Origin: Candidatus Obscuribacterales bacterium
GTDB lineage: Bacteria > Cyanobacteriota > Vampirovibrionia > Obscuribacterales > Obscuribacteraceae
DNA length: 64,000 bases
Assembly: GCA_965228855.1 (NCBI GenBank)
Contig: CBDDIJ010000003.1
Coordinates: 1,088,001-1,152,000 of the forward strand
Reading direction: 5' to 3'
This document shows, one piece after another, positions 1 to 64,000 of the stretch (positions are counted from its first letter, which is position 1; every line of letters starts with the position of its first letter). The position numbers and the translations under genes are program-made. Below the pieces are notes generated by a model that saw only the letters and a program-made list of their open reading frames with translations, made no database searches and was not told the DNA's origin.

Positions 1-2826
1 ATATGTCTGAGCACCATTTGAGCTGACATCGCCTTCAACACTCAAGGTGCCATTGGTGGCAGTTGCGCTGAACGTTCCTGATGCTATCGAGTTGCCGCTA
101 AGCAGGGTCGAGCCGCTGTTTGAAATTTTTACGTTGCCACCGCTTATGTTGTTAAACTCAACTTTTTTATTTGATGAACCGGCTAAATTTACGTTGCCTC
201 CTGAGTTGGCGAGCGCGTAAACCAGAGTCGTGTTTGTCGGCAAGACGAACGCTGTTCCTGCCGTTCCGACCGATCCGTTCGTCTGAAGAATCAAGCTTGG
301 CGCGCTGAGCTCACCAAAGCTGGAGTTGGCAAAATTGGTCGCGCCATTTGAAGTTAGGGAAACTATTTTCGTTCCTTTCACCTGGCTGAACGTGCCGAAG
401 TTTCCAGCTTGGACGCCGATGTTTCTAGCGACGAGTGAAGTTGATGACAACGTCGCATTAGGAGCTGATATAACGATATCGCCTTTCGATACGTTTCCTC
501 CAACTAACCAGGCTCCGGAGTTTGTTGAATCGATTTTTGCAAAACCCTTTGCGCTGAATTCCAGGTGCGGACCATTTACTGTGAACGGAATGATATCCGA
601 GCCGATGTTGCCGCCGGAATTGACAGTGACCAGATTGGTAGCCTGTACGGCGATTCCGTTTAACGCCTCGAATATGTCACCACCGGCGGTGAGGGCTACT
701 GTTTGAGAACCGGAAATAGCGTTATTGACTCTAATTTTCGCGCCCGCCGTCAGGCTTACCGATGTCGGAGCCGTGATTGTTCCGAGAACTGCAATGCCGG
801 ATTTTTTATTGATCTTGTCGGCTGCAACAAGCGACGCTGCGCTTGTCTTGTTGCCGTGCTGGTCGTAGGTGACGGTTGCGCCCTCAATATCGACTACCGG
901 ATCCGCGGTTGTCATAGTGACACTGCCGCCGGAGCCGGTACCACCTGTGGTGTTGATCGTTCCCGATTGAATTGCCACCCCCAGGTTGGCGCTCGTCGAG
1001 CCGGCAATTATTTGGAGATTACCGTTCTTCCCTCCACCGTATCCACCGGTGTTGATGCTGCTCATATCAAAGTCAATAATACCTGCTGGAGTGCCGTTAG
1101 TGCCCTTACCTCCGAACGCGATAAGCTGCACGTTTCCGCCGTCTTTTGACCCTGCGGTGTTAGTTGCTCTAGAGGAGATTGCCGTGCCCGGAATCAGATT
1201 TATAGATCCTCCGGTCTTCGAAGATTTTCCGGTCAAGCGGATTGCACCAGATCCAGATGCGATTGTTCCAGGATTGAGCTGGGTCTTGCTGGTTCCGCCG
1301 GTGTTTTTAAAGTCCGCACCAGCAATCAACGTGATGTCAAAGCCTTGCGAGCTATTGCCTGCTGTTATGAGCCGGTTGGGACCGGTACTTTCGATATTTC
1401 CGGCCGCAGCAATAACTAATTTCTCGCTGACTACCACATCTCCGTTTATAAGGATGCTTCCGGTTGTGTTAAAGAAGGTTGGGTCGCCTGTTAAACAAAC
1501 TTCTCCAATATTCAATACGTCGGTGCTCGCTGTGACGTGGGCTGCGGCTCCCGACTGATTAACGCTTCCTGTGAGCTTATTGGCCACTACCCAGGTGGTT
1601 CCTTGACCTGAGTTCAAATTCAACTCTTTGCTAAGCAGATTGCCTCGGCCGATGAGGAACGTGTTGTCGCTTCCTGAGTATGAAGCGTCGCGGAGGTTTA
1701 TCGCTCCATTGAGAGCGCTCATTGAGCCGCCTCTATTGTTGATCTCGAGCGCTGACGGGTTACCGCCTGAGTAGCCAGGCGATACTACGGGTGATGCACT
1801 GAGATTGATGTTGCCGTTTGCTGATTCCAGCGAGCCCTGGTTGCGAATTGCGTTTGCGTTCAAATTCAAATCTGAAGTTGCTCTTACAGAGCCGGTGTTC
1901 GAAATGGATGTGCCTGCTGAAAGAGTAAGTGAACCTGCCGAGTTTATTAAGCCTGCGTTATTCAGATTACCGGCGGCGTAAAGTGATAGATCGACGTTCG
2001 AACTGATCGTTGCTCCTTTGAAGTTATTGATGTCGTCTGCACTAATGGCTCCAGCTCTTGCGTTTAACGCTCCTGCGTCGGCGAGCACGGTGCCAAAATT
2101 GTTCAAGTCGCCAAGCAGTTTAAACTCGGAGCGTCTCGAGAAGTCACCAATTGTGGTGACTTCCTTAGCGTTGACATACCGTGCCGCACGCATGGTATCG
2201 TCGGTTCCTGTAATTGCGTTAAGGTCTACGGAACCTCCAGCTGCTCGACCTGCCTTGTCGATCGTAAGTTTTTGCCCATCTCCTGAAAGAACCTGCTTGA
2301 CCGCAATATATTCAGCTGCAGAGACAACGCTGCCGGCGCTGACCGTCTTCACTCCATTTCCGGTCTCTATAGTGACGGACAGTTGGCTGCCGAAGAGATT
2401 TTTTCCAAGTGCGATGTTCCTGGTTGAAGATGTAAGGTCGAGGTCTAAACCCGACTTCAGTCGAACCAGATTCCCTTGCACATCGGATTGTCTCGTTTGA
2501 CCTCGAAACGGGCGACGCGCAGCCTCGATATTCATCACTGATTGGGCGGGATTGCCTGGAACGCTTTGAACTGCTCCAGCCATAGATGAATTAAAACTGT
2601 TCTGTTGAACAATGTTTCTACACTTGCCACCGTCAGTCGTGTTGCGTAGTTCTCGGAACATACTGCGGGCCGAGTGTCTGTCTAAATCAGGATTTTGCTC
2701 TTTGAAGTCTCTGAAATTTGAACCGTTGTGAGAGGCTATTGCTGGACTATTCGCAGAACCGACTAAGAGCGTGGCTGCGACTAAAACTTGCGACGTTGTT
2801 TGCCAAAAGGATTTGGAACCGTTCAT
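1..2826 (-). CDS. Large secreted filamentous-haemagglutinin-like/beta-helix exoprotein (runs off the left edge, 3' end missing)
   Basis: Not in the ORF track. I read the minus frame from ATG at 2826 (MNGSKSFWQTTSQVLVAATLLVGSANSPAIA, signal-peptide-like, AAGGT upstream) and it was stop-free in the stretches translated, down to position 1. It is G/N/S/T-rich with repeats such as NLNNAGLINSAGSLTLSAG and GNINLSA. Confidence 0.85.
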   Translation of the reverse strand, partial: MNGSKSFWQTTSQVLVAATLLVGSANSPAIASHNGSNFRDFKEQNPDLDRHSARSMFRELRNTTDGGKCRNIVQQNSFNSSMAGAVQSVPGNPAQSVMNIEAARRPFRGQTRQSDVQGNLVRLKSGLDLDLTSSTRNIALGKNLFGSQLSVTIETGNGVKTVSAGSVVSAAEYIAVKQVLSGDGQKLTIDKAGRAAGGSVDLNAITGTDDTMRAARYVNAKEVTTIGDFSRRSEFKLLGDLNNFGTVLADAGALNARAGAISADDINNFKGATISSNVDLSLYAAGNLNNAGLINSAGSLTLSAGTSISNTGSVRATSDLNLNANAIRNQGSLESANGNINLSASPVVSPGYSGGNPSALEINNRGGSMSALNGAINLRDASYSGSDNTFLIGRGNLLSKELNLNSGQGTTWVVANKLTGSVNQSGAAAHVTASTDVLNIGEVCLTGDPTFFNTTGSILINGDVVVSEKLVIAAAGNIESTGPNRLITAGNSSQGFDITLIAGADFKNTGGTSKTQLNPGTIASGSGAIRLTGKSSKTGGSINLIPGTAISSRATNTAGSKDGGNVQLIAFGGKGTNGTPAGIIDFDMSSINTGGYGGGKNGNLQIIAGSTSANLGVAIQSGTINTTGGTGSGGSVTMTTADPVVDIEGATVTYDQHGNKTSAASLVAADKINKKSGIAVLGTITAPTSVSLTAGAKIRVNNAISGSQTVALTAGGDIFEALNGIAVQATNLVTVNSGGNIGSDIIPFTVNGPHLEFSAKGFAKIDSTNSGAWLVGGNVSKGDIVISAPNATLSSTSLVARNIGVQAGNFGTFSQVKGTKIVSLTSNGATNFANSSFGELSAPSLILQTNGSVGTAGTAFVLPTNTTLVYALANSGGNVNLAGSSNKKVEFNNISGGNVKISNSGSTLLSGNSIASGTFSATATNGTLSVEGDVSSNGAQTY

Positions 2827-3394
2827 GTTGATACCTTAAAATGAGCCAATGTTCGGGGCGAAACTCCAAGAGTCCGTCGCGCACATATGTCTCGCAACAG
2901 CTTATCACGCGCTATTTTAGGCTACCTTAGCAATTGCCAAGGTGTATCGAGAGTTTAACCGTCAGATCGAACAAAACCTTCATTTACCAGCATAATTTCA
3001 GGAAAAGGGTCTCAGAGTTTTGGTTTTTTCTTCCACTTTCCAAAGTATTCTTCCACTTCGCGGTTGATTCACTGCCCACGATTCACCTTCAGCGATTGAT
3101 TTCACTTCCGTTGAATCGTTTCTGTGTTTCGTCCACGTCCCGGTATTTCCTTTCCCGGTCAGCGCCTCGATAGGACGCCTGTGATTGCGATTGCGAACGT
3201 AAGACATCAACGTACCGCTAGGATTATGACGTAACGTCCCTGACGAGGTTGTGTACCTGATACGTTCCGCACCGTGTGTGGTGCCCGCAATGAAACCAGT
3301 AACTCTGAAACCTTCCTCCTGATAATTCGGACGCTTTTTGAACTCAAACGTCCCATAGCTGTAAAACGCCTTAAGACACTGTGCAAGCGTTCGG

Positions 3395-4750
3395 CTAGAC
3401 CTGCGTGTCGTGATGTTCAGCTATCAGAGAAGATAGCTTGTCTTTGGCTTCATCCGCTTTTTCCACTTCGCCGAGGCGCTCGCGAATTCGGAGAGACCAT
3501 GAGTAATATAGTTCTGCCTGCTGATAGTTACCGGCCGCTTCCGACATTTTTCCGAGGAAGTTGATTAAGTGATCCGTTTCCGTATCAGCATTGCTGAGAA
3601 GATCTTCTCTGTTACGAATTGCTTGCAACATCAAGGATTCGCTGCTGCGGTAGTCTTCTTTAAGGTAGTGGAGTTCTGCCAGGGTAGCTAGTTGTGCAAC
3701 TGCCTCTTTGCTGTCTCTACCGTACTGGGCGATCGCTATCGCGAGACCCGCTTTGCAAACTGCCAGAGCCTCAGTAATTTTATTTGCGTTGAATAGTCTC
3801 TCTGTTTCATAACTGAGAATTTCGAGCGCGAGTGACGTTTTATCATCTTCCGGAGTGGATGTCTTTATCTCAGTTCCCGATACGGAAGTTCGGCTCAAAC
3901 ACTTGCGTAGGATTGTGCTGGAGATACCCGGATCGAGCCACTTCTTGCCATCAGCTACGGTGACAACCGCTTGTGCCAATTCGGAAAGAGAACTCGTTTT
4001 AAGATAATAACCATCTGCGCCCGCTTCGAATGCATTATTGATGTCCTCTGCTTCTTCGCGAGCCGTCACCATGATCACGCGAGTGTCCGGAAGCGTCTCC
4101 TTGATCATTCTAGTCGCGGCGACACCATCGATAACCGGCATGCCAATGTCCATGAGAACCACGCGAGGCTGGTGTTTAAGAGCGTCGGCTACAGTCGACT
4201 TGCCGTCCCCGACATCCGACACAACGAGGATACGGTGGTGAGAATTCAAACTTCTCTTAATCAATGAACGCACAAATTCGTTGTCTTCTGCAATCAGCAA
4301 TGTGATCAAATTGGTATCCTCCCCAGTATCAGCGACGGTACCGAAATCGGGACCGAAGGCAGTTTTCAGGCGCTCGATCGTTGTTTCGGCCCTCATTGCC
4401 ACATATGGATTGTCATCGTCCAGCAACATATAAAGAATGTGAGCGGGTGTATTGTGATTCTCAGCGAGAGCGAAGCGAACGTCCGGGTGCTCGTCCAACG
4501 CAAGTTCTTCCAGCATTTCTTTCGACGCAGATGGATTGTCGACAACACTCATTCGAACAGCAGTCTCGTCGTGGCGACTAAGGATTTCCAAAGTATCCAC
4601 CGGTGTGTTGACATTACCTGCAAGTGAAGAAAGCAAAACCTTGCAGCTAGAAGTAGCGGCTATGCTCCTGAGCTCTTGAACAGGCGTACTTGGGTCATTC
4701 GCCTGGAAGTATTGCAGTTTAGGTCCTGGCGACGAAGGTCCGGGAATCAT
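3395..4750 (-). CDS. Response regulator with N-terminal HEAT/LRV repeats, NarL-type receiver domain and C-terminal TPRs
   Basis: LRV-like repeats (LA.N..TP...LE.L..D....VR), receiver motifs AEDN / MDIGMP / MVT / GADGYYLK, C-terminal TPR-like helices; GGAGG RBS upstream. Confidence 0.85.
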   Translation of the reverse strand: MIPGPSSPGPKLQYFQANDPSTPVQELRSIAATSSCKVLLSSLAGNVNTPVDTLEILSRHDETAVRMSVVDNPSASKEMLEELALDEHPDVRFALAENHNTPAHILYMLLDDDNPYVAMRAETTIERLKTAFGPDFGTVADTGEDTNLITLLIAEDNEFVRSLIKRSLNSHHRILVVSDVGDGKSTVADALKHQPRVVLMDIGMPVIDGVAATRMIKETLPDTRVIMVTAREEAEDINNAFEAGADGYYLKTSSLSELAQAVVTVADGKKWLDPGISSTILRKCLSRTSVSGTEIKTSTPEDDKTSLALEILSYETERLFNANKITEALAVCKAGLAIAIAQYGRDSKEAVAQLATLAELHYLKEDYRSSESLMLQAIRNREDLLSNADTETDHLINFLGKMSEAAGNYQQAELYYSWSLRIRERLGEVEKADEAKDKLSSLIAEHHDTQV

Positions 4751-4794
4751 ATGCAGGATTCCTCCATTGAAGAGTCATTTGTAGACAGAGAATT

Positions 4795-4813
4795 CACCTG
4801 GAAGTTCCAGGTG
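4795..4813. promoter_or_regulatory. Perfect inverted repeat, possible operator upstream of the response regulator
   Basis: CACCTGGAA-G-TTCCAGGTG, 9 bp arms, about 45 bp upstream of the 4750 start. Confidence 0.3.
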
Positions 4814-5141
4814 CTTGAACAATTTTTCGGACGAAACTTCTGATTAGCGGCGCATTCCCCACAATTCTATTATTCCGCCGCTTTCCGACGATGCGGTGGG
4901 GGAAATCATATGTTTCAGTATGGGGTAGCGCATAATGTCGAAAGCTGTATATCCAGACCTGGTGCTGGTTTCGGCAAGTAGTCAATGATAGCCATAAAAA
5001 TTACCGGGAGTATAGAATTATTGAGCGGCAAGGCTTTTGCTGTGGTGGCAGTGGCGAAAATCTGTTTGAAAGATGTGGGCAAGAGCTCAAAAGTCCTGGC
5101 AGGCAACACTTTCCAACAAGGTTGTTTACCTTTTTCTGAGA

Positions 5142-5555
5142 TCAAGAAACTTCCTCTAAGTAGGATAGTAGATCCGAGAAGTCCCTCTTCAAAATCGCGT
5201 ATGCGCCGGAGATTTTTTCCCAATCGGGCTCGCTTTGCTTGGCCAGCTGTTCGACTGCCAGAGCTCTTCCCGAGCAGTCGCTGGCATATATGCTCGCGCA
5301 CATTCCTTTAATCTGGTGGGCGACGTCGATCACCGACGAAATCTGTTTTTGTTCAAAAGCAGTCTCGATGCGCGGAATTAGAACTGCACTATGGCTAATG
5401 AATGTCGAAAGAATATCTGTCCTGCCCTCTCGACCGAAAACATTGTCCAGCATTTCCAGATCAACAGGTTTTTCTTCGGTCGCCATAGTGTTACAAAATT
5501 CCCGTGGGGAGCCGGTCTTGGTCGCCGCTGGCCAGGTTATCGACGACAAATTCAT
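5142..5555 (-). CDS. Stand-alone HPt (histidine phosphotransfer) protein; start may be ATG 5486
   Basis: AHQIKGMCASIYA matches the HPt H-x-x-K-G signature; N-terminal PVDLEML helix. Confidence 0.85.
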   Translation of the reverse strand: MNLSSITWPAATKTGSPREFCNTMATEEKPVDLEMLDNVFGREGRTDILSTFISHSAVLIPRIETAFEQKQISSVIDVAHQIKGMCASIYASDCSGRALAVEQLAKQSEPDWEKISGAYAILKRDFSDLLSYLEEVS

Positions 5556-5646
5556 TTTAGAAGATTTCGAGCCAATACTCTGTAAAACGTTTTATAATTG
5601 ATGTGTCCCTGAAAGTTAGAAGAACGGGACGGCAGAAACCCGCTCA

Positions 5647-6237
5647 GTGACTAAGAAACACATTATGGAAAGCCACATTATTAAGCCCTGGTTGAAAGTC
5701 ACCTCTGAACAGATTGCCGACTGCAGAGTATTCACTGTTCACAAAAAACTCTCCAGGAAAACCACAGCGGATTCAGACAGAACGCATGACTTCTACGTCT
5801 TCGATTCCGGCGATTGGGTGAACATCATTCCTCTTACTGCAAACCGAGAAGTGCTGATGATCGAACAATTTCGCCACGGCACCGAAGGGTTTACTCTAGA
5901 AATTCCCGGCGGTAGCGTGGATCTTGATGATCCTTCTCCACGTTACGCTGCAGAACGTGAATTACTAGAGGAAACAGGTTATATCGCCGAGAAGTGGATC
6001 CCGCTTGGTCAGAGCCATCCGAATCCAGCCATCCAGGGGAATTTATGTCATACATTCCTGGCCCTTAACGTTAGGCAGATTGAAATTCCTGAGTTTGCCG
6101 GGACTGAAGAGATTGCAGTTCGCCTTCTACCGCTCGATGACGTGCCGGATTTGATCAGGCAAGGCACCATAACGCACGCACTGGTGATGGTGGCATTCTA
6201 CTGGTTGCAGTTGAACGAAGATTCGATCAGACTTTAG
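5647..6237 (+). CDS. NUDIX hydrolase (ADP-ribose pyrophosphatase-like)
   Basis: Nudix box GGSVD...AAERELLEETGY; QFRH and PNP motifs. Confidence 0.9.
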   Translation: MTKKHIMESHIIKPWLKVTSEQIADCRVFTVHKKLSRKTTADSDRTHDFYVFDSGDWVNIIPLTANREVLMIEQFRHGTEGFTLEIPGGSVDLDDPSPRYAAERELLEETGYIAEKWIPLGQSHPNPAIQGNLCHTFLALNVRQIEIPEFAGTEEIAVRLLPLDDVPDLIRQGTITHALVMVAFYWLQLNEDSIRL

Positions 6238-6273
6238 TTGCAGAGACGTTTTGTCTTCGTCTCGACTCTGTGA

Positions 6274-7605
6274 TTAGTTTACGAAGTTGAGCGGGTTATG
6301 TGGTTTGCCCTCGACCCGAACTTCGAAGTGCAAGTGCGGACCGGTTGCGAAGCCTGTCGCTCCCTCGTATCCGACAATGTCTCCCTTGGAGATGTTTTGT
6401 CCTTTGCTTACCGCAAAACTCGACATGTGTGCATAGAGAGTGGACATGTTGTTACCGTGGCTGACGATCACAACCTTACCGTAACCGCCATACCATCCGG
6501 TGAATAGAACGCAACCGCTATCCGACGCTCGGATAGGTGACCGCATCGGACCAGCAAGGTCGATGCCGGTGTGGAACTTCTTGCGTCTGAAGATAGGGTG
6601 TGTTCTCCAACCGAACGGAGATGTGACTTTTGCGCGCAGGGGCATCGCCATCGCCCCGGTCCCCTTCTGCATCGGCTTGCTCGATGCGTTGTTTTGGGAT
6701 GTTTCCATCGCCAGAATTTGTTTTTCCAGTGACTTCGATTGTATCGCCAGGTCACGTTCCGCTTGTTCGAACAGTGCTCTTTGCGACTTCAGGCGCTCAG
6801 CAACTTCTTCTTGCGAGCCGCGTAGCCGGGCGATTTCCATCGCCCTTTTTGCAATTTCGGACACGATATCGCCGAGTTTATTCTTTTCGGATGCAAGTCT
6901 GTCTTTGTTATTTTGCAGTGCTTGTTTCCGAGCTCTTAGTTGATCGATGAGCGCTTTATCAATTGCTGCTATGCGCTCCTGGTAGTACATACGGTCCAGC
7001 AGATTCTCGAGCGAATCCACCTGGAATGCCATCTCAAGAAAGCTCAGTCGATGACCCTCGTAAATTTCTCTGAGGCGCGAACCAGCGAGTTGTTCGTGAT
7101 TCATTTCGGCTGTTTGCGTTTGCGTTATCACGCTCTCAGTCTTTTGAATCTGATCGACGGTGTTATTGAGCTTCTTCTGCTTGTTCTTAAGCGTACCTTC
7201 CGTCGCGTGCAGTTGGTGCGTAATTACATTCAATTGAGCGTATGCCAGCTTTTCTTTCTGACGTGCGCTTGCAATCCTCGCGTGAATTTCAGCGCGTTTC
7301 TTATCGACGGCTTCGCGCTCGCTCTCAAGATTTGTTTTCAGGCTGGGTGAGTTTGAGGAACTGCCGCCTTTGCCACTTCCGGACACATACCAACGCGTCG
7401 AGACTCTGCCGCCGGCGGTTTTCGTAGTGATCGGTGCGCCCGGCTTCGATGTCGATACATGAGGTTTGGCCGCTCGAGATGAACGGGAAGCCCCACCCCG
7501 CCGACGACGTGCGTCGGCTGGCTGTACGCAGCTGTCGGCAGTCGCAATAGCGACTAACAGAGTTGCGACCGCAACTTTCAAACCTTTGTTGTGCAAGACA
7601 ATCAT
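6274..7605 (-). CDS. Coiled-coil M23 family peptidase (EnvC/NlpD-like murein hydrolase)
   Basis: Signal peptide, long coiled coil, and M23 motifs HTGID, YAHM and GPHLHFEV. Confidence 0.9.
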   Translation of the reverse strand: MIVLHNKGLKVAVATLLVAIATADSCVQPADARRRRGGASRSSRAAKPHVSTSKPGAPITTKTAGGRVSTRWYVSGSGKGGSSSNSPSLKTNLESEREAVDKKRAEIHARIASARQKEKLAYAQLNVITHQLHATEGTLKNKQKKLNNTVDQIQKTESVITQTQTAEMNHEQLAGSRLREIYEGHRLSFLEMAFQVDSLENLLDRMYYQERIAAIDKALIDQLRARKQALQNNKDRLASEKNKLGDIVSEIAKRAMEIARLRGSQEEVAERLKSQRALFEQAERDLAIQSKSLEKQILAMETSQNNASSKPMQKGTGAMAMPLRAKVTSPFGWRTHPIFRRKKFHTGIDLAGPMRSPIRASDSGCVLFTGWYGGYGKVVIVSHGNNMSTLYAHMSSFAVSKGQNISKGDIVGYEGATGFATGPHLHFEVRVEGKPHNPLNFVN

Positions 7606-8011
7606 GCGGTGGTGTGGGATTCCTTAGGAAGGATTTTCGAGCGAGGTCGAACCTCTTTATCGGATGGGGTCGAGCGCTGCACCTAAATGTCATGAACTCA
7701 ACTTGTCCGTCAGTTTACCATTCAACACCACAATCGAATCTGATTTCTTCTTTACGACCGCCAGTTGTAATGTGTCTAAATTAGCTGCTGTTAAACTGTT
7801 GGCGTCGATGAACCATGCGATCGTCTCCACGCCTGCAGCCATGCGTATATAAACCTTCAATACGCTTAAACAGCGGCTCTATTCAATTAGTTTAAATAAT
7901 TGATGATAAACTTAAGGACTGTTTATCGACACTGGGTTACGTTAAGTCTGACTCATGTCGAGGTCACGCCAAGCTTTCGCGTTGAGGAAACGGCGGGCTT
8001 GCATACATTAG

Positions 8012-9463
8012 GTGGCGAGAATGTTGAAAGAGATCGTGAAATATTCGTTGGATATCAAAGGAATCGATGAGCCCACTTTCAATGAAGTGAAGAGCCCATT
8101 CGATGGAGAAATCGTCGCAGCCGTCGCGCAAGCTGATGAGAAGGCAATCGACATTGCCCTGAGTACGGCGCAGAATGTTTTTGAAAATGAAATGAGTAAG
8201 ATGCCCGCGTGGAAACGCAGTGAAATTCTTGCAAAAGCTTCGGAGTTGATTAAGGAGCGTCAGGAAGAAATTGCTCAGATTATCGCCAGAGAAGGTGGAA
8301 AGCCTCTCAAAGACGCACGCCTCGAAGTCAATCGCGCCAGCAACACTTTCGCAATCGCGTCACGCGAAGCGATGAATCTAGATGGCGAACAGCTGCCGAT
8401 GGACGTTTCCGCTGGAAACGAAAAGCGAATCGGCATTATCGTCCGAGAGCCTATTGGTGTCGTCGGAGCAGTCACACCATTCAACTTCCCGTTGAACCTT
8501 GTCGCTCACAAAGTTGCACCTGCACTGGCCGGTGGCAACACTGTTGTTCTGAAACCGTCTTCTGCTACGCCGGTTGCATCGTTTAAACTCAAAGAAATTT
8601 TGAAAGACGCGGGTCTGCCGGATGGCGCGTTGATCGTTGTGCCATGCCGTGGCGCGAAGGGAAATGCTTTGATCAAAGATCCGCGCCTGGCGTGTGTCAC
8701 TTTCACAGGTAGTCCGGAAGTGGGCTGGAGACTTCGCGGCGAAGTCGCTCCGGGAACTCGCGTGATTTTAGAACTTGGTGGCAACGCCGGAATCGTCGTT
8801 CACCACGATGCCGACCTCGAAGCTGCTGCGCAAGCTGCTTGCCGCGGTGGATACGCTCACGCCGGTCAGGTTTGTATCTCGGTCCAACGCGTGTACGTTC
8901 AGGAAAAAGCTTACGACCAGTTTCTAAAACTGTTTACCGAGAAGGTAAAAGCGCTCAAGGTTGGAAACCCGCTCGACGAGCAGACCGATGTCGGACCGCT
9001 AATTGATGAAGGTTCCGCCAAACAGACCGTCGAGTGGGTTGAAACCGCCGTCAAGGAAGGCGCTAAGCTCGTATCCGGCGGCAAAGCGCTTAAGAACAAC
9101 TGCGTCGAGCCAGCCATTTTGGTCGATACCAAACCAGAAATGAAGGTTGTGTGCCAGGAAGTCTTCGGTCCGGTCGTTTCAGTCATGAAGTATGACACCA
9201 TAGATAATGCCATTAAGGCGATGAATGCCGGCCGATTCGGCTTGCAGGCCGGTGTCTTCACGCAGGACATCAACGTGGCTTTCAAGGCTGCTCGTGGTAT
9301 CGATGTTGGTGGCGTGATGGTGAACGATGCACCGATGTTCCGCGCTGACCATATGCCCTATGGTGGTCGCAAAGAATCCGGTCTGGGCCTCGAGGGCGTT
9401 AAATACGCCTTGCAAGAGATGACTCAGCCGAAATTCATCTGCCTCAATCTGAAAGACCAGTAA
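8012..9463 (+). CDS. NAD(P)-dependent aldehyde dehydrogenase
   Basis: PFNFP, FTGS, ELGGN, catalytic GQVC and EVFGP motifs. Confidence 0.95.
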   Translation: MARMLKEIVKYSLDIKGIDEPTFNEVKSPFDGEIVAAVAQADEKAIDIALSTAQNVFENEMSKMPAWKRSEILAKASELIKERQEEIAQIIAREGGKPLKDARLEVNRASNTFAIASREAMNLDGEQLPMDVSAGNEKRIGIIVREPIGVVGAVTPFNFPLNLVAHKVAPALAGGNTVVLKPSSATPVASFKLKEILKDAGLPDGALIVVPCRGAKGNALIKDPRLACVTFTGSPEVGWRLRGEVAPGTRVILELGGNAGIVVHHDADLEAAAQAACRGGYAHAGQVCISVQRVYVQEKAYDQFLKLFTEKVKALKVGNPLDEQTDVGPLIDEGSAKQTVEWVETAVKEGAKLVSGGKALKNNCVEPAILVDTKPEMKVVCQEVFGPVVSVMKYDTIDNAIKAMNAGRFGLQAGVFTQDINVAFKAARGIDVGGVMVNDAPMFRADHMPYGGRKESGLGLEGVKYALQEMTQPKFICLNLKDQ

Positions 9464-9470
9464 ATCGAAG

Positions 9471-9524
9471 TGGAACGGTTTCATTCGGCTTTATTCGTTA
9501 TAGGCTCGAATCGAAACCGTTCCA
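9471..9524 (+). terminator. Long stem-loop downstream of the aldehyde dehydrogenase (terminator or mRNA-stabilising hairpin)
   Basis: TGGAACGGTTTC (9471-9482) pairs with GAAACCGTTCCA (9513-9524), extended by ATTCG/CGAAT; the U-tract is weak. Confidence 0.5.
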
Positions 9525-9561
9525 GTTCTCAGGTCAGGCATCACATTAGAAGCGCGGTTTC

Positions 9562-10290
9562 ATGTCAAAAACAAAATACGATGTAATCAATAAGCTCAAA
9601 GGAGTTTTGATTGTCTCGTGTCAGGCTGATCGTGGTGAGCCGTTATGCAAACCTGAAATAATCGCTGCGCTCTCGCTGTCAGTCCTGAGCGGTGGGGCTT
9701 CAGCCTTGCGTCTAGAAGGGGTTGAGAACGTTTGCGCAGTGCGTGCAGTCACCGACGTTCCCATCATCGGACTTACGAAGCTTCATGATATTTCGTACGA
9801 GGAGCGCATGAACTGCGCTTTTATAACTTCGACCTTCGAGGAGGCTCATGCACTTTCCGATGCAGGAGCGGACATAATTGCCATCGACGCGACCGGAAGA
9901 CCTAGACGCGACGGGCTGTCTGTCGCTGAAACCGTGCGCCGTATTCACGAGGAACTGGGAAAACCGGTTATGGCGGATCTGGCTACATACGAAGAGGCTA
10001 AGGCGGCCGTTGAAGCCGGAGCCGACATCCTGTCGACTACATTGTTCGGATACACAAAAGAGACTCTAGCCGGTGACGAAGTGGGACCTGGCTTCGAGAT
10101 GTTGAAAAAAATCGTTGATGCTAAGCTGGATGCGCCAGTCATAATGGAAGGTCGCGTTTGGAGTACCGACGAGGCCGCAAGAGCTTTCGAACTGGGCGCC
10201 TGGGCGGTTGTTGTCGGTTCAGCAATTACGCGTCCTCATCACATAACACGAAGATTCGTCCGAGCCATTGAATCGAGAATTCAGAAATGA
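9562..10290 (+). CDS. nanE: N-acetylmannosamine-6-phosphate 2-epimerase
   Basis: LIVSCQA, PIIGLTK, IAIDAT.RPR, TTLFGYT and VVGSAITRP are NanE hallmarks. Confidence 0.92.
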   Translation: MSKTKYDVINKLKGVLIVSCQADRGEPLCKPEIIAALSLSVLSGGASALRLEGVENVCAVRAVTDVPIIGLTKLHDISYEERMNCAFITSTFEEAHALSDAGADIIAIDATGRPRRDGLSVAETVRRIHEELGKPVMADLATYEEAKAAVEAGADILSTTLFGYTKETLAGDEVGPGFEMLKKIVDAKLDAPVIMEGRVWSTDEAARAFELGAWAVVVGSAITRPHHITRRFVRAIESRIQK

Positions 10291-11963
10291 CTTCGCAATT
10301 CACGATGTGGCTCTATCCTCTCTTGATACTTTCTGTGGTATCACTGTTCATTCGCATTCGATTGCCGCTTCCCTGGTCATGGGGCTTCATAATCCAGTCG
10401 CTGCCATTGATTCTGTGTGCGGTCCTCGGTCTGACGGTAGGACCTGATTGGATGTACGCAATTATTGGCTGGGCATTGGTTTTTATTTTCTACGTCCCTC
10501 CCAAAGTTTTCTACACTGATCTGCAGCGATACCTGACTGCGCTGGATGCTGATGGATTGCGACGATCTGGTAGAAACATCAAACTGTTGTTCTGGGGTTT
10601 GCCGGGCGACTTCTGGAGTGACATGACCTTTTCTCTTGCTTATTTTGTCGAGAAGAATGCGGATGGGGCGGAAGCACTTCTTTCTAAATGGCAGGACAGA
10701 AAAGGTTTACCGAAATCCGTTGCCGGAATTCCAAACAGCTATCGCTTAATCGGTCGCGGAATCATGTGGCAATGGGAGGATATTATCGAGGCTTACGAGC
10801 GTATACGTGCCGAGGGCGGAGCGCCTGGTGCACTGTTGCCTGCTGCGGCGCGCGCTTACTCCGAAACCGGCCGGTTTCAGCACGCCGTAGCCTGTTTCAG
10901 CGAAGCGAAGTTGGTAGATCAAAATTTAGCTCTCAATAACCTGGCTTTGCAACTGTTGCCGTTTTTCTCACTAGTTGGTGCAACCCATCAAACGAACGCA
11001 TTGGTATCAATTCTTTCGCATAATAAGAACGATTTCCCTGAACATACACAGCTATATTGGCTTGGGCGCTGCAATCTGGCTAATGGAGATTTTGCACAAG
11101 CCAGCGAACTGCTCTTAAAAGCCAGGGCAAGTTCTCAATCGAAACTTTTCCAGGACCGTATCGATACCCAATTGGCGTTGGTGAATGCAAATGAGATATC
11201 GCCCCCATGCGATCTGTCTGCCGAGGAGAAAAATTCTCTAGTAAGCGGGCTCTGGAAGGGGTTCTCTCGTGCGGCGTTCGTCCAGGAAATAGTCTCGCCA
11301 CGCAGAAAATCTATTACTGTAATTGCGCTTTGCGTGATACTCATCGCGCTCTTTGCCGTAACAGACATGTGGCATGTCGCTGCACTTTTTGATCCGAGGA
11401 AACTTACCGAGTTTGCGACTCTTACGGATAGCGTGACCAACACGATCATGAACACTTGCGCGCTGGATCCTGCCAAAGCCCTTAGCGGACAGTATTGGCG
11501 CTTCTTTACCTATCTTTTCTTGCATGCGAATGAAACCCATATTGTTCTTAACATCATTGGCTTATATTGGTTTGGTCGAGTTGCGGAAAATATTTTCGGC
11601 ACCACTCGTTTTCTCGCCATTTATCTCGTTGGCGGCTTGCTGAGCGGCGTTGTCCACGCACTCTTGTCTCCAGACCAGATCGCCGTCGGAGCTTCCGGAG
11701 CGATAATGGCGATGTTTGGTGCCGTTGGCGCGGGAATCTACAGGCTCAAAGATAAAATCCCTGAGCCGATTCGCAAATTTCAGCTCTCTTGGCTTGGGGG
11801 GCTTGCTCTGGCTCAAGTGGTGCTTGACCAACTGATACCACATGTGGCTGCATTCGCACATCTAGGCGGTATGGTGAGCGGTTTCGCTATCGGTATGCTG
11901 CTGTCGATTCGCACGCCTTCATTGACAGAGGTGGACGGTACCCAGAAGTTTATCGGCGGTTGA
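10287..11963 (+). CDS. Rhomboid intramembrane serine protease with N-terminal TM + TPR region
   Basis: WRFFT, H..H...N, catalytic GASG and AHLGG; ATGA overlap with nanE. Confidence 0.88.
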   Translation: MTSQFTMWLYPLLILSVVSLFIRIRLPLPWSWGFIIQSLPLILCAVLGLTVGPDWMYAIIGWALVFIFYVPPKVFYTDLQRYLTALDADGLRRSGRNIKLLFWGLPGDFWSDMTFSLAYFVEKNADGAEALLSKWQDRKGLPKSVAGIPNSYRLIGRGIMWQWEDIIEAYERIRAEGGAPGALLPAAARAYSETGRFQHAVACFSEAKLVDQNLALNNLALQLLPFFSLVGATHQTNALVSILSHNKNDFPEHTQLYWLGRCNLANGDFAQASELLLKARASSQSKLFQDRIDTQLALVNANEISPPCDLSAEEKNSLVSGLWKGFSRAAFVQEIVSPRRKSITVIALCVILIALFAVTDMWHVAALFDPRKLTEFATLTDSVTNTIMNTCALDPAKALSGQYWRFFTYLFLHANETHIVLNIIGLYWFGRVAENIFGTTRFLAIYLVGGLLSGVVHALLSPDQIAVGASGAIMAMFGAVGAGIYRLKDKIPEPIRKFQLSWLGGLALAQVVLDQLIPHVAAFAHLGGMVSGFAIGMLLSIRTPSLTEVDGTQKFIGG

Positions 11964-12124
11964 ATTTGCCGGAATAACTGCACCCGCGACGGAACAGCAA
12001 ATTCTGGTATTGTCGACCGGACTTCGATTTGCAGGCAGTTCATGTCACTTAGAACAGGGATTGTCAAATCGGCTAGGATGGTAGAGTATTAATCGTCGAT
12101 CTTACTACTCAGGATGTTGCGCCC

Positions 12125-12727
12125 ATGCATGATTGTCCTACCTGCAGAGTCCCTCTCCACGGACACGAAGAAGTCTGTCCATCTTGCGGCACACGCCAGC
12201 GGGTAAGCAAGTCCTATAGCGGATTGCTGAAAGGACAACCTAAGAAGCCTCCTGTAAATATGTTGCCGTTCGTGGTCGCTTTTTTTGCTCTGGGTGTCGG
12301 CGGTTTCGTCCTTATGAAAAGCAGCTGGATCGGTAAGCTTATGGCCCGTGGTCCGGTCCAAGTCGACCCGATGGACAAGCTTTCCTGGTTAGAAGCTCGT
12401 CAGATGTTGTATTCAAAAATTGATGAAGGTCTGAAGTCGGTAGGTTCTACCGGCGAATACACATGGACCTCAGGTGGTAATCCCGCGGACATTAACGCAC
12501 CCGGACCAGTAGAATTGAATGTCAAAACGGAGTTAGCCGACCCAAATTCGCGGCGGCAGATAATGGATCCCGCCAAAGAGTTTATGTACAAGGCCCAAGT
12601 GCCTAGCGTGGTCATGAATGACACGAAGACGAACGCTACCTGGACATACAGTGTCCAGGCTCCGGCGGTCGCTCCAGCTGGTGGAGCAGCCAGTGGCGGC
12701 GGCGAAGAAGCACCTCCCGAAGAGTAG
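12125..12727 (+). CDS. Zinc-ribbon membrane-anchored hypothetical protein
   Basis: CPTC...CPSCG followed by one TM helix and an extracytoplasmic domain. Confidence 0.75.
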   Translation: MHDCPTCRVPLHGHEEVCPSCGTRQRVSKSYSGLLKGQPKKPPVNMLPFVVAFFALGVGGFVLMKSSWIGKLMARGPVQVDPMDKLSWLEARQMLYSKIDEGLKSVGSTGEYTWTSGGNPADINAPGPVELNVKTELADPNSRRQIMDPAKEFMYKAQVPSVVMNDTKTNATWTYSVQAPAVAPAGGAASGGGEEAPPEE

Positions 12728-12832
12728 TTGCTGTAACAATCCGCGATTCGAAGGTCAACTGTTTCGGAGCGCAGGAGTATGATTGTGAGTAGGTCTATCC
12801 GGTGTTCCAATTGGGCACTGTGGGAGGGGTCT

Positions 12833-13468
12833 ATGACGCAAAGTAAGCTGACCAAAATTGGAACCGCGGGTGGTGTAACTATCGTTGCTTTTGTCACCGT
12901 GGTGGCGTTCTCCACCTATGGCTGGTTGAAGGCGTCAGAACATTCCGAGATTTTGAAAGCGCATGCGGCTACTCCTGCCGATGATGATTCTGTTCGCTCG
13001 ATTGCTTACGATGCCCCTGCCGAGGCGGTCGAGGAGTCGCCAACCAGTAGCGCAGCAGAAACAGTAGAGTCTGGCGCTTCGGAAAAAAGTTCAGAAACTG
13101 CTGTTCCCTTCCAAACCGTTGCGAAGGGCACCAAGAGCGGTATCAAAACCGGTGAACGCATGTGTGTGACGGAAGAGGGAGAGTGGCTCGGTCTATGGCG
13201 GCGTCACTTAACGGGTAGTCTCCAGACGGAACCCTGTCCATCGGTAGATTTTGAACATAATATGCTTCTTGCTGTTTTTCAAGGTGAAGGTGACACTGAT
13301 TCTGGATTTGTCGAGATCGAGAAGGTGAAACAACTCCCGGACAAGATACTCGTCGTTCTCAAACGAAGCGATGCGAAGGCACCGACCAGCGAAGGTGAAC
13401 GTGCCACCACAACCTCGTTCCACATCGCGAAGACAGCGAAAATCAATCTGCCGGTAGTGTTTCAATAG
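12833..13468 (+). CDS. PrcB C-terminal domain-containing exported protein
   Basis: N-terminal TM; C-terminal P.VDF...MLLAVFQG...G..EIEKV...T..FHIAK pattern; GGAGGGG RBS before ATG 12833. Confidence 0.7.
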   Translation: MTQSKLTKIGTAGGVTIVAFVTVVAFSTYGWLKASEHSEILKAHAATPADDDSVRSIAYDAPAEAVEESPTSSAAETVESGASEKSSETAVPFQTVAKGTKSGIKTGERMCVTEEGEWLGLWRRHLTGSLQTEPCPSVDFEHNMLLAVFQGEGDTDSGFVEIEKVKQLPDKILVVLKRSDAKAPTSEGERATTTSFHIAKTAKINLPVVFQ

Positions 13469-13516
13469 TTAGCGGCGGCTTGTTGGTTGAACGTTTTAAT
13501 CGTTTCTCATCGGTTC

Positions 13517-15025
13517 TCAACGTGAATAAAGCAGCCGAACGCTCAGTGGCTGAGAGCTTTCACGCATGGCGCCCGTAAGAGTTTCAGAATACCTTTCACT
13601 GTTGCACGATAATTTATTGGCTCGCTGACGGTCACCGATGCCGGTGATCTGGAGTTTAAATGGTTTGTCCTGGGAGTTTCGAATTGCTTCGAATTTGAAG
13701 CTGATAACCCCGTCGTGGAAGTTTATGGCTGACGAAGCGATTCCACGTAAGATTTGACCGGTTGGCGATTGAATTTCCAGATGTAGTTTGTTTTGCAATG
13801 CGCTCGAACCATCTGAATCTATAAGGTAGAGCGGTTCGAGATTGTCATCACTGTGTCTAGTCGGGAGTTCATGAAATTCAACTCCACAGAGGTAGTCGCT
13901 TTCGGCGATGACGTTTAAACTAATCGTGGCTGAAGCCCTCGCGTTTGCCAGCCAAAAGGATGGGGCATCAACTAACAAAGATTGAATGTCTTCCAGCCAC
14001 TGCGTTTCAATCAATTCTTGTCGATAGTTCTGAAACACTTTCTTGTGTGCATTGTGTCGAATCGACTCCTGCAGATCCTTATCAAAAGCCAGTCTTTGTA
14101 ATGCATTGAGCCAACCTTGCTTTGTGTTTTCAACCAGCAGTCCGTCTCTGTCATGTTCTACAGAGGAGGCATAAGCATCAACGTTTGAATAAATTCCTGC
14201 AATTCCGCACGCACCATAGTCCCGAAACTTTGTATTGTTTTTCGAACGGTTGAACTCGTTATCTTCAAGTGGTGCCAAACCGATGTTGAATCCACTGCGC
14301 GAAAATTCTCGAAGGAATTGATCGTAACGAGGCAGAAGTTTCCTGTGCGTTACTCCAGGCAGTGTAAGCAATTCCGAAGGTCGACATCCCCAGACGGTCA
14401 TCTCTGCCTTGTCCTGGTGCTGGTTTAAAAACTCGGACAGAGCAGGCAGAAACACCTTGTACTGATCGTCCACAGTTCGGCTGGTGGCGTATACAATACC
14501 AATTTTTGTTTTGTTAGGATTAAGAGCTTTAAGGTCTGGAACCTGGTTGAAGTCAAATGAGGAATTGTATACGCGGACATTACTGTTGAAGTGAGATACT
14601 TTCGTTTTAAGTAAGGGGCTGTAAACACGGACCAGCGAAGCATGTTGCAGATAGCTCTCTAATTGATTCAATCGAGATGGTTGTGTGTGATAACGCGCGA
14701 GGTCCGGATCGGTTGCCGACGGAATGTCCCAGAAGCTGTCATCGATATCGTAAATTATCGGTTTGCGCCGTCCTAGTGCCTCGTTCAATAAGTGACGAAA
14801 ACCTGGTTCGGTATTCCTGCAGTACACAATCAAATCTGCCCATTCAATCGCTGCTGAGGTGGTCGATTGCTCGGTTTGATGTTTAAACGCGATTTGCCCG
14901 GAGCTTGCCAGAGCGCTGAGCGGTTTGACCACATTAATCTGACAGCTAGCGATGTAAGACGGAATAATCGCCACTACCCGCGGTGTGCGTCTGCTCTGGA
15001 GCACATCCGTAAGGTGACGAAGCAC
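13517..15025 (-). CDS. GT-B glycosyltransferase (family 1/4-like) with C-terminal extension
   Basis: YDIDD and IGLAPLEDNEFNRSKNNTKFRDY motifs; 6 bp from the upstream GT2 gene. Confidence 0.85.
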   Translation of the reverse strand: MLRHLTDVLQSRRTPRVVAIIPSYIASCQINVVKPLSALASSGQIAFKHQTEQSTTSAAIEWADLIVYCRNTEPGFRHLLNEALGRRKPIIYDIDDSFWDIPSATDPDLARYHTQPSRLNQLESYLQHASLVRVYSPLLKTKVSHFNSNVRVYNSSFDFNQVPDLKALNPNKTKIGIVYATSRTVDDQYKVFLPALSEFLNQHQDKAEMTVWGCRPSELLTLPGVTHRKLLPRYDQFLREFSRSGFNIGLAPLEDNEFNRSKNNTKFRDYGACGIAGIYSNVDAYASSVEHDRDGLLVENTKQGWLNALQRLAFDKDLQESIRHNAHKKVFQNYRQELIETQWLEDIQSLLVDAPSFWLANARASATISLNVIAESDYLCGVEFHELPTRHSDDNLEPLYLIDSDGSSALQNKLHLEIQSPTGQILRGIASSAINFHDGVISFKFEAIRNSQDKPFKLQITGIGDRQRANKLSCNSERYSETLTGAMRESSQPLSVRLLYSR

Positions 15026-15031
15026 GCGTAC

Positions 15032-16585
15032 CTACCTTGCCGTTCCGACGGGCTCGCGGACTTCGGTAGCGGTTGCTAACCGTTGCTTGCTGTGGTCGAC
15101 GGCGTCTTTCAGAAGCGAGGGCAACGTTGGAAGAGGTTTTGCAACCACAATGATTTGATACGCGAACATAGTTCTTCTCAGCTTGATCAAGCTATTGTTC
15201 AAGTTAAGCAGAAAGTTCGCAAACTTCTCGTTTCTGATTACGAGAGGGTATGGCGCTGGAATACCTTCGACTTTTTCGACTTCGAAGCCGCTTTCAGCTA
15301 CTACGCGTTCCAAACTTTCAAATGTGAACAGGCGCGTGTGGCGCAGGTCCAGGATGCCTTTCTTTGAATAGTTGAACTGACCGAATAGATGCATTGAGCG
15401 CGTGATAAAAAATCCGACGTTCGCGCTGCTGACGATGAGCTTGGCTCGCTGATTGAATTTGCACGCTTCCATGAGTCGCTCCAGGAAAGCCTCCGGTGAA
15501 TGTGCTTGTTCTACAACATCCAGCATCAGAATATAGTCGTGCTCTGAAACGTCGATAGGCAGTTGCGAGTCGCTGTTCGGATCGTGCTGAAAGTATTCGA
15601 CGCTAGAACTGGCATTGCGAATTGGCGACTGCCGGTCAAGTACAGTGACGCGACACCCCTTTTTCTCAAGATGCGGTATCAGGTCAATTGCGGAATCGCC
15701 GCCGAACGTGAGCACTCTGGAGTTGGGAGAAACAAGTTCCAACGCCTTTGTTTGAGAACTTTCAAACGTCAATTTGGGGCGATGGCGCCAGGAATCAGTC
15801 TCGGCCGGCTGCACATCGAAGTTCCTTCTATACATCAAACAATAGGTTTGCAGACGCGCGGTGGCGCTTGCTTTCACGACATCCCAGGCATACTTGAGAC
15901 CGTTGACATGACACTTCTCATCGCCATAGTACGTGGGAATTGGCAGCTCTTTGATCTTCAGTCCGGCTACGATAAATTGAATGATGATTTCCGTGTCGAA
16001 GTGAAAGTCGTTGGTGTTTAGGTGGAACGGCAGCTTGGCCAGAGCTTTGGTGCTGTAGATTCGATAGCCGGTGTGGAATTCGCTGAGACTGCTTCCAAGG
16101 ACCTGGTTTTGAAACGCCGTCAAAATTCGGTTACCCACGTACTTGTACATGGGCATGCCGCCTTCAAGTGCGCCCGTGAGTGTCATCATCCGGGAACCGA
16201 AAACTGCGTCCGCCTCGCCGTTGACGAGCGGCATCAGAAGCTCTGGTAGACGTTCCGGCGCATATTGCCCGTCGCCGTGGACCAGGGCCACAAAGTCAAA
16301 ACCGCGTTCGATCGCATAGTGATAACCAATCTTCTGATTGCCACCATACATTTGGTTGACTGGGTTTCTCAGGACCGTGATTGGATAAGGAATTTCGCCC
16401 TTCATGCGTGCAGCTTCGGCGGCTTCAAAAGTCGAGTCTTTCGACGCATCGTCGATGATCAAGATCTCTGTGTCGTACTGCTGAAGCGAGTCCGGAATGC
16501 GCTTTAGAACTTTCTCGATCGTTTTCTCCGCGTTGTACGCGACGATGAAAATGAGTACACGGGCTTTGGCTGTAATGTCTGCCAT
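15032..16585 (-). CDS. GT2 (DPM1-like) glycosyltransferase fused to a class I SAM-methyltransferase-like domain
   Basis: IVAYNAE, IIDDASKD, HGDGQY, FGSR, FDTEII; C-terminal methyltransferase fold (DYILMLDVVEQ, GILD.RH.RLFT) with a degenerate motif I (TFGGDS). Confidence 0.88.
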   Translation of the reverse strand: MADITAKARVLIFIVAYNAEKTIEKVLKRIPDSLQQYDTEILIIDDASKDSTFEAAEAARMKGEIPYPITVLRNPVNQMYGGNQKIGYHYAIERGFDFVALVHGDGQYAPERLPELLMPLVNGEADAVFGSRMMTLTGALEGGMPMYKYVGNRILTAFQNQVLGSSLSEFHTGYRIYSTKALAKLPFHLNTNDFHFDTEIIIQFIVAGLKIKELPIPTYYGDEKCHVNGLKYAWDVVKASATARLQTYCLMYRRNFDVQPAETDSWRHRPKLTFESSQTKALELVSPNSRVLTFGGDSAIDLIPHLEKKGCRVTVLDRQSPIRNASSSVEYFQHDPNSDSQLPIDVSEHDYILMLDVVEQAHSPEAFLERLMEACKFNQRAKLIVSSANVGFFITRSMHLFGQFNYSKKGILDLRHTRLFTFESLERVVAESGFEVEKVEGIPAPYPLVIRNEKFANFLLNLNNSLIKLRRTMFAYQIIVVAKPLPTLPSLLKDAVDHSKQRLATATEVREPVGTAR

Positions 16586-16840
16586 GACAAACCTAATATA
16601 TGGGCTTCTACAAGCCGCAAATTTACCAAGGTAATGTAAAGGGGTCAAGATAAACCGTCTCACCTCGACAGTGAAGTTCCTCGTCCTGTGGTGATTTTGG
16701 GGCTTCTGAGCTATACACTGCGTATAGAAAAGTCTCGTTTCGGTTAAATATCCATAAGCTGGAGCGATTCAATCGGGTTAGCGTTGAAGAGGGGAAAGTA
16801 CTGACCTATCCTTCAGAGGTCGACTGGCTGTTTTTTCTCG

Positions 16841-18067
16841 ATGCCTAAATTCGTAGTTTCTCTCTTTATATTCTTGTTTATAGCTCTGTGGTTCGGGCAG
16901 TTCGCTTCTTTTGTTCAAAACCGCTATGAATATCCATTGCATAGTTGGTCCTGGTGGACGGTAAAGGAACTACGCAGTATCGCTGGCATCTCACGCACCA
17001 AGTTGAACGTTCAAGAAACATCACCAAATACGGTGCTACTCGGATCGTCCCTGATGGTAGTTGCAAATGCAGAATGTGACGCAACCTGGAGTAATGAGCG
17101 GCTCGACCTGACCACGTATCGCAAGGCGCGATATTTTGATGCGGTAATGGCTAGTGCCGACGAACGCACCGAATGCTGTTCAATCAATTTGTCGGCGCCC
17201 GGTCAAATTCCGTCGGATGCGTTTCTCACGCTGCAAGAGGCTGTGAATGAAGGTCTTCACCCTTCCCTGGTGATTTACGGCATTGCGCCTAGAGATTTCG
17301 TCGACAGCACCATGTCCAGTCCCTTTGAAACAGAAGGCTATAAATATTTGAGCCGATTGGTTTCGACTGAACGGATAGATAGCAAACTTCGAGATGATGT
17401 TGTTCAAAATCTCAGTCGTCAGCTGGTCACGTCAATACCTCTACTTCGTTATGCGGTCGATCTCCAGATGGCTTGCAGCAAATCTACTTTGGAACTGAGA
17501 GATTGGCTTCTGCGGCGCGGCATTGAAACGATGTCGTTGGAAAAGCGTATGGCGCTAATTTCATCGTATAAGCCACTGGATATGGTGCCTGGCTTCATTC
17601 ACGCTGAAATTGCGAATGAAGCAGAGGTTGAGAAACTTTACGCCGATAATTTGTCTGACTATAAAGCAAGATATGCGCGACCGAAAGCCGAATTCTACGA
17701 TGGTCAGCTTTCCTGTTTGGAAGAACTGGCAAGGTTTTGCATGGATAACCAAATCGAGCTGGTCGTGGTTAATATGCCAATTCGAAAATGTAATTTAGAT
17801 TTGCTCTCCCCAGGCATTCGCTCAAAGTATTTAGCTGACGTCTCGCACATCAGCACTGAATACGGTGCTGAATTTGTAGACTTGTGCGAAGTCGATAAGT
17901 ATTCCAAGAGCGATTATCGTGATTCGGTTCATTTGAACGGTTTCGGCGGCCGCAAGTTTCTGGACCGGTTGGTTGCAGCAATCGCAGACCAGCCTGGCAT
18001 TTTTAAATCTCTGCGCAGGCGGGTTCCTCGAGTCGCTGCTCGAGAAACTCTCGAGTCTCCGCTTTAG
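16841..18067 (+). CDS. Membrane-anchored SGNH-like protein (DUF1574/DltD/AlgJ-like)
   Basis: N-terminal TM, block I LLGSSL, VVVNMP and block V DSVHLN. Confidence 0.7.
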   Translation: MPKFVVSLFIFLFIALWFGQFASFVQNRYEYPLHSWSWWTVKELRSIAGISRTKLNVQETSPNTVLLGSSLMVVANAECDATWSNERLDLTTYRKARYFDAVMASADERTECCSINLSAPGQIPSDAFLTLQEAVNEGLHPSLVIYGIAPRDFVDSTMSSPFETEGYKYLSRLVSTERIDSKLRDDVVQNLSRQLVTSIPLLRYAVDLQMACSKSTLELRDWLLRRGIETMSLEKRMALISSYKPLDMVPGFIHAEIANEAEVEKLYADNLSDYKARYARPKAEFYDGQLSCLEELARFCMDNQIELVVVNMPIRKCNLDLLSPGIRSKYLADVSHISTEYGAEFVDLCEVDKYSKSDYRDSVHLNGFGGRKFLDRLVAAIADQPGIFKSLRRRVPRVAARETLESPL

Positions 18068-19694
18068 GGTTCAAATGACTGATTTTTATCTGCGCGTCCG
18101 GAGTTCCCTTTGCCGTGAGATGCTTGCGAAAAGCCTCGTAGGTTCCGCTCTTAATTAGTTTGAAGGTGACCGGTGAAAGTCGTGCGGAGGCGCGCTTGGT
18201 TTCATACTCTATGTTCTCTTCTTGAAGGCGACGATCGAAACGTTGCGCGAGGTCTTCAGCAAAGCCTTTTCGTTCATGATCGACGCCGCGATCGGCAAGA
18301 TTTGCATCGATTTCATACCAGATCTCATAATGCGGTTCCGGCCGGAACTGCGGAATCAACGTGAAGAAACGCAGGTTGGTTCCGATGTCGTCCAGCGTTT
18401 TGCGCATCGCTTGCGTGACTTGTAACTCTGTTATTTTCTCGCCTGTGAAAGAACAGATGTTCCCGCCCTTGTATTGGAAATCCAGTAGTGGAGTGCGATT
18501 GTGAAAACCGGTGACCTTTACGACATCGTTGATGTTGTATCGATAAAGACCAGCCGAAGTGGTAAAAAGGATAAAGTAGTTTTTCCCGACTTCTAGTTCA
18601 TCGGCTAAAAGTATCGTGGGTCTCTCAGAGTCGATCTCATCTTCAGGAACAAATTCGAAGAAATGCGAGCCTATTGCCAGCATCTGTTTTTCCGGAGAGA
18701 TGAAAACCGTTCCTCGCCCCTCGCTGGCACCATATGTGATATCAACTACTGGAGTGTTTCCGAAGTAGTGAGGAAAGTCTGCAAGATAGAATGCCGCCGC
18801 TGCTTTGGTCCAGCAAGATACTACCTGTAGCGATGGGAAAACATGTTCAGGTGTGAATTTGCCTTGCTCAAGGAGTCTGGCAAGCATCTTTGCGCGTTCC
18901 GGATCTGGTCGCGTGATCGGTTTTAACGCCCGCAGGGTTGCCTGATCGAGACCTGATGGCGGCGTTGTGGTGCCATCCCGAACGTCCTTAATTAATTGCT
19001 CAGCAAATACACCGAGTTTGCGACACAGTAGTTGAATGGTGCTCGGATTGAGCGTGTAGAAGAATGCTACCGGGAGCGACAGAGCTGCGCGAAGTACCGT
19101 GTAATACTTTGATTCGTAGTCTTTGATCAAATAGACTTCGTATGGAATTGGTGAAATGAATTTCTTGATCAAATAGGGCTCGTTCTTAAACAGCGAACCG
19201 GACATCGAACCGTAAGGAATTCCGCAGGGCGTTTTACCTTCTTCAGCCGGCGACGTCATCGCGAGAGCCGTGCCAGACGCCATGCCGGGGAAGGTTTTAA
19301 GCAAGTAATAGCCGGAGACGACAGATGCGTGTCGGAATTCCTTAATATAGGATGGCGTAATCGGAATAAATTTTGGTTTATCTGTTGTGCCGCTCGTGGT
19401 GGCAAACATAACTGGAGCTTCGGCGGTAAGTACGTTGGTGGCTCCGGCTGTAAGTTCGTCTATGTAGGGTCTAAACGCCTCGTAATCGCGAATTCGAAGG
19501 GCCGCATCAAAGTCTTTCCAAGTCTTGATTGTAGCGAAGCCATGTTCGCGTCCGAATTTGCTGCCGGCGTTAGCCGTCAGAATTTGATTCATCTTCCGCA
19601 GCTGGGCTTCGCGAGGCGAGGCACTGTCTGACTCTATAGCGTTGACAGTTTTTCGACCGAGCGCGCTGAAGGCTTTATAGAGTAAACCGCGCAT
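18003..19694 (-). CDS. GH3 family acyl-acid amido synthetase (adenylate-forming ligase)
   Basis: TTSGTT..PK.IP, YGASEG, FFEFVP, GLYRY...D and GEK motifs typical of GH3. Confidence 0.9.
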   Translation of the reverse strand: MRGLLYKAFSALGRKTVNAIESDSASPREAQLRKMNQILTANAGSKFGREHGFATIKTWKDFDAALRIRDYEAFRPYIDELTAGATNVLTAEAPVMFATTSGTTDKPKFIPITPSYIKEFRHASVVSGYYLLKTFPGMASGTALAMTSPAEEGKTPCGIPYGSMSGSLFKNEPYLIKKFISPIPYEVYLIKDYESKYYTVLRAALSLPVAFFYTLNPSTIQLLCRKLGVFAEQLIKDVRDGTTTPPSGLDQATLRALKPITRPDPERAKMLARLLEQGKFTPEHVFPSLQVVSCWTKAAAAFYLADFPHYFGNTPVVDITYGASEGRGTVFISPEKQMLAIGSHFFEFVPEDEIDSERPTILLADELEVGKNYFILFTTSAGLYRYNINDVVKVTGFHNRTPLLDFQYKGGNICSFTGEKITELQVTQAMRKTLDDIGTNLRFFTLIPQFRPEPHYEIWYEIDANLADRGVDHERKGFAEDLAQRFDRRLQEENIEYETKRASARLSPVTFKLIKSGTYEAFRKHLTAKGTPDAQIKISHLNPKAETREFLEQRLEEPACAEI

Positions 19695-19799
19695 CTGTAT
19701 CTCGCAGATTGGACCCTTATCGGGTTCTAAGAAGTTATGACAAGCTTGGCATTATACTTTGATTTACCTCGGTCTTTGAGGTCTCGGGTCTGGAAACTT

Positions 19800-20993
19800 A
19801 TGCTCGTCATCGCCGTTTTCCTTGTTTCTGTAACCGTTCTGGTGGCTTTTGTTCAGAGCCTGGCCTTTGCTCGTCTAGTTCGTTACGTGGAAGCAGAACT
19901 GGCAAGACAGACCGGGCAGCAACTTCCTAAAGCATCTGTAATCTTGCCGTGCAAAGGCTTGGATCCCGCTTTTCGCGAAAACGTGGAGAAGCTGTTGAAT
20001 CAAGATTACCCGGATTTCGAGGTGATTTTTGCCGTAGCTCAAGAATCTGATCCGGCTTACGCGCATCTTGTTGAACTTGCTTCGCAGTCGCCCAAGCCTG
20101 CGAAGGTTATTGTCGCGGGTGTTGCGGCTCAGAGAGCGCAGAAAATCAACAATCAATTGCATGCTCTGGAACAGATTCGAAGCGATTCTGATGTTCTCGT
20201 ATTTGTCGACAGCGATGTAATTGCTCGACCGGATTTTTTGAGTCGGCTTGTTGAGCCGCTCACTGAAGACGGAGTTGGTGTTACAACCGGCTACCGTTTT
20301 TACATTGCCTCCCCGACAAACTGTGCTGCGATTCTGAGATCTCTCTGGAATCGTGTCACAGCTTGGGAAATGGCAAATCCAAAATTTGCCTTTGCCTGGG
20401 GCGGTGCTATGGCGATTCGCAAATCTGTTTTTACCGAGGCTGGAGTTCGGGACGCCTGGGATAAGGCGGCTGACGACGATCTGTCTCTTACCACGAGTGT
20501 CAAAAAACTGGGATTATCAGTACGGTTCGTTCCCCAGTGCCTGGTGGCGAGTGATGGCGATGCGCCTTTTGGAGAAATAATGGAATGGACGAATCGGCAA
20601 CTAATTTTGACGAAGGTTTACTATCCTGAACTTTGGAAGCGGGCAATCGCGCGCGCATCATTCATGCTGGTCTGGCTGGTTCTGATGCTGATTGCAACCG
20701 GGTCTTGGCTTGCTACTCAGGAGCCTGCTGGTTTAATTGCCGTTGCAGCTGGTTTCACGATCGTTCCGGTCGAAGTGTTTTTCCTTCTGAAAGCGCGAAA
20801 GCTTTGGCAGAAAATTCTTCTCGACCATTCGGACCATCTTACTGAATCTTTGCTTGCCTCGTGTATGGCTATACCGCTGGCACACGCAGTCTTGCCGTTT
20901 ATGACGCTTGCATCTTTACTTACAAATCGAATTCAGTGGCGTGGTGTTACATACGAACTGAAGAGCCCTACCGAGACACTGGTGATAGGCTGA
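19800..20993 (+). CDS. Ceramide glucosyltransferase/HpnI-like glycosyltransferase (GT21/GT2)
   Basis: N-terminal TM, PCKG, QDYP, KINN, FVDSD, DDLSL, W..RQ and C-terminal WRG..Y; the ORF track gives an alternative start at 19737. Confidence 0.85.
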   Translation: MLVIAVFLVSVTVLVAFVQSLAFARLVRYVEAELARQTGQQLPKASVILPCKGLDPAFRENVEKLLNQDYPDFEVIFAVAQESDPAYAHLVELASQSPKPAKVIVAGVAAQRAQKINNQLHALEQIRSDSDVLVFVDSDVIARPDFLSRLVEPLTEDGVGVTTGYRFYIASPTNCAAILRSLWNRVTAWEMANPKFAFAWGGAMAIRKSVFTEAGVRDAWDKAADDDLSLTTSVKKLGLSVRFVPQCLVASDGDAPFGEIMEWTNRQLILTKVYYPELWKRAIARASFMLVWLVLMLIATGSWLATQEPAGLIAVAAGFTIVPVEVFFLLKARKLWQKILLDHSDHLTESLLASCMAIPLAHAVLPFMTLASLLTNRIQWRGVTYELKSPTETLVIG

Positions 20994-21003
20994 GTATGTC
21001 TTG

Positions 21004-22467
21004 CTACGCGTCTGCTGTCACCTTTTGAGAGTTCGATTTCAACTCGATTTCCGGGAGGAAAATGTTCAGGACTATGGCGAAAACCAGGCTGCCAGCGTAC
21101 AGCATTAGTGCAATCGGTAACTGCGAGTGTTCATGCCCATTATGTTGAAGCCAGACAAGCAATGCTCCCATCATTCCTGTTCCGATTGTTCCGCCAAGAG
21201 AGCGAAACAAACTGGATAATGAAGTGGCTATGCCCATTGAGCTGTCTTGAACGGCATTTTGAATGATAATCGAGTGGACTGGAAGCATCAGTCCGAGACC
21301 GATTCCGCCGACTACGCCGGAGCAAGGAACTAGCCACATCGGTGCGTCAGGCGATACCGTACACAGTATCAATGTTCCTAGCGTCATTAGCACGAGTGAA
21401 AGGATAATCAGGGCTCGATACTTTCCGGTTTTCGAGATCAGTAGACCGCCGACAATGCTCGCGCTTGCTACAACCAGCATCAGAGGAGCGAGGACGGCTC
21501 CGGACATGGTTGCCGTCAATTTATAAACTTGCTGGAGAACCATCGCCATCAGAAGCATTGAACCAAAAAATCCAATTCCGGTTATGAACACAGTCACAAG
21601 CGAGATGCTCACGATTCGATTCTCAAAAAGCGCCAGCGGTATCAGCGGTTCTTCGGCCGATTTTTCGCGCGCAATAAAAAGCCTGATTGAGGAAATTGAA
21701 ACGATAATTTCCATGGCGCTGTTCATTGTGAACCGACCCTGTGTGCCTATTTCGTTAGACAGGAAAAGTAGCGGCGCCACAGAGAGGATAAACAATCCAA
21801 TGCCCGGCCAGTCAATTTTCGGTTTCGCTTTCTCTCTCTTTGATTCAGGGTAGAGAAGCACGAATATGAGGGACGCTAGCACTCCTACCGGAATGTTTAA
21901 ATAAAAAATCCAGCGCCAATCAAACTTGTCTGTGAGCCAGCCACCAAGTACCGGTCCAATAATGGCGGCGATCATGAAATCTGCCGCCAGCACACCCTGG
22001 AACTTTCCGCGCTCTCGGGATGGCATCAGATCCCCGATTGCCACAAAACATAGCGCCATCATGGCACCACCAGCGATACCTTGCAAACCGCGAAAGAAGA
22101 TAAGTTGATCCATCGCGCCGAATGTCGCGCCTGTCGACCCCGGAAATCCCGGCAGGCTGATGAAGCCGGACACGCCACACAGTGCCGAAGTTGCGGCGAA
22201 CATGAGAGAGGAAAAAGTGAGCATCGGTTTCACTCCGAAAATATCGGCCAACTTTCCGGCCACCGGAGTTGCGAACGTGGCAAACAGCAAGTAAGAAGTG
22301 ATAATCCAGGGGGCGCGATTGACATCATCAAGCACTACCGAAATCTTCGGAATCGCTGTGTTCAAAACGGTCTGGTCGAGTGCCGACATGAAAATGACCA
22401 GCAACAGACCTGACAGTGCGCCACCCGAAATTTTAGAATTTTTCCGTTCTGCGGTGGCTTCTGAAAT
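21004..22467 (-). CDS. DHA2 (EmrB/QacA) MFS efflux transporter; probable non-canonical ATT start at 22467
   Basis: SALDQT..TA.P, W...SYLL, GKLAD.FG.K, RGLQG, GP.LGG and WRWIF..N.P motifs; 16 bp downstream of the GT4 stop. Confidence 0.88.
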   Translation of the reverse strand: MSEATAERKNSKISGGALSGLLLVIFMSALDQTVLNTAIPKISVVLDDVNRAPWIITSYLLFATFATPVAGKLADIFGVKPMLTFSSLMFAATSALCGVSGFISLPGFPGSTGATFGAMDQLIFFRGLQGIAGGAMMALCFVAIGDLMPSRERGKFQGVLAADFMIAAIIGPVLGGWLTDKFDWRWIFYLNIPVGVLASLIFVLLYPESKREKAKPKIDWPGIGLFILSVAPLLFLSNEIGTQGRFTMNSAMEIIVSISSIRLFIAREKSAEEPLIPLALFENRIVSISLVTVFITGIGFFGSMLLMAMVLQQVYKLTATMSGAVLAPLMLVVASASIVGGLLISKTGKYRALIILSLVLMTLGTLILCTVSPDAPMWLVPCSGVVGGIGLGLMLPVHSIIIQNAVQDSSMGIATSLSSLFRSLGGTIGTGMMGALLVWLQHNGHEHSQLPIALMLYAGSLVFAIVLNIFLPEIELKSNSQKVTADA

Positions 22468-22483
22468 TGTTCGTCTCCGGATA

Positions 22484-23818
22484 TTAGCCTACTTGTCTGA
22501 CACCAGGTACGGTGCGAGCTTTTGGGGTCGAAACAGGCTTTATACAGAGCGGCTGGTCGCCTACTGTTCGATAAACCATGTCTGCGAACTTCTCTGATTG
22601 AACCTCTGCGCCGAATCGTGACGTGACGTCGGATTGCAGTTTAGCTATCTTATCTGTCAGTTGTGACGCATTGTTGCGCATCCATTCAAGGCGTTTTGTT
22701 AAGTTTCCTTCCACCGAAAGGTCGGTCATCCAAAATTCATCCTGAATGGAGAAGCGCGCGCCGCCGTGTGGATGCGTTACCACGGGAAGACCGTACATGG
22801 CTGCTTCAATCAGGGCATTGCCGAGATGTTCTTGCAGCGTCGGTAACACGAACACATCGCAAGCTCTCATGACGTCCGGCACTTCCTCGATTGGCACTGT
22901 CAGCCACTTAACGCGCTCGCCCAGCAGTTTCTTTCCTTGCTCTTTCAAGCTCTCTGTGTCAACTTCAGGTGTGCCGCACAGAATCAATTTGACCTTTGGG
23001 TCCTTTATCCGAGCCACTTCTTCCAGCAAGTAGTCGATTCGTTTGTGGTATCTGTTCCACGCCGCGACGCACAAAACAGCGAAATCGGATTCTTCGAGAC
23101 CGAGTGTATCTCGCATGGTAGCCCGATCGATATGTTGGTCCAGTAGAGGAACGCAATTGGTTATCAACTCCATTCGTTCTGTTGAAACGCCTTGTGCAAG
23201 AGCATCTTCAAAGCCTTGTTTTTGAATCTGCTGAATAAAATCGAATTCCTTATATGTATCGGGATTGGGCAAGCCGCCATTCGCGAAAATCATTTTGAAT
23301 TTCAGCCCGAACATAATTCGACTGGTTTTTATCAAATGAGCAAGCGGGTAATCCTTGACCCAGACTACGTCCGGTCGCCACGCTAATAGCTCGAAATTCA
23401 ACGCTGACCAAAAACTTACCTGCTCGACACCGTAGGTCCACTGCCAGCGGTACTCCTCCGGTATGAACTTGAAAAGATTTACCGGACTGGTCCAGATGCT
23501 GTTGCGAGGGAAGTTCCAGAGACGCTTACCTCCCGGGTAATCTCCTCCACAGAACAATCGAACATCCAGGGCTGTGTGCTGTTTGAGAGCTTCAAACCAT
23601 CTGGCTGTTGAAGTCTCGAAACCGCGCGTCGTGTTGCCAAGTCCGCAGCTCACTAGCGCAACTTTGACCGGACGGTCCAGGAGTGGGGCTGTTTCGCTTC
23701 CGGAAGGAATGGCACGTAAATCAGCCGAGGGCGCTAAAGCCCTCGTGGCGTATGCTGATTCAGCTCTTTTAATAGCCGCCTCACGCGCTGATGATTTGAT
23801 GGGACTAGAGTCTGTCAA
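22484..23818 (-). CDS. GT4 glycosyltransferase, divergent from the PKS
   Basis: RGFE N-terminal loop, HKRID and E-x7-E motif EHLGNALIEA. Confidence 0.9.
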   Translation of the reverse strand: MTDSSPIKSSAREAAIKRAESAYATRALAPSADLRAIPSGSETAPLLDRPVKVALVSCGLGNTTRGFETSTARWFEALKQHTALDVRLFCGGDYPGGKRLWNFPRNSIWTSPVNLFKFIPEEYRWQWTYGVEQVSFWSALNFELLAWRPDVVWVKDYPLAHLIKTSRIMFGLKFKMIFANGGLPNPDTYKEFDFIQQIQKQGFEDALAQGVSTERMELITNCVPLLDQHIDRATMRDTLGLEESDFAVLCVAAWNRYHKRIDYLLEEVARIKDPKVKLILCGTPEVDTESLKEQGKKLLGERVKWLTVPIEEVPDVMRACDVFVLPTLQEHLGNALIEAAMYGLPVVTHPHGGARFSIQDEFWMTDLSVEGNLTKRLEWMRNNASQLTDKIAKLQSDVTSRFGAEVQSEKFADMVYRTVGDQPLCIKPVSTPKARTVPGVRQVG

Positions 23819-24170
23819 TCGTTTTCAGTCCTGGTAATGAAGAGTATTATACTCGGGTCTTTAAAGAGTCTTAGCACTCCATTTTGTTCTCGTTGACTTA
23901 CCTTCCGACACATTTGGAGAGGTATTTTAACGAATTAAGTTAATTTTCGTTCAGGTCTGAAAAGGGCGCTCCTGGCAAGCGTTCAAAAGATAAAACCTGG
24001 CTTCTGGCATTAAATGGAAAGAGATCATAGACTTCTCGTATGAACCCTGGTCGCCATTGCGCATGCTACATGCTAAGGCAGCAGGGTCATTGGGGAGAGG
24101 GGAAGACGAATATCGCCATCGATTCGCGAAAGCGAAGGTAGATACGTCGTTTGTTTTGTTGGAGTGATTA

Positions 24171-27100
24171 GTGTCGGCGCTCGGATTTATTGTCGTTTCT
24201 CCAGCCGGTCCAAGAAGGGCGTATGCAAAACCAGCGATAGCTATTGCTGCGGCAAGAGCTGGCGCTGTTGGCGTGCTCGACCTGGAGTTTGTGAAAGAGG
24301 GGCCTGCGCTGGACAAAGCGCTCGAACAGCTGACCCTCAATGTCATACAGAACAGCGATGGCAGCATCGGTGTTCGATGCCGCAGTGGAAAATTGCCGGC
24401 GAGCGTTCTCAACTTAAAAAGCGCGAACGCACCGCTCATGGTGCTGACCGCGGGTATAGGCGCTTTTGAAACCAAGACGCTGGAGCGCGACGTTAAAGAG
24501 ACGAAATCGAAAGGATTTCAGGTTTTCGTTGAAGTCGTGAGCATCGAGGAAGCTTTGCTTGCTCAGAATGCCGGGGCTAACGGAATCATAGCCAAAGGTC
24601 ACGAAGGCGCCGGACGAGTGGGCGACACTACTACGTTCGTTCTGATTCAACAGTGCGCTCGTGCTATCGATCTACCGGTATATGCATGTGGTGGCATCGG
24701 AGCCCATACCGCAGCTGCTGTGGTTGCGGCAGGGGCCGCCGGCGTTGTACTCGATTCGCAAACATATCTCTGCCGAGATTCGGCGATACCTGCTGATGTG
24801 CAATTGCGGTTCGAACGGCTTGACGGATCTGAAACTTCGCTTCTTCGCGATTCGAGTTGCAACGCAATTCGCCTTATGGCGACAAACGGCTCGGCGCGTT
24901 TGCATCGGCTTGAGCAAGCGTTTGCTGAAGGGCGGATTGCCGATGCCGAGGCGATTCTGGAGGATGCGGTCGACGCAACTGACGATGAGATTTTCGTCGT
25001 AGGTCAGGATTCGTGTTTTGCTCGCAACCTCGCTATCTCTGGTGGTACCGTCGCTGGTTGCATCGATTTGATTGATAGAAATGTTGCAGAGCATATTGCA
25101 GTCGCTGCGCGTTCCAATGTTCTCTCGGAGAACTCGGAACTGGCGAAGTCGCATGGCACTAAGTATCCGGTTGTCCAGGGGGCTATGACTCGTGTGTCGG
25201 ACACGAGCGAATTTGCGCTGAACGTCGCTCAAGCCGGCGGTCTTCCGTTTCTAGCTCTGTCTCTTATGAGAGGACCGGAAATAGAGAAACTGCTGAGCGA
25301 AACGAAGAACAAACTTGGCGGTTTGCCCTGGGGAGTCGGCGTTCTGGGATTTGTTCCGCAGCAGTTGCGTCAAGAACAGATGGAAGTCGTGAATCGATTT
25401 ACACCGCCCTTTGCTCTGATAGCGGGCGGAAGACCTGATCAAGCGAAAGCTCTGGACGATGCCGGTACTAAAACTTATTTGCATGTGCCTTCGCCGCTTT
25501 TACTCAAGTCGTTTATTGAAATGGGCTCCACTCGGTTTATCTTCGAGGGTAAGGAGTGTGGAGGTCACGTAGGACCGCGCAGCAGCTTCGTCCTCTGGGA
25601 ATCGATGATTGAGGTATTGCTTGAGTCAATCGGTCCGAAGAGCAATCCTGCTAATATCCACGTTTTGTTTGCCGGCGGAATCCATGACGATTTGTCTGCC
25701 GCCATGGTGGCGACAATGGCGGCACCGCTCACCGCCCGTGGTATCAAAATCGGCGTCCTGGTTGGAACGGCTTATTTGTTTACCGAAGAAGCTGTTACTT
25801 CTGGTGCGATTGTTGATGTTTTCCAACAAGCCGCTGTGAAGTGCGACAAAACCGTTTTGCTTGAGACAGGGCCAGGACACTCGATTCGGTGCATCGACTC
25901 ACCCTATCGGGAAGCGTTCGATCGCAGCCGTGTCGAATTGCAGAAGCAAAACAAAAGTCGCGACGAAATTCGCGAAGAGCTCGAGCTGATGAATCTTGGC
26001 CGCTTGCGCATTGCCAGCAAAGGCGTGACGCGCGGTTCCGGAAACGAGCTTGAAGCCATCCCGGTCGAAACTCAATGGCGCGACGGCATGTACATGATTG
26101 GGCAGATAGCCTCGATGCGCGACAAAGTCGTAACCATGAGCGACCTGCACAGTAATATCTGCACCGATGGTCAGAATAGACTTGCGGAGCTTCAATACAG
26201 ATCGGCGATGCAGGCGCTGTCTGATGAACAACAGTCCGAGGGCATCGCCATCGTCGGTATGTCTTGCATGTTGCCGCAAGGCAACGATGTTGAAACCTAC
26301 TGGCAGAACATCCTCAACAAAGTTGACGCAATTGACGTCATTCCCGAATCGCATTTTAAGTGGCAGAATTTCTACGATAAGGATCCGCTAGCTCGCGATC
26401 GCATTGTGTCGAAGTGGGGCGGATTCATCAGCGATGTTGTTTTTGATCCGACTCCTTACGGAATTCCACCAAGCAGTCTCGACTCAATTGATCCCATGCA
26501 GGTTCTCGTGCTCGAGTCCGCTCGCAGTGCGCTTTATGATGCCGGGTACAGCGACAGAAAATTCCCACGTGAAAAGACCTCTGTCATTCTGGCTAACGCT
26601 GGTCACGGTCCAATAACGGCATTGTATTCACTGCGCTCGATGCTGGGATGGAAACTTGCCGATCTGGCTCCTGAGATTCAAGAAGAGATCAAAGCCAGCG
26701 TGCCGGAGTGGACGGAAGACTCTTTCGCAGGCTACCTGGGCAACGTCACCGCCGGTCGTGTGGCAAACCGACTGGACCTGAAAGGTTTGAACTTCTCCAT
26801 TGATGCGGCATGCGCATCTTCGCTCGCTGCACTTTATGTCAGTATCGCGGATCTGCGCTCAGGTACGAGCGATGTTGTCCTCCTTGGTGCCACAGATACT
26901 CACAACCAACCTGGGGACTACCTCAGTTTCAGCAAAACCCACGCGCTTTCGCCGAAAGGTCGGTGTCAAACGTTTGATGCGGATGCCGATGGTATCGTAA
27001 TCAGCGAAGGCTTTGCGATGATTGTTTTGAAACGGTTGTCTGATGCCGAGCGCGACGGCGATAGAATTTACGCGGTGATAAGAGGCATCGGGGGGTCCAG

Positions 27101-30100
27101 TGATGGTCGCGATTTGAGTTTGACCGCACCTCGTCCAGCCGGTCAGATGCTGGCTCTCGAGCGAGCCTACGCCGATGCAGGCGTCTCGCCCTCCACTGTC
27201 AGCCTGGTCGAAGCACATGGTACGGGCACCGTCGCTGGTGACAAGGCCGAAGTCGAGGCGCTCACGAAGGTCTTCCAAAAGGCTGGTGCTGAGCCGGAAA
27301 GCTGCGCGATCGGCTCTGTAAAAACAAATATTGGTCATACGAAAGCGACCGCCGGTTTAGCGTCGTTAGTCAAAGTTGCCAAAGCACTTCATCACAAAGT
27401 GTTGCCACCCAGCATCAATGTAAAGAAACCAAGTCCGGCATGCAAATTTGGTGAGGGACCATTCTATCTGAGTTCCGAAACTCGTCCCTGGATTCAGCGC
27501 GACCCCGCCACTCCGCGCCGCGCGGGCGTAAGCGCGTTCGGATTCGGCGGCACGAATTTCCACACAGTATTAGAGGAATACGTCGCGCCCTGCAGAGAAG
27601 AAGAGCGTCCGGCTATCGAAGCGTGGCCTTCTGAATTATTCGTCTGGAAAGCGGCGTCTCAAGACGACGTTCTAAAGTCAATCAAAATTACCGAGGCGGC
27701 AGTTGAAAAATTGCTGGCCAGTGAAACGCCCGAAACCACGGCAACGAGCGTGGAGAGCCGGCGCCTATTCGAGCTGGCGAGCAAGCTTCAACTTAAGCTC
27801 AACGACATTCCCGACGCCCATAACGCAGTCGCGATTGTCGCATCCTCTTTGTCAGATTTGAAAGACAAGATTGGCATCGTGAAGGAAAAACTGCAAAACG
27901 CCAATGCCGCAAACTTCAGTATGCCGCTGGGAATCCACTATTCATCAGGCTTGTCATCCGATGCTAAAGTTGCCTTCCTCTTTCCTGGACAAGGCTCTCA
28001 GCGTGTCGAGATGCTCAAGGGTCTGTCGCTCTACTTCCCTGAACTCAGACAGACAATAGAAGAAGCGGATGGCGTTTTGCGACCGAAGTTGCAAGATGCC
28101 CTCTCCAAGTACATTTATCCGTTGCCAACATTGAGCGAGACCGAGCAAGCGGCTCAGCACAATCGCCTTACCGCCACTCAGATCGCACAACCAGCCCTCG
28201 GCGCCTGTGATCTTGCATTATTGCGTTTGCTCAAAACGTTCGGTTTGAAACCTGATATGGTCGCCGGTCACAGTTACGGCGAGTACGTCGCCCTGCATGC
28301 AGCCGGCGTTTTTACCGAAAACGTTCTCTTCAACCTCTCCGCCGATCGGGGTCGCATTGTTGCAGAATGCGCTTCATCCAGACCTGGAGCGATGGCCGCA
28401 GTTTCTTCAGATCAGGAAACAGTTGAGACTGCAATCAAGCAAATAAAAGACGTTTATGTAGCGAACATCAATACGCCTTCCCAGATCATCATATCCGGTT
28501 CGGAAGCAGCGATCGAAACTGCACTGGATAAACTCAAGAAACAAAATGTCTCTGGTAAGCGCATTCCCGTATCTGCAGCGTTTCACAGTCCACTCCTTCA
28601 AGACTCGAAAGAGCCTTTGTTGAAAGCACTCAAACAATATGATTATGCGGCGCCTGTTTTACCTGTTTACTCGAACACGACAGGTAAACCTTATGGCTCC
28701 GCGGGAGCTGAGATTGTCGTGCAACTCAGCGAGCACGCTCTGAAACCAGTGCTGTTCGCGCAGCAGCTTCAGGCGATGTATGAAGATGGAGCCCGTATTT
28801 TTGTTGAGGTAGGTCCGGGCGCAGTTCTCACAGGACTGACCGAAGCTACTCTGGCGGGCAAGGATGTTCTGGCAATTTCAACAGAGCGAGCTAAAAACTC
28901 GCTTGAACACTTCCTGAGTGTAGTTGGATTGCTCACCGTCAGTGGTGCCATCACTGATGTCGGTAAGTTATTCTGGAATCGCATGTCCGGTGTTCACGGC
29001 AGCTCATACGACCTCGCGGTCGCAAAGACTCGGAGTCCGCTGCTGTATAGGGTCAACAGCGTCAAAATTGAACGCGTTGAGAAAAAAGGAAGCACGGTAA
29101 ATAGCAGGGGTACAGGTAAGCAAATGGCTCAGGATGTTCGCAATGGCGACGGCACTGCCAGAAAGGAAATCGCCAAAGACAAGATTGTTCGTGACGAACG
29201 TTCATTACCGTCAAGCGCGCAAAGCGGCTTGAACGGCAACGGAAATGGAAATGGTCATGGCAATGGAAACGGTAAGTCGGTGGCTGTGCCCGTTCAACAG
29301 CCGGTTGCCGCGCAAGTTGCAGGTCAACCTGGTCAAGCGCCTCAACAGCAGCAGTACGCGCCGCCTTTTAACCAACTGGCTCAGCAACCGATGGGTCGCG
29401 GCATGCAACCACCGTCGCCTGTGGGATATCAACCCCAATACGCACAAATTCAGGGGCAGGTTCCGTCGGGACAGAACTATGCTCAGCCAAACCAGCAGCT
29501 CGCTCGGCGTGGTGCAGACCCTCGCAGTTCGAGCGCCGAACGAGTTCTCCTTGAATTCCAGCAAAGCATGATGGATATGACCAACAAGTTTCTCGAGACT
29601 CAGGAGCGCGTCATGCTCGCGTATCTGAGCGGTGGAGCGTCGCAGCAGTATCAGCAACCGGCACAATACGCCAATCAGTACCCGCAGTCCGCTGCAAACG
29701 TGCCGCAAGTCGGCCAGCCGGCGCACCAGCAAGATTTGAGCCAACAGCAGCACTTCCAAGCTCAATATGCGCAGCCGCAGATTCAGTCTTATGATTACGG
29801 TCAATATGGCCAGCAATTGCCACAGCAGCAATTGCTTGAACATCTGCACCAGCAGGCTGCTGCTGCTGCTCAAGAACCTATTGGGCAGAGTGACACTAAA
29901 TCTGGTGCTGACCTGGGGATGCTTCAGGAGTCGCAACCGGTGGTTGGAGGAGTTCAGGAAGTCGTCGCCGAGGCAATAGTAAATTCCGACAGTGCGGACT
30001 CCGGAGCTTCAGGGATGAACGCCGAAGCGCTTATCGACAGCCTCTACGAGATTGTGAGTGAGCGCACAGGTTATCCGAGATCCATGTTAGATCCAACACT

Positions 30101-32921
30101 TGACCTTGAGGCGGATCTTGGGATTGACTCGATTAAACGCGTTGAAATTTTAAACAACTTCCGGAAGTTGCTCCCTGAGTTCAGTCAGGAGAAGCTGGAG
30201 AGTGGCATCGAGAAACTGGCCGGCACAAAGACTCTGGAAGGCATCATCGAGTGGATTCGATCCCTGGATGATGACACCGCAGGCGATGCAAGTTTCGCCC
30301 CTGAGGCGATAGAAGTTGGCAACGCCGAACGCGTGATGCGCGCCATCGTGCAGGTCAAAGAGCTTGCCGCACCTGCGGAAAAGACGAGCAAAACACTAGC
30401 TCCAACTGCTCTGATCGTGTCCGATCACAAGCAGTATACGGCAGCTTTAGAGAAGTCTTTGAAAGGGAACGGGCAGAAGGTCATTACTGTCTCGCCAAGT
30501 ACCTTTAAGGGCGAGGCCATTTCAAACGTTGTCGAAGGTCTTCGCTCCAAGCACGGTGCCATCGGCTCCGTCATCTATTTGAGCCCGGCGAATGTGGAAA
30601 ATGGCGTCGAGTTTGAGGCGGTCAGCAATTACTTTCAGCTCGTCAAAGAATGCGAGTCTGATCTTCGTGAACAGAGCGCAAACGGAATGCGTTCGTCCGT
30701 GATCTGTGTCACCTTCATGGGTGGAGCGTTCAATACCGAATCCCCAGTGAAGAATATCAACCGAGATAGCCTCGTTCAACAGGCTGGCGCAGTCGGTCTG
30801 ACCAAAACGGTTGGAAAAGAATTCGACGGCGTTCATGTCAAAGCAATCGATTTTGAATCCGATGTTGACGCGCAAAAACTAGCTACTGCTGTACTCTCTG
30901 AAATTGGTGTGGATGACGAAATCGTCGAGGTTGGATACAGAGGCGGGCAGCGTATCGGTTTAGATGTCGTTGAAGCCCCGTATGCGCACTCGAACCATGA
31001 CGTGGCGGCACTCACGTCATCATCGGTGGTGCTCGTCACTGGTGGCGCGCGTGGTATCACGGCCGAGATCACCCTGGATCTTGCTAAGCGGTATCAGCCC
31101 AATTTCATAATCGTCGGAAGATTGCCGCGTCCCGTAGATAATGAATCTGCAGTGACTGCCGGTCTAGAAACTCAAAAGGACATCAAAGCGGCTATCATTG
31201 CCGACATGCAGGCGAATGGAAAGATTATCAACGTCCGCGACGTGGAGAAGACCTATCAGCAACTGCTTCGAGAGCGCGAAGTTCGAACAACTCTTGCGAA
31301 GTTGCAAGCAGCCGGCGCCACCGTTCGATATTATTCGGTCGATGTGAACGACGACGATGCATTCGGCAGGCTAATCGATTCGGTTTATGAAACCTCGAAC
31401 ATCGATGTTGTGATTCATGGTGCCGGCATCATCGAAGACGCGCTAATAAAGGACAAAACTGTTGAGTCATTCCGCCGCGTCTTCAATACAAAGGTGAAGG
31501 GCGCTTTGACACTTGCTCGCAAACTGCGGTTCGATACCTTGCAATCGCTGTTCTTCTTCTCCTCGGTGGTAGGGCGCACCGGCAATTCCGGCCAAGCCGA
31601 TTATGTCTCCGCTAATGAGGCGCTTAGCAAGCTGGCTCTTCAGATCAGTCTGAGCACAGAAGCCCGGGTCGCGTCACTCATGTGGGGACCCTGGCAAGCG
31701 GGAATGGCACCGCCCGAATTGGAAGAAGTATTTGCCAGTCACGGTTGGTCGATGATTCAACCGGCCGATGGTCGCGCCTGCTTTTTTGAAGAGTTGAACC
31801 GGGCAGAAAAACAAGAAGTAGAGGTTTTGCTCGTGGGCAAACTGAAGAGCGCACACGACAACGGGTCGGCAAGTGCAGAAGTAGAGGCGTCCGCAAGCAA
31901 ATCCTCGGTTTCAAAACAACCGACCGCCGACAAGATCGCGGACTCTAATGGAAAGGGTTCAGCATCAGCTGGACCTTCGAATCTAACCGTCACACCATCC
32001 GGTGTCGTCCTTCACAAAGCGACCGTGCAGTCTACAACACCGCCCACACTGGCGTTCACGGTCGAAACCAAGGACCATATCTATCTCGACGACCACAAGT
32101 TTGATGGCATTCCAGTGATGCCAATGGCGGTGGCGCTAGAGTTGATGATTCAGGGGGCTAAATCTGTTTATCCAGATCGAAGTGTCGTGAAAGTCTCCAA
32201 CCTTGACATACCCTCTGGGGTCGTATTTCACAGTGACCAAAGGAAATTTGTCGTCGAAGCGAAACCAGAGCGTGGTACGGACGGTCTTGTTTCTGTTCAA
32301 CTATCATCGTTGACCGGCAAGGCCAAGAAGACGCACTTCCATTGTAAGGTTCAGATGTCTGCTGCACCGAATCCGGCGCCAGACGTCTGGAACACCCAGG
32401 ATGAGACTGCCATTCCGCAGGTGATTGGACCCTGTTCCAAACTTGCAAGTGAGACCGATGTTCCACAGCCTGGTGATGTCTACGGTAAGTGGTTGTTCCA
32501 CGGTCCGATCTTCCAGGGGATAAAAGAGGTAATGCATCTTGCCGAAGATGGTATCGCGGGCAAGGTCAAAGGTGCCCGTCCGATTGACTGCATCAGGTCA
32601 GCCGATTCAAGTAATTGGAACATCGATCCGGTCCTGCTGGATAGCTCTATGCAACTTGCCGGTATCTGGGCTCGCTTTTATCGCGACGTCACAGTGCTGC
32701 CAACCGGGTTCAAGTCGATGCACTTCTTCGGACCGATGCCGATGAACGCGACTGCTCAGATTTTCCTCAACCCGACTATGGCCACGGAACTGCTCTGTGA
32801 TCTGGCTATTTACGATGAAAACGGAAAGATCGCGGTCATCGTCGAAGGTCTGGGCGGTATCGCCAGTAAAGCATTTAACCGTTTCTCCTCTCAGGAACCG
32901 CAGAAACAGCTGGTTCCCTAA
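24171..32921 (+). CDS. Iterative type I PKS / secondary lipid synthase (PfaA/HglE-like): ER*-ER(FabK/NMO-type)-KS-AT-linker-ACP-KR-DH
   Basis: Two NMO/FabK-like TIM barrels (KGHEGAGRVG; EGKECGGHVG); KS triad DAACASS / EAHGTGT / NIGHTK; AT GHSYG + AFHS; ACP LEADLGIDSIKRVEIL; KR GGARGIT + DYVSAN; DH DHKFDGIPVMP + DSSMQ; GGAG RBS before GTG. Confidence 0.95.
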   Translation: MSALGFIVVSPAGPRRAYAKPAIAIAAARAGAVGVLDLEFVKEGPALDKALEQLTLNVIQNSDGSIGVRCRSGKLPASVLNLKSANAPLMVLTAGIGAFETKTLERDVKETKSKGFQVFVEVVSIEEALLAQNAGANGIIAKGHEGAGRVGDTTTFVLIQQCARAIDLPVYACGGIGAHTAAAVVAAGAAGVVLDSQTYLCRDSAIPADVQLRFERLDGSETSLLRDSSCNAIRLMATNGSARLHRLEQAFAEGRIADAEAILEDAVDATDDEIFVVGQDSCFARNLAISGGTVAGCIDLIDRNVAEHIAVAARSNVLSENSELAKSHGTKYPVVQGAMTRVSDTSEFALNVAQAGGLPFLALSLMRGPEIEKLLSETKNKLGGLPWGVGVLGFVPQQLRQEQMEVVNRFTPPFALIAGGRPDQAKALDDAGTKTYLHVPSPLLLKSFIEMGSTRFIFEGKECGGHVGPRSSFVLWESMIEVLLESIGPKSNPANIHVLFAGGIHDDLSAAMVATMAAPLTARGIKIGVLVGTAYLFTEEAVTSGAIVDVFQQAAVKCDKTVLLETGPGHSIRCIDSPYREAFDRSRVELQKQNKSRDEIREELELMNLGRLRIASKGVTRGSGNELEAIPVETQWRDGMYMIGQIASMRDKVVTMSDLHSNICTDGQNRLAELQYRSAMQALSDEQQSEGIAIVGMSCMLPQGNDVETYWQNILNKVDAIDVIPESHFKWQNFYDKDPLARDRIVSKWGGFISDVVFDPTPYGIPPSSLDSIDPMQVLVLESARSALYDAGYSDRKFPREKTSVILANAGHGPITALYSLRSMLGWKLADLAPEIQEEIKASVPEWTEDSFAGYLGNVTAGRVANRLDLKGLNFSIDAACASSLAALYVSIADLRSGTSDVVLLGATDTHNQPGDYLSFSKTHALSPKGRCQTFDADADGIVISEGFAMIVLKRLSDAERDGDRIYAVIRGIGGSSDGRDLSLTAPRPAGQMLALERAYADAGVSPSTVSLVEAHGTGTVAGDKAEVEALTKVFQKAGAEPESCAIGSVKTNIGHTKATAGLASLVKVAKALHHKVLPPSINVKKPSPACKFGEGPFYLSSETRPWIQRDPATPRRAGVSAFGFGGTNFHTVLEEYVAPCREEERPAIEAWPSELFVWKAASQDDVLKSIKITEAAVEKLLASETPETTATSVESRRLFELASKLQLKLNDIPDAHNAVAIVASSLSDLKDKIGIVKEKLQNANAANFSMPLGIHYSSGLSSDAKVAFLFPGQGSQRVEMLKGLSLYFPELRQTIEEADGVLRPKLQDALSKYIYPLPTLSETEQAAQHNRLTATQIAQPALGACDLALLRLLKTFGLKPDMVAGHSYGEYVALHAAGVFTENVLFNLSADRGRIVAECASSRPGAMAAVSSDQETVETAIKQIKDVYVANINTPSQIIISGSEAAIETALDKLKKQNVSGKRIPVSAAFHSPLLQDSKEPLLKALKQYDYAAPVLPVYSNTTGKPYGSAGAEIVVQLSEHALKPVLFAQQLQAMYEDGARIFVEVGPGAVLTGLTEATLAGKDVLAISTERAKNSLEHFLSVVGLLTVSGAITDVGKLFWNRMSGVHGSSYDLAVAKTRSPLLYRVNSVKIERVEKKGSTVNSRGTGKQMAQDVRNGDGTARKEIAKDKIVRDERSLPSSAQSGLNGNGNGNGHGNGNGKSVAVPVQQPVAAQVAGQPGQAPQQQQYAPPFNQLAQQPMGRGMQPPSPVGYQPQYAQIQGQVPSGQNYAQPNQQLARRGADPRSSSAERVLLEFQQSMMDMTNKFLETQERVMLAYLSGGASQQYQQPAQYANQYPQSAANVPQVGQPAHQQDLSQQQHFQAQYAQPQIQSYDYGQYGQQLPQQQLLEHLHQQAAAAAQEPIGQSDTKSGADLGMLQESQPVVGGVQEVVAEAIVNSDSADSGASGMNAEALIDSLYEIVSERTGYPRSMLDPTLDLEADLGIDSIKRVEILNNFRKLLPEFSQEKLESGIEKLAGTKTLEGIIEWIRSLDDDTAGDASFAPEAIEVGNAERVMRAIVQVKELAAPAEKTSKTLAPTALIVSDHKQYTAALEKSLKGNGQKVITVSPSTFKGEAISNVVEGLRSKHGAIGSVIYLSPANVENGVEFEAVSNYFQLVKECESDLREQSANGMRSSVICVTFMGGAFNTESPVKNINRDSLVQQAGAVGLTKTVGKEFDGVHVKAIDFESDVDAQKLATAVLSEIGVDDEIVEVGYRGGQRIGLDVVEAPYAHSNHDVAALTSSSVVLVTGGARGITAEITLDLAKRYQPNFIIVGRLPRPVDNESAVTAGLETQKDIKAAIIADMQANGKIINVRDVEKTYQQLLREREVRTTLAKLQAAGATVRYYSVDVNDDDAFGRLIDSVYETSNIDVVIHGAGIIEDALIKDKTVESFRRVFNTKVKGALTLARKLRFDTLQSLFFFSSVVGRTGNSGQADYVSANEALSKLALQISLSTEARVASLMWGPWQAGMAPPELEEVFASHGWSMIQPADGRACFFEELNRAEKQEVEVLLVGKLKSAHDNGSASAEVEASASKSSVSKQPTADKIADSNGKGSASAGPSNLTVTPSGVVLHKATVQSTTPPTLAFTVETKDHIYLDDHKFDGIPVMPMAVALELMIQGAKSVYPDRSVVKVSNLDIPSGVVFHSDQRKFVVEAKPERGTDGLVSVQLSSLTGKAKKTHFHCKVQMSAAPNPAPDVWNTQDETAIPQVIGPCSKLASETDVPQPGDVYGKWLFHGPIFQGIKEVMHLAEDGIAGKVKGARPIDCIRSADSSNWNIDPVLLDSSMQLAGIWARFYRDVTVLPTGFKSMHFFGPMPMNATAQIFLNPTMATELLCDLAIYDENGKIAVIVEGLGGIASKAFNRFSSQEPQKQLVP

Positions 32922-32987
32922 TAACGCAGCTCGAGCAACCGCTCGAACAACTACGCAAGTCGAACGTGATGTTCGCACATCAGTAAT

Positions 32988-35900
32988 ATGAGCTCCGCCG
33001 CAAATCGAAATTCTGGAAAGATAGCAATTGTAGGAATGTCCTGCCTCTACCCAGGCGCACCGGATCTCTCCAGCTTCTGGTCGAATATCGTGCGGGGCGT
33101 CGACGCCACCCGTGAGGTCTCTCCTAGCGAGTGGAATGTCGATGATTACTACGATCCCGAGTCGCGTAAGTTCGGCAGTGTTTACTCTAAACGTGGCGGT
33201 TTTATAAGCGAATATGCTGACTTCGATCCGCTTCAGTTTGGAGTCATGCCATCTGGTGTCGCCGGTGGTGATCCAGACCAGTTTCTGACACTGCGAGTTG
33301 CTCACGAGGCAATGGCTGATGCAGGCTATCTCGATGGCAAAAAACAATTCGATAAAGATCGCGCTGAAGTTATTTTGGGCCGCATATCGGCTCCCGGTGC
33401 GGGAAGTATGAACTTGACCCATCAGTCGAAGACCGTTCATGAAGTTACCGGTCTTCTTCGTGGACTTTTACCGAACCATCCGGAGGTTGTAGACGCTGCG
33501 GTTAGCGAAATGACGAGTCGTCTGGTTACGTGCAATTCGGATACCATTCCGAGCGCGATGCCGAACGTGCTTGCTGGACGAATAGCTTCCAAACTCGGAT
33601 TTCGTGGTCGAAATCTATTGATCGACGCCGCTTGTGCTTCTTCGATGGTAGCGGTTGAAACGGCAGTCCAAGACCTTCTTAGCCACCAGTGTGATTTCGC
33701 TCTGGCTGGCGGTTTGCATGTCAATGCTTCTCCCGTATTTTTCCAAATGTTCTGTGGTCTCGGTGCATTATCGCGCAAGGACATCATTCGTCCGTTCGAC
33801 GAATCAGCGGATGGAACATTGCTTGGAGAGGGCATCGGCATCCTTGTTTTAAAGCGCCATGAAGACGCGATTGCGGATGGCGATAGAATCTATGCCACGA
33901 TCTGCGGCGTAGCGTCCTCCAGTGATGGATACGGCGGAAGTGTTCTCTCACCGTCACTTGACGGGGAGGCACTGGCGATGGAGAAAGCCTACAAGATGGC
34001 CGGTATCTCGCCCAAGAGCATAGGTCTGCTGGAAGCCCACGGGACGGGCACTCCGACTGGCGACGTGGTGGAACTGCAGGCTGTTGAAAAAGTGTTCGGA
34101 CAAGCATCGGAGAGTCGAGACGGCAAGCCATGGTGCGCGGTTGGTTCAGTCAAGTCCATGATTGGACACTGTCAATCTGCGAGCGCTGTTGCTGGGATTA
34201 TCAAAGCCGCGCTTGCCCTTCATCATAAAATTTTGCCCCCCACTTTGCACGTTTCCGAGCCAAACCGCAAAATTAACTGGGAGAAACATCCTTGCTATGT
34301 GAATACCCAGTCGCGTCCGTGGATCCATGCTGAGAATTCTGAGGAAGCTCGTCGTGCGGCGGTTAGTGCATTTGGGTTCGGTGGAATCAACGGGCACATG
34401 ATTCTTGAGGAAGCGGAAAAGGGTTCCTCTATGACTCGCCATAAGAGTGCTGTTAAAGCTGCTTCGGAACAAGGAATGCCGGTCACTCCGGCTGCCTCAC
34501 TGGCGTCACTCGACAGTGCTCTGATGCGTGACTGGGATTCGGAGGTGTTCGCATTCAGTGCCAATTCTCCCGGTGAACTTGCAGGAGATTTGGAGAAACT
34601 GGAGACTTACGTGTCGCGCTCCATGGAAAGCGGCATCGTAGAGGGATTTTTTAAGGACCTTGCATTCAGCATTAACTGCAGGAATCCAGGAACGAATGGC
34701 GCCACAGGCGGTGCCATCAAGCCGGCTAAAAACAGCCGTAAGATTTATCGTCTGAGTATTGTTGCTGCAAACCCGGATGAATTAGTTAGCAAAGTTCAGT
34801 ATGCTCGCAAGTTAATTGAGGCGGGCAAGCCTGCTGTGCAAGAGGCAGATAAGGGTGTTTACTACACCAGCCCAGGCACCGCCATCGGTGGCAAAGTCGG
34901 ATTCCTCTATCCGGGATTAGGTTCCGCATACGGTGGAATGCTCTCTGATCTGTGCATGCACTTCCCTGAAGTGCGCGAAGTCTTCGATATTGTCGATACC
35001 GTCGCGTTAGCGGAAAAGGCGTCGATTTTACCAAGTCGAATGATTTTTCCGCCGGACCGTGATTCCTCGAATTCAATGGAATTGGCGTCCGCAGATTTCG
35101 CTGTCGTGGCCATTCTTCTTGCCGAATATGCTTTGCACCAATTGCTTTTGCATCTCGAAATTAAACCTGACGCCCTTATGGGATGCAGTACCGGTGAATT
35201 TGCCGCCATCACTACTGGTGGTGCCGTAGATGTTCTAAGTGTGTCAGAAACGTTTTACGGATTGAGTACTAATGTTGCCCGCGCGATTCCAGCCGCTGCG
35301 CTGGCAGAATTGCGCTCGCTTCGTATTCTCGCTCCTGCAAGCGATGTTATGGCACTCGTTAAAAACAACGATGTCCATCTGAGTGCTGACCTTGGAGAAC
35401 GACACATTATTGTCACTGGCACCATAGCTGGTACCGATTCGCTGACAGATGAATTAGCAAAGCGCAAGTTTGTTTCCCAGGTTCTTCCCATCGCAATCCC
35501 CTACCATACGCCGCTAGTTCACGACCTGATAGACGGTGAGCATGATGCCGTCAAGTCTGTAGACATCCGACCTCTTGTGGTGCCGAGCTATGCCTGTTCC
35601 ACAGCAGAGCGATATCCAGGCGATGAGAAGCAATTGCGGGCGATGTTCACGGACCTATTTACAAAGCCGATCAGGCTGCGCGAAACCATACAGAAGATGT
35701 ACGAAGATGGTATCCGACTTTTTATCGAGGTTGGCCCAGGTGGGGTGCTTTCGAGCGTGGTCGATGGCATCCTCGGTAGTAAGCCGCACATAGCTGTTCC
35801 TACAAACTTATCATCGAAACCCGCACTGACACAGCTTAACCACGTTCTAGCTGCGCTTTATACCCAGGGTGTGTCAGCAAATTTCAATTATTTATATATG

Positions 35901-38006
35901 CGTCGAGCTCCTGTTGAGCTGGATTGGCGCTCGCTAAAAGCTCCCGTGGTTAAACGCCAACCGCTCAAGCTTTCGCTTGTTCACACCAAGCTTGAAGTGT
36001 CGCCTGGACTCGCTGTCCCTCCTGCGGAGCCCGTTTCGCAACTTTCTTCTTTGCCGGATAATTCACCTCACGATCGCTATGAAGACACTCAGAGCGACTG
36101 CGGAAGTAGTGAGGTTGAATCCGCTAATTTGCTAGGCTCTTTTATGAACACCAACGCAGCGTTTTACTCGCGGATGGCAGCAACGCAGGAGAGAATAATG
36201 ACCGCTTTTCTCTCATCCAATGTCGAGCAGCAGTTCTCTGATGAAACCAACATCTATGCTAGTGATGAAGTTCAACACCTCCCGGGCGGAGTGTCACAAT
36301 ACCAGTTGCAAGATGACCTACAAGCAAGCGAATTTCCTGTCTTTCAGCAGAATCGAGAAGCTTTCGTAAACGTCTCAGAGCCGCCGTTTCTTAGCCGCTT
36401 CCGAATTCGATCGGTTTCCGGGTCTACGGAATTTGATCTGCACATTGGGCTTGATACCGATCTCTATTTGTTAGACCATGCCGTTGGCGGTCAGGTCAGC
36501 GTAGAGCCTCCCTCGCGTGTTTTCTTGATGCCTCTCATGGTTTCTCTTGAAATTATGGCTGAGGCCGCTTCTGCCCACGCACGCGAGAAGTTAATCGTCA
36601 GACTGGAACAAGTCAAAGCCTTCAAACGAATCTCTGTTGACCATCTTGGAGTCGATCTTCATTTAACTGCAAGCGGTGATAGTAGCCGCGTTCACGTCAA
36701 AATGTTTGACGCTGGCGACTTGGTAAATCCGATTTTAATCGCTGACTTTTTGTTTGCCATGCAATATCCGACAGTTGGTTCGGCTCCTGAAATTACGGTC
36801 AGCGGTCACTCTCCGACGAACCTCAAGGAGCGATCGCAGCTTTATGCCCCGCCCAATATGTTTCACGGACCCCGAATGCAGGCGGTGACTGCGATTACGA
36901 ATGTCGGCAACAAAAGTATTGAGGGCTTGGCAGAAGCTTCTCCTGCGCGTTACTGGATGCCTCATGTACCGGTAGCGAACTTCCTGTTACACCCACTATT
37001 GCTCGATAACGCAAGTCAGTTTGTTCTCTTCTATTTGTACGAGAAACAGATGCCGGCGATTGCGCTATTGCCATTTTTCATCGAGTCGGTTGAGTTCTTT
37101 TACTCCCCCAATGATCTACCGCCTGTTATTTCGGGACGTGCTCTCCTGCATACCGTTTCTGAAAAGGCGACCGAGGCGAAGGTTGAGGTTGTAGATGATC
37201 GGAATCGAGTTTGGATGCGTGTAAATGGCATCAACAGTAAGCGAGTGATGCCTCATGAGAAGCTTGTCGACTTCTTCCATAAGCCACTTCAACGACACAT
37301 CGCGACCCGCCTGACAGTCAATAAGACCTTGAGTCACCTGTGCGTATTAACCGAGTTTAAAACTGGCTTGTTGCCAACTGATGACGCTATTTTGGATTGG
37401 TGCCTCGATTATTTACTAACGAGGAGTGAGCGCAGCTTTTGGCGCACACAACTCAAATTCGAGAAACGCAAGGCAGACTGGCTGCATGGACGAATTGCCG
37501 CCAAAGAAGCCGTTCGAATGCTTGTCAAAGAACGCCTCGGGCGAGAAATCGGAATGCTCGACATCGAGATTTCAAACGACTTCGAGCGACGTCCTTTGGT
37601 TGCTGTGAGTGGCGGAATTGCCGGTCTGTCAATTTCCATATCTCACACGGACGGCATCGCTATGGCGCTCGCGAGTTTTCTCAGCGATGGCAAGCCCGGT
37701 GTTGATGCGGAGAAAATTCAAACTCGCGACCCTGATGTCGCAGACCGGTTTTTGACAATGGACGAGTTGGGTCACCTGAACTCGTGCGCATCGCATTTGC
37801 GTGATGCTGAACTCACACGGCTCTGGTCGGCGAAGGAAGCTGTCTACAAGTCCTTGGGTGGGGAATTCGAACTCACATCGTTCGAAATAGATGTCACTTC
37901 TATGACACCATATGCGATGTCAATCCGCAACACTGGCTCGGCCAACAAATTTCAAGTTTTTTCAGAATTAGTCGGCGATTACGTGCGCTCATATACGCTT
38001 GCATGA
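32988..38006 (+). CDS. Type I PKS partner subunit: KS-AT-DH-Sfp-type PPTase
   Basis: KS DAACASS / EAHGTGT / MIGHCQ; AT GCSTG + PYHT; DH LLDHAVGG...LMP, FHGP, LLDNASQ; PPTase GRIAAKEAVR, SISHT, GVDAE, WSAKEAVYK. Confidence 0.93.
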   Translation: MSSAANRNSGKIAIVGMSCLYPGAPDLSSFWSNIVRGVDATREVSPSEWNVDDYYDPESRKFGSVYSKRGGFISEYADFDPLQFGVMPSGVAGGDPDQFLTLRVAHEAMADAGYLDGKKQFDKDRAEVILGRISAPGAGSMNLTHQSKTVHEVTGLLRGLLPNHPEVVDAAVSEMTSRLVTCNSDTIPSAMPNVLAGRIASKLGFRGRNLLIDAACASSMVAVETAVQDLLSHQCDFALAGGLHVNASPVFFQMFCGLGALSRKDIIRPFDESADGTLLGEGIGILVLKRHEDAIADGDRIYATICGVASSSDGYGGSVLSPSLDGEALAMEKAYKMAGISPKSIGLLEAHGTGTPTGDVVELQAVEKVFGQASESRDGKPWCAVGSVKSMIGHCQSASAVAGIIKAALALHHKILPPTLHVSEPNRKINWEKHPCYVNTQSRPWIHAENSEEARRAAVSAFGFGGINGHMILEEAEKGSSMTRHKSAVKAASEQGMPVTPAASLASLDSALMRDWDSEVFAFSANSPGELAGDLEKLETYVSRSMESGIVEGFFKDLAFSINCRNPGTNGATGGAIKPAKNSRKIYRLSIVAANPDELVSKVQYARKLIEAGKPAVQEADKGVYYTSPGTAIGGKVGFLYPGLGSAYGGMLSDLCMHFPEVREVFDIVDTVALAEKASILPSRMIFPPDRDSSNSMELASADFAVVAILLAEYALHQLLLHLEIKPDALMGCSTGEFAAITTGGAVDVLSVSETFYGLSTNVARAIPAAALAELRSLRILAPASDVMALVKNNDVHLSADLGERHIIVTGTIAGTDSLTDELAKRKFVSQVLPIAIPYHTPLVHDLIDGEHDAVKSVDIRPLVVPSYACSTAERYPGDEKQLRAMFTDLFTKPIRLRETIQKMYEDGIRLFIEVGPGGVLSSVVDGILGSKPHIAVPTNLSSKPALTQLNHVLAALYTQGVSANFNYLYMRRAPVELDWRSLKAPVVKRQPLKLSLVHTKLEVSPGLAVPPAEPVSQLSSLPDNSPHDRYEDTQSDCGSSEVESANLLGSFMNTNAAFYSRMAATQERIMTAFLSSNVEQQFSDETNIYASDEVQHLPGGVSQYQLQDDLQASEFPVFQQNREAFVNVSEPPFLSRFRIRSVSGSTEFDLHIGLDTDLYLLDHAVGGQVSVEPPSRVFLMPLMVSLEIMAEAASAHAREKLIVRLEQVKAFKRISVDHLGVDLHLTASGDSSRVHVKMFDAGDLVNPILIADFLFAMQYPTVGSAPEITVSGHSPTNLKERSQLYAPPNMFHGPRMQAVTAITNVGNKSIEGLAEASPARYWMPHVPVANFLLHPLLLDNASQFVLFYLYEKQMPAIALLPFFIESVEFFYSPNDLPPVISGRALLHTVSEKATEAKVEVVDDRNRVWMRVNGINSKRVMPHEKLVDFFHKPLQRHIATRLTVNKTLSHLCVLTEFKTGLLPTDDAILDWCLDYLLTRSERSFWRTQLKFEKRKADWLHGRIAAKEAVRMLVKERLGREIGMLDIEISNDFERRPLVAVSGGIAGLSISISHTDGIAMALASFLSDGKPGVDAEKIQTRDPDVADRFLTMDELGHLNSCASHLRDAELTRLWSAKEAVYKSLGGEFELTSFEIDVTSMTPYAMSIRNTGSANKFQVFSELVGDYVRSYTLA

Positions 38007-38045
38007 TTGCATATCGCTAAGCTCTAGACTTGGTGTGTTAAAGAC

Positions 38046-38354
38046 CTAAATGTCTATCGTGACATGCGATTTTAGCCATCGCTCTAAATCTGCAACATCA
38101 CTGAAATCTAAAAGAGCAACTGCTAGCTGCTCCAGTTGCTCCAGAGACAGCTCCGTTATCTGTGCGCAGACCTGTCCCAGTTCGCCGAAGCGTCTGGTAA
38201 GCAATGAGTTTACCAGTGATGCTGCTTCACCATGTCGACCTTGCAGAAGTCCTAACTCCATTCCGCGAGCCTGGCCTTGTTCGAGTCCTTGTTCGCGACC
38301 CCTTTCGAACCCCTCTTTGAGCCCCTTTTCCATCCAACTAGTTACAATTTCCAT
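38046..38354 (-). CDS. Putative internally translated small Rpn C-terminal protein (RpnS-like antitoxin), 102 aa
   Basis: In-frame ATG (MEIVTSW) directly preceded by GGGAGGGAGTT inside the rpn gene. Confidence 0.55.
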   Translation of the reverse strand: MEIVTSWMEKGLKEGFERGREQGLEQGQARGMELGLLQGRHGEAASLVNSLLTRRFGELGQVCAQITELSLEQLEQLAVALLDFSDVADLERWLKSHVTIDI

Positions 38355-39038
38355 AACTCCCTCCCTGCGAGGTTCTTCAAGCTGTTCCAGGGCCGCGACG
38401 AATAGACTCTCTTCCGACTCATTGAGTCTCAGGTATGAATCTACAAAACCCGCGATAAGTCTCGATTTAGCTCTGTCAAGTCTCAAGTCGGCGATCATTC
38501 TCAGGCATTCCAATTTTACCCTGAAGCGCTCATGCTGAGCAAATTTCATCTTTGCCATGAGTGCCGCCGAGACAGGGCTATCGCGTTTCAAGTAACTGCG
38601 CCAATTTAACCTGTTGAGCTGTATCACCTTGTATTGAAATCTCAGTACCTCCAGTCCAGGAAGCTTGAGTTCATAGCAGGAACCTTGCTGAGTGAAAGGG
38701 CGATCGAATGAGAATAAAACTATTGGATAAACCGGTAGATTGTGGCGCTCATGGAGTCGCGAAAAGTAGCAAAACATTCGTCGCTCAAAGGAATTCTGAG
38801 CGTGCGCCTGTGCTTCTGTATGCACCAGGATAAATGAGTCATTAGAACGTAAGCGTACTCGCGCAACCAGATCGGCCTCATACGCATCACCGGCGGTGAC
38901 ATCAGTGAAGAGTTCTTTATCAAGAAAAACAATGGAAGCTGGGTCCAGGCAGTCAAACAGCGATGGAAGGAAGAGTTCTATGAATTCGGAGAAAAATGTC
39001 GTCAGCAACTCCTTGAACAATCTATCGTGATCCGTCAT
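38046..39038 (-). CDS. Rpn/YhgA-like PD-(D/E)XK nuclease (putative transposase family) with DUF4351-like C-terminus
   Basis: MTDHDRLFKELL..FF.EFIELF, ADLV...HTEAQ, RMF.YF.RL, PVYPIV; EQG repeats and RRFG.L...LEQL..ALLDF....DL..WL; GGAGG RBS before ATG 39038. Confidence 0.9.
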   Translation of the reverse strand: MTDHDRLFKELLTTFFSEFIELFLPSLFDCLDPASIVFLDKELFTDVTAGDAYEADLVARVRLRSNDSFILVHTEAQAHAQNSFERRMFCYFSRLHERHNLPVYPIVLFSFDRPFTQQGSCYELKLPGLEVLRFQYKVIQLNRLNWRSYLKRDSPVSAALMAKMKFAQHERFRVKLECLRMIADLRLDRAKSRLIAGFVDSYLRLNESEESLFVAALEQLEEPRREGVMEIVTSWMEKGLKEGFERGREQGLEQGQARGMELGLLQGRHGEAASLVNSLLTRRFGELGQVCAQITELSLEQLEQLAVALLDFSDVADLERWLKSHVTIDI

Positions 39039-39295
39039 GTAAACCTCCTTCAAAGAATCCAAAGTCTGAATGTCCGCCGCGCGCATGCAGCACAGGTTCT
39101 CTGTGCAGCAATTAGCGAGCAAACTTTTCGTGGGGAGATTGCTTCTAATGAAATAGACGTCTGATCAAGGAAAAAAGTTCAAAAATTTGAGATGTCAGCA
39201 TAGTAAAGTTTCCGCCCCGTCTGGCTAAATGATTTCGCTACACTCAAGCTTGATTCGACGGAGACGATTGTTGATTCAGTGAAGTAAATGGGGGG

Positions 39296-39841
39296 CTAGG
39301 GTGCGCCGCTCGCCTGTACCTTTGAAGAGATCTCAGACTTCCGCTGTTTGTCGTACAGTTCTTCAGCTAGTTTTTGCGTCTTGTGGAGACGAGTCCGTAC
39401 TTTTCCTTTTATGAATTGATTGATCAGAAATCGCGGAATAGGCAGCCCAGGCTCAATGTTAGACGTCAACTTCAACCGAGTCTTCGCTTGCTCAACTGGC
39501 GTTAACTCCCACTTGCCGGACATCTCCTTCAGTGATTTATCCGCTTCGATCAATTCATAGGACAAAAGTTCGTTTTCTTTGACGGTGATTCTCAGCGTTG
39601 TTTGAACCGTGCCGTAGAACGGAATTCTTTCAAATTTCTGCTGGACTATCGCTTCTTTGCCCTCTGTCGACTTAATATCCGCGTCGAATTTGTCTGCACT
39701 GGTCACGGCTCTCCACACGCACTCTTTCGGAGCGTTTACCAAGGTCGTATCCGACACGGAGTTGTCGGATTTCGCCGAAGCCTGCCCGTGCAGCGCACTC
39801 AGGATGGTTATGGATGATATTAGGACCAAGCCTTTATTCAT
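39296..39841 (-). CDS. Exported SRPBCC/START (polyketide cyclase/dehydrase-like) lipid-binding protein
   Basis: Signal peptide; VNAP.E.VW, G.WEL.P and P...IP.FLIN helix-grip pattern. Confidence 0.75.
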   Translation of the reverse strand: MNKGLVLISSITILSALHGQASAKSDNSVSDTTLVNAPKECVWRAVTSADKFDADIKSTEGKEAIVQQKFERIPFYGTVQTTLRITVKENELLSYELIEADKSLKEMSGKWELTPVEQAKTRLKLTSNIEPGLPIPRFLINQFIKGKVRTRLHKTQKLAEELYDKQRKSEISSKVQASGAP

Positions 39842-40037
39842 AGACGCCTTTGGACATTTCCCGGTCACCAGGATCATACCCAGATTCTTACGCAACTCCC
39901 CGCTTGTAGCAAAGGTTTTAGCCGGAGATGACAGCTTGTATATCAATTCCCCGAACCTTTCAATCCGGACTGAAACTGCTAACAGCCATTCATGAACGCA
40001 CTGCTACCGCCCGCGATACCAGCCCGGCAAGTGTGTA

Positions 40038-40625
40038 TCAGGCCTTGAGCTCGCTGCCGAGCAGTGTCAAAAATTGTTTCATCCATTCCGGATGTCCGGG
40101 CCAGGCCACCGCGGTGACTAATTTACCGTCGGTATGAGCGAAAGCTGGATTAACACCGGGATTTACCCAGGTCGCTCCTGCTGACTCCAATTCAGGACGC
40201 ACTGCGAAATATGCAGTACAACTGCGACCTTTTAGAACTCCAGCTGCAGCGAGGATTTGGGGACCGTGACATATCGTCGCGACTGGTTTTGTGGTCTCGA
40301 AGAAGTGCTGAACAATCTCGATGACGCGGCTGTTTAAGCGCAAGTATTCTGGAGAACGACCACCGGGAACGACCAGCGCGTCGTAAGTCGTTTCATCAAC
40401 CTCTTCAAAGGAGTGGGTTACGGCGAAGTTGTGACCTGGCTTCTCTGAATAAGTTTGAGCACCGTCAAAGTCGTGAATCGCTGTTTTTACCGACTCACCG
40501 GCTTTTTTGCCTGGACAGACCGTATGTACGTCGTGCCCGACCATGGTCAAGATCTGGAAGGGTACCATTGCTTCGTAATCCTCAACGAAGTCGCCAACTA
40601 GCATCAAAATTCGCTTACCTGCCAT
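40038..40625 (-). CDS. DJ-1/PfpI family protein (glyoxalase III/protease)
   Basis: [18 protein letters not shown], nucleophile ICHG and WPGHP. Confidence 0.92.
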
Positions 40626-40721
40626 TCAGCCTCCTTGTTCGCTTTCTTATAAAGTTGGAAATTATAGTCGGTTATCGTGCTGGGTATATTGTTTCGGAAC
40701 ACTGATGAGGAATTGACGGGA

Positions 40722-41879
40722 ATGGCGGCCCAACGCAAGAAAGGCAAAAATTCAAACAAGCCCAAAGCCGCAAAGTCCAGCTCTGCGAAGATCGAAGCGC
40801 CCAGAGACCCGAAGTCTGAGCCGGTGGCAACCGGCTCCACGGTTCCCGATAACTCCAGGGGTCAGGTCAAACACACGGAGACTGTGTTCGCGCATGCCGA
40901 CAGCGTATCAGTCAGCGGTGCCGATTTAATCGAAGCTGTGGCTGATAATGCTGCGCCTGAGCCGGAACCGCTATCAGCCTCCGAAATTGAAACCGCTCTT
41001 GGTGAACATCCTGCTGACCGTAATTCCCTGGACATAAACACAGAGTCCGAGACTCTGGACAAGCTTGAAGGGGTCGATGAAACTGTCGCTCCGGAGACGG
41101 ACGGCCTCGAGTTGAATCTTTCGGCAAGCGAGGGGAATCGCGGAACTTCCGCTACTGTGGGAAATCCTGCTCGGACTTCATCAGACGGTGAGACTGCCCC
41201 GACGCCGCATTCTGCAGTCACTGCTACTGCCGTGTCGGAGAAAACAGCTGACCAAGAGACTTCCGCTAAGGGTGACTACACTTCGGCTGCTGCGTTTGGC
41301 GCTGAGAATTTCAGTAAGAATGAGATAAAAACGCTGCTGGTTCCCGTTAACCCATTTCATCGCCTGATTGCCTGTTCCATTGTGATCGTCTGCTATTCAT
41401 TTCTGGGCTATCTGTTTCTTAACGGGCCTGTCGCCGTCAACGCCCATGGCTTGCACACGGTGGATCTACCCGAGGCTGGCGATTATGTTTTGATCTTCAA
41501 GGGCGACACGCAGGACGCGTACGGATGGACAATCGATGGGCGTTTTCGTAATTCTCTGGAAATCGACATGGAACCGATTGAGCCGGAGCAGCGTGTGGAT
41601 AAGGTAGAGCCAATCAAGGACCTCTCGGGCGCAGACTTCTTTTCTGTTGCCGAGTACGAAGTGAATCAACCTGGAAAGTACAACCTTTGGGTTAAGTGGA
41701 ACGACCCTAACAATCGCTGCAAAGGAAAGATTACGCTGGAGAAGGATCCTGTTGAGAAATTCATCTTCAAGTGGGTGGTGGGCATAATTGGAACCCTTGC
41801 CTTGATTTTCATGTGCGGAATTCCTATGACGACCAGTAAGGCGCAGTCGACGTTACAAGGGCAACATCCGCAGGCATAA
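40722..41879 (+). CDS. Hypothetical membrane protein (disordered acidic N-terminus, two TMs flanking a beta domain)
   Basis: Long ORF with two hydrophobic segments; no family recognised. Confidence 0.7.
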   Translation: MAAQRKKGKNSNKPKAAKSSSAKIEAPRDPKSEPVATGSTVPDNSRGQVKHTETVFAHADSVSVSGADLIEAVADNAAPEPEPLSASEIETALGEHPADRNSLDINTESETLDKLEGVDETVAPETDGLELNLSASEGNRGTSATVGNPARTSSDGETAPTPHSAVTATAVSEKTADQETSAKGDYTSAAAFGAENFSKNEIKTLLVPVNPFHRLIACSIVIVCYSFLGYLFLNGPVAVNAHGLHTVDLPEAGDYVLIFKGDTQDAYGWTIDGRFRNSLEIDMEPIEPEQRVDKVEPIKDLSGADFFSVAEYEVNQPGKYNLWVKWNDPNNRCKGKITLEKDPVEKFIFKWVVGIIGTLALIFMCGIPMTTSKAQSTLQGQHPQA

Positions 41880-41998
41880 CGATCGTATATATTCCGCGGA
41901 TCTTGCATTAAGTTCACACCCAAACGCCCTCGCTATGCTATTTTGGGGCTGAAATTTGCCTTACTAGCTGTCGCAAGTCGACTTAAAGAGGTTGTTGG

Positions 41999-43591
41999 AT
42001 GTCGTTCAAACACAAATTCGGATTTGTTAAGGTTGCAGCCGGTCTGACACTAGCATTCGCTCTTTGCCCAGATGCACTTGCCGATCAGTCAACATGGCGA
42101 AAGCTCATGGATGACGGCGCAGCATCCTATAAGTCCGGAAATTATCCAGCCGCGATAAAAAGCTACGGGGATGCCGCCGAGCAGGCGGTTAACTACGAAA
42201 AGGCAGACGAGGATCGTGCCACCACCCTTAATGACATTGGCCTTGTTTTCGAAGACATGAAGGACTACGGGAAAGCGCAAAAATACTTCATTGACTCGAT
42301 TGAATTGAAGAAAAAAAGTCTTGGTTCCAACCACTACGCATTGGTTGCACCGTTGAATAATCTTGCTGATTCCTATTTGCGCGAGAAAAAATACGATGAA
42401 GCAATTGTCACGATTAAGGAAGCCAATGATGTGATCGAAAAGTCGAAGGGTGCTGCGGATCCGGCTTTGACACTGAACCTCAATCGTCTCGCCGGCGCGT
42501 ACCAAGCGCAAAAAAAATATCAGGAAGCTGCCGATGCACTGACGCGCTCCCTTGAAATTGCTAAGAAAAACTTTGGCGATAAACATCCTGCAGTCGCTGT
42601 CATTCAAAACAACCTGGCACTGGTAAAGCGTTTTCTTGGGCAAGCCGACGAGGCCGACAAATTGTATAAGGACAGCCTGCAAATTCGTCAAGATGCCCTT
42701 GGGGGCGAGAGTTTGGAAGTTGCGAGTAGCTTAAACACGATGGCCTTGAACTATCGTGAGCAACAGAAATTCGACGAAGCGGAACCATTACTCGCTCGCT
42801 CGCTGGAAATTGTTCGTAAGGCACCAGATGCGACACCACAGCAGAAAGTTGCAGCCCTGAAAAACTTGGGTTTGGTTTATCGCGAATTGGGCTCTCCGGA
42901 AAAGGCCAAGCCTCTCTACGAAGAAGCAGTCGCAATGCAAATCAAGGAGTTTGGAGCTGATGATTTCCAACTCATTGATACATACGCGGACATGGGTCAG
43001 ATGGACCAGGAGCTTGAAGATTACGATGGGGCTAAAAAGGTTTTTGAGCGAGCCCTCGAGATTTGCGATAAGGTTGGCACACAGGCTGATAGTCTGAGAT
43101 TAAAGGTAATGGACCGTCTTGAGGACACCTATCGTCAGACGGACGACCTTACCGGAGCGATGAGACTTAACGATCGCGTTCGTGCCTTGATCGAGGCGCG
43201 GGGCGGCACCGTCGACAATAAGTCCCTTGCCCGTAAACTAAATGACCAGGCCATGCTATATAGACAACAAGGCGATCTGGATAAGGCTGAGGATTTTCTG
43301 AAGCAAGCCTTGGCTGTCGACCAGAAGCGCTCGGAGAAAGCAACTCCCGAATCTAGCACCTATATGAGCAACCTTGCTCGGATTTACGAGCAACGAGGCA
43401 ACTGGGAAGAAGCGAGGAAACTGTATAAATCAGCGCTCGAAATTCGAGAGCTGACTGAAGGAGACGACCCCTCAGCAATTGCAGCGACCCTGAGGCATTA
43501 TGCCAAAGTGCTCAGGCAGTTGAACTTAAAAGCTGAAGCCGACACGGCCGATAAACGAGCCGAGAAGATTGAGGATGCTGCCGGGGAATAG
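41999..43591 (+). CDS. Secreted TPR protein (kinesin-light-chain-type repeats)
   Basis: Signal peptide and about ten LNNLA..Y..Q..Y.EA..L..RSL.I repeats. Confidence 0.9.
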   Translation: MSFKHKFGFVKVAAGLTLAFALCPDALADQSTWRKLMDDGAASYKSGNYPAAIKSYGDAAEQAVNYEKADEDRATTLNDIGLVFEDMKDYGKAQKYFIDSIELKKKSLGSNHYALVAPLNNLADSYLREKKYDEAIVTIKEANDVIEKSKGAADPALTLNLNRLAGAYQAQKKYQEAADALTRSLEIAKKNFGDKHPAVAVIQNNLALVKRFLGQADEADKLYKDSLQIRQDALGGESLEVASSLNTMALNYREQQKFDEAEPLLARSLEIVRKAPDATPQQKVAALKNLGLVYRELGSPEKAKPLYEEAVAMQIKEFGADDFQLIDTYADMGQMDQELEDYDGAKKVFERALEICDKVGTQADSLRLKVMDRLEDTYRQTDDLTGAMRLNDRVRALIEARGGTVDNKSLARKLNDQAMLYRQQGDLDKAEDFLKQALAVDQKRSEKATPESSTYMSNLARIYEQRGNWEEARKLYKSALEIRELTEGDDPSAIAATLRHYAKVLRQLNLKAEADTADKRAEKIEDAAGE

Positions 43592-43663
43592 TTTCTATAC
43601 GGGTCGGAAGACGGAATTTGCTGGAGCGATGTCGGTGGGACCTGGCACATGGAGACTTGAGTA

Positions 43664-44146
43664 ATGAAATGCCGTCAAACTTTGGGGACTTTGTTCGCTG
43701 TTGTCTGCGTTGTTGGTTTGTTTGCAGGAGCTGCTGGGGCCGCTGATGAGGGCGGAGACAAGACTGGTGCAGGCGGCGACAAGCCGTCCGGACCGACTTT
43801 TAGTGGAAACGTATCCTGGTACGGTCCAGGATTCGACGGCAAGAAGACCGCCTCCGGCGAAATCTTCGACATGAAGAAGAGCACCGCTGCGCACTTGAAG
43901 CTGCCATTTCAGACCAAAGTTTTAGTCGAGAATCCCCGTACCGGGAAATCGGTCGTGGTGAGAGTAAATGACCGCGGTCCCTACGCGAAGAAGCGCGTTA
44001 TGGACCTATCGAAGGGTGCCGCTCAAAAGCTAGGCACTCTTCTCGGGGGAGTGGCATTCGTCGAATGCACCGTAATCGGTAAGGATGCGAAAGTGAGTAT
44101 GATCAACCCACTCATAATTTCGCAGGTTGACCCTAATCTTCGCTAA
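43664..44146 (+). CDS. rlpA: RlpA family (DPBB) lytic transglycosylase
   Basis: SWYG..F.G..TASGE.FD, TAAH..LPF, VRVNDRGP and DLS..AA motifs. Confidence 0.88.
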   Translation: MKCRQTLGTLFAVVCVVGLFAGAAGAADEGGDKTGAGGDKPSGPTFSGNVSWYGPGFDGKKTASGEIFDMKKSTAAHLKLPFQTKVLVENPRTGKSVVVRVNDRGPYAKKRVMDLSKGAAQKLGTLLGGVAFVECTVIGKDAKVSMINPLIISQVDPNLR

Positions 44147-44189
44147 GCCAGTCTGACTCCGGCAATCTGCAAGTTCGAGCGGGAAGCTT

Positions 44190-44486
44190 TTAGAAGTGTT
44201 TGCCACCATCGGCGGTACTTCTAACTGTCACTTCAACGCGTCGAGGCTGGAATGAGGTAGTTTGGAACCAAACTGCCAGACAAGAGCCTGCAAATATGAC
44301 TGCGATTGAACCGAGCGTGGCTGAGAAATTATCGAGACCGAGGTGTACGGCAAAGTTTCGCATTAAGATGGCGGCTGCGATTACGAACATCACCGCAAGC
44401 GTTTCCGAGAGCGTGAGAATTGATGTCGCTTTAGTAACTCTGGGAGGACGTTGCAAATCTGTCCTATTGAAATAGTCTTCGGCCAC
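44190..44486 (-). CDS. Small hypothetical protein with two TM helices
   Basis: GTG start with GGAGG RBS; two hydrophobic segments. Confidence 0.65.
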   Translation of the reverse strand: MAEDYFNRTDLQRPPRVTKATSILTLSETLAVMFVIAAAILMRNFAVHLGLDNFSATLGSIAVIFAGSCLAVWFQTTSFQPRRVEVTVRSTADGGKHF

Positions 44487-44631
44487 TATCCAACCTCCAA
44501 GCGAAGAAACGTTCGGCGCAGAATGCGCGCTTAAGCGCTAATTGACACCGAGAAATCATTACTTCTCGACTATACATTGCCCCACTTGATAACGGCGCGG
44601 ATATTAGGCTGAGTTTAATAATTGGGAAACC

Positions 44632-44664
44632 GAAACGGCGCTCTCGTTTAAAACAGAGAGCACC
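44632..44664 (-). terminator. Probable intrinsic terminator of the sdh operon
   Basis: Minus-strand hairpin GGTGCTCTC...GAGAGCGCC followed by GTTTC, just past the sdhB stop. Confidence 0.45.
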
Positions 44665-44686
44665 TATCTAGCAGATCAAGGATTGA

Positions 44687-45436
44687 CTACCAACCCTTTT
44701 TGTCGGTACCCATGATCTTCTTGATGACTTTCCCAATCGGATCGTAGAACTCATCAACAACCCGCTCCTTCAATGGAATGATGGCGTTGTCGGTAATGTG
44801 AATCTCTTCCGGGCAAACTTCTGTGCAGCATTTTGTGATGTTGCACATACCGATATGACCTTCGTCCTTGAGATACTGCATACGGTTGGCAGTGTCTTTC
44901 GGGTGCATCTCGAGACCGGCAGTTCTAACTAAGAAGCGCGGACCCATGAATGCATCTTTACGATCGTGGTCGCGCAAAACGTGGCAAACGTTTTGGCAAA
45001 GGAAGCACTCGATGCACTTACGGAATTCCTGAACGCGGTCAATGTCTTCTTGATGGATGATCCACTCTTTGTCGTCCGGCGCGGGCGAGAAGCCTTTGAT
45101 CTTTTTGTTGACTTCATAATTCCACGAGACGTCGGTGACTAGATCCTTGATGATCGGGAAGGTTTTGATCGGAGCAACTCTGATTTCTTCGCCTTCTTCG
45201 AAGCGATCCATCCGAGTCTTGCACATCAAGCTGGGCATGCCGTTGACTTCAGCACTGCAAGAGCCGCATTTTGCAGCTTTGCAATTCCATCGCACGGCAA
45301 GATCCGGCGAGTCTTTTGCTTGGATAGCGTGGATGGCATCAAGCACAACCATGCCTTCTTCGACCTGGACTTCGTAGTCTTTGAACTCTCCGGCGTCCGC
45401 TGTCCCGCGATAAACTTTGAGTTTGGCTTTACGCAT
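44687..45436 (-). CDS. sdhB: Succinate dehydrogenase/fumarate reductase iron-sulfur subunit (Sdh1-type)
   Basis: CKAAKCGSC...C, CIECFLCQNVC and CNITKCCTEVCP cluster motifs. Confidence 0.93.
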   Translation of the reverse strand: MRKAKLKVYRGTADAGEFKDYEVQVEEGMVVLDAIHAIQAKDSPDLAVRWNCKAAKCGSCSAEVNGMPSLMCKTRMDRFEEGEEIRVAPIKTFPIIKDLVTDVSWNYEVNKKIKGFSPAPDDKEWIIHQEDIDRVQEFRKCIECFLCQNVCHVLRDHDRKDAFMGPRFLVRTAGLEMHPKDTANRMQYLKDEGHIGMCNITKCCTEVCPEEIHITDNAIIPLKERVVDEFYDPIGKVIKKIMGTDKKGW

Positions 45437-45449
45437 TACTTGGAACTCC

Positions 45450-47261
45450 TTATTTCTTGTCTGCTTCGAAGAGTTTCTTCAAATCTTCTGGCATCGCCGG
45501 TAGTGGCGTGTGCTCCAGCTTCATCTGGTCGCCATCTTTCGAGACGGCGGTGTTGACCGTTGCCCATTTACCTTTGTCGGTGTCGGGGAAGTCCAGGCGG
45601 CTGTGCGCTCCGCGGCTCTCAGGACGAGAGTTTGCGCTGCGTGCGATTGCTTCGGCCGAGACGATCATGTTTTTCAAGTCTCTGCAAAGGTGCCAGCCAG
45701 GATTAAACCGCTTGTCGCCTTTGACAGCGACTTTGGCTATCTCCTTCTTGAGCTCCTGCAATTTCTCTATGCCGATTTCCATCTCTTTCGCTTCGCGGAA
45801 AATTCCTACGTGGGCGTCCATTATGTTATTCATCTGTTTCGCCACGTCGTAAGGATTGGGTCCTTCGCGATGGAAAGGCGCTTCTAGTTCTTCAATCGCA
45901 GCTTCAATATCTTTCTCGTTGATTGAAGGAAAACCGCCAAGCTGTTTTGCATAATCAGAAGCGCCGGCTCCAGCTCTTCGACCGAACACAATCAGGTCGG
46001 ATAGTGAGTTACCGCCGAGTCGGTTTGCGCCGTGCATTCCGCCGGCACACTCACCTGCTGCGAACAAGCCGGGAACGCGAGTTGCTGCGGTGTCAGCTTC
46101 GACTCTGATACCACCCATGATGTAGTGGCAGGTCGGTCCCACTTCCATGGGACCCGCAGTGATATCAACATCAGCTAGTTCTTTAAACTGGTGGTACATC
46201 GAGGGAAGCTTTTTCTTGACGCGATCCGGATCCTGATAGGAGATGTCCAGGAATACGCCGCCGTGCGGGGAGCCTCTTCCTTCCTTGTTCTCGATGTAGA
46301 TGGCTCGAGCGACGTTGTCGCGTGTAGACAGCTCAGGTGGTCTGCGCGCTTCGGTTCTTTTACCGGCAATCGCTGCTTCAACCCACTCTTTAGCTTCGGC
46401 TTCATCCGCAGCGAATCCGTCCTTCGTCGATTCCGGCAAGTACTTCCACATGAAGCGCTCGCCTTTGCTGTTGCGAAGGATGCCGCCTTCTCCTCTAACA
46501 CCCTCTGTGACGAGAATGCCGCGAACGCCTGGGGGCCAGACCATTCCCGTGGGGTGGAATTGAACAAATTCCATATCGATCAGATCTGCTCCAGATTCGT
46601 AAGCAAGACCTTGACCGTCTGAAGTGTATTCCCAGGAGTTTGACGTGACTGAGTAAATTTTTCCTACGCCGCCTGTGGCAAGTACGATGGCTTTTGCTTT
46701 GAATAAGACATAGCGTCCGTCTTCGCGGTAGTAGCCGAACGCGCCGGAAATCTTATCGCCGTCTTTAAACAATTTCGAGATTGTGCATTCCATGTAAACG
46801 GTGATGCCTTGATGAACGCCCTGGTCCTGGAGCGTTCTTATCATCTCCAAGCCGGTTCTATCTCCGACGTGACAAAGGCGTTTCCACTTATGTCCGCCGA
46901 ATGCGCGCTGAAGAATTCGGCCGTCTTTTGTTCTGTCAAAAACCGCGCCCCAACGCTCGAGTTCGCGGACCCGGTCCGGTGCTTCCTGGGCATGCAGTTG
47001 AGCCATGCGCCAGTTGTTGAGCAGTTTGCCGCCGTTCATCGTATCTTTGAAGTGTGTTTCCCAGCCGTCTTGCGGGTCCACGTTCGCTAAAGCCGCAGCC
47101 ACGCCGCCTTCAGCCATAACCGTGTGGGCTTTACCGAGGAGTGATTTGCAAACCAGACCAACGTTCAAACCCATAGCCGACACTTCGATCGCGGCTCGGA
47201 GTCCAGCCCCGCCGGCTCCAATCACTATGACGTCGTGTTCATGTGTTTCGTAAGTAGCCAT
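45450..47261 (-). CDS. sdhA: Succinate dehydrogenase/fumarate reductase flavoprotein subunit
   Basis: GAGGAG, covalent-FAD AHTVMAEGG, QFHPT, EG.RGEGG, HY.MGG, HGANRLGGNSL and ESRGAH. Confidence 0.95.
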   Translation of the reverse strand: MATYETHEHDVIVIGAGGAGLRAAIEVSAMGLNVGLVCKSLLGKAHTVMAEGGVAAALANVDPQDGWETHFKDTMNGGKLLNNWRMAQLHAQEAPDRVRELERWGAVFDRTKDGRILQRAFGGHKWKRLCHVGDRTGLEMIRTLQDQGVHQGITVYMECTISKLFKDGDKISGAFGYYREDGRYVLFKAKAIVLATGGVGKIYSVTSNSWEYTSDGQGLAYESGADLIDMEFVQFHPTGMVWPPGVRGILVTEGVRGEGGILRNSKGERFMWKYLPESTKDGFAADEAEAKEWVEAAIAGKRTEARRPPELSTRDNVARAIYIENKEGRGSPHGGVFLDISYQDPDRVKKKLPSMYHQFKELADVDITAGPMEVGPTCHYIMGGIRVEADTAATRVPGLFAAGECAGGMHGANRLGGNSLSDLIVFGRRAGAGASDYAKQLGGFPSINEKDIEAAIEELEAPFHREGPNPYDVAKQMNNIMDAHVGIFREAKEMEIGIEKLQELKKEIAKVAVKGDKRFNPGWHLCRDLKNMIVSAEAIARSANSRPESRGAHSRLDFPDTDKGKWATVNTAVSKDGDQMKLEHTPLPAMPEDLKKLFEADKK

Positions 47262-47310
47262 TTTCTTTCCTTAACTGAATTACAAAGTCTCAAGCACTAT
47301 CAGCGTTTTT

Positions 47311-48060
47311 CTAGAACAGAACACCCGGGGGGATTATTTTGGCCGCGACGGATCTGATGTACAAATCGGTGAGACCGACTGAGAAGAGGCTTGCCCATGC
47401 CCAGCCCTGGTGGTGTTCGTTCAGTTTGGTCACGAAGTGCCAAATCCGGAACTGAGCTTTTTGCTGTTCTGTTTTGCTGAAGCAACTAACCGCGCCGCCG
47501 CAAAGATGGCGCCAGGCATGGCAGCCGAATGTGTAGCCGGAGAGCAGGTAGCAGTTTAAGCACATGAACAATGATAAGAGCGAGACCGTAAAGCGACCAT
47601 CTGGTGCGCGGAACGATATGATTGCGTCATACCAGAGAACCAGTAAAACGATTGCAGCGCAGTAGAAAAAGTAGCGATGCATGTTTTGAAGAATAAACGG
47701 AAATTTGGTCTCGCCACTATATCCGGTGCCACTGGTTCCCATGACGGCGCAACCAGGAGGTGTCATGAAGTATGCGCGGTAATAGGCTTTTCTGTAGTAG
47801 TAGCATGTCGCGCGGAAACCGGCTGGAATCCAGAGGATTAGAATTGCCGGTGAAAAATGCCACCAGTCAAAAGCCAACTTGGGCGAGTAGAACGGAGAGA
47901 GATACTGATCAACTTCGAAATAATTGTTCTCGAATGTGCGGAACGTCGCATATGCGATGAACACGCCGAATCCCACCGCAACCATCAGTGGATTCGCCCA
48001 CCAGTTGTCCGTTCGCGCTGTGCGCCCTGGATGTGCTTTGCTTTCAATCGTATTAGTCAT
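47311..48060 (-). CDS. Succinate dehydrogenase membrane anchor, mycobacterial Sdh1 (Rv0249c)-like
   Basis: RTD.WW, YLSPFYSP, FRATCYYYRKAYYR, GE..FP..LQN.HRYF and GCH..RH motifs; first gene of the operon. Confidence 0.8.
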   Translation of the reverse strand: MTNTIESKAHPGRTARTDNWWANPLMVAVGFGVFIAYATFRTFENNYFEVDQYLSPFYSPKLAFDWWHFSPAILILWIPAGFRATCYYYRKAYYRAYFMTPPGCAVMGTSGTGYSGETKFPFILQNMHRYFFYCAAIVLLVLWYDAIISFRAPDGRFTVSLLSLFMCLNCYLLSGYTFGCHAWRHLCGGAVSCFSKTEQQKAQFRIWHFVTKLNEHHQGWAWASLFSVGLTDLYIRSVAAKIIPPGVLF

Positions 48061-48571
48061 TAGGGAATCCTTCTCTTTGCAGGATTTGTTTCTTCTGAAA
48101 CCGGCTCAGATAATGACAACACGTGTGCGGCGCTACGAGAACTCTCACAGCGCCAGCGATGTACATGAAGTAAACACGATTGCCTTGGTAAACCTTGAAC
48201 CGAGCGAAGATGAGCCCTCGCGCGACAACTTTTTAGCAGCGCTTAGCTTCTCTATCACTATTAATTATATCAACTACAACCTGCTCTAATCTCGCTTTAA
48301 ACCTTTTGCACGATCACATACAGACGATATCCAATCGATTCTTAAGTGCGGTTAACCTGCGGAAGTTTCCCATCTAGAGCCACTTTCAGCGGACCTCCTG
48401 TTGGCAACAAGCTGGAACCTGGCGAAAAAAATGGCGTCTTTTTAATCGGTTGACGCTGCCTAAAACTCACAACAAAGATGTTGATCCAGGGGTTGAGCGA
48501 ACAATCAAAAGCGGCTCGACAACCTGTCCGACACGGCTCCGTGAGCCATGGTGCGAACCAAAGAGGATGAG

Positions 48572-48865
48572 ATGAAAAAGAAAGCTGAATCGCAAGCAAC
48601 CACTTATAAAAGAAGGAAGCCGAAAACACATATCGAAACAGATCGCCGTTACGTAATGGAGCGTTTGGATCAATCGCTTCCTCTGGTTACGGAAGACTGG
48701 AATCGAGTTGAGCAAATGCTCAATTTGCTGACCGAGTTCGCGCCGAGTGGAATGGTTACGGAACTTGCCAACGCCATCGCTAGCTATGCTGACGACCAGG
48801 CTCGTCGCGGCTACGTACTCGGACAGGAAGACCTGGTAAGAGAGCTGCGTCGCCGCGTGGCGTAA
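48572..48865 (+). CDS. Small basic hypothetical protein
   Basis: GAGGA RBS before ATG; helical, protein-like composition. Confidence 0.6.
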   Translation: MKKKAESQATTYKRRKPKTHIETDRRYVMERLDQSLPLVTEDWNRVEQMLNLLTEFAPSGMVTELANAIASYADDQARRGYVLGQEDLVRELRRRVA

Positions 48866-48940
48866 TGGTCTTCGATGACGGCTTGAAGGTCGGTGAGAGG
48901 ACTTGAGCTAAAGTCGCTTTTAGCGGATAAACTTACATAA

Positions 48941-49900
48941 GTGCGAAGTCGCCAAGAGTCTACCATCGAAGTGGGATTGCCAAGAGTGGCGCGCAAGCTG
49001 TTTCACCGCTGGAGTTTCGATTTGTCGGCCGAGTTGATTACCGGATTTGTAATGGTCACAGCCATGTACTTCGTCCTGGCTCCCCGGTTCAACACATACC
49101 TCTATAGAGCGTTGCTGTTTTTTCCCTCCCGATTCCCTCCCGACTTTGAAGGTGTTCCGGCGCTCGAGTGTGTTGCTGGTGAAGACGTCTACTTCAAAGG
49201 GAGCATGGGGCAGACTCTCAACGGGTGGTACTTTCACAAGGGTGACAGCGAATATCACATTCTGTTCAGTCACGGTAACTCTGGAAACCTGACTATCCGC
49301 CACCATCTGACAAAGTTGATGCTGCGATCTGGATACTCAGTGTTTGTCTACGACTATCAGGGCTTCGGTAGGAGCAGCGGCAAACCTACTATTCATGGGA
49401 TCTGTAGCGATGGTGAAGCCGCTTATGATTATCTCGTGAACGAACGAGGTGTCGATCCCAGCAAAATCGTTCTCTATGGAGAGTCTCTAGGATGTTCGGT
49501 TGCGTCGCATTTGTCGACGGTACGCTCGTGCCAGGGATTGATCCTTCAATCCGGTTTCTCTTCTCTTGTGCGCATAGCATGCAAGCATTTTCCGCTGCTC
49601 TATGCTTATCCGCCGTCTCTGTATCCGAAGCCGGCGCTCGATAACTTGACTATTGTGAAAAACTCGAAGGTGCCACTTCTCTTTATTCATGGGGATCTCG
49701 ACAGAGTCATTCCCGTTCAACACGCAGTTGATATGTACGAGGCTGCTCCTGGTGTGAAACATTTTGTGCGCTTGCCAGGCACCGCCCATGGTGACATATG
49801 GAGTACGGCCGAGAAAGAATACCTGGATGCACTCGGTGCATTCCCGCAGAATTTCGCTCCGCTAACAGCGTCTCAATCCGTCGATCGTTATCCTGTTTAA
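48941..49900 (+). CDS. Alpha/beta hydrolase (ABHD13/17-like)
   Basis: HGNSG, DYQGFG.S, nucleophile GESLG, HG..D and AH.D; exact start uncertain. Confidence 0.88.
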   Translation: MRSRQESTIEVGLPRVARKLFHRWSFDLSAELITGFVMVTAMYFVLAPRFNTYLYRALLFFPSRFPPDFEGVPALECVAGEDVYFKGSMGQTLNGWYFHKGDSEYHILFSHGNSGNLTIRHHLTKLMLRSGYSVFVYDYQGFGRSSGKPTIHGICSDGEAAYDYLVNERGVDPSKIVLYGESLGCSVASHLSTVRSCQGLILQSGFSSLVRIACKHFPLLYAYPPSLYPKPALDNLTIVKNSKVPLLFIHGDLDRVIPVQHAVDMYEAAPGVKHFVRLPGTAHGDIWSTAEKEYLDALGAFPQNFAPLTASQSVDRYPV

Positions 49901-50080
49901 AGCTTCAAATCCTCGAAGAGCATTATCACGCTCGCCTCAAGAATCATTTCCTGGCAGCATGATGTGGTATTCACTGCAAGTTCACGCCTGGCCTGTTAAT
50001 TTCGTATTAGCAGGTGGGAACCGACACGATTCATACCCGTCACGTAACCAACTTTCCCAATCGAAAAAATCGGAGAAACA

Positions 50081-52480
50081 ATGGTAGATTCACGTAATCC
50101 CAATCTCTCGGCTGGAGCGACCAATTTCGCAAGTTCTGAGGAGGGTTGGCGCCAGAATCTGGGTCGGTCTAATCTAAACGGATTGCGGACTTGCTGGTTC
50201 ACAGGCAAGGAACCGGTCTATGGGAAGTGTCCAGGAGTTCGTGCAGATGGATCTATCACTTCGCTGCCGATGCCTGATCTCTCAACATGCACGAGAGACG
50301 AAGTGCGAGATTACTTTGATAACTCATGGACGATAACCGAGATATTGTTCTCCGCTCTGAATCAGGAGGAGGCGTTTTATCGACCTCCCTATCATACGCT
50401 TCGCCATCCGCTAATTTTCTACTACGGTCATCCGGCTGCTTTGTACGTCAACAAACTGCGTGTGGCCGGACTGATAGATTCAGCGATCAATTGGAACTTT
50501 GAGAGCCTGTTTGAGACAGGCGTTGACGAGATGTCCTGGGATGACATGTCGAAAAACGAAATTGTTTGGCCTCGAATTGAGCTGGTCCATGAATTTCGGA
50601 AAAAGGTTTATGAAACTGTATGTGGTGTCATAGAGGACCATCCGGACCTGGCAGTCGGTCATGGACTTATAGATCAGCAGCATCCGCTGTGGGCGCTGTT
50701 TATGGGCTTCGAGCACGAGAGAATTCATATTGAAACCACTTCAGTCTTGATCAGGGAATTACCCGTAGATCTTGTCGAAGTTCCTCTGCATTGGCCATCG
50801 TTGCATTCGTCCGCTCACCAGGATGAAGTTGCCGTTCCCCTGACAGGTCGAGATTTCCCTGATAACCACATGGTTTTAATCGATCCTCAAATCGTGGAGA
50901 TCGGTAAACCGGCAGAATTCCCTTCGTATGGTTGGGACAATGAGTACGGACATAAGCTAGCATCTGTTGCTGAGTTCGAGGTCAGCACGCAGCTGATTAG
51001 CAATGGCGAGTTTTATGCATTCGTTTCCACTGGTGGCTACTCAGATAAGTCATTCTGGACCGAAGAAGGTTGGAGATGGCGCGCTTATCGAAACACTAAA
51101 TTCCCCACATTCTGGGTTCCTTCCGGACCGATTGGATCTCATCGCTATCGGTTGCGCACCACATTTGAGGTCATCCCGATGCCCTGGTCCTGGCCGGTTG
51201 TAGTAAATCACTATGAGGCGAAGGCGTTTTGCAACTGGTTGGCGAGTCGGGATTCAAAAGGGCGCAACCATCGCTTGATTTCAGAGCAAGAGCACCAGGC
51301 TATTCGGAAGAAAGCCGGCATATCGAATTACTCTGCCGACTCTTGTCCCGCCAATCTTGACCTGAGATGGGGATCTGAGTCACCGGTCTACTCGCATCCG
51401 ACCGAGATCGGAATTTCGGATGTATTCGGAAACGTCTGGCAGTGGTGCGAGGATGACTTCAATCCGCTACCGGAATTTCGCATTCATCCATACTATGACG
51501 ATTTCAGCACACCCTGCTTCGACGGCGAGCACAAAATGATAATGGGTGGGTCGTTCATTAGTACGGGAGACGAAGCTTCGCCCTGGGCTCGTTTTCACTT
51601 CCGTCCACACTTCTTTCAGCACGCTGGTTTCAGAGTAGTATCCAGTTCTGTCACCAATGATGGTGGCGCAGTTCTTATTGGTAAAGGCGACGAGCATCCA
51701 TATGAAACTCAGAAGATGCTCTCTGATTACCTGTTGCTGCACTTCGGTGATTCAGAGCAGCAGATGCCTTTTATGAACGAGCTTAATGGAGCGACGAAAT
51801 TTCCCAAGCGCTGTTCTGACCTGGTCACTGAATGGGCTGACAAGATCGGTTTGACTTGTAACCGCGCTCTCGATATTGGTTGCGCAGTAGGTGGTGCGTC
51901 ATTTGAACTTGCCAAATCTTTCAGGAGTGTGACCGCGGTCGATATCAGTCAGAAATTCATCGAGACAGCAAACTCATTGAAGAAGACAGGAGAGTTAGCG
52001 TTCGAACTCGTTGAAGAGGGTCAAATTACTTCCAGCCATCACGTTCGCATCGATGACTTAGACAGAGATAGAGTGGAATTTCGCAGAGCGGATGCATGCT
52101 CTCTTCCACCGGAGTTTGTAGATTTCGACGCAGTTCTAATCGCAAACGTTCTATGTCGAATCTCAAGTCCAATGTCGCTTCTTAATCGACTTGCCGGAGA
52201 CCGCGGAATTGTGAAACCAGGAGGGCTAGTGGTTATGACCACTCCGTTTACCTGGATGGAAGAATTCACTCCGCGCGAAGTATGGCTCGGTGGCTTTGTC
52301 GACAAGGACGGAGCTCCGAGATATTCAATTGACGGGTTGAAAAAAGCGATGTCACCTCACTTTGAACTTCTGCACGAAGCTGACATGCCTCTACTTATTA
52401 GAGAGCACCGCCGGAAGTATCAGTTAATTTTCACAAAAGCAACGGTATGGCAGCGCAAATCACAGGATGTTTCGAACTAG
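50081..52480 (+). CDS. ovoA: Ovothiol biosynthesis protein OvoA (5-histidylcysteine sulfoxide synthase + N-methyltransferase)
   Basis: RHPLIFYYGH, GVDEMSWDD, Fe-binding HERIHIE (Hx3HxE), FGE-like GWDNEYG / GNVWQW / YDDFS / RPHFFQHAGFR, and C-terminal SAM-methyltransferase LDIGCAVG. Confidence 0.92.
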   Translation: MVDSRNPNLSAGATNFASSEEGWRQNLGRSNLNGLRTCWFTGKEPVYGKCPGVRADGSITSLPMPDLSTCTRDEVRDYFDNSWTITEILFSALNQEEAFYRPPYHTLRHPLIFYYGHPAALYVNKLRVAGLIDSAINWNFESLFETGVDEMSWDDMSKNEIVWPRIELVHEFRKKVYETVCGVIEDHPDLAVGHGLIDQQHPLWALFMGFEHERIHIETTSVLIRELPVDLVEVPLHWPSLHSSAHQDEVAVPLTGRDFPDNHMVLIDPQIVEIGKPAEFPSYGWDNEYGHKLASVAEFEVSTQLISNGEFYAFVSTGGYSDKSFWTEEGWRWRAYRNTKFPTFWVPSGPIGSHRYRLRTTFEVIPMPWSWPVVVNHYEAKAFCNWLASRDSKGRNHRLISEQEHQAIRKKAGISNYSADSCPANLDLRWGSESPVYSHPTEIGISDVFGNVWQWCEDDFNPLPEFRIHPYYDDFSTPCFDGEHKMIMGGSFISTGDEASPWARFHFRPHFFQHAGFRVVSSSVTNDGGAVLIGKGDEHPYETQKMLSDYLLLHFGDSEQQMPFMNELNGATKFPKRCSDLVTEWADKIGLTCNRALDIGCAVGGASFELAKSFRSVTAVDISQKFIETANSLKKTGELAFELVEEGQITSSHHVRIDDLDRDRVEFRRADACSLPPEFVDFDAVLIANVLCRISSPMSLLNRLAGDRGIVKPGGLVVMTTPFTWMEEFTPREVWLGGFVDKDGAPRYSIDGLKKAMSPHFELLHEADMPLLIREHRRKYQLIFTKATVWQRKSQDVSN

Positions 52481-52508
52481 CCCAGCGCAGTAAACGCGTA
52501 TCGGTTAG

Positions 52509-52838
52509 CTATCGCAGAAATTTGAGCGCGCCTTCGACGTGGACGGTGACGAGGTCTTCTTTCATAAGTGCAGTTCCTTCGAACTCGTAACAGGGACCGG
52601 CGTTGTCGACGACTCGGAATGTCTGCACACCGCTGGGTGCAGAACTCAGCTGTTGTACGAGATTGCTGCCCTGCCCGGGCTCGTTGGTCAATGAAACGAC
52701 CATTGGTCTTGTTTTTGTGCCGCCAATCGACGCGGTGGTCCACGGTTCGCGAATTAACAAATCTCTAGAGACTTCGATGACCATACGCTTATGCTCCTGG
52801 TGCTGGTCGACTGGTCGCTGGATGCCACTTTCCAGCAC
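52509..52838 (-). CDS. Small hypothetical protein (start may be ATG 52784)
   Basis: Fills the intergenic gap; AGGAG upstream of ATG 52784. Confidence 0.5.
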   Translation of the reverse strand: MLESGIQRPVDQHQEHKRMVIEVSRDLLIREPWTTASIGGTKTRPMVVSLTNEPGQGSNLVQQLSSAPSGVQTFRVVDNAGPCYEFEGTALMKEDLVTVHVEGALKFLR

Positions 52839-53016
52839 CTCAGAGCCAGACGGCGGGTTTCTGGCAAAGATAATAACCCATTACAACTACATGCGAGGCG
52901 ATTTTCGATTTTTCTCATCTGCGGCATAATGGTCTTTAGTCCCACCCGGAATAACAGACTGAAATTCATTCCACTCAAGAATATCTACTGCCTAAGGTCG
53001 CCGCGAGAGAGGTTCT

Positions 53017-54693
53017 ATGCCGCCAGAAGTTGTTCCTCAGGAGGAATTGAAAATCCCGAACGGCTGGATGGTCGGTGGGTCTCGACCTCGATACTTTGAC
53101 ATTGGTGTAACCTCTGAGCAGAAGCACAGCGGTACACAGTGCGCGATGATTCGTTCAAGGGTTGAGAATTGCGAAGACTTCGGCACTCTCGTTCAGAATA
53201 TTGATGCGGCTCCCTACAGAGGTCGCCATGTTTCACTGACGGCGTTTATAAAATCTAGCGATGTGAAGTCATTCGCCGGACTCTGGATGCGGATTGATGC
53301 GAGTGGGAAGGTTGTCGGTTTTGACAACATGCAAGATCGTCCAATTATGGGAACTAGGGATTGGACGAAATACGAAGTAATGCTCTATGTTCCGCAGGAG
53401 AGCGACAACATTGGTTTTGGCGTTTTGATGACGGGAACCGGCACGGTTTGGTTCGATGATTTTGAAATTAAAATAGTCAGTGGCGATGTGCAGACAACAG
53501 GCGGGCAAAACCGTTCTTGCGGAATTCAGTATCAACAGTCTTGTCCAACCAATCTTGATTTCGCGCAGGGTGCTTATAAGGAGAAGCCAGTCGGAGACTG
53601 GGACAACGTACCTCAAGGCTGGTTTGTTCAACGCAAAGATCCGTCCTTCTTTGTCGGATTGAAAGAATTGAAAACTGGGGCCGGAGTTGAAACAGTCGCG
53701 TGCATTCGCAATACATCCAAAGAGATCGAGGCTGACGGATTTGGCACGCTGCTGCAGTCTATTGAAGCAACTCACCTTGCCGGAAAACGCATTCGTTTAG
53801 CCGCCAAGGTTAAAGGTAATGGTATCGAAGTTGGTGGCGGCTTATGGTTGCGAGTTGACGCCGGTTGGGACCTCGCTGTTTGTTATGACTACATGGACGA
53901 TCGCAAGATCAAGGGAACTACAGATTGGACAGAGTATCAATGTGTAGTCGACGTTCCTGAAGATAGTGACAACATTTACTTTGGCGCGCTTCTGGTCGGA
54001 CGAGGCGAGATGTGTGTCAAAGACTTCGCTCTGGATATGGTCACATCAAAGACACCGACAACCGGTGACCGAGGCTCTCTCGAAGATCGAGAGAGGGCAA
54101 AGTGGCCCAATCGGAAAGAGATCAATTCCGAACCACTGAATTTAGACCTCCGAGCGAACAAAGAAGGGCTGCCGAGTGGCTGGATCGCCAGAGGCAGCAA
54201 TCCTGAGCGATTCGAGATGAAAATTGACTCGGCTCAGAACTATGAAGGCAAACCATGCGCGGTCATTTCTGCTAAGAGGAGCTATGATGACGGTTTTGGC
54301 ACGCTCATGCAAAATGTCGAGCCTTCGCATTTCAAAGCAAAGCGAGTCCGTTTTTCCGCTTATGTGAAAACCGAAGATGTGGAGCATGCCGCGCTGTGGA
54401 TGAGAGTCGACGGAGCCGATGGTAACTTTATCGCGTTTGACAACATGCAGGAGCGCGCGTTATCCGGTTGCAACGATTGGGGACGGTTTGAAATTGTTCT
54501 CGATGTCGCAGATGAGGCTACTAATCTAGCTTTCGGCGTACTGATGACTCCGCGAGGAAAAGTCTGGATTGCCGATGCTGCACTCGATACTGTTTCAGTC
54601 GATATCGAACTTACCGAAACGCGAAACCTGCTCGAAGTTAAGGCTGCGCCTACGAACCTCAATTTCGAAGACACCGAGCCGGCTGCCGAATAG
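53017..54693 (+). CDS. Protein of three tandem galactose-binding-like beta-sandwich domains
   Basis: Three copies of GW...FGTL.Q...G.R.R..A..K...LW.RVD......D.M..R...G..DW.....DV......FG.L; GAGG RBS. Confidence 0.8.
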   Translation: MPPEVVPQEELKIPNGWMVGGSRPRYFDIGVTSEQKHSGTQCAMIRSRVENCEDFGTLVQNIDAAPYRGRHVSLTAFIKSSDVKSFAGLWMRIDASGKVVGFDNMQDRPIMGTRDWTKYEVMLYVPQESDNIGFGVLMTGTGTVWFDDFEIKIVSGDVQTTGGQNRSCGIQYQQSCPTNLDFAQGAYKEKPVGDWDNVPQGWFVQRKDPSFFVGLKELKTGAGVETVACIRNTSKEIEADGFGTLLQSIEATHLAGKRIRLAAKVKGNGIEVGGGLWLRVDAGWDLAVCYDYMDDRKIKGTTDWTEYQCVVDVPEDSDNIYFGALLVGRGEMCVKDFALDMVTSKTPTTGDRGSLEDRERAKWPNRKEINSEPLNLDLRANKEGLPSGWIARGSNPERFEMKIDSAQNYEGKPCAVISAKRSYDDGFGTLMQNVEPSHFKAKRVRFSAYVKTEDVEHAALWMRVDGADGNFIAFDNMQERALSGCNDWGRFEIVLDVADEATNLAFGVLMTPRGKVWIADAALDTVSVDIELTETRNLLEVKAAPTNLNFEDTEPAAE

Positions 54694-54784
54694 TTGCAGT
54701 TTACAAAGACTTCCTTGATACCGGACTGTTTAACGCACTTAATCGTCTAAACTGTTGGGCGCAGCAGTATTCAGGAGTTAAATT

Positions 54785-55651
54785 ATGCGCGACCCTAACG
54801 TTCCCGAGTCCCTGGAAGGCTGGTGGATTCTTCACCGCATGTACGCGTTCGATCGCCTGGCCTGGGATGAGTTGGCCCAGTCCGTGAAAGACGAAATCGT
54901 CGCTGATGCTTTGAAGGCGCTTAAGCCATTCAAAGAAAGTAAAGACAGTGACGTCGGCTTGGCGCAAATGGTCGGGCACAAAGCTGATCTCATGCTCACG
55001 CACTATAGCCGTGACTACGACAGTTTGGCTCATGCGCAAATGGCATTTGATAAAACCAAACTCGCCGAATACCTTACGCCAGGCATCTCATACACGTCGA
55101 TTCTCGAACTCGGAATGTACGAGGCAACGGGCAAGATTCATGCCGCCCTTGCAGAACAAGGGCTGAAGCCGGGTTCGCCCGAATTCAACGAGGCATTCGA
55201 TGCTGCTGTTAAGAAAGAGGAACTCAATCCGCGCCATGCGAGCCGCGTATGGGCCCGAATTCCTGAGCGCAGATACGTTTGTTTCTATCCGATGGATAAG
55301 CGACGCGGTGAAGACGTCAACTGGTATGCCTTGCCGTTCGAAGAACGCGGGAAGTTGATGCTTGAGCACGGGAAAATTGGCCGCACCTATCATGGTCTCG
55401 TAACACAGGTAATCTCAGGCTCCATCGGCTTTGACACCTATGAGTGGGGCGTCGATCTCTACGCAGACGATCCAATTGTCTTTAAGAAGCTCATCTACAC
55501 CATGCGTTTCGATGAGGCCAGTTCAAAATATGGCGTGTTCGGCGATTTCTACTCAGGATTGCAGTTCTCTCTAGACCAACTCGCCACCTTCCTTGACGGC
55601 AACGAAGTTCCAAAACTGAATGTTCTGGAAACCGCCGGTCGACCCGCATAA
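54785..55651 (+). CDS. chdC: Coproheme decarboxylase (HemQ/ChdC; chlorite dismutase family)
   Basis: EGWW.LH, G.KADL, CFYPMDKRR, NWY.LP.EER..LM.EHG..GR and Q..SGS.G....EWGV.L; distal Gln rather than the Arg of true chlorite dismutases. Confidence 0.82.
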   Translation: MRDPNVPESLEGWWILHRMYAFDRLAWDELAQSVKDEIVADALKALKPFKESKDSDVGLAQMVGHKADLMLTHYSRDYDSLAHAQMAFDKTKLAEYLTPGISYTSILELGMYEATGKIHAALAEQGLKPGSPEFNEAFDAAVKKEELNPRHASRVWARIPERRYVCFYPMDKRRGEDVNWYALPFEERGKLMLEHGKIGRTYHGLVTQVISGSIGFDTYEWGVDLYADDPIVFKKLIYTMRFDEASSKYGVFGDFYSGLQFSLDQLATFLDGNEVPKLNVLETAGRPA

Positions 55652-55698
55652 AATCTCAAAAGCCCGCGCTGTAAGCGGTCGCGGGGTTTGCAACCTGC

Positions 55699-55741
55699 TG
55701 TCCCGGGGTACGTTATTTTAGACGTCCCCGGGACATTTTTT
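55699..55741 (+). terminator. Intrinsic terminator after chdC
   Basis: TGTCCCGGGG...CCCCGGGACA stem followed by TTTTTT; a second GC hairpin lies at about 55663-55685. Confidence 0.65.
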
Positions 55742-58595
55742 GACGGGAAACAATATTCCTTTGAGTAAAACAGAAACAGCCCCGAAAGATATTGTGGAGA
55801 AGGCTCCGAAGACCGATGACGTCGGCAGAGAGACTCGTGACCGGTTGCTTCAAGATGCTCTGGGTGAGCGTCAACCGATTGTGGATAGCTCGTCAGCGGA
55901 TTTGAAAAATGCTCGGGCGACGGAAGGGAAGCCCATTGTCGATGGACTTCCGCAAGTCGAAGTAACCGATGACACAGCAAATAGTGCCGATGAAATTGCT
56001 GAGTCCGGAGCTGGAGAGTCTAAGCTATCTGACAATTTCGAGTATAAAACTCAGCCGTCAGAAACCATCGTCTCCTCGGATCAATCTCTGGCTGCTCTGG
56101 CAAACTCATTGGCGCCGGGCTTTTATGGTGACGCCTATCCAGAATACGCTCGCGATCCGTTCGTGCTACGACAGTTTGAAAAGGCTTTCACACAGGCGCT
56201 GGCCTTTGCCAACGGTATATCACCGGATGCATCTGTTTCGCAAGGCGATAAGCTGATTGTTCCAGGACGAAATTCGGAGGGCGAGCCGCTATTTGCCAAA
56301 GATGGCATTAAGCGCCAGTGGGGCTCTAATACGGTAGACACACTCGAAAAGGATAATACTCGGCGCACTCAGTTCGACGACGGCACTCTATTTGTTTACA
56401 AACCTGATGGTACCTCTATCAGAACAGATGTTCTTGGTGTCGTTGAAACGTCAAAAACTCTGCCGGATGGAACATTCCAACGAGAGAGAAGCGACGGGAC
56501 CTACGAGAAGAGATTCACCGATGGCTCGTCCGAGCAGGGTGGATTAAATGGAGTAAAGAGTAGGGTTGCGACCGACGGGACCATAACTACGTCTTATCGC
56601 AACGGCGAGATCTCGACTCTGAAGCCTGATGGAACGCAGATATTTGTCGATAAAGACAAATCCGTTATGACGACTCTGCCAGACGGAACTTCTCGCACTG
56701 TTAATGAAAACGGGCACCTCATCGGACTGGGTGTTTTTGGAAACGAGATTGGTATCAAGTTCAAAGCCGGTGATGATCCGAAGCGTGATAGTGTCGTTAC
56801 CGGTCGCGTCAGACCTGAGTGGAACTTCACTCTTTCTACCGACAAAGATGGAGACGTAGAAGTGACCGAGGGAGAACCGCCTCGAGCGCTGCATGCGGTT
56901 AGCGACGGTGACTTTAAGTCGCTAACTGAATCGCGCACAGAACTGTTCCAAAAAGCGGAATCAAACTACGATGACCCGATCGCGAGCGTGAAGTTTAAAG
57001 CTGATCTGATCAGGTTCGAGAACCGTGCCAAAGAACGAGGATTGAGTTCTGATGAGGTTCTTTCCGTTTACAAAGACCTTGATAGACTATTGACGCCCAC
57101 TTCGGACGCAAAAATTGACGACAAAGGACGGGCTCAAATTGCCGCGGAATTGGCCGGAGATCTCGCCTCCCCGTACACTATTGCACAGGGCGCTCACGGC
57201 ACTTGTAACGTGAAAATCCTGCAGGTCATGATGTCTGCCAAGCATCCGGAGCGCGTTGCGAGCTTGATTACCGAAGCCTCGATGACTGGACAGCATACAC
57301 TTCCGTCTGGACGAGTGATTACACTCCCTGAAGGTACGTTGACACCTCACAACGATGCGATCGGATATCCCAGTCAAAACGGTGCCAGGGGATTTGCCGG
57401 ACAAGTATTCGACTCTGCCGCAGTCAATACTCTGTATCAGGTGGAGAACAGAGGTTATCGATTCGATCAGCTTGAGCCCGATCCGTCCATGAGAGGGTAC
57501 AAAAGGGGCGACATCATGGTGGATAACGAAACCGGGAAGCCACTCACGGACCCGATTACCGGAAACGTTAAGGAGTTCAATGGACTATACGCACCTGAAA
57601 TTGTAGATATCTACAAGCAATTGATGGGTGACTCAAAATCAAATGAAGACTGGCTGCTCGATCCGAATTACCCGGCCGCTGATACTACTGATGGTATCAA
57701 GACATTCGAATCACCAGAAGAGCTGTCAGCAATACTTAAGGACCTGAAGCAGCAAGGGCAATTCCCATACCCGATTCATGTGAATACAAGAATGGCACCA
57801 TTCTGGGCTGATTCCTCCGGAGGGCTAGCTGGTGGAAGCGGAGGTGCTCATGTGCTGAATATCGCCGACTACGACCCCGTAACTAATTCAGTTCTAATCG
57901 ATAATCAATGGTCTAGCTACAACGATCGGCTCGACCCATCAAAGGCAATTCCGGTCGATAAATTGTTCTCTGCTTCAGTAGATAGCTCTAAACTGTTTTC
58001 GCTTATAAGCGATGAATCAAAAGCTCAGGCCGGCGATGACTTCGAGCTTAGAGATCGCTTGATACTGAATAAACTTAATGATGCACTAAAAGATGCTGAC
58101 CCGAATCTACTTCGCATTGAATATGACACCTACTCCCGAAGTTTGGGTCTGGAGTTAGCTGGTACTAAACATGGCGATCCATCCAACGTCGAAATGATGA
58201 GTCTGTATCGCAACCTGAACCCAATTGGAAAACTTGCCGTGTTGCAGTCGGTCACTCGGGCGGTCACTACAGACGGTGGCGAACCCCAGTCGTTTAGCGC
58301 TGGTCAGTATAAGACAGAAGTTGTTTCGCTCGCAGCTGAGTTTGGAATGTCCTTTCCGCACATCATTCGAGGACTTCAGACCCAGCCTCAGACAGTCGAA
58401 GACGGGATACTCGCACATGTGATTGATGGCGCCGCTCCGGGCAAAGAAGCGTATAACAAGGGTCGACTAGACGTGATCAGACTTCTTTCAAGTATGCCAG
58501 AGGCAACACGAAACAAGATCCTTGATGCAATTCAGGTAGACTCTGACCGGCGCCAGCGAGAGGCGCGCGAATTCGCCGCTAAATACGCCGAATAG
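55740..58595 (+). CDS. Large protein with LysM-like segment, xPDG beta-hairpin repeats and a putative papain-like peptidase domain
   Basis: ANGIS....VSQGDKLIVP; repeated [T/K/L]PDG[T/S]; QGAHGTC, GAHVLNI and IDNQW motifs; exact start uncertain. Confidence 0.7.
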   Translation: MTGNNIPLSKTETAPKDIVEKAPKTDDVGRETRDRLLQDALGERQPIVDSSSADLKNARATEGKPIVDGLPQVEVTDDTANSADEIAESGAGESKLSDNFEYKTQPSETIVSSDQSLAALANSLAPGFYGDAYPEYARDPFVLRQFEKAFTQALAFANGISPDASVSQGDKLIVPGRNSEGEPLFAKDGIKRQWGSNTVDTLEKDNTRRTQFDDGTLFVYKPDGTSIRTDVLGVVETSKTLPDGTFQRERSDGTYEKRFTDGSSEQGGLNGVKSRVATDGTITTSYRNGEISTLKPDGTQIFVDKDKSVMTTLPDGTSRTVNENGHLIGLGVFGNEIGIKFKAGDDPKRDSVVTGRVRPEWNFTLSTDKDGDVEVTEGEPPRALHAVSDGDFKSLTESRTELFQKAESNYDDPIASVKFKADLIRFENRAKERGLSSDEVLSVYKDLDRLLTPTSDAKIDDKGRAQIAAELAGDLASPYTIAQGAHGTCNVKILQVMMSAKHPERVASLITEASMTGQHTLPSGRVITLPEGTLTPHNDAIGYPSQNGARGFAGQVFDSAAVNTLYQVENRGYRFDQLEPDPSMRGYKRGDIMVDNETGKPLTDPITGNVKEFNGLYAPEIVDIYKQLMGDSKSNEDWLLDPNYPAADTTDGIKTFESPEELSAILKDLKQQGQFPYPIHVNTRMAPFWADSSGGLAGGSGGAHVLNIADYDPVTNSVLIDNQWSSYNDRLDPSKAIPVDKLFSASVDSSKLFSLISDESKAQAGDDFELRDRLILNKLNDALKDADPNLLRIEYDTYSRSLGLELAGTKHGDPSNVEMMSLYRNLNPIGKLAVLQSVTRAVTTDGGEPQSFSAGQYKTEVVSLAAEFGMSFPHIIRGLQTQPQTVEDGILAHVIDGAAPGKEAYNKGRLDVIRLLSSMPEATRNKILDAIQVDSDRRQREAREFAAKYAE

Positions 58596-58646
58596 CGTCC
58601 TCTCGAGCACTCCGGTCATGTCTGGCTTTTAACGCTACGCTCTAGT

Positions 58647-59600
58647 CTATTGAATTCTATTTCCCTGCCCGAAGCCATCTGCGATAGTCCTTGCCGTCAA
58701 AAATTCTTTTTGTGCTGCAAGTTTTTCGTACTCGTCGGAGTGATAGTATTCACCGAGAATCATTCCCCAACGTGCAACCAGTTTGTTTACCGTTCTCATA
58801 TCCGAGCGGGTGCTGTAAGAAAAATTCGGTTCGCTAGCTCTATGAAAGTCGCCGTAGGGGATTACTGTGAATGTCCATGTCTCTCCTGCTGCATCGGGAA
58901 GGTAGATGGCTGTATCCGGGTATGCGTAAGCAATACCGCGAAGAATTGCTGTCGTAGTGGAGTTTGCTTGCGCTGTTGGGAAATACTGGTCTGGTCCGGG
59001 ATTGATAGATTTGTCAATTTCCTCCTTATAGATTCCCTCTTTCGCGCATTTATTCAGCTGCTCCACAGCAGAATTTTTCCATTTGGTCAAACCGTCCCAG
59101 CCTTCGCTGGCCTCAAATGGAGGAACTCCTTTCAGCTTTGTTGTCTTTGACACACGTTCAAAACCTTTTAAGCTCTCGAAGAATCCATCAGCTTCACCGC
59201 CGAACTCAGCTTTCGGATCGTAAGAGATTCTTACGCCGTCCTTCATTGCTTCTTGATTGAAGTCTTCGATTCGCTTGATGTCTTCTTTTGACCAGTCGTA
59301 AAAGTTCAGGTCCGCTAAACCTCTTTCATCGGCAAGAAGTAGCACGATATTTGGATTAGTCAGATGGACGCCGAGCTTGGAGCCAAGAAGGGGATACCAC
59401 TTAGCGACCCTGGTTGAGGCTCGTTCGACGGCCGAGGTGACATCTGCTGGAATTCCATGTGGCGGAATCTTACGTTTTGTTTTTACGATCTGATTGTCTT
59501 GGGAGTGTGCGCTCAGACCGCAATTGTTGAAGCAGAGCGGGCCTGTGAGAAGAGCGACTGTAAAGATAGCCGCCACCGTGAGCTTTGATACTGGTTTCAT
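58647..59600 (-). CDS. Hypothetical secreted protein
   Basis: GGAG RBS before ATG 59600 and a signal-peptide-like N-terminus. Confidence 0.7.
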   Translation of the reverse strand: MKPVSKLTVAAIFTVALLTGPLCFNNCGLSAHSQDNQIVKTKRKIPPHGIPADVTSAVERASTRVAKWYPLLGSKLGVHLTNPNIVLLLADERGLADLNFYDWSKEDIKRIEDFNQEAMKDGVRISYDPKAEFGGEADGFFESLKGFERVSKTTKLKGVPPFEASEGWDGLTKWKNSAVEQLNKCAKEGIYKEEIDKSINPGPDQYFPTAQANSTTTAILRGIAYAYPDTAIYLPDAAGETWTFTVIPYGDFHRASEPNFSYSTRSDMRTVNKLVARWGMILGEYYHSDEYEKLAAQKEFLTARTIADGFGQGNRIQ

Positions 59601-59855
59601 TTTATTTCTCCGCGAAGTTTGGATGACAGATAGAAACAGCGTCTTCGCGCTCACGTTCTACATTGCTACATCCGTATCATTTTATTGTGACTTGTACTTC
59701 CGCCTATGCACTAAAAGCCGCCTATTGGACAGAGTAAAGAACGGAGTTGGTTCAATAACATCAGCAAACCCCATAGGTTTTATCTCAAAACCTATAGATC
59801 AACTTCGGCGATTCTTATCAAAATAGATGTATGCATCTAAGGCGAGGGACTACGA

Positions 59856-60344
59856 ATGGGATCCAGCGAGAACGATTGGCACGACGTGCCACCCACTAAG
59901 CCCAGTGCTGAGCACATGATACCTGGACTCTACGCGCTAGCTCGCTGCTGGTACGACCGCGGCGACTATGCACCTTCAGAGAAGATCTACCGATTAATAA
60001 TCAATATTGATGACAGAGTGAAGAACATCACCTGTCTGGAGATAGTTCTCAGTGCATACGATTTGGCGCGCCTTCTGACGGATACCGAGCGATACATGGA
60101 AGCGGAGCATATGTTCTTGCGAGCCATTAACAGATGCACGCATTGCCTGAGTCAGGATCACAAAATCTTTGCTTTGATTCTCCGCTCGTACGGCGAGTTA
60201 CTCAGGAAAATGAAACTCGAAAAGGAAGCTGTGGCGCTTGAGACACGCGCTGCAGATCTTGGCGCTTACGCAACTGTGGATCGGCAAAGTGATTCTTCGT
60301 ACACCGAATCTGATACCGCTGTAAGTAGTGCGACAATTGGATGA
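59856..60344 (+). CDS. TPR domain protein
   Basis: LAR..Y..G.Y..SE, Y.EAE..F.RA and L..Y..LLRK....EA..LE.RA helices; GAGGG RBS. Confidence 0.75.
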   Translation: MGSSENDWHDVPPTKPSAEHMIPGLYALARCWYDRGDYAPSEKIYRLIINIDDRVKNITCLEIVLSAYDLARLLTDTERYMEAEHMFLRAINRCTHCLSQDHKIFALILRSYGELLRKMKLEKEAVALETRAADLGAYATVDRQSDSSYTESDTAVSSATIG

Positions 60345-60404
60345 CCGATCGCGTTTTTTGCAGTAAGACCAAGTATCCGAAGATGAGTTTGTGAGGCTGT
60401 TTGG

Positions 60405-61160
60405 CTACTCAAGGGGAAGAAAAAACGACTCGCTGTCTAAAGGCGGATTGAGCTCTGCGCTTACAGTTACATGGGGATCTAGAAGGTTAGATGATAGCTC
60501 GAATCTATCGCCGGTCAAAAATCGCCCAACTGCATTCAAGTAGGTTGCTGGATTGATTGCGGGAGGCAGTTTTTCTCGAAGGTGTAGATCGCTCTGCTTC
60601 ACTAGCCCGGATTCTGAATTTATCCAGAGAGATACCTTCGTCATTTCCTTGCCCGTATAAACCACAAGATGGTGGCAATTCTCTCCATCCAAGTTCTTAT
60701 CCGCGAACTGAGCAACGCCTTTCACATTACACAGAAATCCTGACTCCTTTCTCATCAAAAGATGAAGTAGCCGCAGCTCCGCTCTGGGATTTGTTTGCTT
60801 CAGAGCCGACAAAAGTGACGAAAAGGTTCGCTGTGTCCTCGATTCACGGAAATACGTGCTATGCACTCCGACTTCGTTGGCGACGAAAGATGACGCTACT
60901 TTCGTCAACGGAACTCCGGGATTCATCGGCTTTAGTGACGGTATGTCAGAAACGAGCGTGCTGCTCACGTAAGCCCAGTGAGGCCTTATGAATTTTGTCT
61001 CGATCTCGAGGTAGGTGACTCCACGGAAATCGCCGATGATTGTTTCGCCGCCGCAAACACGAGTAACTTCCCTGAAGCTGTCGCATTCAGAATAAATTTT
61101 TAGTGTTCGTTCTAAAATTTCTTCTTTGGTCACTAGTGCGGCTCTAGGTGGTGGTGGCAC
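60405..61160 (-). CDS. Hypothetical LolA-like fold protein
   Basis: EILE.....Y....S, F.RP, E.LDG..C..L, LWI....GL and .LN..LD...F pattern. Confidence 0.55.
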   Translation of the reverse strand: MPPPPRAALVTKEEILERTLKIYSECDSFREVTRVCGGETIIGDFRGVTYLEIETKFIRPHWAYVSSTLVSDIPSLKPMNPGVPLTKVASSFVANEVGVHSTYFRESRTQRTFSSLLSALKQTNPRAELRLLHLLMRKESGFLCNVKGVAQFADKNLDGENCHHLVVYTGKEMTKVSLWINSESGLVKQSDLHLREKLPPAINPATYLNAVGRFLTGDRFELSSNLLDPHVTVSAELNPPLDSESFFLPLE

Positions 61161-61173
61161 CTGTGGTGCCTAT

Positions 61174-61626
61174 TTACTGTAGGTTTCTAGGTTCGAACAT
61201 TTGCGTGTCCATTTCTGCGTTAAACTCGGTGTCGTCTATAAAAATGTCGGAGGGCAGCTTGTGCCGATTTTTAATCATCTCAATACCACTGTCGAAGTGG
61301 AGAAATTCGACAGTTGATATCGACGCATCTTTTGCATCCGTTAGCTTTACTGCTTTCAGGACGGCACCATCTTCGTTTCCAACGGCTTCGGATAGTCGCC
61401 ATTTTTTCGTCTTGATCCTGTCCAGGATCACTAACTGCACGATGAGATTCGTTGTAAGTCGGTAGCAATGCGGTCTCTGAAAGAGATTTATCATCTCGTA
61501 GTAAGCGGTGATCTTCCCTCCCGGAAACCGTTTGGAAAGTAACGGCATGTGGGCAAATTCTCGCGCACTCAAGCAGCGCATGTAGCGCTCAAACGATTTC
61601 AGGAGTACCGTGCTGCCATTCGTCAT
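61174..61626 (-). CDS. Short paralog or remnant of the adjacent LolA-like protein
   Basis: Shares N-terminal L....Y..C.S.RE, F.RPH and C-terminal E.N...D...F.P with 60405-61160. Confidence 0.45.
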   Translation of the reverse strand: MTNGSTVLLKSFERYMRCLSAREFAHMPLLSKRFPGGKITAYYEMINLFQRPHCYRLTTNLIVQLVILDRIKTKKWRLSEAVGNEDGAVLKAVKLTDAKDASISTVEFLHFDSGIEMIKNRHKLPSDIFIDDTEFNAEMDTQMFEPRNLQ

Positions 61627-61759
61627 GGGGCAAAACCGGATGCTACTTCCTAATATTCAGCTTAGCATCGCTCAAGAGCACGTCAATCACCCGGCCGGGT
61701 AAAGAAATTTAGTCAAGTTAAACGCGACGAGAGGATGTCATTAATCCATACTTGTTGGG

Positions 61760-63241
61760 TTGTTTGCAAACTTCAAGAAACCCATGTTACTAAGAAACCC
61801 CATCTTTACTTCTGTCGCTGTAAGTTTATTCTGTTCCCAAGCTGTTATGGCACTCGACCTGCCAGACTCGGCCACGTCATCTACCAACGACAGCCCGGCT
61901 GATATTGCACCTGAGAGTGTTAACCTTCGTAGCGCGGTCAACTCTTCCGAACAACCGGGTGTCCCGGAATTCAGCAAAGAGTTTTCGACGTTGACCAAGG
62001 AGATTCTCCTTCGCGGGATTGAACTTGAGCGCTTTAGTTTGAATTACCGTTTGGAAGCCGGACAACAACCAAAGTTTCGTAAGCTCAGGTACTTTCTCAC
62101 TCAAGAGACAGGTGCGGCGTGTGGTCTGGCGTTTGAAATTACAGGTGTTAACGAGTTCGGCAAGGGGCGCGATAGACCTCTAGCGATTAATAAGCGCCAT
62201 CTCAAAAACGCGCTTGGTACTGCAACCACAGGTAGTATCATTGCCGGTGCCGGTTCATGTTTTGAGCTCAGTGCAAATGTCGTTCGCGAAATCAGTAACA
62301 AGAAAAAAGGTTACGACGCAAAATCGGCAAATCGATTTGTGTCAACGAAACTGCATGAGATCGACGAGTTGCTCGCAAAACGGGAACAGCTTGTTAATAC
62401 CCACTCCAGCGATCCTGCCTACGACAGACTTGTTCTGGAAGGAAAGGTCCTGCGTGCAATGCGGCAGTGTTTCGTCAATGAGTATTCTGCATTTCACACT
62501 AGCGTTCAATCGTTGAAGGTGATGCAAAATCTCTTTTACGCTTTGAATGCTACGTACAATGCCGTAGGCGCCACCGCAGCCGGTGTCGCCAGGAATGCTG
62601 TAGATAAGCCGAAGCTGAACGGACCGGCCAATATTTTGTTTATAATTAGCGGTGGGTTGGCGATGGCTACGCCGCTAATAACCACGGCAGGTGGATTTGT
62701 TGAACGAAGGATTGCGCAAAGAGCCGTTGAACGATCAGTTCATAGTACATCCTCGTTCAAGGCGGATGAGTTTTCTTCCTTGTGCGAGCAGTTAAAATCG
62801 ATTCCGAGTGTGGGCGATGCGACGCTAATCGCATCGCTTCCTGCGACACAACGATTCGCTATGTATAACGAGTCGAACAACTTATTCGTGAAGCAGATTC
62901 AGAATGAAACAAACACGATGGCACACCTCAATAAAGTCGCGTTGCAAACGGCAGAACTTGGTCCGGCTATCGGTTCGCTGCTGATGACTCAAGGTATTTT
63001 GGGCACACGAGGATATTACAAGTACACTTTTCGTCCGCGCAAGCAGATAGACCAGTACTACAAAGGTGCGATTCTCGGGACAATAGGAACGAGTGCAGCA
63101 GTGGTCGGTAACACTGCATGGCTACTCGCAAGTTGGAGCTATGAGAATAGGCTGAAGAAGAAGGAGCAATTACCCGAGCAGCTCATTCGCAAGCGCCTTC
63201 AGCACCTGGATGAAGTCGAAAAGCAAGTTCAGGCTATTTAG
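61760..63241 (+). CDS. Hypothetical exported/membrane helical protein
   Basis: 493 aa ORF with a signal-like N-terminus and several Gly/Ala-rich hydrophobic helices. Confidence 0.7.
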   Translation: MFANFKKPMLLRNPIFTSVAVSLFCSQAVMALDLPDSATSSTNDSPADIAPESVNLRSAVNSSEQPGVPEFSKEFSTLTKEILLRGIELERFSLNYRLEAGQQPKFRKLRYFLTQETGAACGLAFEITGVNEFGKGRDRPLAINKRHLKNALGTATTGSIIAGAGSCFELSANVVREISNKKKGYDAKSANRFVSTKLHEIDELLAKREQLVNTHSSDPAYDRLVLEGKVLRAMRQCFVNEYSAFHTSVQSLKVMQNLFYALNATYNAVGATAAGVARNAVDKPKLNGPANILFIISGGLAMATPLITTAGGFVERRIAQRAVERSVHSTSSFKADEFSSLCEQLKSIPSVGDATLIASLPATQRFAMYNESNNLFVKQIQNETNTMAHLNKVALQTAELGPAIGSLLMTQGILGTRGYYKYTFRPRKQIDQYYKGAILGTIGTSAAVVGNTAWLLASWSYENRLKKKEQLPEQLIRKRLQHLDEVEKQVQAI

Positions 63242-63296
63242 GCAATCTCGTTTCGAATCTGCGAATGTTTCCGCCAGTGCAAGCAATAAACTCATT

Positions 63297-64000
63297 TCAG
63301 ACCGGCGTTTCCTTGCGCTTTTCCGCCAATTTGACTTCAAGTTTTCTCGCGAGATCGTGATATTTGATCGCATCAAGACGCTGTGGGGTTCGTTCTAAAA
63401 TCTCTGCTCTAATTTGATAAGCCGATAAGAGTATCTCTTCATCCTGATCTTGATGTTTTTCCATAATTGCCAGTGCCTTCTTGCTTAAATCCAGGGCACG
63501 GTCAATGTCGAAAATCACACTGAGTTCTGAAACACTCAACATAGCAATTGCAGTCCAATAATCATCCGGACCAAATGTCTCTTGTCGAAGCTCAAGAGAG
63601 CAACACTGGAGTTCATAAGCCTTTTCAACCTGTCCGCATTGAAGCAAATACTCAGCGTATGAAATGTAGCAAGAATCCAAAACGTGTGGTGCTCTGCCTC
63701 TAATCAACTCGGCCGACTCAAGTGCCTGAACATAATATTTCTCAGCGCGCTGATCGTGTTGAGATGCGTATCCTTCCGCTAGTTTACGGATAAAGACGGG
63801 GAGCACGTCCTGAGCGGTTGTGCTGAAGTATTCCTTCTTTGATTGGACTATGCCCAGCACTCTAGTTGCTTCGTCAAGACGGTTTTGTTCCAAATAAAGA
63901 TTGAAAAGAATTCGAAAATAGTTCAGGAACGGCTCAACGAACTCATGCAGGATTTGCTCTGCTTGTGAAAAGCCTCCGAGAGCGAGTTGTTCTGCCTCCG
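63297..64000 (-). CDS. TPR protein (5' end beyond the right edge)
   Basis: The frame stays open from 63893 to the window end; TPR helices such as AEKYYVQALE and SLELRQETFGPDD. Confidence 0.75.
   Translation of the reverse strand, partial: EAEQLALGGFSQAEQILHEFVEPFLNYFRILFNLYLEQNRLDEATRVLGIVQSKKEYFSTTAQDVLPVFIRKLAEGYASQHDQRAEKYYVQALESAELIRGRAPHVLDSCYISYAEYLLQCGQVEKAYELQCCSLELRQETFGPDDYWTAIAMLSVSELSVIFDIDRALDLSKKALAIMEKHQDQDEEILLSAYQIRAEILERTPQRLDAIKYHDLARKLEVKLAEKRKETPV

Follow-up and report, generated by a model that had tools for sequence, protein, structure and literature searches.

A GH3-family ligase and a GT21 glycosyltransferase are kept together with a PfaA-type lipid synthase across the Obscuribacterales

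Four genes, encoding a GH3-family amido synthetase, a GT21 glycosyltransferase and the two subunits of a PfaA-type synthase (PKS1 and PKS2), stay linked and are co-inherited across the order Obscuribacterales. The synthase, GH3 and GT21 families are each known, and a literature search found no paper describing a GH3-GT21-PKS1-PKS2 cluster. The predicted product is a sugar-bearing, likely amide-linked long-chain lipid. We give about an even chance to a pathway in which a long-chain acid made by the synthase would be released free, amidated and then glycosylated. The genes are near-universal and apparently vertically inherited in the lineage, a distribution that points to a lipid of its envelope or membranes and away from a sporadic antibiotic.

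The cluster was studied in a 64,000-nucleotide stretch of DNA (the window) from a non-photosynthetic Candidatus Obscuribacterales. An earlier, sequence-only reading of the window had rightly taken the source for a non-photosynthetic cyanobacterial relative, as the Photo_RC family had no match in the 95% complete genome. An open reading frame and profile check located all the genes and domain orders named by that reading, with the corrections given below (Table 1). The glycosylated, possibly amide-linked and exported lipid proposed by the reading stays a prediction. A putative transposase gene between PKS2 and the SRPBCC gene was absent from the reading.

Table 1. Genes of the cluster region and domains of the synthase, with positions in the window
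Feature	Position	Strand	Basis
GT1-like 502-aa protein; membership not supported	13517-15025	-	Pfam GT1-type matches below cut-off (22.5 vs 27)
GT2 + methyltransferase fusion; membership not supported	15032-16663	-	PF00535, PF13489
DUF1574 membrane-anchored protein; membership not supported	16841-18067	+	PF07611, 29.7 bits (cut-off 29.1)
GH3-family acyl-acid amido synthetase; core	18003-19694	-	Pfam GH3 N/M/C domains, E 6.5e-65
GT21 lipid glycosyltransferase, membrane-anchored; core	19737-20993	+	PF13506, 63 bits (cut-off 21.7)
DHA2/EmrB-type MFS exporter; accessory	21004-22404	-	TIGR00711, 233.2 bits (cut-off 230.2)
GT4 glycosyltransferase; accessory	22484-23818	-	PF13692, 78.9 bits; PF00534, 73.5 bits
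PKS1, ER*-ER-KS-AT-linker-ACP-KR-DH, 2916 aa; core	24171-32921	+	domain profiles
ER1, degenerate FabK-like domain	24171..25127	+	matches only FabK residues 96-250
ER2, FabK/PfaD-type enoyl reductase	25128..26177	+	TIGR03151 FabK match over 328-669
KS1	26238..27671	+	DAAC(A/G)SS Cys 881, HGTG, NIGH
AT1, malonyl-type	27975..28859	+	GHS(Y/F)G, (A/P)FH(S/T), invariant Arg in 'RG'
Q/P/G/N-rich low-complexity linker	29088..30020	+	sequence composition
Single ACP	30039..30290	+	PF00550
KR	31026..31697	+	PF08659, 109 bits
DH1, PKS-type (PS-type) double hotdog	32037..32852	+	HxxxGxxxxP, DSxMQ
PKS2, KS-AT-DH-PPTase, 1672 aa; core	32988-38006	+	domain profiles
KS2, active-site Cys present	33018..34445	+	DAACASS Cys 216, HGTG 351, MIGH
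AT2, non-canonical acyltransferase-like domain	34902..35777	+	inferred off-loading domain
DH2	36435..37256	+	LDHAxGG, LLDNAxQ
Sfp-type PPTase	37461..37985	+	PF01648, 58.4 bits; ISISH, GVDAE, WSAKEA
Rpn/DUF4351 putative transposase	38046-39122	-	PF14261, 69.5 bits
SRPBCC/START-like, probably secreted; possible accessory lipid carrier	39296-39946	-	PF10604, 29.5 bits

Linkage was compared in 19 related genomes with usable flanks (about 13 genera, two families), and presence or absence in 27 relatives within the order and 13 genomes from six sister families. GH3 lay beside PKS1 (within 5 kb of its start) in 18 of the 19 genomes and GT21 in 16, which bears out the GH3 and GT21 part of the co-conservation on which the sequence-only reading turned; in G012 and G022, GT21 was present but elsewhere in the genome. 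The PKS was found in 26 of the 27 relatives, GH3 of the PKS-linked clade in 25 and GT21 in 24, and all three went undetected in the 13 sister-family genomes. All three were missing from G009 (89% complete). In G025 (94% complete) the PKS was present and no GH3 or GT21 was found, its PKS contig having only about 320 bp of sequence ahead of PKS1, and this counts against the proposed pathway. Clades common to the GH3 and PKS1 trees were (G012,G022), (G011,(G013,G020)), (G017,G024) and that of genus-g1. GH3 and GT21 shared the pattern of presence and absence of the PKS. From these linkage and presence/absence counts, the core unit is GH3, GT21, PKS1 and PKS2; GT4, MFS and the probably secreted SRPBCC protein are accessories that vary between genomes.

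The GH3 and GT21 genes are divergent, with starts 42 bp apart, and in G020, G013, G011, G017 and G022 the PKS1 and PKS2 reading frames share 4 bp. Mere inheritance of gene order, with no common pathway, is a highly improbable cause of this arrangement. Neutral synteny does persist in the order, as in 6 of the 19 genomes GH3 is flanked by genes for proline dehydrogenase and an unknown product, both of which lie elsewhere in the window genome. However, the GH3-GT21-PKS linkage has outlasted rearrangements that moved every other neighbour, the three are jointly missing from G009, and the GH3 and PKS1 trees are congruent.

Flanking genes were less constant. GT4 (scored up to about 15 kb from the cluster) and MFS, which are divergent from PKS1 across a gap of 352 bp, each belonged to the cluster in 9 of the 19 genomes, and the SRPBCC gene adjoined PKS2 in 7 of 18, so that their proposed linkage to the PKS pair holds in part. 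Alignments of SRPBCC orthologues start at residues 33-38; with Met 36 taken as the start, the N-terminus resembles a signal peptide, and the protein is probably secreted. The window genome has a paralogue about 4 kb away from its enolase-type GH3 gene. The Rpn/DUF4351 gene, of which only fragments occur in a 95% identical relative (G007), is an insertion outside the pathway. The DUF1574, GT2-methyltransferase and 502-aa GT1-like (placed with a GT1 cluster by the atlas, score 0.97) genes had also been put forward as members. Each was linked in only 4 of the 19 genomes, which all belong to the genus of the window, DUF1574 there adjoining GH3. This linkage is uninformative because the housekeeping flank (aldehyde dehydrogenase, NanE, rhomboid) is equally conserved in the same four genomes, and their membership was not upheld. 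DUF1574 has at least eight paralogues in the window genome; its earlier label, SGNH, has as its only basis the DUF1574 match and a distant DltD lead from the atlas.

PKS1 scored 1178.8 bits against the NCBIfam PfaA model (TIGR02813, cut-off 1010.1), in agreement with the assignment of the pair to the PfaA/HglE kind of secondary lipid synthase. The catalytic motifs of KS1, AT1, ACP, KR, DH1, ER2, AT2 and PPTase are all conserved. These include the active-site Cys of KS1 and EAD(L/M)GIDSIKR of the ACP (EADLGIDSIK with Ser 1987 in PKS1), both in all orthologues, the KR motif DY(V/C)xANE with its Tyr, the catalytic His and Pro of HxxxGxxxxP together with DSxMQ in DH1, and ECGGH of ER2, identical in 19 of 19 sequences, the window included. 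A sequence scan detected no second GxDS carrier motif. The linker differs in length among environmental relatives that are roughly 90-95% identical. The label ER*, given from the letters to the first of the two NMO/FabK-type reductase stretches, is apt: motif III of ER1 reads GAGR instead of GGH, with Arg where ER2 and FabK carry the His described as catalytic (PMC13311796). Arg occupies this position in 15 of 18 orthologues and His, Leu or Phe in the remainder.

The KS and DH of PKS2 are dispensable in some genera. Forms of 881-1556 aa, lacking KS or both KS and DH, occur in G013, G019, G011, G012, G022 and G018, and in G012 and G022 PKS2 is reduced to AT and PPTase, the sole parts retained in every genus; tblastn recovered a partial PKS2 from G008. 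LDHAxGG and LLDNAxQ are conserved wherever DH2 is present. KS2 was considered as a chain-length factor and rejected, its active-site Cys 216 being present. A domain search of the synthase found neither a FabA-type dehydratase nor a chain-length factor; thus, a polyunsaturated product is unlikely.

A domain search found no thioesterase or thioester-reductase domain within the cluster, and release of the chain would fall to AT2. AT2 carries G(C/V/F)STGE in 23 of 23 orthologues and IPYHT in 21 of 21 orthologues of family f1, and a small hydrophobic residue, mostly Val, replaces the invariant, malonyl-binding Arg of AT1. From these motif changes and by analogy with PUFA-synthase AT-like domains, we infer that AT2 off-loads the chain as a free acid, though it could instead load a starter. 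An AT-like domain with a non-GHSxG motif is described as the thioesterase that frees the acids of a PUFA synthase (PMC8003026), and PfaB as a terminal long-chain acyltransferase (PMC12895367). In sequence, AT2 lies nearer to malonyl transferases and the ATs of modular PKSs (E 1e-19 to 1e-15) than to PfaB (E 5.8e-6), which counts against off-loading. An early role, with AT2 loading a non-malonyl starter or GH3 making a conjugated one and the chain passing from the ACP directly to an acceptor, is quite improbable. The loss of the malonyl-binding Arg with retention of the Ser-His dyad would suit a loading AT too, and the nearest solved relatives of AT2 are PKS loading and extender ATs. However, with AT2 as a loader the system would have no means of release, the AT-PPTase forms of G012 and G022 show that AT2 is needed even where KS2 is lost, and neither the matched GH3 enzymes nor the relevant passages of PMC12493201 include one described as acylating a carrier thiol.

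GH3 retains all three nucleotide motifs (TTSGTTDKPK, YGASE and GLYRYNIND). Its relatives in the PDB are plant GH3 amido synthetases (E 1.6e-33), and the characterised GH3 enzymes among its matches all form amides. The bacterial GH3 OlsH is reported to convert free fatty acids, with ATP, to N-acyl ornithine (PMC12493201). As an OlsH equivalog the window GH3 was rejected (97 bits, cut-off 620), and this distance counts against the proposed pathway. Also against that pathway, a second GH3 of the same clade adjoins no PKS in the window genome; this type of GH3 can thus work unlinked and may accept ordinary fatty acids. Could the locus nevertheless make an ornithine-lipid-like aminolipid, GH3 attaching a PKS-made 3-hydroxy acid to the nitrogen of an amino acid, a hydrolase-type enzyme adding a second acyl chain, and GT21 acting on another lipid such as diacylglycerol? 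OlsH works with OlsI, an alpha/beta-hydrolase O-acyltransferase (PMC12493201), G017 and G024 have alpha/beta-hydrolase genes at the edge of the cluster, and DUF1574 with its far DltD lead stands beside GH3 in the window's genus. Such a product is clearly unlikely, however, with no hydrolase in the conserved core, the OlsH cut-off missed by a wide margin, and a GT21 gene that tracks the presence and absence of the PKS and abuts PKS1.

GT21 matched only ceramide glucosyltransferases in the PDB (E 7.6e-15), and its hydropathy profile has one N-terminal and three C-terminal peaks. Its match to HpnI is full-length and below cut-off (116.9 vs 310 bits). A hopanoid role was rejected, as the squalene-hopene cyclase family had no match in the 95% complete genome. 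In relatives GT21 is co-oriented with PKS1-PKS2 and GH3 is divergent. This would also suit a product without an amide, a long hydroxy or keto chain glycosylated directly by GT21 (and GT4) while GH3 has another task, for example re-activation or recycling of acids. Heterocyst glycolipids indeed come from a related Pfa-type synthase and a glycosyltransferase (PMC3098273, PMC11804610). We consider this rather unlikely, since the cluster has no thioester reductase for the alcohol found in heterocyst glycolipids, GH3 is linked more tightly than GT21, and amide formation is common to the matched characterised GH3 enzymes (see also PMC12493201).

In the favoured pathway of release, amidation and glycosylation, the PPTase of PKS2 would prime the single ACP in cis. 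KS1, AT1, KR, DH1 and ER2 would run full reduction cycles on malonyl units, joined in some cycles by KS2 and DH2 where present, and ER1, without the catalytic His, may serve as dimer partner of ER2. The chain, a long fatty acid, saturated or partly hydroxylated, would be released by AT2, adenylated by GH3 and then joined to an amino acid or amine, and membrane-bound GT21 would glycosylate a hydroxyl of the N-acyl product. This order is proposed by analogy with PUFA-synthase AT-like domains and OlsH; sequence alone does not tell which amine is joined or what accepts the sugar. In the window's genus, GT4 may add a second sugar and the MFS pump may export the lipid, with the probably secreted SRPBCC protein as a possible periplasmic carrier.

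Among known systems, the synthase resembles the PfaA/PfaD secondary lipid synthases in its iterative type I KS-AT-ACP-KR order and PS-type DH (PMC3098273), FabK/PfaD-type FMN enoyl reductase, two KS domains, second, non-malonyl AT and Sfp-type PPTase, whose ISISH fits the 'hShxH' form of types M to T in the same source. It differs in the tandem ER*-ER at the N-terminus, the fusion of the PPTase to the second subunit and the one ACP in place of tandem ACPs, and, unlike the PUFA synthases, has no FabA-type dehydratase/isomerase or chain-length factor. In the literature consulted, no type of these synthases is described with a GH3 or GT21 partner.

The ArsA/ArsD type I FAS of Azotobacter vinelandii (type P) is likewise a two-protein Pfa-like synthase. 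Its domain layout may be close to that of the window synthase. The C22-C26 chains made by ArsA/ArsD are saturated, serve a specialised lipid of the envelope (PMC3098273, PMC13291983) and are handed directly to type III PKSs, whereas the window cluster has no type III PKS. The hgl islands of Cyanobacteriia, in the same phylum, also combine a Pfa-related synthase with a glycosyltransferase for an envelope glycolipid. In contrast to these islands, the window has a different domain layout and an added GH3, and lacks thioester reductase, HgdBC and DevBCA-type exporter genes. The islands are traced to one ancestor within Cyanobacteriia, with Vampirovibrionia appearing only as the tree root (PMC11804610).

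OlsH/OlsI of planctomycetes offers the parallel of a bacterial GH3 whose ATP-dependent amidation of a free fatty acid leads to a membrane aminolipid (PMC12493201), and the window GH3 has recognisable versions of the three nucleotide-binding motifs. That system differs by the wide gap in score (97 vs 620 bits) and by OlsI, of which the window core has no counterpart; here a dedicated synthase and a glycosyltransferase are linked instead. GT21 shares its fold family, membrane anchors and a lipid hydroxyl acceptor with ceramide glucosyltransferase and HpnI, whereas its own putative acceptor would be a PKS-derived N-acyl compound.

Obscuribacterales are uncultured cyanobacterial relatives, and the window (C3:1088001-1152000) comes from a genome of 8.2 Mb in six contigs. 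The sequence-only reading had described the organism as what looks like a non-photosynthetic relative of cyanobacteria. This holds, since the photosystem reaction-centre family PF00124 has no match in the genome, which is 95% complete. All the genes that reading named were recovered by ORF listing and family scans of the window (see table). The MFS falls in the DHA2/EmrB subfamily TIGR00711 (233.2 bits, cut-off 230.2). A gene absent from its list, encoding an Rpn/DUF4351 putative transposase-nuclease, is inserted between PKS2 and SRPBCC; in G007, a 95% identical relative, it is reduced to fragments. The DUF1574 family is expanded in the window's genome, with at least eight further paralogues on several contigs (23-33% identity), three of them lying together at C2:2302421-2306280. 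Scans for promoters and terminators yielded counts near or only moderately above those of shuffles, with no site marking an operon boundary.

Genes of the cluster and its flanks (window positions), and proline dehydrogenase genes beside GH3 (positions in the loci of related genomes)
Feature	Position	Strand	Basis
502-aa weak GT1-like protein	13517-15025	-	ORF + family scan
GT2-methyltransferase fusion	15032-16663	-	ORF + family scan
DUF1574 protein	16841-18067	+	ORF + family scan
GH3	18003-19694	-	ORF + family scan
GT21	19737-20993	+	ORF + family scan
DHA2-type MFS	21004-22404	-	ORF + family scan
GT4	22484-23818	-	ORF + family scan
PKS1	24171-32921	+	ORF + family scan
PKS2	32988-38006	+	ORF + family scan
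Rpn/DUF4351 gene	38046-39122	-	ORF + family scan
SRPBCC	39296-39946	-	ORF + family scan
Proline dehydrogenase	L060:16184-17326
Proline dehydrogenase	L081:8745-9890
Proline dehydrogenase	L057:6159-7247
Proline dehydrogenase	L074:13902-14918
Proline dehydrogenase	L089:10605-11375
Proline dehydrogenase	L100:11824-12831

The synthase genes keep close company with GH3 and GT21. The window's 22 proteins were mapped by tblastn onto PKS neighbourhoods fetched from related genomes, 19 of which extend 2.6 kb or more upstream of PKS1 (six from the window's genus, 12 from other genera of its family and one from a second family of the order); all are kin, and counts among them are not independent events. 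In 18 of the 19, GH3 is no more than 5 kb from the start of PKS1; in the other (G021) the contig runs out first, GH3 and GT21 being found on other short contigs. GT21 is in the cluster in 16/19, while G012 and G022 carry it elsewhere in the genome. MFS and GT4 are each present in nine, and SRPBCC follows PKS2 in seven of the 18 genomes having downstream flank. The earlier proposal that flanking genes are co-conserved with the PKS thus stands for GH3 and GT21 and in part for MFS and GT4. It fails for DUF1574, GT2-methyltransferase and the 502-aa glycosyltransferase, which are adjacent only in four genomes, all of the window's genus. As these four also keep the order of the housekeeping genes for aldehyde dehydrogenase, NanE and rhomboid, that linkage is uninformative.

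Across the order, the PKS was found in 26 of 27 relatives (25 from the first search and G008 from later mapping), a linked-clade GH3 (≥ 45% identity) in 25 and GT21 in 24. All three are absent from G009 (89% complete), where the PKS search gave only a FabF-like match; GT21 was also not found in G015 (77% complete). In G025 (94% complete) the PKS was found and GH3 and GT21 were not, its PKS contig stopping approximately 320 bp upstream of PKS1; a PKS without both partners counts against strict dependence. Neither PKS, linked GH3 nor GT21 was found in 13 genomes representing six further families of the class; two of these genomes gave GH3 matches, at only 31-32% identity. In a GH3 tree of 27 rows (split G016 copy left out) all PKS-adjacent GH3 proteins form a single clade (SH-aLRT 99), and a PKS1 tree of 19 rows (three unrelated giant ORFs left out) has the same inner clades. 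GH3, GT21, MFS and GT4 also occur together on one contig among environmental contigs from relatives mostly 90-95% identical, and cluster-bearing relatives occur in runs labelled as metagenomes, bioreactor sludge among them; a search for RNA runs covering 16800-26700 of the window returned none. A set retained across nearly the whole order is probably responsible for a structural lipid of this lineage.

Some clusters show local peculiarities. In G016 (L057/L058, G016:C5) GH3 and PKS1 are broken into several frames, and in G008 (L100/L101, G008:C4) PKS1 matches occur in pieces only, one of them interrupted by a stop; either these clusters are decaying or the assemblies contain indel errors. In G017 and G024 an alpha/beta-hydrolase directly adjoins MFS at the cluster edge (L051:13121-14164 and L062:13502-14608). 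The two are 44% identical, and their best match in the window's genome lies elsewhere (C3:890949-891845).

PKS1 has the domain order ER1-ER2-KS-AT-linker-ACP-KR-DH and belongs to the PfaA subfamily TIGR02813 (1178.8 bits for the whole protein over three stretches, curated cut-off 1010.1); the six-frame genome search scores its pieces apart (808.7 and 334.1 bits), neither of which passes alone. FabK matches the whole length of ER2 and only the second half of ER1. Motif III of ER2 is ECGGH, invariant in 19/19 sequences, while that of ER1 is GAGR, its Arg being shared by 15 of 18 orthologues and replaced by His, Leu or Phe in the remaining three. According to PMC13311796, motif III contains the His proposed as catalytic in FabK and PfaD, these ERs act as dimers and two different thraustochytrid synthase ERs heterodimerise. 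As such ERs dimerise, ER1-ER2 may reasonably be read as a fused pair of one structural and one catalytic ER.

KS1 has Cys, His and His in place, and the best match in a PDB search with KS1-AT1 was a trans-AT PKS bimodule, which is no guide to the type of synthase. AT1 carries GHS(Y/F)G, (A/P)FH(S/T) and an invariant Arg within 'RG', which we equate with the malonyl-binding Arg of FabD. The KR Tyr, the DH1 catalytic His and DH1 DSxMQ are all conserved. The ACP gives a single PP-binding match with a single GxDS carrier motif (EADLGIDSIKR) and is preceded by about 300 residues of Q/P/G/N-rich linker. The length of this linker (29088-30020) varies among the environmental relatives (mostly 90-95% identical), with a 54-base skip at 29407-29462 and six-base insertions/deletions at 29264 and 29856.

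PKS2 is organised as KS-AT-DH-PPTase. KS2 keeps its Cys-His-His triad and is therefore not a chain-length factor (CLF), nor is there space for one since AT2 begins only about 150 residues after KS2. AT2 carries G(C/V/F)STGE in 23/23 orthologues and IPYHT in all 21 from the window's family, with a small hydrophobic residue, mostly Val, at the position of AT1's Arg. DH2 motifs are conserved among PKS2 orthologues. The PPTase is Sfp-type (PF01648, 58.4 bits, cut-off 25; motifs ISISH, GVDAE and WSAKEA), with 4PPT_N just under its cut-off (26.4 against 27). The full layout (approximately 1620-1770 aa) occurs in the window's genus and in G014, G015, G016, G017, G020, G021, G023 and G024. PKS2 lacks KS, or KS and DH, in G011, G012, G013, G018, G019 and G022 (881-1556 aa), and tblastn indicates a partial form in G008; AT2 and PPTase are the parts present in every complete PKS2. 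Other phyla also have proteins of PKS2 layout, about 29-31% identical: 1272 representatives match with E ≤ 1e-30, some of them titled Gammaproteobacteria or Verrucomicrobiota. The synthase by itself is therefore not new. The window's genome has a further type I PKS frame of 2484 aa, 34% identical to KS2, on a contig of 40 kb (C6:19664-26344).

GH3 matches its family in the N, middle and C domains (PF03321, 219.8 bits; PF23571, 84.8; PF23572, 64.6) and has recognisable forms of all three nucleotide-binding motifs quoted in PMC12493201. Its PDB relatives are plant amido synthetases (E 1.6e-33). It is not an equivalog of OlsH, the planctomycete GH3 making lyso-ornithine lipid: against NF052613 (cut-off 620) it scores 97.2 bits and its two paralogues in the same genome 105.4 and 107.6. 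Two of these three GH3 genes adjoin other lipid-related genes. The second locus (C3:2313640-2322140; L098:8343-17140; operon 2313640-2317384) encodes an alpha/beta-hydrolase, an enolase-superfamily enzyme and a GH3 41% identical to that of the window, then three SDR/epimerase-like proteins with an Mpo1-like gene among them; an SRPBCC paralogue lies approximately 4 kb away. Among the best NCBIfam matches of the enolase-family enzyme, none of which reaches its cut-off, are N-acyl amino acid racemase-like families. The third GH3 (C2:1761013-1762725; L097:11013-12725; 52% identical) falls inside the PKS-linked clade of the tree, yet has no PKS nearby and lies near LptF/G and Lnt (apolipoprotein N-acyltransferase). 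The giant ORFs that neighbour GH3 in G001/G004 and a GH3 paralogue in the window's genome are mutually unrelated.

A proline dehydrogenase gene adjoins GH3 in six of the 19 relatives, one of them from the second family (see table), accompanied in five of the six by an uncharacterised gene of about 400-430 aa. In the window's genome this pair is single-copy and unlinked to GH3 (C5:493356-495820), and it was therefore treated as neighbours only. The arrangement probably reflects old synteny, but might be connected with the amine substrate.

GT21 matches Pfam Glyco_transf_21 with 63 bits (gathering score 21.7), its PDB matches are ceramide glucosyltransferases only and both its ends carry hydrophobic segments. 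It also matches HpnI (TIGR03472) over its full length, though below the equivalog cut-off (116.9 bits against 310). A role in a hopanoid pathway is unlikely, as a search of the genome gave no hit to the squalene-hopene cyclase family SQHop_cyclase_C.

From linkage and motif conservation, which are what is observed, we infer all the chemical steps of a pathway. GT21 enzymes glycosylate hydroxyls of lipids. The most economical path would run from the synthase through AT2 hydrolysis to a free acid, GH3 amidation and GT21 glycosylation, an order suggested by AT-like and PfaB precedents, by the need of GH3 for a free acid and by the acceptors of GT21s. The putative off-loading by AT2 is modelled on the thraustochytrid PUFA synthase AT-like domain, a thioesterase giving free acids that has GLSLG, not GHSLG (PMC8003026), and on PfaB, a terminal long-chain acyltransferase (PMC12895367). 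OlsH uses ATP to convert free fatty acids to N-acyl ornithine (PMC12493201); an acid released by AT2 would be just the kind of substrate GH3 requires. GT4 might add a second sugar, MFS export the product and SRPBCC (probably secreted) carry it, as lineage-specific additions. Against this path, AT2 is closer in sequence to malonyl transferases than to PfaB, the third GH3, which belongs to the same clade, has no PKS near it and G025 has the PKS with neither GH3 nor GT21.

A more specific product is conceivable, if rather unlikely: a lineage-wide glucosylceramide mimic made without sphingoid-base chemistry. Here the Pfa-type synthase would make a very long fatty acid, GH3 would join it by an amide to an amine or amino acid that carries a hydroxyl and the ceramide-glucosyltransferase-like GT21 would glycosylate that amide. 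If true, this would be the first pathway pairing a secondary lipid synthase with a GH3 ligase, a new glyco-aminolipid class and a biomarker for non-photosynthetic cyanobacteria.

A fixed partnership of synthase, GH3 and GT21 was not found in print among main texts, and the main texts of PMC11804610 and PMC13291983 make no mention of GH3 or such a cluster; nothing was found in print on Obscuribacterales lipids. Once characterised, the predicted lipid would serve as a chemical marker for the order and would supply the first function for large bacterial GH3 clades left open in PMC12493201. The four-gene core (PKS1, PKS2, GH3 and GT21; approximately 17 kb) is compact enough for direct heterologous expression. 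The cluster is also a comparison case for the origin of glycolipid envelopes in the phylum, such as the heterocyst layer.

In hgl islands, release is reductive, by an HglB-type thioester reductase, and HgdBC/DevBCA genes serve export. The window differs from a heterocyst glycolipid synthase island in both respects, as the family scan of ORFs at 13.5-40 kb gave no NAD_binding_4/thioester-reductase domain and no ABC exporter. PUFA synthases have tandem ACPs in the PfaA-like subunit, whereas PKS1 has one, and a FabA-type dehydratase/isomerase and KS-CLF in the PfaC-like subunit, neither of which is present here; DH1 and DH2 are both PS-DH type, and the family scan of the cluster gave no FabA-type dehydratase, thioesterase or thioester reductase. 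As KR, DH and ER are all present without an isomerising dehydratase, the chain is expected to be saturated or partly hydroxylated rather than polyunsaturated. What ER2 has in common with secondary lipid synthases is the FabK/PfaD-type FMN ER with the motif III His, and the window synthase sits in this broad family.
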